Source: Arthrobacter sp. KN11-1C
GTDB taxonomy: Bacteria > Actinomycetota > Actinomycetes > Actinomycetales > Micrococcaceae
Direction of reading: 5' to 3'
Length of the DNA stretch: 24,000 nt
NCBI RefSeq assembly: GCF_052180225.1
Contig: NZ_CP197467.1
Span: forward strand, 4,030,793 to 4,054,792
Shown here: positions 1 through 24,000 of the stretch, piece by piece
How the letters are laid out: every line of letters begins with the position of its first letter
How positions within the stretch are numbered: the stretch's first letter is position 1
Notes under the pieces: model-generated
Databases searched by the model: none
Told to the model about the DNA's origin: nothing
The model's input: the letters and a program-made list of their open reading frames with translations, nothing else
Program-made: the position numbers and the translations under genes

Positions 1-766
<766 letters not shown>

Positions 767-770
<4 letters not shown>

Positions 771-1816
771 CCGGGCACATGGTTGCTGTTTTCGATCCGG
801 GTGATCTTCGAAAGCCCTGACGGAAGATCCGGATCGAGGCCTTCACGGAGGCTCGTTGCTCGGGCGGCGAACTGGATGGGAATTATCGCCAAGAACGGAA
901 CCCACTCCGGCACCACTTCCGGGATAGTGACAACCTGACCTCCGATCGGTGGGGGGTTGCTGCCGATGTACACCGTGGTTGCGCCTCTTGCCAATCCCCC
1001 TTCGACTACCTGGGCCGCAAGATGGGCGCCCACCGAGTCCGCGGCGATGGCGACGACCGTGGTAGTCGCCGACGCGGAATTGATGCTTCCGTGGAGGAAT
1101 TCGCTAGCTTCAAAGACGGACGCCGGAAGAAGCAACGTTTCCCGGAGTTTGATCGCTCCTTCTTCTGCAACAGCTTCCGCGAAGCCTTCCCCCGCGAGTA
1201 CAAATCCCGAAGCCAACGTGGTAAATCGCGCTCTTTCGTCGTGCAAAACCTGGGTCATTCTCCGCGGAATCTCCGCAATGGCGTCGCTCAACTGACCGGG
1301 CCGGGATGACATTGCGATGCCGAGCAGTGCCGCCAATGAAGCTGTGAAGCTCTTCGTCGCAGGAATAGCAACTTCCACACCTGCCCTGTAGTCAACGACG
1401 AGATCCGAGGGAACAAGCGCGGCCAACTCGGAATCCGGTGAATTGGTCACAACAATCAGCCGGGCGCCCAGGGAAAGAGCCCGCCTCGCGGCAGCCAGGA
1501 TTTCCCGGCTCTCCCCCGACTGGGATATGGCGATGACTGCTGCACGGCGAAGATCCGTTGCGGTTGTTCCCCAGCCGAGCTGGGCAGGGGACACCAAGTA
1601 GGCGGGCTTTCCCGCGACGTTCCGGAAAACCTCAGCAGCGTACGTGGCTGCGGAACGAGATGAGCCGCGGCCGAGCAACACGACAAAGTCCGCTCCTTCC
1701 AGTACCGCGGCCAGGGAGTCAGCCTTTGACCCCGCCTCCCGTAGTGCTGAAGCCACCCGATCGGGCTGTTCGTACATGTCCTCGAGCATCCACTCGCCAG
1801 GAGTTTTTCCATTCAT
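767..1816 (-). CDS. double SIS-domain sugar-phosphate isomerase/deglycase-like protein (FrlB / GlmS-isomerase-domain / AgaS-like)
   Basis: 349 aa. The N-terminal SIS signature is VVLLGRGSSRSAATYAAEVF ... AISQSGESREILAAARRA ... GARLIVVTNSPDSELA. A second SIS-like half follows, giving the size and two-domain layout of FrlB/GlmS C-terminal domain proteins. GAAGGGA lies 8 nt before the ATG at 1816. Confidence 0.85.
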
Positions 1817-1854
1817 TGCGGCGGTCCCTTCTGCATGTTAGCGTGATACGACTG

Positions 1855-1867
1855 ATAATGATGTTAC
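1855..1867. promoter_or_regulatory. candidate operator/-10 element ATAATGATGTTAC in the SIS / aminotransferase divergent promoter region
   Basis: This 13-mer matches ATAATGTTGTTAC at 12057-12069 in 12 of 13 positions. It lies in the 70-nt divergent intergenic region and contains a GATAAT -10-like hexamer for the plus-strand operon. Confidence 0.35.
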
Positions 1868-1886
1868 AACAACATTGGGAGCTAGT

Positions 1887-3284
1887 GTGGAAACTCTTTC
1901 CGAGTCCCCGGACTCGATTTCTATGTCTTCCGACCGTAAAGGCGCCCTGGTTGACAGTGCTGTCAAGCATCTGTGGCGGCACGGCGTAACTGCCGAGGAG
2001 ACGCTCCGAGCCGAGGGTCCGGTGGCTGTAAGTGCCCAGGGGGTATACATCGACGATATCGATGGACGCCGGTATCTGGACGCTCTTTCGGGGGGCTCGG
2101 CGGCGGCCACCCTTGGACATGGCCGTGATGACGTGGCGGACGCGGTTTCCAGGCAGATGCGGAATATGGCGTGGGTTTCCCTGCGTACTTTCCTTAACGA
2201 ACCGTCGATCCGGCTGGCCGAGCGCATCGCGCAGATCGCCCCAGGGGACCTCACAACTTCCTTTTTCGTCAGCTCTGGTTCCGAGGCGGTGGAGAGCGCC
2301 ACCCAGATCGCCAAGTCCTATCATAAGAAGCGGGGCAATCCGTCAAAAACGAAGTTCCTGTACCGGAAGACCAGCTATCACGGCACCAGTCTGATCGGTG
2401 CAAGCGCCAGCAGCAGCCCCGAATTCCGGGAATGGTTTCAACCCCTCGCACCAGGATTCATCGAGCTTGACGCCTGCTACGCCTACCGCCGGCCCGCGGG
2501 TATGACCGTGGAAGAATACGGGGAGCTCTGCGCTCAGGCCATTGAGGACGAAATCCTCACACAAGGTCCCGACACCGTCGCCGGCATCCTCGCCGAAGCC
2601 ATTCCTGCTGCGTTGGTCCTGACGCCGCCGCCCAACTATCTGCAACGTCTTCGTGAGATCTGCAACAAATACGACATCTTGTGGATCGATGACGAGGTGT
2701 TCATCGGCGTTGGCCGGACCGGAAAATACTTCGGGTTTGAGCACTACGGCGTACAGCCCGACATTGTTACCTCGTCCAAAGGCATCACCGGAGGTTACAT
2801 CCCGCTCGGGGCGGCCATCGCCTCGCAGCGCATCATGGATGTGCTGCTCGAGGGGTCCCAGGCCAAAGTCGCCGGCCACACGTACTCCGCACATCCTGCC
2901 GCCTGCGCCGCCGGCCTCGCAGTTCTCGACGCGATCGAGAATGAGGACCTGGTCCAGAATGCAGACGTTCTCGGTTCATGGATGCTGGACCAGTTCCGCG
3001 AATTCGGCGAACGCCGCCCGCATGTGGGGGATGTCAGAGGCAAGGGCATGCTTATGGGCATTGAACTTGTTCGAGACACCAAGACCCGTGAGCCGTTCCC
3101 GGCAGCGTCGGGCGTGGGCAAGAAGGTCGTCCAAACGGCCATGAACCAGAACTTCATGTGCCGGGCGTCGGGAGACGTTATCACCCTCTTTCCAGCCCTC
3201 GTCTCGACCCGATCCGAAGTTGAAGACATGGTCACGGCGACCATGCGCGCAATCGATGAAGTCCTCAATGACCTTCCAAAATAG
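1887..3284 (+). CDS. class-III (omega/acetylornithine-type) PLP aminotransferase
   Basis: The ORF is open from TTG 1875. I prefer GTG 1887 (GGGAG at 1877-1881, 5-nt spacer), which gives 465 aa. Signatures: SGSEAVESA, DEVFIGVGRTGKYFGFEHYGVQPDIVTSSKGITGGYIPLGA (PLP lysine context), and the GHTYSAHP motif. Confidence 0.9.
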   Translation: METLSESPDSISMSSDRKGALVDSAVKHLWRHGVTAEETLRAEGPVAVSAQGVYIDDIDGRRYLDALSGGSAAATLGHGRDDVADAVSRQMRNMAWVSLRTFLNEPSIRLAERIAQIAPGDLTTSFFVSSGSEAVESATQIAKSYHKKRGNPSKTKFLYRKTSYHGTSLIGASASSSPEFREWFQPLAPGFIELDACYAYRRPAGMTVEEYGELCAQAIEDEILTQGPDTVAGILAEAIPAALVLTPPPNYLQRLREICNKYDILWIDDEVFIGVGRTGKYFGFEHYGVQPDIVTSSKGITGGYIPLGAAIASQRIMDVLLEGSQAKVAGHTYSAHPAACAAGLAVLDAIENEDLVQNADVLGSWMLDQFREFGERRPHVGDVRGKGMLMGIELVRDTKTREPFPAASGVGKKVVQTAMNQNFMCRASGDVITLFPALVSTRSEVEDMVTATMRAIDEVLNDLPK

Positions 3285-3309
3285 CGAGTCATCTGACGGA
3301 GGCGGAAGA

Positions 3310-4524
3310 GTGGAATTCATCGAACAGGTCTGCGCACGACTGGAAGCTACGGCCGTACGGGACCACATGAACGTCGCAGAAGCCATTACGACCCAGTTCG
3401 CCCTCGTGGATGCCGCGCAGCGCGTGATGGGCTCGGACGCGGTTTTCACCGAAGACTACGGGCAGGTCAGGGACTTGGCGACGGTCGGTTTCGGAGGCGG
3501 AGGACGGCCCAGAAGTACGGCCAATGTCGAACAGGTGCTGGCCGACTTCTTCGGAACCGAAGATGCTGTACTGATTCACGGCGCAGGTTCGGGTGCAATC
3601 CGGGGAATGCTCAACGCCGGTCTCAGGCCGGGGGCCAAAGTCGTGCTGCACAACGCGCATCCATATAAGACAACTCTGCCGGCCATGAATCACATGGGAC
3701 TGCAGCTGGTCCACGCGGACTTCAATGACTTGAAAGGCCTCAGGGACACGCTGCATAACGCCCGGCCCGACGGGATCTACGTCCAGCACGTTCCACAGCA
3801 GCTCGGTGACTCCCACGACATTGCCGCAGTCATCGAATCCGCGAGGGAGATCTGCGGCGCGGATGCGGCCATCCTCGTCGATGACAACTACGCAGTGATG
3901 CGTGCCCGGAAGATCGGCGCTCAAATGGGTGCCAATGCATCCGCGATTTCGCTGTTCAAACTCCTCGCCCCCACACCCATCGGGGTAGTCGTAGGAGACG
4001 GGAAGCTGGTCAATTCGATACGCCTGGATCTGTCGTCCGCCGGTTGCCAGGTACAGGGATCGCAAGCCATGGGAGCGTTGCGCATGCTGGTTCACGCACC
4101 CATTGCCCTGGCGATTCAAAACCAGACCGTGCTCGATGCAACGCAGCGCATCAACGAACTGGCGATTTCCGGGGAGCTTCCCTTTGTCCACCGGGCTTTC
4201 GCCGCGCAACCAGGAATCCGATCCATCGTGCTTACCTTCGACCGCCCTCTGGCGGAAGAATTTGTTCGGTCCGCATGGCGAAACGGGTCCCCCAGCCAGT
4301 CCGTCGGTGAAGAAGCCCAGTATGAGTTCCTGCCCCTGTTCACTTACCTGACAAGCACCTTCCTCAAGGCCATGCCAGGGCTCGAGCAATACGCCATCCG
4401 CATCAACCCGATGCGTTCGGGGCCGGACACCATCGTGCGCATTTTGCGGGCCAGCCTCTCCGACGAATCGTTCCGCAACGCCGTTTCCTCGCTCGAAACG
4501 GCTAAGTCTTCCTCCGAGCGTTGA
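3310..4524 (+). CDS. YhfS-like fold-type-I (SelA-like) PLP-dependent enzyme
   Basis: The ORF is open from 3220. I prefer GTG 3310 (GGAGG at 3298-3302, 7-nt spacer), which gives 404 aa. The N-terminal [37 protein letters not shown], and SLFKLLAPTPIGVVVG (SelA-like SGDKLLGGPQAG lysine loop) fit my recollection of the E. coli YhfS family. Confidence 0.75.
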   Translation: MEFIEQVCARLEATAVRDHMNVAEAITTQFALVDAAQRVMGSDAVFTEDYGQVRDLATVGFGGGGRPRSTANVEQVLADFFGTEDAVLIHGAGSGAIRGMLNAGLRPGAKVVLHNAHPYKTTLPAMNHMGLQLVHADFNDLKGLRDTLHNARPDGIYVQHVPQQLGDSHDIAAVIESAREICGADAAILVDDNYAVMRARKIGAQMGANASAISLFKLLAPTPIGVVVGDGKLVNSIRLDLSSAGCQVQGSQAMGALRMLVHAPIALAIQNQTVLDATQRINELAISGELPFVHRAFAAQPGIRSIVLTFDRPLAEEFVRSAWRNGSPSQSVGEEAQYEFLPLFTYLTSTFLKAMPGLEQYAIRINPMRSGPDTIVRILRASLSDESFRNAVSSLETAKSSSER

Positions 4525-4547
4525 CACATACCAATAAGGACATGAAC

Positions 4548-5114
4548 ATGAAAGACACGCTGCTAGTCCCCTTCAGTTTTGCCATCGATACGGTCAACGG
4601 AACACTGACTCCTGAACGTCCTCCGGTGCAACGTCGCCTCGACGACATGAAGACCGCCTACGCCCAGGAAACTTCCGGCGACGACCTCGTATACGAGGTG
4701 CGACAGATCGACGTCCCCACCACGAACTCAAACCTTCTTTCCTCGACCACTACGCTCTACCCGGGGAAGACCAACGGCGAGTACTACATGACCAAGGGCC
4801 ACTTCCATCAGAAGCGTGACCGCGCGGAAGTTTACGTCGGCCTCTCCGGAGAAGGCAGACTGCTGATGGCCTCCGAAAGCGGGGAGGTCGTGGTAGAGGA
4901 AATGCGCGCCGGAAGCGTTAATTACGTGCCAGGGGGGTGGGCCCACCGCAGCGTCAACGTAGGCGAAGAACCGCTGGTGTTCTACGCCGTCTATATTGCA
5001 GATGCCGGGCAGGACTACCTCGCCATCGAACATCAGGGCGGCTTTCCGGTCATCATCGTCGAGGGCGAAAACGGACCCGAAGCCGTGCCAAACCCAAGGT
5101 TTCAGCAGGCATGA
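4548..5114 (+). CDS. cupin-type glucose-6-phosphate isomerase (archaeal-type cPGI)
   Basis: 188 aa from the second ATG (AAGGA at 4536-4540, 7-nt spacer); ATG 4542 is also possible. Metal-ligand motifs TKGHFHQKRDRAEVY and YVPGGWAHRSVNVGEEPLVFYAVY..DAGQDY match the Pyrococcus/Thermococcus cupin PGI signature (T.GH.H...DRAEVY ... YVPP.WAHR..N.G). Confidence 0.85.
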   Translation: MKDTLLVPFSFAIDTVNGTLTPERPPVQRRLDDMKTAYAQETSGDDLVYEVRQIDVPTTNSNLLSSTTTLYPGKTNGEYYMTKGHFHQKRDRAEVYVGLSGEGRLLMASESGEVVVEEMRAGSVNYVPGGWAHRSVNVGEEPLVFYAVYIADAGQDYLAIEHQGGFPVIIVEGENGPEAVPNPRFQQA

Positions 5115-6043
5115 CCACCGTTGCCATTACCCCCCGCGGGTTTCGCAGCAATGAGGGGAGGCATAAGGCATTGTTGCGGGACCACGGACTTAGTCCCCGC
5201 TACCCCGCGCAGGACAGACCGCTCACGGTGGAGGAGCTGAGCGAACTCGTGGCGGGCTGCCGGGCGGCCATAGTGGGACTTGACGATGTCTCCGAAAGGA
5301 TCCTGGCAACACCTGGGCTGGAAATCCTCGTCCGGTTCGGCGCAGGGGCGGATAACGTCGATCTTCTCGCAGCGCGCCGTCACGGCGTGAAAGTGGCCAC
5401 CATACCCGGGGCGACGGCGACGTCCGTCGCGGAGCTGGCCTTGGGACTCATGCTTGCCGCAGCCCGGAGGATCCTGCCTATGGACAGAAGCGTCAGGCAG
5501 GGCTCCTGGCAGCGGCAAACGGGCTTTGAGCTCTCGGGTCGTTGCCTCGGACTGGTGGGAGCCGGACGGATCGGTCAGGAAGTTGCGGTACGGGCCAAAG
5601 CCCTTGGCATGGATGTCATAGCTTTCGACCCTTTCGCCGCCGTGTCGCCGCTAGCATTGGTCACCTTTGAGGAACTGTTGAGCCGTTCCGACGTGATCTC
5701 CATCCATGCCCCTCTGACCTCGGAGACTGCGGGTCTCTTCGACGCGAACGCTTTGGCGGCGATGCGTCCCGGAAGTGTCTTGGTCAACACCGCCCGTGGG
5801 GGGATCATTGACGAGGCAGCTCTGGCGGCCGCGCTGAAGAGCGGACCGCTTTCCGCCGCCGCGCTTGACTCGTTTGCGGACGAACCAACCAGGGAGACCG
5901 CCCTGTTCGAGTTGGAGAACATCGTGCTCACTCCCCATTGCGGGGCCACCACCGTCCAGGCCGTTGAACGGGCCGGCGTGATGGCGGTCGAAGAGGTGCT
6001 GCGGGCGTTGGCCGGCCGGCCGATGCTGGGAACGATTGACTGA
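5111..6043 (+). CDS. D-isomer-specific 2-hydroxyacid dehydrogenase (phosphoglycerate dehydrogenase-like)
   Basis: 310 aa from ATG 5111, which overlaps the cPGI stop (ATGA at 5111-5114). The NAD fold is GLVGAGRIGQEVAVRAKALGMDVIAFDP. The catalytic region is NTARGGIIDE ... TPHCGATT. Confidence 0.85.
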   Translation: MTTVAITPRGFRSNEGRHKALLRDHGLSPRYPAQDRPLTVEELSELVAGCRAAIVGLDDVSERILATPGLEILVRFGAGADNVDLLAARRHGVKVATIPGATATSVAELALGLMLAAARRILPMDRSVRQGSWQRQTGFELSGRCLGLVGAGRIGQEVAVRAKALGMDVIAFDPFAAVSPLALVTFEELLSRSDVISIHAPLTSETAGLFDANALAAMRPGSVLVNTARGGIIDEAALAAALKSGPLSAAALDSFADEPTRETALFELENIVLTPHCGATTVQAVERAGVMAVEEVLRALAGRPMLGTID

Positions 6044-6740
6044 GCCCGGCGGTCTCCGGGCTGCCGACTGTTCGGCAGCCCGGGCCCGGGGCCGCGCCGC
6101 GGCTGCCCTTCTATTCGATCTTGACGGGTTACTAATCGACAGCGAAGATGCCTGCTTTGAGGCGGCAAAGACTGTCCTGGCGCGGCACAGCGGTCTCACG
6201 CTTCCGGCAGCCTGGTACGGCGCGCAGGTGGGGAAGTCTGCCGCGGAGACATACGATAGTCTGCGCACGGATTTTCGTCTTCGTCCCCGGCTTCAGGAAC
6301 TGCTCGCGGAGCGCCATGAATTGCTGGCACGCTGGTACGAAGCCCCAAAGGTTCTTCCAGGTGCGGAAGCGCTGGTTCTTGAAGCGGTGCGTGGCGGAAA
6401 ACGGCTCGGCGTCGTTTCCTCGTCACCGCAGTCCCTGGTTGATGCGGCCCTCAGCGCCCTGCCATTCGGGGGCCGCTTCGATGCCGTCGTTGCGGCCGAC
6501 CATGCGATGGTGTCGAGGCTGAAACCGTTCCCGGACCCGTACTGGGCGGCGTGCACGCTGCTGGACTTGGATCCTGGCGACGCACTCGCCTTGGAAGACT
6601 CATCCTCCGGGGCTATTGCTGCGGTGCTAGCCGGCATCCCCACTGTCGCGGTCCCCAGCCGCTGGACAGCGGGCCAGCCGTTCCCAGATGGAGTCCTGAA
6701 GGTGGGGAGCCTGCTGCACCTGTTGGCGGACAGCGACTGA
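6036..6740 (+). CDS. HAD-superfamily phosphatase (beta-phosphoglucomutase/sugar-phosphatase subfamily)
   Basis: 234 aa. Motif I is LLFDLDGLLIDSE, motif II VVSSS, motif III KPFPDPY, and motif IV LEDSSSGAIAAVLAG. TTG 6036 is the only available start, and it overlaps the upstream gene by 8 nt. Confidence 0.8.
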   Translation: MTEPGGLRAADCSAARARGRAAAALLFDLDGLLIDSEDACFEAAKTVLARHSGLTLPAAWYGAQVGKSAAETYDSLRTDFRLRPRLQELLAERHELLARWYEAPKVLPGAEALVLEAVRGGKRLGVVSSSPQSLVDAALSALPFGGRFDAVVAADHAMVSRLKPFPDPYWAACTLLDLDPGDALALEDSSSGAIAAVLAGIPTVAVPSRWTAGQPFPDGVLKVGSLLHLLADSD

Positions 6741-6746
6741 ACCGAC

Positions 6747-8450
6747 CTACGTCGTGGGGGCGGGAAGAGCGTTCAACCGAACCAGAATACTTTCTATACC
6801 CCCCAGATCCCTTGCCCGGAGGGCCTCCTCAGTCGGGCCTGCCAGCAGCCGGGTGTCCAGGACCCGGATCTGCGCCTTAAGCTGCGGCACGAGACCGGGA
6901 GCGACACTCAGGCTGCGAAGACCCAGGCCTATCAGCAGCGGCAGCACACGGACGTCACCGGCAAGTTCACCACAGAGCGACACAGGCGTACCGGACGCGG
7001 ATCCCGCCCTTGCGATGAACGCCAGCATGCGGATCACCGCCGGACTGATCTCGTTGTAGAGGTGTTGCACCCCTGCATTGTTCCGGTCGGAGGCCATCAG
7101 GTATGCCGTCAGATCATTGGACCCAATGCTCAGAAAGTCGCTCTCCTCGGCGAATTCGTGCGCGAGGATGGCCGCACTGGGCACCTCGATCATCACCCCG
7201 ATCCGGAGAGGCGCGCCGGCTTCGACAGCAATGAGGTCTCGGACCTCGTCCAGTTCCCGGAGCTCTGAGACCATGGGGACCATGACGCGGATGTTCGGAT
7301 ACTCCGCTGATGCCCGCCCGAGCGCCCTAAGCTGCGCCGAAAAGACGTCGCGGTGCGCCAAGCTGAGCCGCACGCCTCGCACCCCCAAGAAGGGATTCTC
7401 CTCGGCGGGCACGCTCAGACCGGTCAACGGCTTGTCTCCGCCGATATCGAGAGTCCGGAAAATAATGGGGCGACCGGCTGCATCCCTTGCCGCGGCACAG
7501 TAGGCGCGGAACTGCGCCTGCTCGTCGAGGAGCTGTCCGGCCTTGATAAACAGCAGTTCGGTTCTGAACAGCCCTACACCGTCTGCCCCGAAGGCAACAG
7601 CACGGGAGACATCTTCGGCGCTGCCCGCATTGGCGTAGACGGCTACGCCGATTCCATCCAGGGTGTGGACGGGGGTCGGGTCGATTTCCCAGACGGATTC
7701 CTTGACAGCGTTAAAGGCAGCCAGATCCGAGGCGGACGGATTGATCTGCAATTCGCCGGTCGATCCGTCGACCGTCGCTTGGATTCCGTCCTCCGCGAGA
7801 GCCATCAGCCCGGGAACAGACACCACGGCAGGAATGCCCAGCTGGCGGGCAAGGATCGCCGCATGTGACGTCCGTGCGCCCGCCTCTGTCACGATCGCCC
7901 TGACCATGGAAGGGTCCAGCCCTATGGTGTCCGACGGTGTAAGTTCCTGAGCAAAAAGAATGACCGGTTCCCAGCCAGAAACCAGTGGCCGGACTGAAGC
8001 CGCCGACGTCCCGGGGTTGGTCTCCTGGAGGTGGCGCACGACTCTCTTCGCGAGGTCGCGGATATCTGCAGAACGTTCCCGCAAGTAGGGGTCGTCCAGG
8101 AGCTGCAGTTCGTCAGCAAGTTCGCCGCTGACGGTCCATACCACGCGTGCCGCGTCCCCTCCCGCAGTGATGCCGGCAACGATTGGATCGAGCCACTCAG
8201 CATCGTCCATCATCGAGAGCTGGACTTCAAAAATTGCGGCATGACCGGCGCCGAGCCGCTCGGTAGCGTCGGCGACGACGTCCAGAAGTTCGGCCTTGCT
8301 GCTCCGTAAGGCCGTATCGAGGTCGGAAAGCGAACTGGAAGAACGTTGGTCTTCCGGCTCTTCGTCACTGAAAATGAAGCGTTCGTCCCGGAATACCTGT
8401 ACAAGGGCCGTCGCCCGGCCAGGAGACACTCCCAATCCCAGAAGCTTCAT
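6747..8450 (-). CDS. ptsI: phosphoenolpyruvate-protein phosphotransferase (PTS Enzyme I)
   Basis: 567 aa. The active-site His region is GARTSHAAILARQLGIPAVV. The PEP-binding TIM-barrel motifs are GLFRTELLF, RTLDIGGDK, ENPFLGVRGVR, SIGSNDLTAY and CGELAGD. The ATG overlaps the HPr stop (ATGA at 8447-8450). Confidence 0.95.
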   Translation of the reverse strand: MKLLGLGVSPGRATALVQVFRDERFIFSDEEPEDQRSSSSLSDLDTALRSSKAELLDVVADATERLGAGHAAIFEVQLSMMDDAEWLDPIVAGITAGGDAARVVWTVSGELADELQLLDDPYLRERSADIRDLAKRVVRHLQETNPGTSAASVRPLVSGWEPVILFAQELTPSDTIGLDPSMVRAIVTEAGARTSHAAILARQLGIPAVVSVPGLMALAEDGIQATVDGSTGELQINPSASDLAAFNAVKESVWEIDPTPVHTLDGIGVAVYANAGSAEDVSRAVAFGADGVGLFRTELLFIKAGQLLDEQAQFRAYCAAARDAAGRPIIFRTLDIGGDKPLTGLSVPAEENPFLGVRGVRLSLAHRDVFSAQLRALGRASAEYPNIRVMVPMVSELRELDEVRDLIAVEAGAPLRIGVMIEVPSAAILAHEFAEESDFLSIGSNDLTAYLMASDRNNAGVQHLYNEISPAVIRMLAFIARAGSASGTPVSLCGELAGDVRVLPLLIGLGLRSLSVAPGLVPQLKAQIRVLDTRLLAGPTEEALRARDLGGIESILVRLNALPAPTT

Positions 8451-8728
8451 ACCGCCGCACCTTCATCCTCAGCCAGTTGGAGCAACAGTGTACTGAGCCC
8501 CTCTACGGCCGACTGTGCATCACTGCCGGCGGCACTGATTTGCACCGTACTTCCACAAGCCAGACCCAGTTTGAGAAGACCGATCAGGCTCTTTCCACTT
8601 CCTGTTTTGCCGTCCTTTTCCAGAGTTACCACCGACTCATATTCCTTGGCTTTCGCAACGAATATTGCCGCAGGTCGGGCGTGGAGCCCGGAAGGGTTGG
8701 TCACCGTGACAATTCGCGAGACGCTCAC
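8447..8728 (-). CDS. ptsH: phosphocarrier protein HPr
   Basis: 93 aa from GTG 8728, which overlaps the TGA of the upstream gene (GTGA at 8725-8728). The sequence VTVTNPSGLHARPAAIFV contains the His-15 context, and GKSLIGLLKLG the Ser-46 region. The longer 145-aa track ORF adds only an Arg/His-rich non-HPr extension. Confidence 0.9.
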   Translation of the reverse strand: MSVSRIVTVTNPSGLHARPAAIFVAKAKEYESVVTLEKDGKTGSGKSLIGLLKLGLACGSTVQISAAGSDAQSAVEGLSTLLLQLAEDEGAAV

Positions 8729-9972
8729 ACTGCACCTACTCGTGCGCGCGTGTCCAGAGCACTGACGCCCGATGAGGGCTGCGCTGGTGGCAGAAGGTCC
8801 GGGCCAAGCACGAACCCGTCGCGGTCGAAGATGCCGAGAACCTGAGGGGTGGTGGCCACGCCACCGATGACCGCAACGAAGCAACGGCTCACAAAGACCT
8901 GAGATCGGAAGGCATAAACCACGGTGTCCCCCACGGAAACCTCGCCGGGCCCCGTCACGTGCAGCGTGCCGTAATAGTCAATTGCGTCCGGGGGGTCGAG
9001 CTCAACAGTGGCACTGACAGGTTCACCTCCGGACTTCGGGTAAATTACGGCATTCCTGGCCTTGGACCGGGGGTAGAATCCGCCACCGAGTGCGTAGGTC
9101 GCTTCGGCCGTTTGGTGGGTGATTTCACTGACATAGATCATTGCCGGCAGTTCCGGCTGGTCGGATACGGCGTGGAGGGGTGTCTGCCCGGTCAAGCAGC
9201 TGCCGGGCTCCACATGCGTAGCACCGTTCCTGGCCAACACTTCGAAGGTCGCCAGGCAGGATGCACTCGGGGCGTTTATTGCCTGCACATCAGTGAATCC
9301 ATTCGCCCGCAGCAGCTCGGCCGCGCGAGTCACCGTCGTCAGGTTCGGTGTTGGCCGGAACTCCTGATCGGTTTCATCCCACAGCAGGCAGGGAAAGGAC
9401 GTCACACCGGCCACCCGTACGCCATCAAGAGCATCCACCGCTGCGGCCGCTTCCAGCAGGTCCTCAATAGGAACGCCGCCCTTCTGCGCCGGATAGTAGA
9501 CATCCCCCTCTCGGGAAACCCTTATCTGCACGGGCTGAACCGTCCCCGCGGCGACGGCAGCACGGGAAATAGCCTCCGCCTGCGGCACTCCGAAAACCGT
9601 GATGAACTCCGGGGCCATCTCCACGGCAAGCTGTGCTTCGCGCGCCGGGACCTGGACCAGGTGCCCGAGGTGCCCCATGCGCAGTCCGGACTTATACAGG
9701 ACCCGGGCCTCTTCGAAGTCAACGGCAACGACACCGCCAATGCCAGCCTCCGCTATTGCCTTGGCAACGATGGGATTCCGCCCGAACTGCTTTGTCATCT
9801 GGTACGTCTTTAGGCCATGCGCGGCTGCGCCTTCGGCGACCAGACGCGCATTCGCAGCGACCGTATCGACATCAATGACATAGCAGTTTGCCGGGATGTC
9901 ACCCCGCTGATGCAGCTTCACGGCGGCCTCTATCAGTGCAGGGTTCCGCCGCATGGTCACATCTAAAAACAT
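8725..9972 (-). CDS. YhfX-like alanine-racemase-fold (fold-type III) PLP enzyme
   Basis: 415 aa. The N-terminus is MFLDVTMRRNPALIEAAVKLHQRGDIP...VIDVDTV..NA. YQMTKQFGRNP is the likely PLP lysine, followed by VVAVDFEEAR and GHLGHLVQVP. This is a TIM-barrel N-terminal domain plus a beta C-terminal domain, as in the YhfX family as I recall it. GAGGAGG lies 7 nt before the ATG at 9972. Confidence 0.75.
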   Translation of the reverse strand: MFLDVTMRRNPALIEAAVKLHQRGDIPANCYVIDVDTVAANARLVAEGAAAHGLKTYQMTKQFGRNPIVAKAIAEAGIGGVVAVDFEEARVLYKSGLRMGHLGHLVQVPAREAQLAVEMAPEFITVFGVPQAEAISRAAVAAGTVQPVQIRVSREGDVYYPAQKGGVPIEDLLEAAAAVDALDGVRVAGVTSFPCLLWDETDQEFRPTPNLTTVTRAAELLRANGFTDVQAINAPSASCLATFEVLARNGATHVEPGSCLTGQTPLHAVSDQPELPAMIYVSEITHQTAEATYALGGGFYPRSKARNAVIYPKSGGEPVSATVELDPPDAIDYYGTLHVTGPGEVSVGDTVVYAFRSQVFVSRCFVAVIGGVATTPQVLGIFDRDGFVLGPDLLPPAQPSSGVSALDTRARVGAV

Positions 9973-11183
9973 TGAATTTCCTCCTCGAATGAAGTTCCTG
10001 AACCCAGAGGGGCGACGCCCAGAAGCGTCGCAGCGGTCGCCCCAATATCTGCTGATGTTCGTCGGGTGCCCAGATCCACGGATTGAACCCTGGAACCGGC
10101 CACAAGCAATGGCACAAACTCACGGGTATGCCTGCTGCTGCCGACGGACGGATCGTTCCCGTGGTCCGCGGTAATGAACAGCACGTCCTCGTCGCCGAGC
10201 AGGTCGAGGAGAAGTGCCAAGTGCCTGTCCACCCTTTCCAGCACCTCGGCATAGCGATGCGCGTCCTGCTCGTGGCCGGCCAGGTCGGTTTCCTGAATAT
10301 TGGCCACGATCAACCCGGATTTCATCGACGCCAATGCCGAACAGGCCCCCGCCATGACTGCCGATGTATCGACGACATTGTCACTGACCGCGCCGTCGCA
10401 GCGGACTACGTCAGCCGCTTTCCCCAGGAGGACAACCTCGTGCCCGGCGTTCAGCGCCCGCGTAGGCAACTGCTCGTTCACGTCGAATTCGATGCCTAGA
10501 TGACGAACTTGGTAGTGCTCGTTGTAGACCCCCAGCTCCGGAGAATCCACACCGACTTGTCCCGGGGATTTCTCTTTAACGTGGGCCCGGATCTCGTCAA
10601 TACCGAACCCGCGGCTGGCGACGACGATGATCCGGCCAACCGGTGTCACTGTCCGGACAATCTGCCCGATGCTGGTGAGTTCGTCAAAGGACTTATCGTC
10701 CAGTGAGCCGGTCACGTTGATGTTGAGTCCGGAAGCGGCCTCGATGTTGTCGGCGACCAGAACGCATCCGTCGACGACTAGCGCAGGGCTGTCCATCTCC
10801 AATGCGTCGACTTCGTATCCGGCGCTGACAAGCGCCTCAGTCACCGGGACCTTAAGTTCGGAGAGCAGCCTCGACTCAATGCGATCGAGACCGCCGCCCA
10901 TAAGTTCCTGATGGCCCAGATAGGTGTCCGCCCCGGGGTGAATCGGCGAACAGCGTCCATAGGCACCTTTGGCCACCGGCGCAGGAGCTATCTTCGACAG
11001 CGGCGTCAGATTTCCCAGTCCCAGGGATTCGAGAATCGGCAACTGCAGGTCCCCTGCAGTTTCGTCGATGCTACGGAGCGTGTTGAAATTTGGCTGTTGA
11101 CCTTCCGAGTCGGGGAGTGCCCCGACTCCGAACCCGTCCAGGACGAGGATAACGACGCGCCGTTGCGGGGGGAACCGCATCAT
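9963..11183 (-). CDS. YhfW-like phosphopentomutase-family (alkaline-phosphatase superfamily) metalloenzyme
   Basis: 406 aa. The metal-site motifs are VILVLDGFGVG (N-terminal Asp), NIQETDLAGHEQD and FITADHGNDP, as in DeoB/phosphopentomutase-like mutases. GAGGAGGA lies 7 nt before ATG 11183. Confidence 0.8.
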   Translation of the reverse strand: MMRFPPQRRVVILVLDGFGVGALPDSEGQQPNFNTLRSIDETAGDLQLPILESLGLGNLTPLSKIAPAPVAKGAYGRCSPIHPGADTYLGHQELMGGGLDRIESRLLSELKVPVTEALVSAGYEVDALEMDSPALVVDGCVLVADNIEAASGLNINVTGSLDDKSFDELTSIGQIVRTVTPVGRIIVVASRGFGIDEIRAHVKEKSPGQVGVDSPELGVYNEHYQVRHLGIEFDVNEQLPTRALNAGHEVVLLGKAADVVRCDGAVSDNVVDTSAVMAGACSALASMKSGLIVANIQETDLAGHEQDAHRYAEVLERVDRHLALLLDLLGDEDVLFITADHGNDPSVGSSRHTREFVPLLVAGSRVQSVDLGTRRTSADIGATAATLLGVAPLGSGTSFEEEIQCF

Positions 11184-11186
11184 CCG

Positions 11187-11594
11187 CTAGTCCTCCTCTA
11201 GAAGCGCACACAAGTGAACCGTTATGTAGGAGATTTCCGACTCTGGCACGGACCGTCCCAGCTCATCCTCGAAACTGTGCATGATCCCCCCGATCACTGT
11301 CTTTTCCCGGTCTCGACCGGTGATTTCCGATTCGACGGCCTCCGATGCCTCCGCTTCCGGCTCACCGCGCTGCAGGCGGGTCAGAGCGATGACAAGGTGT
11401 GTCACGAAGGGAGCCGCATTCTCCTCCGTCAATTCCAGAGAGAATTGCCTGGTAATTTCAAGGAGGGCAGTCTCGGCCAGCTTCCGTGCCACGGGGCTCG
11501 CCATTCCCGAATCTTCCAGAAGGTCCAGACGTTCGCGAAAGGGCTCCCGGACATCGGCGGGCGCCGTGTCATGCGGCTGGGTTGTGCCCGTCAC
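11187..11594 (-). CDS. YhfY-like PRD-only protein (single PTS regulation domain, no output domain)
   Basis: 135 aa. The two PRD histidine contexts are FVTHLVIALTRLQRGE (H66) and EISYITVHLCALL (H127). The GTG start overlaps the YhfU-like stop (GTGA at 11591-11594). Confidence 0.7.
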   Translation of the reverse strand: MTGTTQPHDTAPADVREPFRERLDLLEDSGMASPVARKLAETALLEITRQFSLELTEENAAPFVTHLVIALTRLQRGEPEAEASEAVESEITGRDREKTVIGGIMHSFEDELGRSVPESEISYITVHLCALLEED

Positions 11595-11992
11595 GATGAT
11601 GCGCCGGCGGTGCGGGACCGGTGGGCCAGGATCTCCCTGACCAGCATCGGAATTGCGACACCCGACTGCTCATAGGCAAACCCGAAAGCCATCCGGCCTT
11701 CGCCCACAAGTTCGGCCACATGCTTTTCGGTAACGGGCATGCCCGGAGTACCTGCGATGCCCACCAGATTGGCACCGAGCGTCGCCGTCGCGGCGGCCAG
11801 CGCGCCGCCGCCCCCGGACCAGCACGTGCCCAGGTAGTAGTCGGCTTGACCGCTCTTCACCAGCCTTGCTCCCTGCATGTCCCCCATTGCGACAGCCTGC
11901 ACTCGGTCACCCCCGGCGTCCTGGGCCATTTTGGCCATGATCTTGGCATCTACTCCGGCAAGGACAATCCGAACCGCTCGATTTTCTATCAC
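11591..11992 (-). CDS. YhfU-like DUF2620 protein
   Basis: 133 aa from GTG 11992 (AAGGAG, 6-nt spacer); the track ORF extends to 12043. The conserved block VKSGQADYYLGTCWSGGGGALAAATATLG ... GRMAFGF ... AIPMLV fits the YhfU/DUF2620 family as I recall it (KSGQ.DYY.G.C..G.G.AL). Confidence 0.7.
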   Translation of the reverse strand: MIENRAVRIVLAGVDAKIMAKMAQDAGGDRVQAVAMGDMQGARLVKSGQADYYLGTCWSGGGGALAAATATLGANLVGIAGTPGMPVTEKHVAELVGEGRMAFGFAYEQSGVAIPMLVREILAHRSRTAGASS

Positions 11993-12056
11993 GAGAAACT
12001 CCTTTGTTATCGCTGCACTGCGTCGGGTTTCCGACAGCCCCAAGCTGGCATGCTTT

Positions 12057-12069
12057 ATAATGTTGTTAC
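12057..12069. promoter_or_regulatory. candidate operator/-10 element ATAATGTTGTTAC in the yhfU-operon / gntR divergent promoter region
   Basis: It matches 1855-1867 in 12 of 13 positions. It overlaps a consensus TATAAT hexamer at 12056-12061 (plus strand, about 57 nt upstream of the gntR ATG). It is followed by a GTTGTTAC-G-TTGTTATTAC direct repeat. Confidence 0.35.
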
Positions 12070-12118
12070 GTTGTTATTACACGTGTGACGCTCAATCGAG
12101 AAGGAAGTGGGAGTCATA

Positions 12119-12877
12119 ATGTCCCGGCCTACGCCCTCGGTCCGCCGTAATGTGCGGATCCCCTACTACGAGCAGGTCAAGCTTCTGATTCTGAAGGAAA
12201 TCGAATCGGGAAACATGCAGCCCGGCGACATGCTCACTTCGGAGGGTGAGATGTGTGAACGCTACGAGGTCTCCCGCACCGTGGTCCGCCAGGCCATCGG
12301 CGAGCTCGTCAACGAGGGCATACTGGTTCGCCAACAGGGCAAGGGCACCTTCATTTCCCGGCCGAAGGTCAGGGAACAGTTCATGCAGAGCACCGTAGGC
12401 TTTTTTGAAGATCTGAGCCTCCGCGGCCACTCCGTACAAAGCAAGGTCATCAGCTGCAAGCTTGTCGGCGCGGAAAACACCGTTGCCGAGGCACTGGAAA
12501 TTGACCCCGGGTCGAAATGCGTGGAAATCACCCGTCTTCGCTACGTCAATGAAGATCTGATCGCTTTTACAAAGTCCTACATCAACAGCGCGGATGCCAA
12601 CATGGTCGACGACCTGATTGCTGCCGACCTTTCCACTAATTCGCTGTACCGGACTCTTGAAGAAAACTGGGGCCTGCGCATTGAGTCCGGCAGGCGCTCC
12701 CTTGAAGTGGTGACGACCAGCGGCGTGCTGCCGGGCATTCTCGAAGTCAAGGCAGGGACCCCGGCGCTCTACATCGAATCGATCGGACGAGACGCTGGCG
12801 GCACCCCTGTCGAGTATTTTCGTGCATGGCATCGGGCCGACCGGACCCGACTGGAAATTGACGTAGTTCGTCGGTAG
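12119..12877 (+). CDS. GntR-family transcriptional regulator, HutC/FrlR-type with a UTRA effector domain
   Basis: 252 aa from ATG 12119 (GGGAG, 5-nt spacer). The winged-HTH is LTSEGEMCERYEVSRTVVRQAIGELVNEGILVRQQGKGTFISRPKV. The C-terminal region of about 150 aa is typical of UTRA domains. Confidence 0.9.
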   Translation: MSRPTPSVRRNVRIPYYEQVKLLILKEIESGNMQPGDMLTSEGEMCERYEVSRTVVRQAIGELVNEGILVRQQGKGTFISRPKVREQFMQSTVGFFEDLSLRGHSVQSKVISCKLVGAENTVAEALEIDPGSKCVEITRLRYVNEDLIAFTKSYINSADANMVDDLIAADLSTNSLYRTLEENWGLRIESGRRSLEVVTTSGVLPGILEVKAGTPALYIESIGRDAGGTPVEYFRAWHRADRTRLEIDVVRR

Positions 12878-13149
12878 CTGCCCCGCCACTTTTACCGGTG
12901 GATTTGGGCCGGCGCCGCGCGAAGATGCCTGTCTTGCAGTCGGGCCACCGCGGAACCTCAGAGATCCACCAGCTGCGCCGCTGCAGCCCCCTGGCTGCGC
13001 CCGCAACTGGCGGCCCGCCCCGACGCCTGCAGGGCGACGGCTTCCATGAGGCGGGCCTGAGGGTCCTTTGATCGCCTCCGGGAGAGACCGCTGTGATGCG
13101 GCGACCTGCGGCGGTGCCGTTGATATCATCATTGATCCTCCTCCTAGTC

Positions 13150-13168
13150 GTAATCATATTATGATGAG
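13150..13168. promoter_or_regulatory. candidate operator GTAATCATATTATGATGAG (contains the perfect palindrome ATCATA-T-TATGAT at 13153-13165) upstream of php
   Basis: It is identical to 15980-15998 in 16 of 19 positions and lies 44 nt upstream of the php ATG. It overlaps a possible -10 (CATATT at 13155-60 or TATTAT at 13157-62) placed 17-19 nt after TTGATC (13132-37). Confidence 0.45.
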
Positions 13169-13211
13169 TCCTGTTGCGGGTCAAGGAATTCTTCAATGGG
13201 AAGGTGTAGCG

Positions 13212-14147
13212 ATGAGTGATTTTGTACGAACGGTGCTAGGTGATGTGAAACCGGAGGAACTGGGCTTGACTCTGGGCCATGAGCATCTCATCACCCGCCC
13301 AGCTGACCGTCTCCTTCACGAGGATCAGGGCAGCGAGGACCTGCTACTCGACGACGAAGACCTTGCGGTGGCAGAATTGGCGAGGTTCCACGAGGCTGGC
13401 GGTGGAGCCCTTGTTGAACTCACAACGAAAGAGTACGGCCGGGACGCCGAAGCACTCGGGCGCATTGCTGCCCGGAGCAAGATCCATATCGTTGCCACAA
13501 CGGGTCACGTCACGCCCTATTTCTGGGCCGGCGTGCTCGACGTGGACTCCATGTCGCGGGAGTGCCTTGTCCAGGAGATGGTGGAGGAACTGACCGTGGG
13601 TATTGGAACCAGCGGAGTAAGGGCCGGCGTCATAAAGGCCGGGAGCTCCAAGGGTGAAATCACGGAGACGGAAGAGCGGGTGCTCCGTGCCGCTGCGGCC
13701 GCTCAGAAGCTGACTGGGGCACCCATCACGACGCATACTACGGCCGGCACCATGGCGACGGCGCAGGCCCGCATATTGTTGGATGCGGGGGCCGACCCGG
13801 AACGTGTCTGCATCGGTCATTTGGACAGGTCCCTCGATTTTGAGGAACAGCGCCACCTTGCCGAGGAAGGCTTCCGTCTCGGCTACGACCAGACGTCCAA
13901 GGACTGGTACGAACCGGACAGCCGGCGGGTCGACTTCATCGTGCGGCTCGTGGAACTCGGACTTGGCGACAGGGTCTGTCTCTCAGGCGACCTGGCTCGG
14001 CGGAGCGCTTTGGTCTCCTGGGGCGGAGGCCCGGGATACACCCATATCCCCCACCGTCTGGTTCCGTGGCTTCGACGAGCCGGCCTGGGACAGGACGCAC
14101 TTACGACGCTGGTCTCGAACCCGGCCAAACTCCTTACCTGGTCCTGA
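13212..14147 (+). CDS. php: phosphotriesterase-homology protein (Php/YhfV; amidohydrolase superfamily)
   Basis: 311 aa from ATG 13212 (GGAAGG upstream). The N-terminal metal motif is LGLTLGHEHL. The remaining amidohydrolase beta-strand-end ligand contexts are VIKAG, ITTHT, IGHLD and LSGD. The track ORF start at 13068 adds a non-homologous extension. Confidence 0.85.
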   Translation: MSDFVRTVLGDVKPEELGLTLGHEHLITRPADRLLHEDQGSEDLLLDDEDLAVAELARFHEAGGGALVELTTKEYGRDAEALGRIAARSKIHIVATTGHVTPYFWAGVLDVDSMSRECLVQEMVEELTVGIGTSGVRAGVIKAGSSKGEITETEERVLRAAAAAQKLTGAPITTHTTAGTMATAQARILLDAGADPERVCIGHLDRSLDFEEQRHLAEEGFRLGYDQTSKDWYEPDSRRVDFIVRLVELGLGDRVCLSGDLARRSALVSWGGGPGYTHIPHRLVPWLRRAGLGQDALTTLVSNPAKLLTWS

Positions 14148-14157
14148 ATCGGGGAAT

Positions 14158-14193
14158 GACCCGACTGCCTGTGCTGGCGGAGGCAGTCGGGTC
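14158..14193. terminator. bidirectional intrinsic-terminator-like hairpin between convergent php and the yhfT-like gene
   Basis: Perfect 12-bp stem GACCCGACTGCC / GGCAGTCGGGTC with a 12-nt loop, starting 11 nt after the php stop. There is no U-tract, which is common in high-GC actinobacteria. Confidence 0.6.
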
Positions 14194-14202
14194 AAGTGAA
14201 GG

Positions 14203-14228
14203 AGAAGCGCTCACTGAAAAGTGCTTCT
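14203..14228. terminator. second, weaker hairpin in the same convergent gap
   Basis: AGAAGCGC / GTGCTTCT, 8 bp including one G-U pair, with a 10-nt loop. It lies 54 nt beyond the yhfT-like stop. Confidence 0.35.
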
Positions 14229-14281
14229 GGAAGCCGCTGTCGCAGCTCCGGATATGCGTCGCCCCTGACTGGGTGTGGTCG

Positions 14282-15664
14282 TCAGAGGGAAACGCCCACG
14301 AGGGCTAGCAGATTGGCAATGATGCCTACGCCAATGGCTGTCACCGCGCCCAGGGCCATCGGCATCACCGGCGCATTGGACCGCTGGTTGATGAACCAGG
14401 CGCCAATGACGGCCGCCACTCCCCAGCCGCCGGCAAATGCTGCTGCGGCCATTGCCCCGCCCGCCAGGAATGCGATTTCCATAACGTGGAAGATCGCGGT
14501 TCGCATGGTGTCCGCAATTTCCCGAACAACGGTGAACCGGTCCAGGTTCTTGAAGAACCACAGGAGGCTGAACACTTCGATGACACGGAAGACGGCCACG
14601 GCGCCGGCAGCAACCCACGGGTTTGGCATCAGCATGGCGATGGATGGTTCCAGGGAGGTTCCTGTAAGGATCCACACGCCGGTCATGACGGCGGTCGTAT
14701 ACTTCATTGGGACGAAGGCCAGGAACCAGGCGGCCGCTGCCAGGGCGGCAGGGATTGCCATTCCGTGAAGATATAGTGAGGCCGAAATCGGGTCGCTGGC
14801 CATGTACCCGAGATTGTACGCCGCCCCTGCCAGCGCATGGATGACAATGATCAGCGGGAGGTTCCGTTTGATGCGTCCGGTATTTTTTCTGAAGAAATCG
14901 TCTTCATCAGGGGCGTTTTGGACCGAACCCGAACCGGCCTCATCCGTGAGCCATTCCGGCGGCACATCGCCGAATTCATTTCCTGGCCGACGTGATTCGC
15001 GCACGACTAGAACCACGAGATAAACGAGTCCCGCCCCGAAGGCCCAGGCCGGTGGATACGGCAGCCCGAGTGTCGCGGCGGCAGCCCACACGGCTGTGGC
15101 CACAATGGCTGAGCAGAGCCCCTGCTTGAGTCCGTAGTGGTAAAAAACTGTGAGAACGGCAAACAGGAAGAATGCTTCAAGGGCCGGCTGGGTGATGAGC
15201 TGAACAGTTCTTGCCATCTCAATAGGTGCGGCAGCCATGAGGTCCGAAGCCAACCGAAGAACGACGGCAACAGCCGCGCTCCACGCTGCTCCCAGAACGA
15301 ATGAGGACAGCACCCCGAAAAGCCCACGCCGCGATTTGTACCAGGCCTCATCGTGAGTCGTCCGCATTGCAACGCCGATGTAGTCGGTTGCAATGAAGAT
15401 CAGGTAGAGCATGGGAATGGCATGGCCGAGCGAGAACGGCAGACCGAACGCCCACAGGAACCCGAGCCCCAGCGTAAAGGACGTGCGTCGGATGGATTTG
15501 GTGTCCACGTTGCCGGCCTTATAGGAGGGCAAGATCGGTCGGAGCCCGTCATGGAATATTGCCACCCCGCGGTTCGCAAGAACTGCGGATAACCCACCCA
15601 TCGCGGCGAAAAGAATGGCTTGTGGCAACAGAGGGACGGGCATAGCTACTTCCGAACCGAACAT
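14282..15664 (-). CDS. YhfT-like polytopic inner-membrane protein (putative transporter)
   Basis: 460 aa, hydrophobic throughout with at least 10 predicted TM stretches and a central charged loop (RESRRPGNEFGDVPPEWLTDEAGSGSVQNAPDEDDFFRKNTGRIKRN). GGAGG lies 6 nt before ATG 15664. The size and architecture match E. coli YhfT as I recall it. Confidence 0.75.
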   Translation of the reverse strand: MFGSEVAMPVPLLPQAILFAAMGGLSAVLANRGVAIFHDGLRPILPSYKAGNVDTKSIRRTSFTLGLGFLWAFGLPFSLGHAIPMLYLIFIATDYIGVAMRTTHDEAWYKSRRGLFGVLSSFVLGAAWSAAVAVVLRLASDLMAAAPIEMARTVQLITQPALEAFFLFAVLTVFYHYGLKQGLCSAIVATAVWAAAATLGLPYPPAWAFGAGLVYLVVLVVRESRRPGNEFGDVPPEWLTDEAGSGSVQNAPDEDDFFRKNTGRIKRNLPLIIVIHALAGAAYNLGYMASDPISASLYLHGMAIPAALAAAAWFLAFVPMKYTTAVMTGVWILTGTSLEPSIAMLMPNPWVAAGAVAVFRVIEVFSLLWFFKNLDRFTVVREIADTMRTAIFHVMEIAFLAGGAMAAAAFAGGWGVAAVIGAWFINQRSNAPVMPMALGAVTAIGVGIIANLLALVGVSL

Positions 15665-15743
15665 TGGGGCCCTCCAAAGGGTGAAGAGTGTGTGTACAAG
15701 AACTAGCGGATTGCGGCTCTACCTGTGGCTTCCGCCGTTTGCG

Positions 15744-15881
15744 TTAAGCTGCGCTCCCGGTTCGCCGTCTTCGCATCGGCTCCAGCAGAGCCCACAGGTG
15801 CACTGCCGGCGCAATTGTTGAACCCACTATGACCAGAGCTGCGTTCAACAGAATTGGTCCAGGTCCTTGTCGCTTTTTCAT
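15744..15881 (-). CDS. possible 45-aa single-TM membrane protein upstream of the yhfT-like gene
   Basis: MKKRQGPGPILLNAALVIVGSTIAPAVHLWALLEPMRRRRTGSAA has a basic N-terminus, one hydrophobic helix of about 22 aa and a basic C-terminus. GGAG lies 4 nt before the ATG. It sits downstream of the predicted promoter at 15986-16013. It is short and has only moderate GC3. Confidence 0.3.
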   Translation of the reverse strand: MKKRQGPGPILLNAALVIVGSTIAPAVHLWALLEPMRRRRTGSAA

Positions 15882-15979
15882 ATTGCTCCATCTCGGAGTG
15901 ACGAAGCGCTTGCCCCAGCCACTAATACAAAGGCCCCGGCGACCGCCGTGGGTCCGTCCGCTTGCGAGCATCCAACTTT

Positions 15980-15998
15980 GTCATCATATTATTATGAC
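15980..15998. promoter_or_regulatory. candidate operator GTCATCATATTATTATGAC (GTCAT-N9-ATGAC)
   Basis: It is identical to 13150-13168 in 16 of 19 positions and overlaps the -10 of the predicted minus-strand promoter. Confidence 0.45.
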
Positions 15999-16013
15999 GT
16001 GATGACCTGTCAA
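15986..16013 (-). promoter_or_regulatory. sigma-70-like promoter for the small-ORF / yhfT-like transcription unit
   Basis: On the minus strand the elements read TTGACA (16013-16008), a 16-nt spacer, then TAATAT (15991-15986). This predicts a transcription start near 15979, about 98 nt upstream of the small ORF. Confidence 0.5.
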
Positions 16014-16019
16014 GGTCAT
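16002..16019. promoter_or_regulatory. perfect 7-4-7 inverted repeat ATGACCT-GTCA-AGGTCAT centred on the -35 hexamer
   Basis: Read directly from the sequence. The arms are exact reverse complements, and the TTGACA -35 (minus strand) lies in the centre. Confidence 0.45.
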
Positions 16020-16111
16020 TTCGTGTCTAGGTTAGCTTGCGGCTACCGAGCGGCTTTACCGGTTGTCATCGAAAGCCTGAGCTGCCCTCGCGGTGGATCG
16101 TTCCGCCCGCC

Positions 16112-16732
16112 CTAGAGCAGGTCCCGCACATGGCCCGTTTCGTTCACCGAAATGAGGCTGCGAGCAGCCCTTTGGTCAGCGATCACCCGGGTGATTGATC
16201 CATATGCCGGAGAATAGGGAAGGGCAAGCCAAAAGGCTTTGTCTTGGCCCAAAACATGGCCGGTATAAGCATTAATGACGCCCGCGTGGGTAAACAACAC
16301 GGCAGTACCACCTGGATGTTTACGGATGATCGACTCTACGGCCCCGACAACTTGAGCTCGGAACGCGGTGAGATCGATTTCAGGGTCATAAAAATGTCCC
16401 TGCCGAAGCGCCTGCCATCGGGGGTCGTTCGCCTTTTTGAGTTCTTCAACCGGCACATACGCGGGGCCGGCCGAGTCCCATTCAGCAATCTCCTGGACGA
16501 GGGTCGCTGTGATACTAAGCCGGTTTGCCAACGGTGATGCCGTCTCCACTGCACGCAGTAAGGGCGAGGAATAGATCTCATCGATCCGTTCCGCAGCCAA
16601 AAAGTCAGCGACCTGTTGGGCTTGACGGACGCCGTCGGCTGCCAGACCGGGGTCCGCTGCCGCAGTCGGAACCGTTTCGGTTGGCCCGTCGACACGCAGC
16701 GGAAGCCCGTGCCGAACCATTATGAGTCGCAC
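16112..16732 (-). CDS. histidine phosphatase (phosphoglycerate-mutase-like) family protein
   Basis: 206 aa from GTG 16732, which is 4 nt after the aldolase stop. The RHG motif is LIMVRHGLP. Also present are SSPLLRAVETA and the second catalytic His context LFTHAGVINA. The track ORF (start 16885) overlaps the aldolase gene and adds non-homologous sequence. Confidence 0.8.
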   Translation of the reverse strand: MRLIMVRHGLPLRVDGPTETVPTAAADPGLAADGVRQAQQVADFLAAERIDEIYSSPLLRAVETASPLANRLSITATLVQEIAEWDSAGPAYVPVEELKKANDPRWQALRQGHFYDPEIDLTAFRAQVVGAVESIIRKHPGGTAVLFTHAGVINAYTGHVLGQDKAFWLALPYSPAYGSITRVIADQRAARSLISVNETGHVRDLL

Positions 16733-16736
16733 CGCC

Positions 16737-17372
16737 CTATCCCACCTGAATGGATAGGGCGTCACGAAACCGTTTCGCCCCTGACCTGACGAGTTCATAC
16801 GCGCCCTGCTCGGCGGACAGGCTCGGCACCAGATCTGACCCGGCGAACACGGCCACCGCACCGGCTTGGAGAAATGCAAGAGCATTTTCTGGCGTCACCC
16901 CGCCCGATGGCACCAAGGCAAGGTGGGGAAACGGTCCCAAGAGGTCGCGCAGGTACCTGGGGCCTGCGGTATTCGCGGGAAATATTTTTATTGCCGCGGC
17001 TCCCATCGAATGGGCGTTGTAGACCTCGGTCGGGCTCAGCGCACCGGGGAAAAAGGGTATGTCATGTTCGTTGCATACGGCGGCCACTGCGGGGACGAGG
17101 CCAGGCGACACGACAAACTTGGCTCCCGCAGAGATCGCTTCTCGGGCCTGATCTGCGGTCAGGATCGTGCCAGCGCCCACCACCGCTGATGCCTCGGAAG
17201 CGACTTCCCGGATGATTTCCGCGGCTGATGGGATAGTGAAAGTGAACTCGACGCACCGGATACCTTCACCGCTGAGTGTACGGACCAGCCGCACGGGATC
17301 ATCCACGGATTTGGCTCGGATGACCGCTGCGACTCTATCTTCTTTGAGGACGGTCAATACTGGAGTAGTCAT
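16737..17372 (-). CDS. eda: 2-dehydro-3-deoxyphosphogluconate / 4-hydroxy-2-oxoglutarate aldolase (Eda family)
   Basis: 211 aa. Signatures: AVIRA, IRCVEFTF, VGAGTILT, KFVVSPG, FFPGALSPTEV, IKIFPA (Schiff-base Lys) and VPSGGVTPEN. Confidence 0.85.
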   Translation of the reverse strand: MTTPVLTVLKEDRVAAVIRAKSVDDPVRLVRTLSGEGIRCVEFTFTIPSAAEIIREVASEASAVVGAGTILTADQAREAISAGAKFVVSPGLVPAVAAVCNEHDIPFFPGALSPTEVYNAHSMGAAAIKIFPANTAGPRYLRDLLGPFPHLALVPSGGVTPENALAFLQAGAVAVFAGSDLVPSLSAEQGAYELVRSGAKRFRDALSIQVG

Positions 17373-17423
17373 AATTCACTTCCTACGGTCGTGGATGTCT
17401 GATTCTAGGGCGCAAATAGGGAG

Positions 17424-18425
17424 TCACAATCCGGCGGTGGCCATCGATGTGCCGCTCTCGCTTTTGCCCGACAATGCCAACTCGGACAAACGGTCGAATG
17501 AAGGTCCGGAGGCGGGGATCTCAATTCCGAATACTTCCGCGATGACCTGTGTCCAGCCGTGAATGAAATAGACCCAGCCATCAACGACGGTGACGTTTAG
17601 CTGAGCGTCAGCCGACCTCGCTTGGTCAAGAAAGACAAGGTCACCCCGGTAGTTCAAGTCCCAGACAATCGCGTTCTCCGGGAACCGGGCCCGGTCGGTA
17701 AGCGGGGATCCGGGCATGTCCTTACCCAGGCCAGTGGCATTTATGATTACGGAACCCTCCGGGAGGTTCTGCAGCACCGCATCGTTGTCCTGCGGATTCG
17801 GGGTATGCACCAGTTCCAGGGGGACATCCGACTTCAGTTCGTCGTGGACCCGGCGAAGACTCGCCAATCGTTGCTGGCTGCGGTTCGAAATTACGACCCG
17901 CCGGGGCCGGTCCGTTCCCCTTTCCGGGCGGGTCAGATACCAACTGATCGCAACTGCCGAGCCACCAGCCCCCATGACGAACACGTCGGCCTCACGGTCA
18001 CGCCAGTAACCGCGGGGGATAAAATCCTCCAGAGCAAAGCCTGACGAAATAGGATCCTTCGCATGAGCGGTGAGGATTCCACCCGGCTTCGAAATACAGC
18101 TGACCTCCGACATCAGCGCCGCAAGGGGATCTACGACATCGAACAAATCCACGGCAGCGTTGTAGAGATCAATCTTGTGCGTCGTTACAAGGGCGCCAAG
18201 ACTGAGGGGGTCATCCTTAATAAAGGCCACCACATTCCTGTAGGCGTCAGGCGATGCATGCAGCGGCATGTCAATGCCGACAAGTTGAACGCCGCTCAAC
18301 CCCAGCTCCTGAGCCCACAGGGGAAATACCCTGCGAATGGAAGAGCTGCCGGTCGTCACCCCAATGAAATACAAGGTTGGACGGACCGCTGGCTGGAGAG
18401 TGTCATGTTTATAGGTGATATCCAC
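17424..18425 (-). CDS. shikimate/quinate 5-dehydrogenase-like NAD(P) oxidoreductase (AroE family, divergent)
   Basis: 333 aa from GTG 18425 (AAGGG, 6-nt spacer). The N-terminal substrate domain has YFIGV...S.S ... LGALVTTHK. The dinucleotide loop is VMGAGGSAVAI. The C-terminal INATGLG ... VWDLNY matches AroE-like topology. Confidence 0.7.
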   Translation of the reverse strand: MDITYKHDTLQPAVRPTLYFIGVTTGSSSIRRVFPLWAQELGLSGVQLVGIDMPLHASPDAYRNVVAFIKDDPLSLGALVTTHKIDLYNAAVDLFDVVDPLAALMSEVSCISKPGGILTAHAKDPISSGFALEDFIPRGYWRDREADVFVMGAGGSAVAISWYLTRPERGTDRPRRVVISNRSQQRLASLRRVHDELKSDVPLELVHTPNPQDNDAVLQNLPEGSVIINATGLGKDMPGSPLTDRARFPENAIVWDLNYRGDLVFLDQARSADAQLNVTVVDGWVYFIHGWTQVIAEVFGIEIPASGPSFDRLSELALSGKSESGTSMATAGL

Positions 18426-18511
18426 TTCTTACCCTTTCGCGTCTGCGTATGAACCGGGTGGAATGCCCGTAGAGGTTCGAGCTGCCAACATCAGCAACAT
18501 ATAATCACATC

Positions 18512-18524
18512 ATCATGTAATGAT
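18512..18524. promoter_or_regulatory. candidate operator ATCAT-GTA-ATGAT (same ATCAT-N3-ATGAT architecture as 13153-13165)
   Basis: It is identical to ATCATATTATGAT in 11 of 13 positions and is nested in the outer arms CATCAT (18508-13) / ATGATG (18525-30). It lies 87 nt upstream of the aroE-like start. It also lies just downstream of a consensus plus-strand TATAAT (18500-18505) that could serve pdxS. Confidence 0.4.
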
Positions 18525-18663
18525 ATGATGGCAAAGTAAAGTCCCAAACCCTTGGCATTGCCGCAGCAGCGCGAGTCGCTCCCTTCCGCGACTCTCGTCG
18601 GCGAGCTGAAGGCACGTCCTTCCGTTCAAGGGATTCGCCTTCATAGCTTCAACTGCCTCAATA

Positions 18664-18691
18664 CCCCTGCCAGCTGCCCGGCTGGCAGGGG
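18664..18691 (+). other. 11-bp perfect stem-loop in the pdxS 5' leader
   Basis: CCCCTGCCAGC-tgcccg-GCTGGCAGGGG ends 30 nt before the pdxS GTG. A second 7-bp hairpin, GAGTCGC-N8-GCGACTC, lies at 18573-18594. Confidence 0.5.
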
Positions 18692-18721
18692 AATCTACCG
18701 TCACCAGCCAAGGAATTACTC

Positions 18722-19639
18722 GTGTTTGAGACGCCATTCCAACCTTCGTCCGCAGCCAGCGTTACGGGCAGCAGCCGCGTCAAGCGCGGCATGGCCGAGA
18801 TGCTCAAGGGCGGCGTCATCATGGACGTCGTCAACGTCGAGCAGGCCCGCATCGCCGAAGATGCCGGTGCCGTGGCCGTCATGGCGCTCGAGCGCGTTCC
18901 CGCCGACATCCGCGCCCAAGGCGGCGTGTCCCGCATGTCGGACCCGGACATGATCGACCAGATCATCGCCGCCGTGTCCATCCCCGTCATGGCCAAGGCC
19001 CGCATCGGCCACTTCGTCGAAGCCCAGGTCCTGCAGTCCCTCGGCGTTGACTACATCGACGAGTCCGAGGTCCTGACCCCGGCCGACTACACCCACCACA
19101 TCGACAAGTGGAACTTCACGGTTCCCTTCGTCTGCGGTGCCACCAACCTCGGCGAGGCGCTGCGCCGCATCAACGAGGGCGCGGCCATGATCCGCTCCAA
19201 GGGCGAGGCCGGCACCGGCGACGTCTCCAACGCCACCACCCACATGCGCCAGATCCGCGCCGAGATCCTCCGCCTCTCCACCCTGCCCGAGGACGAACTC
19301 TACGTCGCGGCCAAGGAACTGCAGGCCCCGTACGAACTCGTCAAGGAAATCGCCGCCACCGGCAAGCTCCCCGTCGTGCTCTTCACCGCCGGCGGCATCG
19401 CCACCCCGGCCGACGCTGCCATGATGATGCAGCTCGGAGCGGACGGCGTGTTCGTCGGTTCGGGCATCTTCAAGTCCGGCAACCCGGCCCAGCGTGCCGC
19501 TGCCGTCGTGAAGGCCACCACGTTCTTCGACGACCCCGACGTCATCGCCAAGGTCTCCCGCGGCCTGGGCGAAGCCATGGTGGGCATCAACGTCGAGGAA
19601 ATCCCCGAACCCCACCGCCTCGCAGAGCGCGGCTGGTAA
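18722..19639 (+). CDS. pdxS: pyridoxal 5'-phosphate synthase, lyase subunit PdxS
   Basis: 305 aa. The match to the family is near-complete: [77 protein letters not shown], and [36 protein letters not shown] lies 7 nt before the GTG. Codon bias is very strong. Confidence 0.97.
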
Positions 19640-19664
19640 CCGTACGCCCTAATTCGCTCATATA

Positions 19665-20250
19665 GGAGTTGGGATGAAGAGGTGGGCACCCCTCACCCCG
19701 GCGGACAACCAACCTAGGTCAAGGCGTGGATGAAGAAACAAGCTCCGGCGCTGCGGAGCGTCTAGTGCGCCCCCTGGACGCACTAGAGGAACAGATCGTC
19801 GCGATCCCCGGCGCCAGCGCGACCGGGACGCTATTGCCAAAAGTGGCGGAGATGCCGCTCTCCCGACCGCCAGCGCAACGAGATTGGGACTAGGGTCGAA
19901 GCCCTCGTGGAGGCCCACCCCCTTCATGAGGTCCTGACCTCGGTGCTCGGAATCGGTCAGGACGCGGGCCGGCACCCGAACGCAGGTGAGGCTAAACGCA
20001 CCTGTCACCTGCCGCTCCGTTACCTCAATGCACGCGAACGCCAGCAGACGCGGGGCCAAGAAACTCGAACGGACGTCGTCCCAGGCTATGAGCGCCGCAG
20101 TCCGTCATAGCCTGGGACGGCTCCCAAATAGCACTGAGAATGGCATATCTGGCCGACAGTCACTTTCGCTGACCCACACGTGCACTGAATTAACCGAGCT
20201 GTTGGGCGTTGCGTACGCTCTAGCGCCGCAACACCCAACAGCTGATACCG
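19665..20250 (+). pseudogene. IS110-family transposase remnant (C-terminal ~180 codons, multiple frameshifts and stops; catalytic N-terminal domain absent)
   Basis: Fragments in three plus-strand frames line up in order with the C-terminal half of actinobacterial IS110 transposases. The fragments are AAERLVRPLDALEEQIVAIPGASATGTLLPKVAE; then NEIGTRVEALVEAHPLHEVLTSVLGIGQDAGR (family: EALLEAHPL..VLTSMPGIGVRTAA); then TCHLPLRYLNARERQQTRGQE (family: AGHLAAYAGLAP.TRQSG); then RRGAKKLERTSSQAMSAAV (family: RRGNK.LKRAFFLSAFAAL). The boundaries are approximate. Confidence 0.6.
20198..20242. other. 16-bp (15/16) stem-loop downstream of the ABC ATPase gene and at the end of the IS remnant
   Basis: GCTGTTGGGCGTTGCG - 13-nt loop - CGCAACACCCAACAGC. 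It lies 65 nt beyond the minus-strand ATPase stop (20307). It could be that operon's terminator or a subterminal IS structure. Confidence 0.4.
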
Positions 20251-20306
20251 CTACCAAATTTCCTGGAGAGCAGGAACCTCAAGGGGATGCGCCAGCCGAT
20301 AGGGTG

Positions 20307-21422
20307 TCAGGCTGGCTGCTTGATGGCAGGCGAGTCAACAATCGCACTTGCGCTTTCATCCGCGCGAACGAGGACACCCGCCCCTGGCAAAGCAGACACC
20401 CCGACGGTGTCACCAACGGCGATGCCAGACACCGCGCTAGGTGAATCTACCCAGATATCTGTTCCATCTGCCAACTGGATTGCATATCGGAAACCTGCGC
20501 CGCGAAACATGACGCCGGCTACTTTCCCACCCAACATCCCCTCCTGCCCTGGGGCGATGGTGATCGATTCAGGACGCAGCGAAACGAATGCTTGTTCTCC
20601 GACCGTGAACGGCGAACTCAAGTAATGCGGGAAGAACTCGCGCGAACCCGAGGCCCACTCGATTTCCGCGTTCTCGTCACCACTGTGAACCACTCGACAG
20701 GGGACAAGACTCGTATCACCAACAAACTCTGCGACATATTGAGACTGTGGGTGGCGGTAAATCTCGAACGGGGTTCCTATTTGTTTTATTTCCCCGTGAA
20801 GCATCAACGCGACTCGGTGGCTCAAGCTCATCGCTTCATCCTGCGCGTGGGTCACGTAGACAAACGTAGTTCCCAGTCGTGCCTGAATGCTCCGTAACTC
20901 TTCCTGCATCCGCTTACGGAGCTGCAGATCCAATGCGCCTAGCGGCTCGTCCAGGAGGAGGAGCCGCGGCTCATTCACGAGTGCCCGAGCCAAGGCGACC
21001 CGCTGCTGCTGGCCCCCGGATAGAAGTCGTGGGTGTCGGCCGCCGAGTGGCGTGAGATCAACCATTTCGAGCATCGCGCTGACACGGCGTCGGACTTCGC
21101 TTTCCGGGGTCTTGGAGACCCGCAACCCGTAGGCGACGTTGTCGAACACAGTCATGTGAGGAAACAAGGCATAATTCTGGAATACAAGGTTGAATGGCCG
21201 CTTGTCTGGGGGAACACGAACCAGGTCTTGGCCGCCGTACATGACTTGACCCCGGGACGGCTGTTCGAGACCACCCAAGATACGCAGCAACGTGGATTTT
21301 CCACACCCTGAAGGTCCGAGCAACGTCAGGAACTCCCCTTCCTCGATCTCTAGATCAATCGGCCCCAACGCCGTCGTACCGCCGAAGTCCTTTCCGACGC
21401 CCTGCAACGAAACCAAGCTCAT
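20307..21422 (-). CDS. ABC importer ATP-binding protein, PotA/FbpC-like with C-terminal TOBE-type domain
   Basis: 371 aa. Walker A is GPSGCGKST, the Q-loop is present, the signature is LSGGQQQRVALARAL, Walker B is LLLLDEPLGALD, and the H-loop is YVTHAQDEA. The C-terminal beta-rich regulatory domain is about 120 aa. The ATG overlaps the permease stop (ATGA at 21419-21422). Confidence 0.9.
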   Translation of the reverse strand: MSLVSLQGVGKDFGGTTALGPIDLEIEEGEFLTLLGPSGCGKSTLLRILGGLEQPSRGQVMYGGQDLVRVPPDKRPFNLVFQNYALFPHMTVFDNVAYGLRVSKTPESEVRRRVSAMLEMVDLTPLGGRHPRLLSGGQQQRVALARALVNEPRLLLLDEPLGALDLQLRKRMQEELRSIQARLGTTFVYVTHAQDEAMSLSHRVALMLHGEIKQIGTPFEIYRHPQSQYVAEFVGDTSLVPCRVVHSGDENAEIEWASGSREFFPHYLSSPFTVGEQAFVSLRPESITIAPGQEGMLGGKVAGVMFRGAGFRYAIQLADGTDIWVDSPSAVSGIAVGDTVGVSALPGAGVLVRADESASAIVDSPAIKQPA

Positions 21423-23194
21423 CGTTTACTGCCCCTTAATGCATTTACAAGGCTGCCGCGGAGCAAAACCGCGACGCCGCCGATGATCAACAATGATGCG
21501 ACTAAGAGCATTACAGCCAGCGCATTGATGCCTGGCGTCAGTCCTCTCCGGATCTGGCCTAATACCCATACGGGCAATGTGGTCCCCGTACCTATGGTGA
21601 AGTTGGTGACTAACAGCTCGTCAAGAGACACCGCAGCGGCCAACAAAGCCGCGGCGATCAGCGATGGTTTGAGCAGCGTGAGGGTCATGTCAAAGAAGAC
21701 CTTGAGCTGGCTCGCTCCGAGGTCCCTGGCGGCCTCTTCGATTCGTATATCCATAGAGAGCAGCCGCGATCGCAGTACCAGAACAATGTAAGGCGTAGCT
21801 ATAAGAATGTGTGCGAGGGCACTGGCTGCCAGGCCGACTTCCAGATTCAGGAAGGCGGCCGCTGTAAGAAGTGCTATTCCAATCATCACACCCGGCACTG
21901 CTACCGGAGCGTAGACCGCCGGCGTCAGTGCGGCCGAGGTCAGACGGCGCCGACGACTCCGGACCAGTACGAATGCCGTGGGTACCCCAAGAGCTAGACC
22001 ACCAACCACCGACGCGCCCATGAGAATCACGCTGTTTCCCAAAGCCGCATCGAATCCCGTCGTCTGAATAATGGACGCGTACCAGTGGCCCGTGAAGCCC
22101 GTGAACGGAAGACTCGGAACTGGCGAACTATTGAAGGAGAACGCGATGAGGACCAGTAGGGGTGCAGCAAGGAATATCAGAATAAGTACGGATGCTATCT
22201 GCACTATCGGGAATCGACGGAAAAGCGAGGTCCGAGAACCTGTCCGAAGATTCTTACCATTCGGAATTCCCCGGGCACCAGCCATAAGATGCCGGAAACG
22301 AGAGGCTGTAGCGGGGATCATGGCCGCTACGCCTTTCTGCAGGAGCCCGAAGCAGCCGAGGGCAACAAAGACGGACACGACGGCTACGAATGCCAACGCA
22401 GCACCCAAAGGCAGGTTCGCCGCACCGCCGAATTGGTCCTTGATGACCGATCCCACCATCTGGCCGGAGATACCTCCGACAAGCTGCGGAGTGATGTAGT
22501 CAGTCGTCGCTAATACAAAGGTGAGGGCGAAAGCTGCCTTCATTGCAGGCATCGCCAATGGGACCGTGATCTGCAACAGGCGCCGAACGCGTCCCGCTCC
22601 CAAATCCTGGGCGGCTTCCACGATGCGGGGATCGATATCTTGCAGGCCACCGTAAATGACCAATGTTGCGATTGGCAAGTACACGTACACCAGCGTCACG
22701 ACAATCGCGAAATAGCCATAGAACAAGAATCCAATCGGCTTATCTACGATGTGCAGGGACATCAGCGTGCTGTTTACGATTCCGTTGGTGCCGAGGATCG
22801 TACCCCACGCGTACACCCGAACGATGTATGACGCCAGCAACGACAGTGCGATAGCGAACAATACCGGCTTTCCAAACCTGCCCAGTCTGAAGGTAATAGC
22901 GTATGCGAGGATGAACGCCAGGACAGTCATACAAGCAGCCGCAATGGCGCCAACTGCAAGGCTTTTTGCGATCAATGTCAGATATAGCGGCGAACCCAAG
23001 ACCTCGGCGTAGTTCGCCGCGGTGATGTTTCTGGTTACCGTGAAGAACCCCGCCTCCCAGAAGCTGTAGAGCGCCAAGATCGCCAGTGGAAGGACAAGGA
23101 CACCCAGGACGTATACCCAAAACGGTAACGCGAGTAACGCTAGCTTTTCCTTGCGGTCTGCTGTTTGCCGAGGGACGTCAGCGGTCAGGTTCAT
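21419..23194 (-). CDS. fused double-domain ABC permease (PotB-PotC / FbpB-like)
   Basis: 591 aa from ATG 23194, which overlaps the binding-protein stop (ATGA at 23191-23194); the track start is 23227. There are two transmembrane domains, each with an EAA loop: EAAQDLGAGRVRRLLQITVPLAMPA and EAARDLGASQLKVFFDMTLTLLKPS. Confidence 0.88.
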   Translation of the reverse strand: MNLTADVPRQTADRKEKLALLALPFWVYVLGVLVLPLAILALYSFWEAGFFTVTRNITAANYAEVLGSPLYLTLIAKSLAVGAIAAACMTVLAFILAYAITFRLGRFGKPVLFAIALSLLASYIVRVYAWGTILGTNGIVNSTLMSLHIVDKPIGFLFYGYFAIVVTLVYVYLPIATLVIYGGLQDIDPRIVEAAQDLGAGRVRRLLQITVPLAMPAMKAAFALTFVLATTDYITPQLVGGISGQMVGSVIKDQFGGAANLPLGAALAFVAVVSVFVALGCFGLLQKGVAAMIPATASRFRHLMAGARGIPNGKNLRTGSRTSLFRRFPIVQIASVLILIFLAAPLLVLIAFSFNSSPVPSLPFTGFTGHWYASIIQTTGFDAALGNSVILMGASVVGGLALGVPTAFVLVRSRRRRLTSAALTPAVYAPVAVPGVMIGIALLTAAAFLNLEVGLAASALAHILIATPYIVLVLRSRLLSMDIRIEEAARDLGASQLKVFFDMTLTLLKPSLIAAALLAAAVSLDELLVTNFTIGTGTTLPVWVLGQIRRGLTPGINALAVMLLVASLLIIGGVAVLLRGSLVNALRGSKR

Positions 23195-24000
23195 AGAGCC
23201 TTGAACCTTTCCCAGGCCTTGATCCATTCCGGGAATGAAACAAAGCCGTTGTTGTTGTCAAACGGCACGCCGGGCTGGAGCGGTGCCTTGCTGAGAATCG
23301 CGTCCAGGCTGGAGAACTGAAGCTCCTTTGGTACGCCGTACAGTGCGCTGTCGACAACTGGGAACGACCACGCCTTGCTCGCTAAGGCCGCCTGCGCACC
23401 CGTCTCCAGCGTGTTATTGATGAAGGACAGGGCCACCGGTATATCCGCCCCCCGCACCACGGTGCAGCAATCGAGGTAAGACCACGATCCAAGAAGGCTC
23501 GTTTCCATTTTTGCGCCTGCTTTACGTGCATCCAGGAACGAAGACGCGTAACACGGCAAATCAACCCAAATGTCGCCACGGGCTAGAAGCGCCGGCTCCT
23601 CGCCATACTGATGCAAGGTGAGGAGCTGCGACTTGAAACGATTGAGGGTGTCGACGACCTTTTGGAATTCGTTCGGCTTAAGCTTCTGCGGGTCCGCGTA
23701 TCCGAGGAGGCGTGCAAACGTGGTGATTACGGCGTATGGGTCATCCGGGAGTCCCACTTTTCTCGCAAGCTTCGGGGAGAATAGGTCATCCAGGCTCTTT
23801 GGTTCGGTCGTGAATCGGGCGTCCCACTGCATATAACCGTAGCTCCATTGCAGCGGGATACTGAGTACCGAACCATTCCGGCTTATCTCGGGCCAGTTCC
23901 GGAACGTTGGGTTGATATTTGCCCAGTTGGACAACAACGCCGGGTTCGTTGGAATGACTCGTTTGGCGGCCACTAGCTGGTCGTCGTATCCATTCGTCAT
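23191..24000 (-). CDS. PotD/PotF-family periplasmic (lipo)protein substrate-binding component, C-terminal 269 aa (N-terminus beyond the right edge)
   Basis: IPLQWSYGYMQWDARF...PKSLDDLFSPKLARKVGLPDD and the overall pattern fit polyamine/Fe3+/thiamine-type family-1 binding proteins. No signal peptide is seen, so the Met at 24000 is presumably internal. Confidence 0.75.
   Translation of the reverse strand: MTNGYDDQLVAAKRVIPTNPALLSNWANINPTFRNWPEISRNGSVLSIPLQWSYGYMQWDARFTTEPKSLDDLFSPKLARKVGLPDDPYAVITTFARLLGYADPQKLKPNEFQKVVDTLNRFKSQLLTLHQYGEEPALLARGDIWVDLPCYASSFLDARKAGAKMETSLLGSWSYLDCCTVVRGADIPVALSFINNTLETGAQAALASKAWSFPVVDSALYGVPKELQFSSLDAILSKAPLQPGVPFDNNNGFVSFPEWIKAWERFKAL

Follow-up and report, generated by a model that had tools for sequence, protein, structure and literature searches.

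The yhfS-yhfZ cluster of Escherichia coli is uncharacterised; three of its K-12 products have solved structures (YhfS, 4J8L; YhfX, 4KBX; Php, 1BF6), and the K-12 cluster (locus L001) was used here as the reference for protein comparison. In enterobacteria the cluster lacks genes for HPr and enzyme I (EI), the general ptsHI being encoded elsewhere. The L-ascorbate Ula system (UlaABC and the phospho-lactonase UlaG; locus L056) is a canonical PTS, which depends on EI and HPr and needs no kinase. The D-glucosaminate operon of Salmonella combines a mannose-family PTS with a PLP ammonia-lyase and a KDPG aldolase. The PLP-dependent reaction of D-glucosaminate-6-P ammonia-lyase has been described in Salmonella (PMC9529869). 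DhaKLM and the PRD-containing regulators MtlR and LicT are precedents for EI and HPr feeding cytoplasmic phosphorylation or a PRD switch with no classical permease.

The window, i.e. the whole 24,000-nucleotide stretch of Arthrobacter DNA analysed, carries an island of approximately 18 kb that contains (i) a yhf core (YhfS, T, U, Php, W, X and Y), (ii) its own EI and HPr and (iii) amino-sugar/sugar-acid enzymes, namely a class-III PLP enzyme, a cupin isomerase, a PGDH-like dehydrogenase, HAD and histidine phosphatases, a GlmS-C/NagB-II-like SIS enzyme, an AroE-like dehydrogenase and a KDPG-type aldolase. The ORFs were assigned to families by Pfam and NCBIfam profile searches, which agree with the names given in an earlier note on this DNA, apart from the labels "FrlB-like" (too specific) and "AroE-like" (weak). 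The note had also recognised one homologue of each of the YhfS-YhfY proteins; six of the seven match their E. coli counterparts at 28-41% identity (S, T, U, Php, W and X), and YhfY is represented, by domain and position, by a PRD protein. Compared with the E. coli cluster, the window has HPr, EI and about ten extra enzymes, a HutC-type regulator instead of YhfZ, and several divergent transcription units in place of one operon. The island probably encodes a hitherto undescribed PEP-dependent nutrient pathway; a literature search found no publication assigning a pathway to the island or to yhf, which leaves its earlier description as uncharacterised in place. Judging from the sequence, we put the probability that the window forms one co-regulated catabolic island with a PEP-driven phosphate route at roughly 0.4.

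The genes yhfU-Y-W-X-ptsH-ptsI constitute a tight minus-strand operon with overlaps of 4-10 nt, in which ptsH-ptsI are translationally coupled to yhfU-Y-W-X. EI (6747..8450) contains all three EI domains, scores 438.8 bits against TIGR01417 (cut-off 341.7) and carries the His (TSHAAI) and Cys (LCGE) motifs. HPr (8447..8728; TIGR01003, 83.9 bits, cut-off 47.9) has His15 within GLHARPA, and its gene overlaps both the yhfX stop and the ptsI start. YhfX (8725..9972) is a fold-type-III PLP enzyme (Ala_racemase_N and YhfX-like_C) sharing 40% identity with E. coli YhfX and matching 4kbx (E 1e-90). YhfW (9963..11183; Pfam Metalloenzyme) resembles phosphomutases of the phosphopentomutase family (alkaline-phosphatase superfamily), with 435 bits against NF009049 (cut-off 254) and 38% identity to E. 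coli YhfW. The YhfY-like protein (11187..11594) has PRD as its sole assigned domain and matches E. coli YhfY in domain and position only (E 0.12). Both PRD histidines are present (FVTHL, TVHLC), the first being kept in all seven aligned homologues, including that of E. coli. Unlike in MtlR and LicT, the PRD is a separate protein of approximately 135 aa.

The HPr and EI genes lie within the yhf-core clusters of the actinobacterial type-B loci and of a Chloroflexota locus (L046). A YhfZ-type cluster from a Chloroflexia MAG (L015) also contains both, so that they accompany the core in three architectures; together with the coupling described above, this bears out the earlier view that EI and HPr belong to the system. 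They were not seen in the retrieved part of two Nocardioides loci. Profile searches of the island revealed no members of the EIIA, EIIB or EIIC families.

A role of YhfT as EIIC and of YhfU as EIIB had been suggested, but neither assignment is supported. YhfU (11591..11992, minus strand; Pfam DUF2620; 35% identity to E. coli YhfU) contains an invariant Cys51 within the motif GTCWSGGGG. Its structure model (pLDDT 95) has a predicted RpiB/LacAB-like fold, with Foldseek matches to these proteins at TM 0.55-0.69 (prob 1.0); the 50 best structural matches include no EIIB. Cys51 and Ser53 align with RpiB Cys66 (the catalytic Cys) and Thr68, and the Cys follows strand 3, as in RpiB, whereas that of EIIB follows strand 1. 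YhfU is, however, shorter than RpiB and shows no evident equivalent of His99 or of the C-terminal phosphate-binding helix. The comparison with RpiB by hhalign was not significant, and profile searches yielding 148 DUF2620 clusters among 1.84 billion proteins did not reach RpiB. Fusions of DUF2620 with PRD, with PTE and with YhfT occur in single metagenomic proteins; these are individual cases that may be read-through artefacts.

YhfT (14282..15664, minus strand; PF10797, E 8e-85; 28% identity to E. coli YhfT) is a polytopic membrane protein and presumed transporter. Its structure model (pLDDT 91) matches no fold in the PDB, and no similarity to solved EIIC structures was found. Elsewhere, YhfT is accompanied by SDR, SBP and acid-sugar-dehydratase genes but by no other yhf gene and no EI/HPr, and the enzyme module with EI/HPr occurs without YhfT within 10 kb; YhfT and this module are separable.

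Most of the remaining ORFs encode enzymes. The double-SIS protein (767..1816, minus strand; two Pfam SIS domains) is similar to the GlmS isomerase domain and to NagB-II (glucosamine-6-P deaminase), with NCBIfam E values of 2e-40 for GlmS(-C), 3.8e-38 for NagB-II and 2.6e-5 for FrlB, and PDB matches to 3hba, 8eol and 1moq. On the plus strand lie genes for (i) a class-III (omega) aminotransferase or phospho-lyase-type PLP enzyme (1875..3284; Aminotran_3, E 3.5e-91), whose start may be at 1923 rather than 1875, (ii) the fold-type-I PLP enzyme YhfS (3310..4524; YhfS-like_C and weak Aminotran_5; 41% identity to E. coli YhfS; 4j8l, E 4e-74), (iii) a cupin-type sugar-phosphate isomerase of the cPGI family (approximately 4548-5114; PF06560, E 7e-30), (iv) a PGDH-like D-2-hydroxyacid dehydrogenase (5111..6043; 2-Hacid_dh, NCBIfam), (v) a HAD-IA sugar-phosphate phosphatase-like protein (6036..6740; HAD_2, NCBIfam) and (vi) the Php-like amidohydrolase of the PTE family (13212..14147; Pfam PTE, NCBIfam; 34-35% identity to E. 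coli Php). The closest solved relative of the latter is 3pnz (E 5e-47), which we take to be the phospho-sugar lactonase Lmo2620. The minus strand further encodes a histidine-phosphatase-superfamily protein (16112..16732; His_Phos_1), a KDPG/KHG-type aldolase (16737..17372; TIGR01182, 191 bits, cut-off 156) and a distant shikimate-dehydrogenase-like NAD(P) dehydrogenase (17424..18425). The similarity implied by the "AroE-like" label of the last protein was found but is weak (best NCBIfam E 3e-11; PDB 1nvt, E 1e-5; no match in the Pfam search); its gene is present in every type-B locus. An ORF of 113 aa (429..770, minus strand) overlaps the SIS stop codon; it has no family in the profile searches and no homologue in any related locus, and its membership is uncertain.

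The gene set recurs, largely in the same order and with its module blocks, in a second Arthrobacter (L044), Streptomyces (L051 and L054), Microbispora, Sphaerisporangium, freshwater Actinobacteria (L052/53; module in the same order, SIS included) and Chloroflexota (L046). Because of this recurrence, the clustering is far beyond chance, and the neighbourhood census thus upholds the earlier proposal of one conserved, probably catabolic system. Four of the enzyme genes, for SIS, the class-III aminotransferase, cPGI and the 2-hydroxyacid dehydrogenase, are conserved in both Streptomyces and freshwater Actinobacteria. By locus, SIS is kept in L054, L052/53 and L046, the aminotransferase (58-72%) in L009, L051, L052 and L046, cPGI in L044, L051 and L052, and the dehydrogenase in L044, L051/54 and L052. 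In Chloroflexota, SIS and the aminotransferase recur, and cPGI and the dehydrogenase are not among the shared blocks. The KDPG aldolase is kept at 51-56% beside YhfT or the enzyme module in most loci. Together with SDR it accompanies YhfT even where the cluster centres on an acid-sugar dehydratase, which points to a sugar-acid-type pathway end.

The GntR/HutC-type regulator (12107..12877, plus strand; GntR HTH and UTRA) occupies the place of YhfZ and is conserved at 54-59% in all type-B loci. Of its earlier description as FrlR-type, the GntR/HutC family stands and the tie to FrlR (29.5% identity) does not. Operator-like elements were found in the divergent SIS/aminotransferase (GTAACATCATTAT, 1855..1867) and yhfU/gntR (GTAACAACATTAT, 12057..12069; kept in L044) promoter regions; their shared pattern, which was derived from these same two sites, has 2 matches against 0.04 expected. 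The palindrome ATCATATTATGAT (13153..13165) lies upstream of php and is also kept in L044 (3 matches against 0.37 expected). A palindrome-like sequence upstream of yhfT (ATCATATTATTAT, 15983..15995) and a palindrome between the aroE-like operon and pdxS (ATCATGTAATGAT, 18512..18524) each overlap a minus-strand promoter-like site. Related AT-rich elements, conserved in L044 and overlapping -10-like hexamers, are thus present in all five promoter regions, which suggests co-regulation.

In the proposed pathway, an amino-sugar or amino-/sugar-acid-like compound would enter through YhfT and, in relatives, perhaps also by the adjacent ribose-type ABC system. PEP would supply the pathway phosphate through EI and HPr, from which it could be transferred to the conserved histidines of YhfY and possibly on to Cys51 of YhfU. 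Phosphorylation of the substrate may take place either at the membrane or, as in the Dha kinase system, in the cytoplasm; the window contains no DhaK, DhaL or DhaM homologues. The phosphorylated intermediate would then be processed by Php (phospho-sugar-lactonase-type), YhfW (phosphomutase) and, if it is an RpiB-like isomerase, YhfU; YhfX, YhfS and the class-III PLP enzyme would remove amino groups or transfer them, the SIS enzyme together with cPGI would yield hexose phosphates, and the aldolase would split a 2-keto-3-deoxy-phospho-acid. A lactonase-type hydrolase acting on a presumably phosphorylated intermediate is reminiscent of Ula, which differs in possessing EIIA/B/C, whereas here the YhfT fold is unmatched and the Cys protein is RpiB-like. 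PTS-type phosphorylation, PLP-dependent amino removal and a KDPG-type aldolase recall the Salmonella D-glucosaminate system; this is a functional analogy only, the PLP enzymes being of other families.

Against a PEP-driven pathway stand the absence of EIIA/B/C, the RpiB-like YhfU, the separable YhfT with its lack of similarity to EIIC, the Nocardioides loci without HPr/EI in the part retrieved, the loss of the neighbouring transporter in this strain (see below) and the classical role of PRDs as regulatory targets of HPr/EIIB rather than phosphate carriers. Of these, the absence of EII components, the separable YhfT and the role of PRDs favour the main rival, a regulatory relay only, in which EI and HPr phosphorylate YhfY and perhaps the Cys of YhfU; with the HutC-type regulator (elsewhere YhfZ), these would form a split PRD-type regulator or gate YhfT, and the metabolite phosphate would come from an enzyme encoded elsewhere. 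The gene order YhfZ-PRD-DUF2620 in L048, L059 and L015 and the DUF2620-PRD fusion fit this idea, MtlR and LicR carrying HTH, PRD and EIIB-like domains. We nevertheless regard it as rather unlikely: a dedicated EI and HPr would be costly to keep for regulation alone, their genes are embedded in an enzyme operon and not beside the regulator, and YhfU is enzyme-like, with conserved catalytic Cys-x-Ser/Thr positions. Furthermore, neither the Pfam/NCBIfam profiles nor the comparison with the K-12 locus revealed a kinase family in the island, as the earlier note had observed for an FrlD-type kinase, yet most enzymes (among them SIS, cPGI, KDPG aldolase and both phosphatases) are from families acting on phosphorylated substrates; the PEP-driven catabolic pathway is therefore preferred. 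That only the yhf core is a unit, with EI/HPr, SIS, cPGI and the rest as chance neighbours or a separate pathway, seems very improbable. The YhfT-SDR-SBP and enzyme blocks do occur apart, and the portions retrieved of the Microbispora and Nocardioides loci showed no SIS, cPGI or 2-hydroxyacid dehydrogenase, but Arthrobacter, Streptomyces and freshwater Actinobacteria have the same blocks side by side, as Chloroflexota have most of them, and the overlaps of ptsH with yhfX and ptsI and the related operator-like elements also speak against it.

The island is not related to the fructoselysine system. The earlier note had envisaged a PTS version of a fructoselysine/Amadori pathway, linked to frl in E. 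coli, with YhfT as EIIC, YhfU as EIIB, an FrlB-type deglycase and an FrlR-type repressor. The island does share a double-SIS enzyme and a HutC-type regulator with frlABCDR, both of them conserved members, the best NCBIfam model of the regulator is NF008491/PRK11402 (133.6 bits, cut-off 269), presumably FrlR-based, DUF2620-YhfT fusions exist, and one Chloroflexia variant has an M20 amidohydrolase and a peptide/opine-type ABC system, compatible with amino-acid conjugates. However, no homologues of YhfZ, FrlA, FrlC or FrlD were detected in the window by comparison with the K-12 locus, as had been stated for the FrlA permease and FrlD. The SIS protein is rejected as an FrlB orthologue, being far closer to GlmS-C/NagB-II (20% identity to FrlB; 23.6 bits against a cut-off of 430). 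Moreover, of 5426 complete E. coli genomes only 2950 (54%) have frlABCDR next to yhf. The arrangement is absent from several Escherichia and from all other enterobacterial genera sampled, among them Citrobacter, Klebsiella, Enterobacter, Cedecea and Trabulsiella; it reflects an insertion between cysG and yhfS that varies among strains, and does not sustain the functional link once drawn from it. With the RpiB-like YhfU and the unmatched YhfT, this makes the Amadori model improbable.

A deletion junction was identified at 15755..15890 (minus strand), where the remnant start of a ribose-type SBP gene persists as a 45-aa ORF with a signal-peptide-like N-terminus. The SBP-ATPase-permease-SDR block of L044 (4.5 kb) is missing in the window; with the neighbouring ABC transporter and SDR lost from this strain, the system may be decaying here.

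The gene map of the island (767-18425) was established from an ORF listing, frame-specific G+C content and profile searches. The G+C content of the window is approximately 60%, and its closest relatives are Arthrobacter strains; in a 90% cluster, its YhfT groups with proteins that bear the names Arthrobacter sp. KN11-1C and MA-N2. The profile searches bore out the families that the earlier note had assigned from the sequence: a double-SIS protein (SIS), a class-III aminotransferase (AT3), a YhfS-like protein, a cupin PGI (cPGI), a 2-hydroxyacid dehydrogenase (2-HADH), a HAD protein, EI, HPr, YhfX-like and YhfW-like (metalloenzyme) proteins, a PRD-only protein, a DUF2620 protein (YhfU), a GntR+UTRA regulator, a PTE protein, YhfT, a histidine phosphatase and a KDPG aldolase. 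The exception is the AroE-like dehydrogenase, whose similarity to shikimate dehydrogenase exists but is weak, with no Pfam match. The Pfam matches in the window include YhfS-like_C, YhfT, DUF2620, PTE and YhfX-like_C.

The retrieved E. coli K-12 region has the gene order described in the earlier note, i.e. frlABCDR followed by yhfS-T-U-php-W-X-Y-Z. Homologs of YhfS, YhfT, YhfU, Php, YhfW and YhfX occur together in the window (28-41% identity, E 4e-16 to 9e-88; tblastn against E. coli). YhfY is represented by a stand-alone PRD protein (PRD E 5e-9), whose direct match to the E. coli protein reaches only E 0.12, the resemblance consisting of the PRD domain and the gene position; the first PRD histidine is conserved between the two. 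A YhfZ-type regulator (HTH_41 plus YhfZ_C) was not found in the window, which encodes the GntR+UTRA protein instead.

We gathered 42 genome loci by means of YhfT and YhfU homologs, together with a set of annotated contigs, and scored them with the window proteins. This neighborhood census revealed that the gene association recurs in other genomes and that it constitutes a conserved module rather than a chance neighborhood. The loci with a HutC-type regulator (type B) include a second Arthrobacter-type genome (L044), which is collinear with the window at 80-88% nucleotide identity. In Streptomyces (L051 and L054) the module comprises genes for PTE, AroE-like, GntR, YhfU, YhfY, YhfW, YhfX, HPr, EI, aldolase, AT3, YhfS, cPGI, 2-HADH, SIS, YhfT, SBP, ABC and SDR proteins. 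Freshwater Actinobacteria (L052/53) retain the order of the window (PTE, AroE-like, GntR, YhfU, YhfY, YhfW, YhfX, HPr, EI, HAD, 2-HADH, cPGI, YhfS, AT3, SIS). Microbispora and Sphaerisporangium (L003, L011) carry ABC, YhfT, PTE, AroE-like, GntR, YhfU, YhfY, YhfW, YhfX, HPr and EI, with an aldolase also present in L011, and two Nocardioides loci (L009, L010) carry the core plus AT3, aldolase and histidine phosphatase, HPr and EI being absent from the retrieved part. A Chloroflexota MAG (L046), listed with type B, encodes SIS, YhfX, YhfW, YhfT, SDR, YhfU, YhfS, PRD, HPr, EI, a second YhfS-like protein, AT3 and ABC.

Clusters with YhfZ as the regulator are present in other Actinobacteria and Chloroflexi. 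The locus of a Chloroflexia MAG (L015, 6876-21210) is a single same-strand array encoding YhfZ, an M20 amidohydrolase, PRD, YhfU, YhfT, YhfS, YhfX, YhfW, an MttB-like protein, HPr, a peptide/opine-type ABC system and EI. The MttB-like protein is a non-Pyl methyltransferase homolog, the ABC system belongs to family 5, and Php is missing. Judging by this content, the same core may be fed by different precursors, possibly N-modified amino acids. E. coli-type clusters (YhfZ-PRD-YhfU-YhfT-...) occur as well on two contigs, one from Aeromicrobium and the other a further metagenomic one. Thus, HPr and EI go with the yhf core in clusters of three different architectures, while SIS, AT3, cPGI and 2-HADH are recurrent members of the actinobacterial type. 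The EI/HPr-bearing enzyme module was also found with no YhfT within 10 kb.

The earlier note had taken the recurrence of frl-type genes beside the yhf set as an argument for a functional link with fructoselysine catabolism. This recurrence is not real evidence, since the adjacency is strain-variable in enterobacteria. The yhf genes are flanked by cysG and trpS in 30 enterobacterial loci, and frlABCDR adjoins yhfS only in E. coli K-12-type strains, E. ruysiae and Shigella (degraded); it is absent from that place in Citrobacter, Klebsiella, Enterobacter, Cedecea, Trabulsiella, Pluralibacter, E. whittamii and some E. coli. A contiguous frlB-to-yhfT stretch is present in 2950 of 5426 complete E. 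coli genomes, and among the matches listed some E. coli genomes match the yhfS-yhfT part only. Counterparts of FrlA and FrlD are indeed absent from the window, as is that of FrlC. The proposed FrlB-like nature of the SIS protein did not hold either (NF008481, 23.6 bits versus a cut-off of 430; 20% identity to FrlB). This protein aligns over its full length with both the GlmS isomerase domain (E 2e-40) and NagB-II glucosamine-6-P deaminase (E 4e-38), its scores lying far below the respective cut-offs (NagB-II, 131.6 versus 430; GlmS, 138.8 versus 381), and its PDB relatives are 8eol (E 3e-34), 3hba and 1moq. Judged by these alignments, it is probably a superfamily member of the NagB-II/GlmS isomerase type, and this candidate amino-sugar-phosphate enzyme is a real member of the module. 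For the regulator, the HutC-type architecture (GntR+UTRA) stands, and FrlR is at most a possible ortholog: identity is 29.5%, the best model, NF008491, gives 133.6 bits versus a cut-off of 269, and no frl genes are nearby. The HutC-type protein occupies the place where other clusters carry YhfZ.

Within the window, yhfU-Y-W-X-ptsH-ptsI are tightly packed, with overlaps of 4-10 nt. The palindrome ATCATNNNATGAT is present in three copies (0.37 expected), all in promoter regions, i.e. upstream of (i) php, (ii) yhfT and (iii) the aroE-like operon/pdxS. A further element, GTAACANCATTAT, is common to both divergent promoter regions, SIS|AT3 and yhfU|gntR, the pattern having been derived from these two sites. 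Both types of element are kept at orthologous places in L044, while their intergenic surroundings have diverged. Two of the elements overlap -10-like hexamers of minus-strand promoter-like sites; the total of the promoter scan was at chance level (5 found versus 4.4 expected), and only the coincidence of site and palindrome was used from it. The motifs were not found in other genera, and the support for co-regulation is therefore limited to Arthrobacter. These operator-like elements provide moderate evidence of a single regulon, presumably under the HutC-type protein of the cluster. A search of the window for RNA families (Rfam) found none.

The DUF2620 family, to which YhfU belongs, is small: a profile search of 1.84 billion proteins reaches only its 148 clusters at 50% identity. 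In an alignment of 27 DUF2620 proteins, the cysteine of the motif GTCWSGGGG (Cys51) is invariant and Ser53 nearly so. The AlphaFold model of YhfU is confident (pLDDT 95.4), and nearly all of its best 21 Foldseek PDB matches are RpiB ribose-5-P isomerases, with one LacAB galactose-6-P isomerase (TM 0.55-0.69); further down the best 50, flavodoxin-like or receiver domains of a generic kind predominate. In two independent sequence alignments, neither of them statistically significant, Cys51 falls on the catalytic Cys66 of RpiB; one of the two, from hhalign, also aligns Ser53 with Thr68. As modeled, YhfU thus resembles the RpiB/LacAB isomerases in fold and in the position of the catalytic Cys-x-Thr at the end of strand 3, but neither membership of their sequence family (LacAB_rpiB profile) nor their phosphate-binding C-terminal residues are evident in it. 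It has no Pfam match other than DUF2620, and the hhalign probability to RpiB is 0.3%. The cysteine of YhfU comes after strand 3, like that of RpiB, whereas EIIB proteins have it after strand 1. From the Cys-Gly-rich loop alone, an isomerase and a phospho-Cys carrier cannot be told apart. Four metagenomic proteins (P0142, P0155, P0176, P0269) join DUF2620 to a PRD, to a full-length PTE domain or to the N-terminus of YhfT. Each fusion was seen once and mirrors the gene order; they may be real fusions or read-through artefacts.

The YhfT model is also confident (pLDDT 90.7). It has no meaningful fold match in the PDB (best TM <0.25), no internal repeat was detected, and the profile shows no similarity to UlaA or ChbC. 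In several Actinobacteria, YhfT is separable from the other yhf genes. At these loci (L045, 7857-16482; L055, 7151-16100; L002, L004, L006 and L008), other yhf genes and EI/HPr are absent, and the neighbors encode a ribose-type binding protein, KDPG aldolase, SDR, GMC oxidoreductase with its small subunit, Ldh_2 dehydrogenase, an acid-sugar dehydratase (talarate/galactarate-dehydratase-like, E 2e-84) and a HAD protein; L055 has a PfkB kinase gene near yhfT. In two loci the partner of YhfT is a binding protein only, with neither ABC ATPase nor permease, which makes a secondary transporter dependent on a binding protein a possible role for YhfT. Compared with the closest relative, L044 (5385-9908), the window is missing 4.5 kb just upstream of yhfT (at 15755-15890), a block that encodes a ribose-type binding protein, ABC ATPase, permease and SDR. 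What is left of the binding-protein gene is its first ~130 nt, forming a 45-aa ORF, and yhfT now lies behind the promoter/operator of that gene. Elsewhere, SDR and YhfT are a strongly conserved pair, with 62-68% identity between genera.

EI (TIGR01417) and HPr (TIGR01003) both score above cut-off and have intact phosphorylation-site histidine motifs, and the PRD histidines of YhfY are conserved. No EIIA or EIIB domain of a known family was detected in any window ORF (Pfam, NCBIfam), nor was an EIIC permease of known family or fold found in the window. The idea that YhfU and YhfT act as EIIB and EIIC is not supported; EIIB is also absent from the best 50 fold matches of YhfU. Profiles of YhfU, YhfT and YhfY gave no significant match to E. 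coli UlaA/B/C, GatA/B, ChbA/B/C or RpiB (hhalign), and no kinase families were found in the island. The SIS, cPGI, aldolase and phosphatase families presumably act on phosphorylated compounds, and a phosphate donor is therefore needed. EI and HPr appear to be the only donor candidates encoded, and YhfY and the Cys protein YhfU the only plausible acceptors. The ptsHI genes of E. coli are located away from its yhf genes, and for this reason that cluster hides the clue.

In the reading that we consider most likely, phosphate would pass from PEP via EI and HPr to YhfY and/or YhfU. Phosphorylation would be either coupled to uptake via YhfT or cytoplasmic, following ABC- or YhfT-mediated uptake; the PEP-dependent dihydroxyacetone kinase is a precedent for the latter. 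The main rival to this reading is that the relay serves regulation only: the regulator, the PRD protein and the Cys protein would make up a split MtlR/LicR-like switch. A more far-reaching reading, to which we give a probability of roughly one in four, is that YhfY, YhfU and YhfT together with the dedicated EI/HPr form a previously unrecognised terminal PTS branch. This branch would be a permease family not seen before or else a new type of cytoplasmic kinase dependent on PEP, with the PRD as phosphoryl carrier and the RpiB-like protein as Cys-phosphate or catalytic component. Chance adjacency of EI/HPr was rejected, and a biosynthetic cluster was judged unlikely given the presence of a transporter, a binding protein, a HutC-type repressor and an aldolase.

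The chain of known structure closest to Php is 3pnz (E 5e-47), which we take to be the phospho-sugar lactonase Lmo2620. Php falls short of the phospho-furanose lactonase equivalog model (NF045706, 122.6 bits versus a cut-off of 630; PRK09875, 165.8 versus 486), and YhfW is probably a phosphomutase-family protein. The three PLP enzymes, the GlcN6P-deaminase-like SIS protein, the PGDH-like 2-hydroxyacid dehydrogenase and the KDPG-type aldolase would point, as a guess at the compound class, to an amino-sugar or to an amino-sugar acid such as a 2-amino-2-deoxy-aldonate. The D-glucosaminate route of Salmonella (reaction in PMC9529869) offers an analogy for the proposed pathway.

In the literature we found no function for yhfS/T/U/W/X/Y/Z, DUF2620, PF10797/PF10941 or the phosphotriesterase homology protein, and no fructoselysine-yhf link, in agreement with the earlier view that the block has no assigned pathway; the yhf-named genes of B. 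subtilis in the literature are unrelated to these genes. All of the families are already known, as is the E. coli cluster, as uncharacterised. Our literature search did not find the conserved link between the core and its dedicated EI/HPr, the resemblance of DUF2620 to RpiB, the want of any solved relative of YhfT, or the extended actinobacterial/Chloroflexi module. We rate the island as catabolic and PTS-linked, with terminal components that are non-canonical. The yhfS-Z cluster of E. coli has long been unassigned despite solved structures for three of its proteins (YhfS, YhfX and Php). The actinobacterial and Chloroflexi versions provide a clue, as they keep the core together with an EI and HPr of its own and without a kinase, and the substrate class is indicated by the SIS enzyme, the cupin isomerase and the aldolase, and in relatives by the ribose-type binding protein and SDR. 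Transfer of phosphate via the PRD protein or the RpiB-like Cys protein would be a new way to use the PTS, YhfT may stand for an unsolved transporter fold, and the terminal PTS branch, if true, would be the first function for the E. coli yhfS-Z genes.

The island is bounded on the left by the N-terminal part of a GdhA-like glutamate dehydrogenase gene (1-~340, minus strand), which runs off the left end of the window. A 113-aa ORF (429-770, minus strand), with no family match and no homolog in any related locus, overlaps the SIS stop codon and has coding-like codon-position G+C. To the right lie genes for a PotA-like ABC ATPase, a fused double permease (602 aa) and a partial binding protein (20307-24000, minus strand). 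This transporter is probably unrelated to the island, since L044 has a peptidase M3 gene there beside pdxS. The pdxS gene (PLP synthase subunit; 18722-19639) is divergent from the aroE-like operon, with which it shares the operator-like palindrome region; pdxT is not adjacent to it. In Streptomyces (L054, 8645-9109), the cluster itself contains a truncated piece of pdxS (residues 3-157, 74% identity) between the SIS gene and yhfT, which may reflect either an old linkage of pdxS with the PLP-enzyme-rich island or joint horizontal transfer.

Follow-up and report, generated by a model that had tools for sequence, protein, structure and literature searches.

PRDs are regulatory modules that are phosphorylated by HPr and EIIB. 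That a phosphoryl group can pass between a cysteine of EIIB and a histidine of a PRD is well established (BglF Cys24 to BglG). To our knowledge, no PRD has been demonstrated as a phosphocarrier to a substrate, their known role being regulatory. They occur in the BglG/LicT antiterminators and in the activators MtlR/LicR/ManR/LevR, the latter containing EIIB-like and EIIA-like domains besides the PRD; in MtlR/LicR-type regulators the PRDs are fused to a Cys-bearing domain, again with a regulatory role. In E. coli K-12 a small protein annotated as ‘PRD domain-containing protein YhfY’ is encoded in the cluster yhfZ-yhfY-yhfX-yhfW-php-yhfU-yhfT-yhfS (b3376-b3383).

PTS relays without EIIC include the nitrogen PTS (EI-Ntr/PtsP, NPr, EIIA-Ntr), which is also free of EIIB and ends on a small soluble protein that acts by contact, and the PTS-dependent dihydroxyacetone kinase (EI, HPr, DhaM, DhaL, DhaK), in which a soluble acceptor serves a cytoplasmic substrate. 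Another cluster to be compared is that of Gly_rich_SFCGS/DUF4312/DUF4311/DUF4310 (Enterococcus EF_0829-EF_0839 type), which we take to include a small PRD protein. The Salmonella DgaE-family lyase and KDGP aldolase act on a PTS-phosphorylated substrate. Their counterparts in E. faecium accompany Gly_rich_SFCGS together with membrane DUF4310/4311 proteins (PMC11934601). Here we analyse a window of Arthrobacter DNA (the whole stretch, 24 kb) in which Enzyme I (EI), HPr and a PRD-only protein are encoded in one operon.

Results

Judged by protein similarity, the locus is the actinobacterial form of the widespread, functionally uncharacterised yhfSTU-php-yhfWXYZ catabolic cluster, and ptsH and ptsI have been incorporated into its core operon (Table 1). 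The YhfS, YhfT, YhfU, Php, YhfW and YhfX proteins share 29-41% identity with their E. coli counterparts (YhfX, 40%; YhfW, 38%; YhfU, 35%; Php, 34%; YhfT, 29%), and the PRD-only protein belongs to the YhfY family; these families co-occur in the 83 loci of our comparison set, comprising 17 non-redundant actinobacterial loci, 65 from Bacillota/Fusobacteria and one from Chloroflexota. Unlike in the E. coli cluster, a GntR/UTRA regulator (30% identical to E. coli FrlR) replaces YhfZ, ptsH-ptsI are added to the operon, yhfT and php are not co-transcribed with it, and a SIS protein, a class-III aminotransferase, a cupin PGI, dehydrogenases, a KDPG aldolase and phosphatases are additionally encoded.

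Table 1 Features of the 24 kb window, with positions counted from its first letter
Feature	Position	Strand	Basis
SIS-domain protein, GlmS-isomerase/NagB-II-like, phospho-aminosugar enzyme (accessory)	767..1816	-	Pfam SIS
Class-III aminotransferase (accessory)	1887..3284	+	Pfam Aminotran_3
yhfS-like PLP enzyme	3310..4524	+	Pfam YhfS-like_C; 41% identity to E. coli YhfS
Cupin-type glucose-6-phosphate isomerase-like protein (accessory)	4548..5114	+	Pfam GPI (PF06560) E 7e-30
D-2-hydroxyacid dehydrogenase (accessory)	5111..6043	+	Pfam 2-Hacid_dh_C; NCBIfam PGDH-like below cutoff
HAD sugar-phosphatase-like protein	6036..6740	+	Pfam HAD_2; NCBIfam HxpB-like below cutoff
ptsI, Enzyme I, 567 aa, final gene of the operon	6747..8450	-	Pfam, TIGR01417, motifs
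ptsH, HPr, 93 aa	8447..8728	-	Pfam PTS-HPr and TIGR01003 above cutoff
yhfX-like PLP protein, 415 aa	8725..9972	-	Pfam Ala_racemase_N and YhfX-like_C
yhfW-like phosphomutase-family metalloenzyme, 406 aa	9963..11183	-	Pfam Metalloenzyme; NF009049 435 bits (cutoff 254)
yhfY-like PRD-only protein, 135 aa, His66 and His127	11187..11594	-	Pfam PRD
yhfU-like DUF2620 protein, 133 aa, first gene of the operon	11591..11992	-	Pfam DUF2620
Divergent control region, yhfU/GntR gene	11993..12118		AT-rich; repeat TGTTGTTAC/GTTGTTATTAC
GntR/HutC-type regulator, UTRA domain, divergently transcribed	12119..12877	+	Pfam GntR and UTRA
php (yhfV)-like phosphotriesterase-family hydrolase	13212..14147	+	Pfam PTE
yhfT-like polytopic membrane protein, 460 aa, presumed permease	14282..15664	-	Pfam YhfT E 8e-85
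Histidine-phosphatase-superfamily protein (accessory)	16112..16798	-	Pfam His_Phos_1
KDPG/KHG aldolase (accessory)	16737..17372	-	Pfam Aldolase; TIGR01182 191 (cutoff 156)
Conserved AroE-like dehydrogenase (accessory)	17424..18425	-	Weak shikimate-dehydrogenase NCBIfam matches

The six genes yhfU-PRD-yhfW-yhfX-ptsH-ptsI (window 6747-11992, minus strand) are tightly coupled, the successive junctions from yhfU to ptsI being -4, +3, -10, -4 and -4 nt. This bears out the single operon that the initial annotation had proposed for EI, HPr, the PRD protein and the YhfW/YhfX/YhfU-like genes, the opening gene yhfU (11591-11992) lying just beyond the region delimited there. The ptsH gene overlaps its neighbour on either side by 4 nt, and the EI and HPr genes are translationally coupled to yhfU, yhfY, yhfW and yhfX. 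A 145-aa version of ptsH in the list of open reading frames was rejected as an upstream extension of the real 93-aa gene. Since the junctions overlap and no separate promoter was found within them, ptsH-ptsI are probably expressed from a promoter upstream of yhfU, beside the divergent GntR gene; no Rfam element was found in this control region. At the other end, the HAD sugar-phosphatase-like gene converges on ptsI with a gap of 6 nt.

Both EI and HPr are intact. The ptsI product has all three EI Pfam domains (PEP-utilisers_N, PEP-utilizers and PEP-utilizers_C), scores 438.8 bits against TIGR01417 (cutoff 341.7) and shares 35% identity with E. coli PtsI along its whole length, with GARTSHAAILARQLGIP from residue 191 (phospho-His, His196) and CGELAG from residue 493 (Cys493). 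In HPr (Pfam PTS-HPr, 92 bits), His16, Arg18 and Ser47 align with His15, Arg17 and Ser46 of E. coli, so that the phospho-histidine regions and the CGELAG motif noticed at the outset are all confirmed. In contrast to the nitrogen PTS, the EI has no GAF domain and failed the PtsP model (327 bits, cutoff 583), and the HPr is nearer to HPr than to NPr models.

As first claimed, no EII component was found in the 24 kb, either with Pfam and NCBIfam in every substantial open reading frame or by phmmer, for which 22 EII and Dha proteins of E. coli served as queries, representing every EII family but the Gat-type EIIC (in K-12, gatC is a pseudogene). The 14.6 kb to the left of the window (Logan contig) likewise contained no EII, ~38 kb being covered overall. 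Unlike in the dihydroxyacetone kinase system, there is no DhaK or DhaL homologue, and the DhaM matches reflect common EI-like and HPr-like domains only. The window encodes several phospho-sugar-type enzymes; no kinase or EII was found in it, nor in the Pfam-annotated loci L003, L004, L007, L092 and L105. A ROK-family gene lies ~2.3 kb leftward of the window. The SIS gene, whose product matches the NCBIfam GlmS and NagB-II models under cutoff, is kept across actinobacterial loci, and the class-III aminotransferase in actinobacterial and Chloroflexota loci. The AroE-like dehydrogenase has no Pfam match and is 46-50% identical to the product of an unannotated gene in L003, L004 and L005.

The 135-aa PRD protein has PRD as its sole Pfam match (36.8 bits, cutoff 23) and does carry both of the histidine contexts initially recognised, His66 in FVTHLVIALTR and His127 in YITVHLCAL. 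His66 is kept in 80 of 80 aligned PRD homologues and His127 in 74 of 81; the second histidine has been lost from E. coli YhfY. The protein is not the oddity it had been taken for, since an HMM trained solely on yhf-linked Bacillota PRD proteins gave it 84.6 bits, and it is a YhfY family member orthologous to E. coli YhfY. The YhfY-family search returned more than 100 clusters (50% identity) at E<=1e-10, mostly small PRD proteins. Like the PRD regulators, it has two conserved histidines ~61 residues apart and is a likely HPr client, but it has one PRD, not two, and no CAT, HTH or sigma-54 domain. Because Pfam detects no RNA- or DNA-binding output domain, it must act via protein contacts, which supports the initial argument that such a PRD signals in this way.

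The PRD gene adjoins yhfU (DUF2620) in 79 of the 83 loci (17/17 actinobacterial, 62/65 Bacillota/Fusobacteria), and the pair is intact despite operon rearrangement and the switch from YhfZ to GntR. PRD and DUF2620 also occur naturally fused in either order, as a 268-aa DUF2620-PRD protein (three sequences, 14 contigs) within an HPr-EI cluster and as a PRD-DUF2620 open reading frame in Lentibacillus halodurans. This adjacency, the 4-nt overlap here and the fusions single out YhfU among the partners first suggested for the PRD protein, namely YhfT, YhfU and GntR. The GntR regulator fares worse because the cluster regulator is not constant: it is YhfZ in Bacillota and E. coli and GntR in Actinomycetota, where the gene adjoins yhfU in 17/17 loci, and no DNA-binding regulator was found near the Chloroflexota locus.

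In YhfU, Cys57, located in DYYLGTCWSGGGGALA, is invariant in 82 of 82 homologues (motif D[YF]YxG[AT]C[HWYN][TS]GGG[GA]AL). In an AF2 model (pLDDT 88.5), strand 3 terminates at Cys57, after which a Gly-rich loop begins helix 3. The predicted fold is an RpiB-like alpha/beta fold, RpiB being the best match in the PDB (TM 0.65-0.67, rmsd 2.7-3.0 A); the Foldseek matches were RpiB isomerases, with no EIIB fold among them. In the alignment with RpiB, Cys57 falls on Cys66 and Ser59 on Thr68, and both proteins have an AFG strand, but RpiB Asp9/His10, His99 and Arg133/137 have no conserved equivalent in YhfU, and at the sequence level the match falls short of significance (hhalign E 0.47; just 2 of 35 DUF2620 members matched by Pfam LacAB_rpiB, E>=0.06). 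The pairing or fusion of a PRD with a Cys-bearing alpha/beta domain resembles MtlR PRD2 with its EIIB(Gat)-like domain, although the partner here is RpiB-like DUF2620 and not an EIIB(Gat) fold. DUF2620 also seems to be related to Pfam Gly_rich_SFCGS (PF14272), which 33 of 35 members match below threshold (best E 7e-5; TIGR03577, E 0.003). The cluster of that family similarly combines a Cys-Gly-rich small protein with membrane proteins, PLP enzymes and a KDPG-type aldolase (PMC11934601), but, compared by description, its membrane protein family and its enzymes are different ones.

The order yhfU-PRD-yhfW-yhfX-ptsH-ptsI is repeated in Arthrobacter, Microbispora, Sphaerisporangium, Nocardioides, Blastococcus, Longivirga, Streptomyces and Nanopelagicales MAGs, an arrangement far beyond chance. 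Of the 17 actinobacterial loci, which include two truncated contigs, 13 encode HPr and 12 encode EI; in three Nocardioides loci EI, or EI together with HPr, has been lost. In the Chloroflexota MAG the gene order is shuffled, yet PRD-HPr-EI are contiguous, and the cluster EIs across actinobacterial orders and Chloroflexota are 47-53% identical. HPr with or without EI has been recruited independently into a few Bacillota yhf operons: Paenibacillus tyrfis has ptsH-ptsI directly 3' of yhfW, its EI being 37% identical to the actinobacterial EIs, and two Clostridia have nagB-ptsH after yhfW. The shared operon, the linkage across orders and in the Chloroflexota MAG, and these recruitments argue for functional coupling and not coincidence.

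The AF2 model of YhfT (pLDDT 90.5) had no fold match in the PDB, and YhfT had no sequence match among solved structures. No similarity to any EIIC and no conserved His or Cys among YhfT homologues was found, and YhfT-YhfU fusions were never found. In Actinomycetota yhfT is transcribed apart from the operon, 2.3 kb off here and ~19 kb in Nocardioides aquiterrae. Several loci are flanked by ribose-type ABC transporters.

Discussion

The best reading, which we hold tentatively at a probability of roughly 0.4, is a relay PEP→EI→HPr→YhfY(His66)→YhfU(Cys57) that terminates on the pathway substrate in an EII-like or Dha-kinase-like manner. EI would take the phosphoryl group from PEP on His196 and pass it to His16 of HPr, from which it would reach the PRD of YhfY at His66 (second site, His127); the YhfY-YhfU unit would then move it onto Cys57, so that PRD His66, PRD His127 and YhfU Cys57 are candidate phospho-sites. 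The endpoint would be the pathway substrate, apparently an amino sugar, which might be phosphorylated during uptake by YhfT, with YhfY, YhfU and YhfT as surrogate EIIA, EIIB and EIIC, or in the cytoplasm after import, as in the PTS-dependent dihydroxyacetone kinase. The phosphorylated product would be handled by the phospho-sugar enzymes of the cluster (YhfW as mutase, the deaminase-like SIS protein, cupin PGI, KDPG aldolase and phosphatases). In favour of this relay speak the coupled operon, the conserved linkage of HPr and EI, the constant pairing and the fusions of PRD and YhfU, the conserved candidate phospho-sites, the presence of phospho-sugar-type enzymes where no kinase was found, and the similarity of DUF2620 to Gly_rich_SFCGS. 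Against this relay stand the lack of EIIC likeness, conserved His/Cys or YhfU fusion in YhfT together with the separate transcription of yhfT, the ribose-type ABC transporters beside several loci, the Nocardioides loci missing EI or both proteins, and the ROK-family gene to the left. Because of the RpiB match, the RpiB-like Cys, the Ser/Thr at +2 and the AFG strand, YhfU could also be a plain isomerase. If the substrate is imported already phosphorylated, as is possible, the argument from the absence of a kinase falls.

It is possible, if on the unlikely side, that the relay is purely regulatory and nitrogen PTS-like, with EI and HPr informing the YhfY PRD of the PEP/pyruvate state or of PTS-sugar availability. 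YhfY~P would then switch a partner (YhfU as a PRD-controlled isomerase, the permease or the regulator) on or off, the substrate would receive no phosphate and YhfT would be an ordinary secondary transporter. This would accord with PRDs being known solely as regulatory modules, with the regulatory PRD and Cys-domain fusions of MtlR/LicR-type proteins, with the position of yhfY after the regulator gene yhfZ in 58 of 65 Bacillota loci, with the catalytic-type Cys and Ser/Thr retained in the RpiB-like fold of YhfU, and with a YhfT that has no EIIC features; the lost second histidine of E. coli YhfY would be expected if both sites carry separable regulatory inputs. However, the DNA-binding partner is inconstant, the remaining RpiB residues are not conserved in YhfU, and a full EI and HPr in a catabolic operon just for its own control would be costly; the phosphate source of the presumed phospho-substrates would also be left unexplained. 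Compared with the nitrogen PTS, the terminal protein here would be a PRD in place of EIIA-Ntr, and the system is embedded in a catabolic operon.

More doubtful is that ptsH-ptsI represent the general PTS of the organism, placed in this operon by chance and serving conventional EIIs elsewhere, with YhfY as one further client for carbon catabolite control. The EI and HPr sequences are canonical, including the HPr Ser46 site, the yhf clusters of E. coli and almost all Bacillota have no EI/HPr of their own, and the pair is missing from some Nocardioides loci. In Corynebacterium glutamicum, ptsI and ptsH lie within the fructose-PTS cluster (PMC2222622), a precedent for general PTS genes inside a sugar-specific cluster. 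But the pair here is translationally coupled to yhfX, no EII was found within ~38 kb, the pair has moved together with the cluster among distant orders of Actinomycetota and also into Chloroflexota, and PTS-rich Paenibacillus and Clostridia gained extra HPr with or without EI in their yhf operons. The pair is also present in a yhf cluster of Streptomyces, a genus that has a general ptsH/ptsI/crr set.

A coincidental juxtaposition, in which EI and HPr are functionally unrelated to the Yhf genes, is effectively refuted by the comparative data: the reading frames overlap, more than 13 loci, drawn from two phyla and several orders, show the linkage, which was acquired independently in some cases and occurs in differing gene orders, and the PRD, a natural HPr client, is a core cluster member in every sampled phylum.

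The operon of EI, HPr, PRD and Cys-protein suggests a phosphoryl relay in which none of the known sugar-specific PTS components takes part. In the relay that we favour, the cluster would come with its own EI and HPr in lineages whose general PTS may be missing or unsuitable.

Enzyme I, HPr and a stand-alone PRD protein share an operon with yhf genes

The ptsI product of the window contains all three EI Pfam domains (N-terminal HPr-binding, phospho-His swivel and PEP-binding), scores 438.8 with TIGR01417 (cutoff 341.7) and can be aligned over its whole length with E. coli PtsI (35% identity); its active-site residues are His196 within GARTSHAAI and Cys493 within CGELAG, and the protein is predicted to be a PTS Enzyme I. 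It is not EI-Ntr (PtsP), since its 567 aa gave no GAF match and scored 327.7 with NF008283, against a cutoff of 583. The neighbouring ptsH encodes a 93-aa protein (Pfam PTS-HPr, 92.3 bits; TIGR01003, 82.6 against a cutoff of 47.9) in which His16, Arg18 and Ser47 occupy the places of His15, Arg17 and Ser46 in the E. coli protein; it thus has the residues expected of an HPr, including the Ser46 site of the Gram-positive type. The 135-aa protein showed a PRD alone in the Pfam scan (PF00874, 36.8 bits; cutoff 23) and is predicted to be a genuine PRD, a helical module with two conserved histidines. The initial annotation had recognised an intact phospho-His region and CGELAG motif in ptsI, the histidine context of ptsH and both PRD histidines, and all of these were recovered, His66 and His127 lying exactly where they had been placed.

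The junctions from yhfU to ptsI measure −4, +3, −10, −4 and −4 nt, and we therefore regard these genes as one translationally coupled six-gene operon. The operon shared with YhfW-, YhfX- and YhfU-like genes that had been proposed earlier is borne out by the tight junctions of the six genes, the first of which, yhfU, lies just outside the span annotated at that time.

Predicted genes of the window, from scanning every substantial ORF with Pfam and NCBIfam
Feature	Coordinates	Strand	Basis
SIS / GlmS-isomerase-like	767-1816	-	Pfam/NCBIfam
class-III aminotransferase	1887-3284	+	Pfam/NCBIfam
YhfS-like	3310-4524	+	Pfam/NCBIfam
cupin PGI-like	4548-5114	+	Pfam/NCBIfam
2-hydroxyacid dehydrogenase	5111-6043	+	Pfam/NCBIfam
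HAD phosphatase	6036-6740	+	Pfam/NCBIfam
ptsI	6747-8450	-	Pfam/NCBIfam
ptsH	8447-8728	-	Pfam/NCBIfam
yhfX-like	8725-9972	-	Pfam/NCBIfam
yhfW-like	9963-11183	-	Pfam/NCBIfam
PRD-only protein	11187-11594	-	Pfam/NCBIfam
yhfU-like (DUF2620)	11591-11992	-	Pfam/NCBIfam
GntR/UTRA regulator	12119-12877	+	Pfam/NCBIfam
php-like	13212-14147	+	Pfam/NCBIfam
yhfT-like	14282-15664	-	Pfam/NCBIfam
His-phosphatase-family protein	16112-16798	-	Pfam/NCBIfam
KDPG aldolase	16737-17372	-	Pfam/NCBIfam
AroE-like dehydrogenase	17424-18425	-	no Pfam match; weak shikimate-dehydrogenase similarity
pdxS	18722-19639	+	Pfam/NCBIfam
ABC transporter	20307-24000	-	Pfam/NCBIfam

The window, with a G+C content of ~60%, is also present on a 33-kb Logan contig, and its PRD protein shares 96% identity with one from Arthrobacter sp. 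MA-N2. No Rfam element matched in the window, and promoter and terminator consensus scans gave chance-level hits only. An AT-rich direct repeat (TGTTGTTAC/GTTGTTATTAC) at 12062-12082, lying in the 114 bp between yhfU and gntR, is a possible GntR operator. At the right end, pdxS adjoins the ABC transporter, with pdxT not recognisable; the transporter pairs a fused double permease (602 aa) with a TOBE_2-domain ATPase, and the match to a substrate-binding protein was weak (SBP_bac_6, E 0.0016). The AroE-like gene (333 aa) is kept at 46-50% identity in actinobacterial yhf clusters, and its AroE likeness rules it out as a hidden kinase or EII. To the left, the Logan contig (L104 11502-19628) carries genes for glutamate dehydrogenase, a NagB-like protein, two ROK-family proteins and a ribose-type ABC transporter. 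This places a candidate ROK kinase ~2.3 kb outside the left edge of the window.

The locus belongs to the yhf clusters

In E. coli K-12 the gene order is yhfZ-yhfY-yhfX-yhfW-php-yhfU-yhfT-yhfS, with yhfY annotated as 'PRD domain-containing protein YhfY', and identities of 29-41% to the E. coli yhf products were obtained for six proteins of the window. The locus is the yhf cluster in its actinobacterial form, sharing the core families but with ptsHI added and the regulator swapped. No functional study of the yhf cluster, DUF2620, SFCGS or php was found in the searchable literature.

We scanned genomes with a YhfU alignment, which yielded 80 loci, and annotated them by profiles and phmmer. A PRD gene lies beside yhfU in 79 of 83 loci. 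Across the 65 loci of Bacillota and Fusobacteria the operon reads YhfZ-PRD-YhfU-YhfT-Php-YhfS-YhfX-YhfW; the PRD gene adjoins yhfU in 62 of the 65 and yhfU adjoins yhfT in 63, this triad being kept despite rearrangement elsewhere in the operon. The pattern of Actinomycetota (17 non-redundant loci) is GntR< YhfU> PRD> YhfW> YhfX> HPr> EI>, with HPr in 13/17 and EI in 12/17; truncated contigs account for two exceptions, while three Nocardioides loci (L021, L022, L010) have truly lost EI or HPr and EI and kept the PRD-YhfU pair with the remaining cluster. One Streptomyces locus (L105) has the same cluster including HPr-EI, and a Chloroflexota MAG has a shuffled order with PRD-HPr-EI contiguous. 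The EIs of the Actinomycetota and Chloroflexota loci are 47-53% identical to one another; this identity across orders and into Chloroflexota, together with an IS110-family transposase (L105 2781-3809) a few kb from the Streptomyces copy, suggests that the whole cluster, ptsHI included, moves horizontally.

Bacillota recruited PTS genes independently. In Paenibacillus tyrfis (L065 16078-18169) ptsH-ptsI directly follows yhfW, and the identity of its EI to those of Actinomycetota is just 37%; in two Clostridia (L029, L035) nagB-ptsH follows yhfW. These clostridial operons (L029 11734-12849 and 17306-18328; equivalent in L035) contain, besides nagB and the extra ptsH, an amidase-like gene between yhfT and php. 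In Anaeromonas gelatinilytica (L056 6625-9724), genes for a Lac/Chb-type EIIB-EIIC-EIIA and MupG (6-phospho-N-acetylmuramidase) are inserted between yhfU and yhfT, a hint that the yhf pathway may be linked to PTS-delivered amino-sugar or cell-wall fragments.

The PRD protein belongs to the YhfY family and forms a unit with YhfU

An HMM built solely from the yhf-linked PRD proteins of Bacillota gave the window protein 84.6 bits, where the generic Pfam PRD model gives it 36.8, and gave E. coli YhfY 73.9 bits. Direct blastp between the window protein and YhfY gave no match; they can nevertheless be aligned, and TH..AL.R is an invariant motif in the alignment. Among 1.84 billion representatives, a profile search picked up 689 relatives (103 at E<=1e-10), the best of them nearly all 115-140 aa long, which shows that PRD-only proteins make up a well-established, widely distributed family. 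Being small (about 115-150 aa in the family), having a single PRD and lying beside yhfU in a yhf context, the window protein can be assigned to the YhfY family. It is a genuine PRD but not a BglG/LicT antiterminator or a LevR/MtlR/LicR activator, in which duplicated PRDs are joined to an RNA-binding CAT domain or to an HTH/sigma-54 AAA+ domain; it has one PRD and no other domain, nor is it a truncated form of either, since its homologues are consistently 115-150 aa without a CAT or HTH domain. His66 is present in 80/80 aligned homologues and His127 in 74/81; E. coli yhfY (L001 15061-15423) has Asn at the second position. Within the yhf cluster, this small PRD protein belongs to the universal core.

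The DNA-binding regulator varies by phylum (YhfZ, GntR or none nearby), while the constant neighbour of the PRD gene is yhfU. The two are even fused: a 268-aa DUF2620-PRD protein (L092 4243-5049, marine metagenome; three sequences on 14 contigs) is encoded in an operon that reads GntR< fusion> YhfW> YhfX> HPr> EI>, and a 246-aa ORF of the reverse order, PRD-DUF2620, occurs in Lentibacillus halodurans (L041 9620-10357), where, seen in one genome only, it might reflect a lost stop codon. Adjacency, translational coupling and fusion support a unit of the PRD protein and YhfU. Cys57 of YhfU is found in 82/82 homologues, within D[YF]YxG[AT]C[HWYN][TS]GGG[GA]AL, making it and His66 of the PRD universally conserved candidate phospho-sites.

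YhfU and YhfT are not recognisable as EII proteins

In the substantial ORFs of the window, Pfam and NCBIfam scans detected no canonical EIIA, EIIB, EIIC or EIID (Glc, Fru, Lac/Chb, Man, Gat, Asc, Gut) and no DhaKLM domain. With 22 E. coli EII and Dha sequences as queries, representing all EII families except Gat-type EIIC (gatC is a pseudogene in K-12), phmmer matched only the EI and HPr ORFs, so that Pfam, NCBIfam and phmmer all agree with the earlier impression that the 24 kb hold no EII. None was found in the 14.6 kb of Logan contig left of the window, and phmmer and Pfam lists gave no canonical EII or Dha component in any surveyed actinobacterial or Chloroflexota locus.

The AF2 model of YhfU (pLDDT 88.5) is a five-stranded alpha/beta protein with Cys57 at the end of strand 3 and the Gly-rich loop at the start of helix 3. 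Its best Foldseek matches in the PDB are RpiB/LacAB isomerases (3k7s, 6fxs; TM 0.65-0.67, rmsd 2.7-3.0 A, E ~1e-4), and YhfU is thus predicted to have the RpiB fold. The hhalign comparison with RpiB was non-significant (E 0.47) and placed Cys57 on Cys66 and Ser59 on Thr68, with the AFG strand in common; in this weak alignment RpiB His99, Asp9/His10 and Arg133/137 (E. coli numbering) have no conserved counterpart. As PF02502 matched just 2/35 DUF2620 members (E at least 0.063), and only the Cys and Ser/Thr of the catalytic set are conserved, YhfU lacks the sequence signature and full catalytic set of the RpiB/LacAB family. Nor is it recognisable as a Cys-type EIIB (Lac/Chb, Gat, Asc, Fru/Mtl), a four-stranded alpha/beta fold whose phospho-Cys ends strand 1, given its RpiB-like fold and a cysteine that ends strand 3; no EIIB was among its top 50 Foldseek matches, and hhalign with UlaB gave an irrelevant alignment (E 0.17). 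Below threshold, 33/35 DUF2620 members matched Pfam Gly_rich_SFCGS, and TIGR03577 was also matched.

YhfT was modelled confidently (pLDDT 90.5, pTM 0.88) and had no fold match in the PDB (best Foldseek E 0.24, TM ~0.1). A profile search against PDB sequences found no match, and hhalign with UlaA gave E 0.12. YhfT failed every sequence and fold test for a PTS EIIC that we applied. It has no conserved His or Cys, and His38 is rejected as a phospho-site, being Asn in 61/71 homologues. More generally, searching PDB sequences with single proteins or profiles returned nothing useful.

A possible phosphorelay and its destination

We infer that phosphoryl groups would pass from PEP through EI and HPr to His66 (and His127) of YhfY and on to Cys57 of YhfU. 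That they finally reach the pathway substrate is our leading reading, at a probability of about 40%; phosphorylation might then occur at YhfT, in the manner of an EII, or in the cytoplasm, as in the PTS-dependent dihydroxyacetone kinase. We favour it because the cluster encodes many phospho-sugar-type enzymes (YhfW mutase, GlmS/NagB-II-like SIS, cupin PGI, KDPG aldolase, and HAD and His phosphatases, with NagB in clostridial yhf operons) and no kinase gene is encoded in the window. Fusions of two consecutive phosphocarriers are characteristic of the PTS, and the PRD-YhfU fusion fits this pattern. DgaE-type and KDGP-aldolase-type enzymes in Salmonella use a PTS-generated phospho-substrate. The same reading is favoured because the SFCGS module, related to DUF2620, is accompanied by enzymes of these types (PMC11934601).

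Several points count against delivery to the substrate. YhfU is isomerase-like, YhfT is never fused to it and is separately transcribed in Actinomycetota, several loci have ABC transporters at their flanks, the ROK gene is close by, and the substrate might be imported already phosphorylated. PRDs, moreover, are known only as regulators. A purely regulatory relay like PTS-Ntr is a reading that we consider somewhat unlikely; PTS-Ntr resembles the locus in dispensing with EIIB and EIIC, but the window has neither a GAF domain nor EIIA-Ntr. DhaKLM shares that likeness, whereas the window lacks DhaK/L. A bolder form of substrate delivery, which we consider doubtful, is that YhfY, YhfU and possibly YhfT constitute an unrecognised non-canonical PTS branch phosphorylating an amino-sugar-like substrate, with Gly-rich SFCGS/DUF431x as a sister branch. 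The stand-alone PRD would replace EIIA and an RpiB-like phospho-cysteine protein EIIB, and the substrate would be phosphorylated at a permease of new fold or in the cytoplasm. Less probable still is that ptsH-ptsI is the general PTS merely residing at the locus; the loss of EI from some Nocardioides clusters fits this, but the recurrence of ptsHI within the cluster elsewhere and its separate recruitment in Bacillota speak against it. Set beside that recurrence, a coincidental juxtaposition is effectively excluded.

Implications

The constituent families are all annotated already, so that the novelty does not lie in the parts. Within the literature that could be searched, the features that appear to be new are the conserved placement of EI and HPr inside yhf clusters, the unit of PRD and DUF2620 with its fusions, and the hypothesis of a PTS branch without a canonical EII. 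E. coli K-12 and many Bacillota and Actinomycetota carry the yhf cluster, for which we found no published function in that literature; the universal PRD core, its physical tie to DUF2620 and the EI and HPr encoded within the cluster in Actinomycetota and the Chloroflexota MAG provide this orphan cluster with a testable biochemical hypothesis. If the relay ends on a substrate, PEP would be coupled to sugar phosphorylation in a new way and the PRD would gain a new role; if it is regulatory, it would be the second transporter-less PTS branch after PTS-Ntr and would provide the first example of a PRD that works without a nucleic-acid-binding domain.
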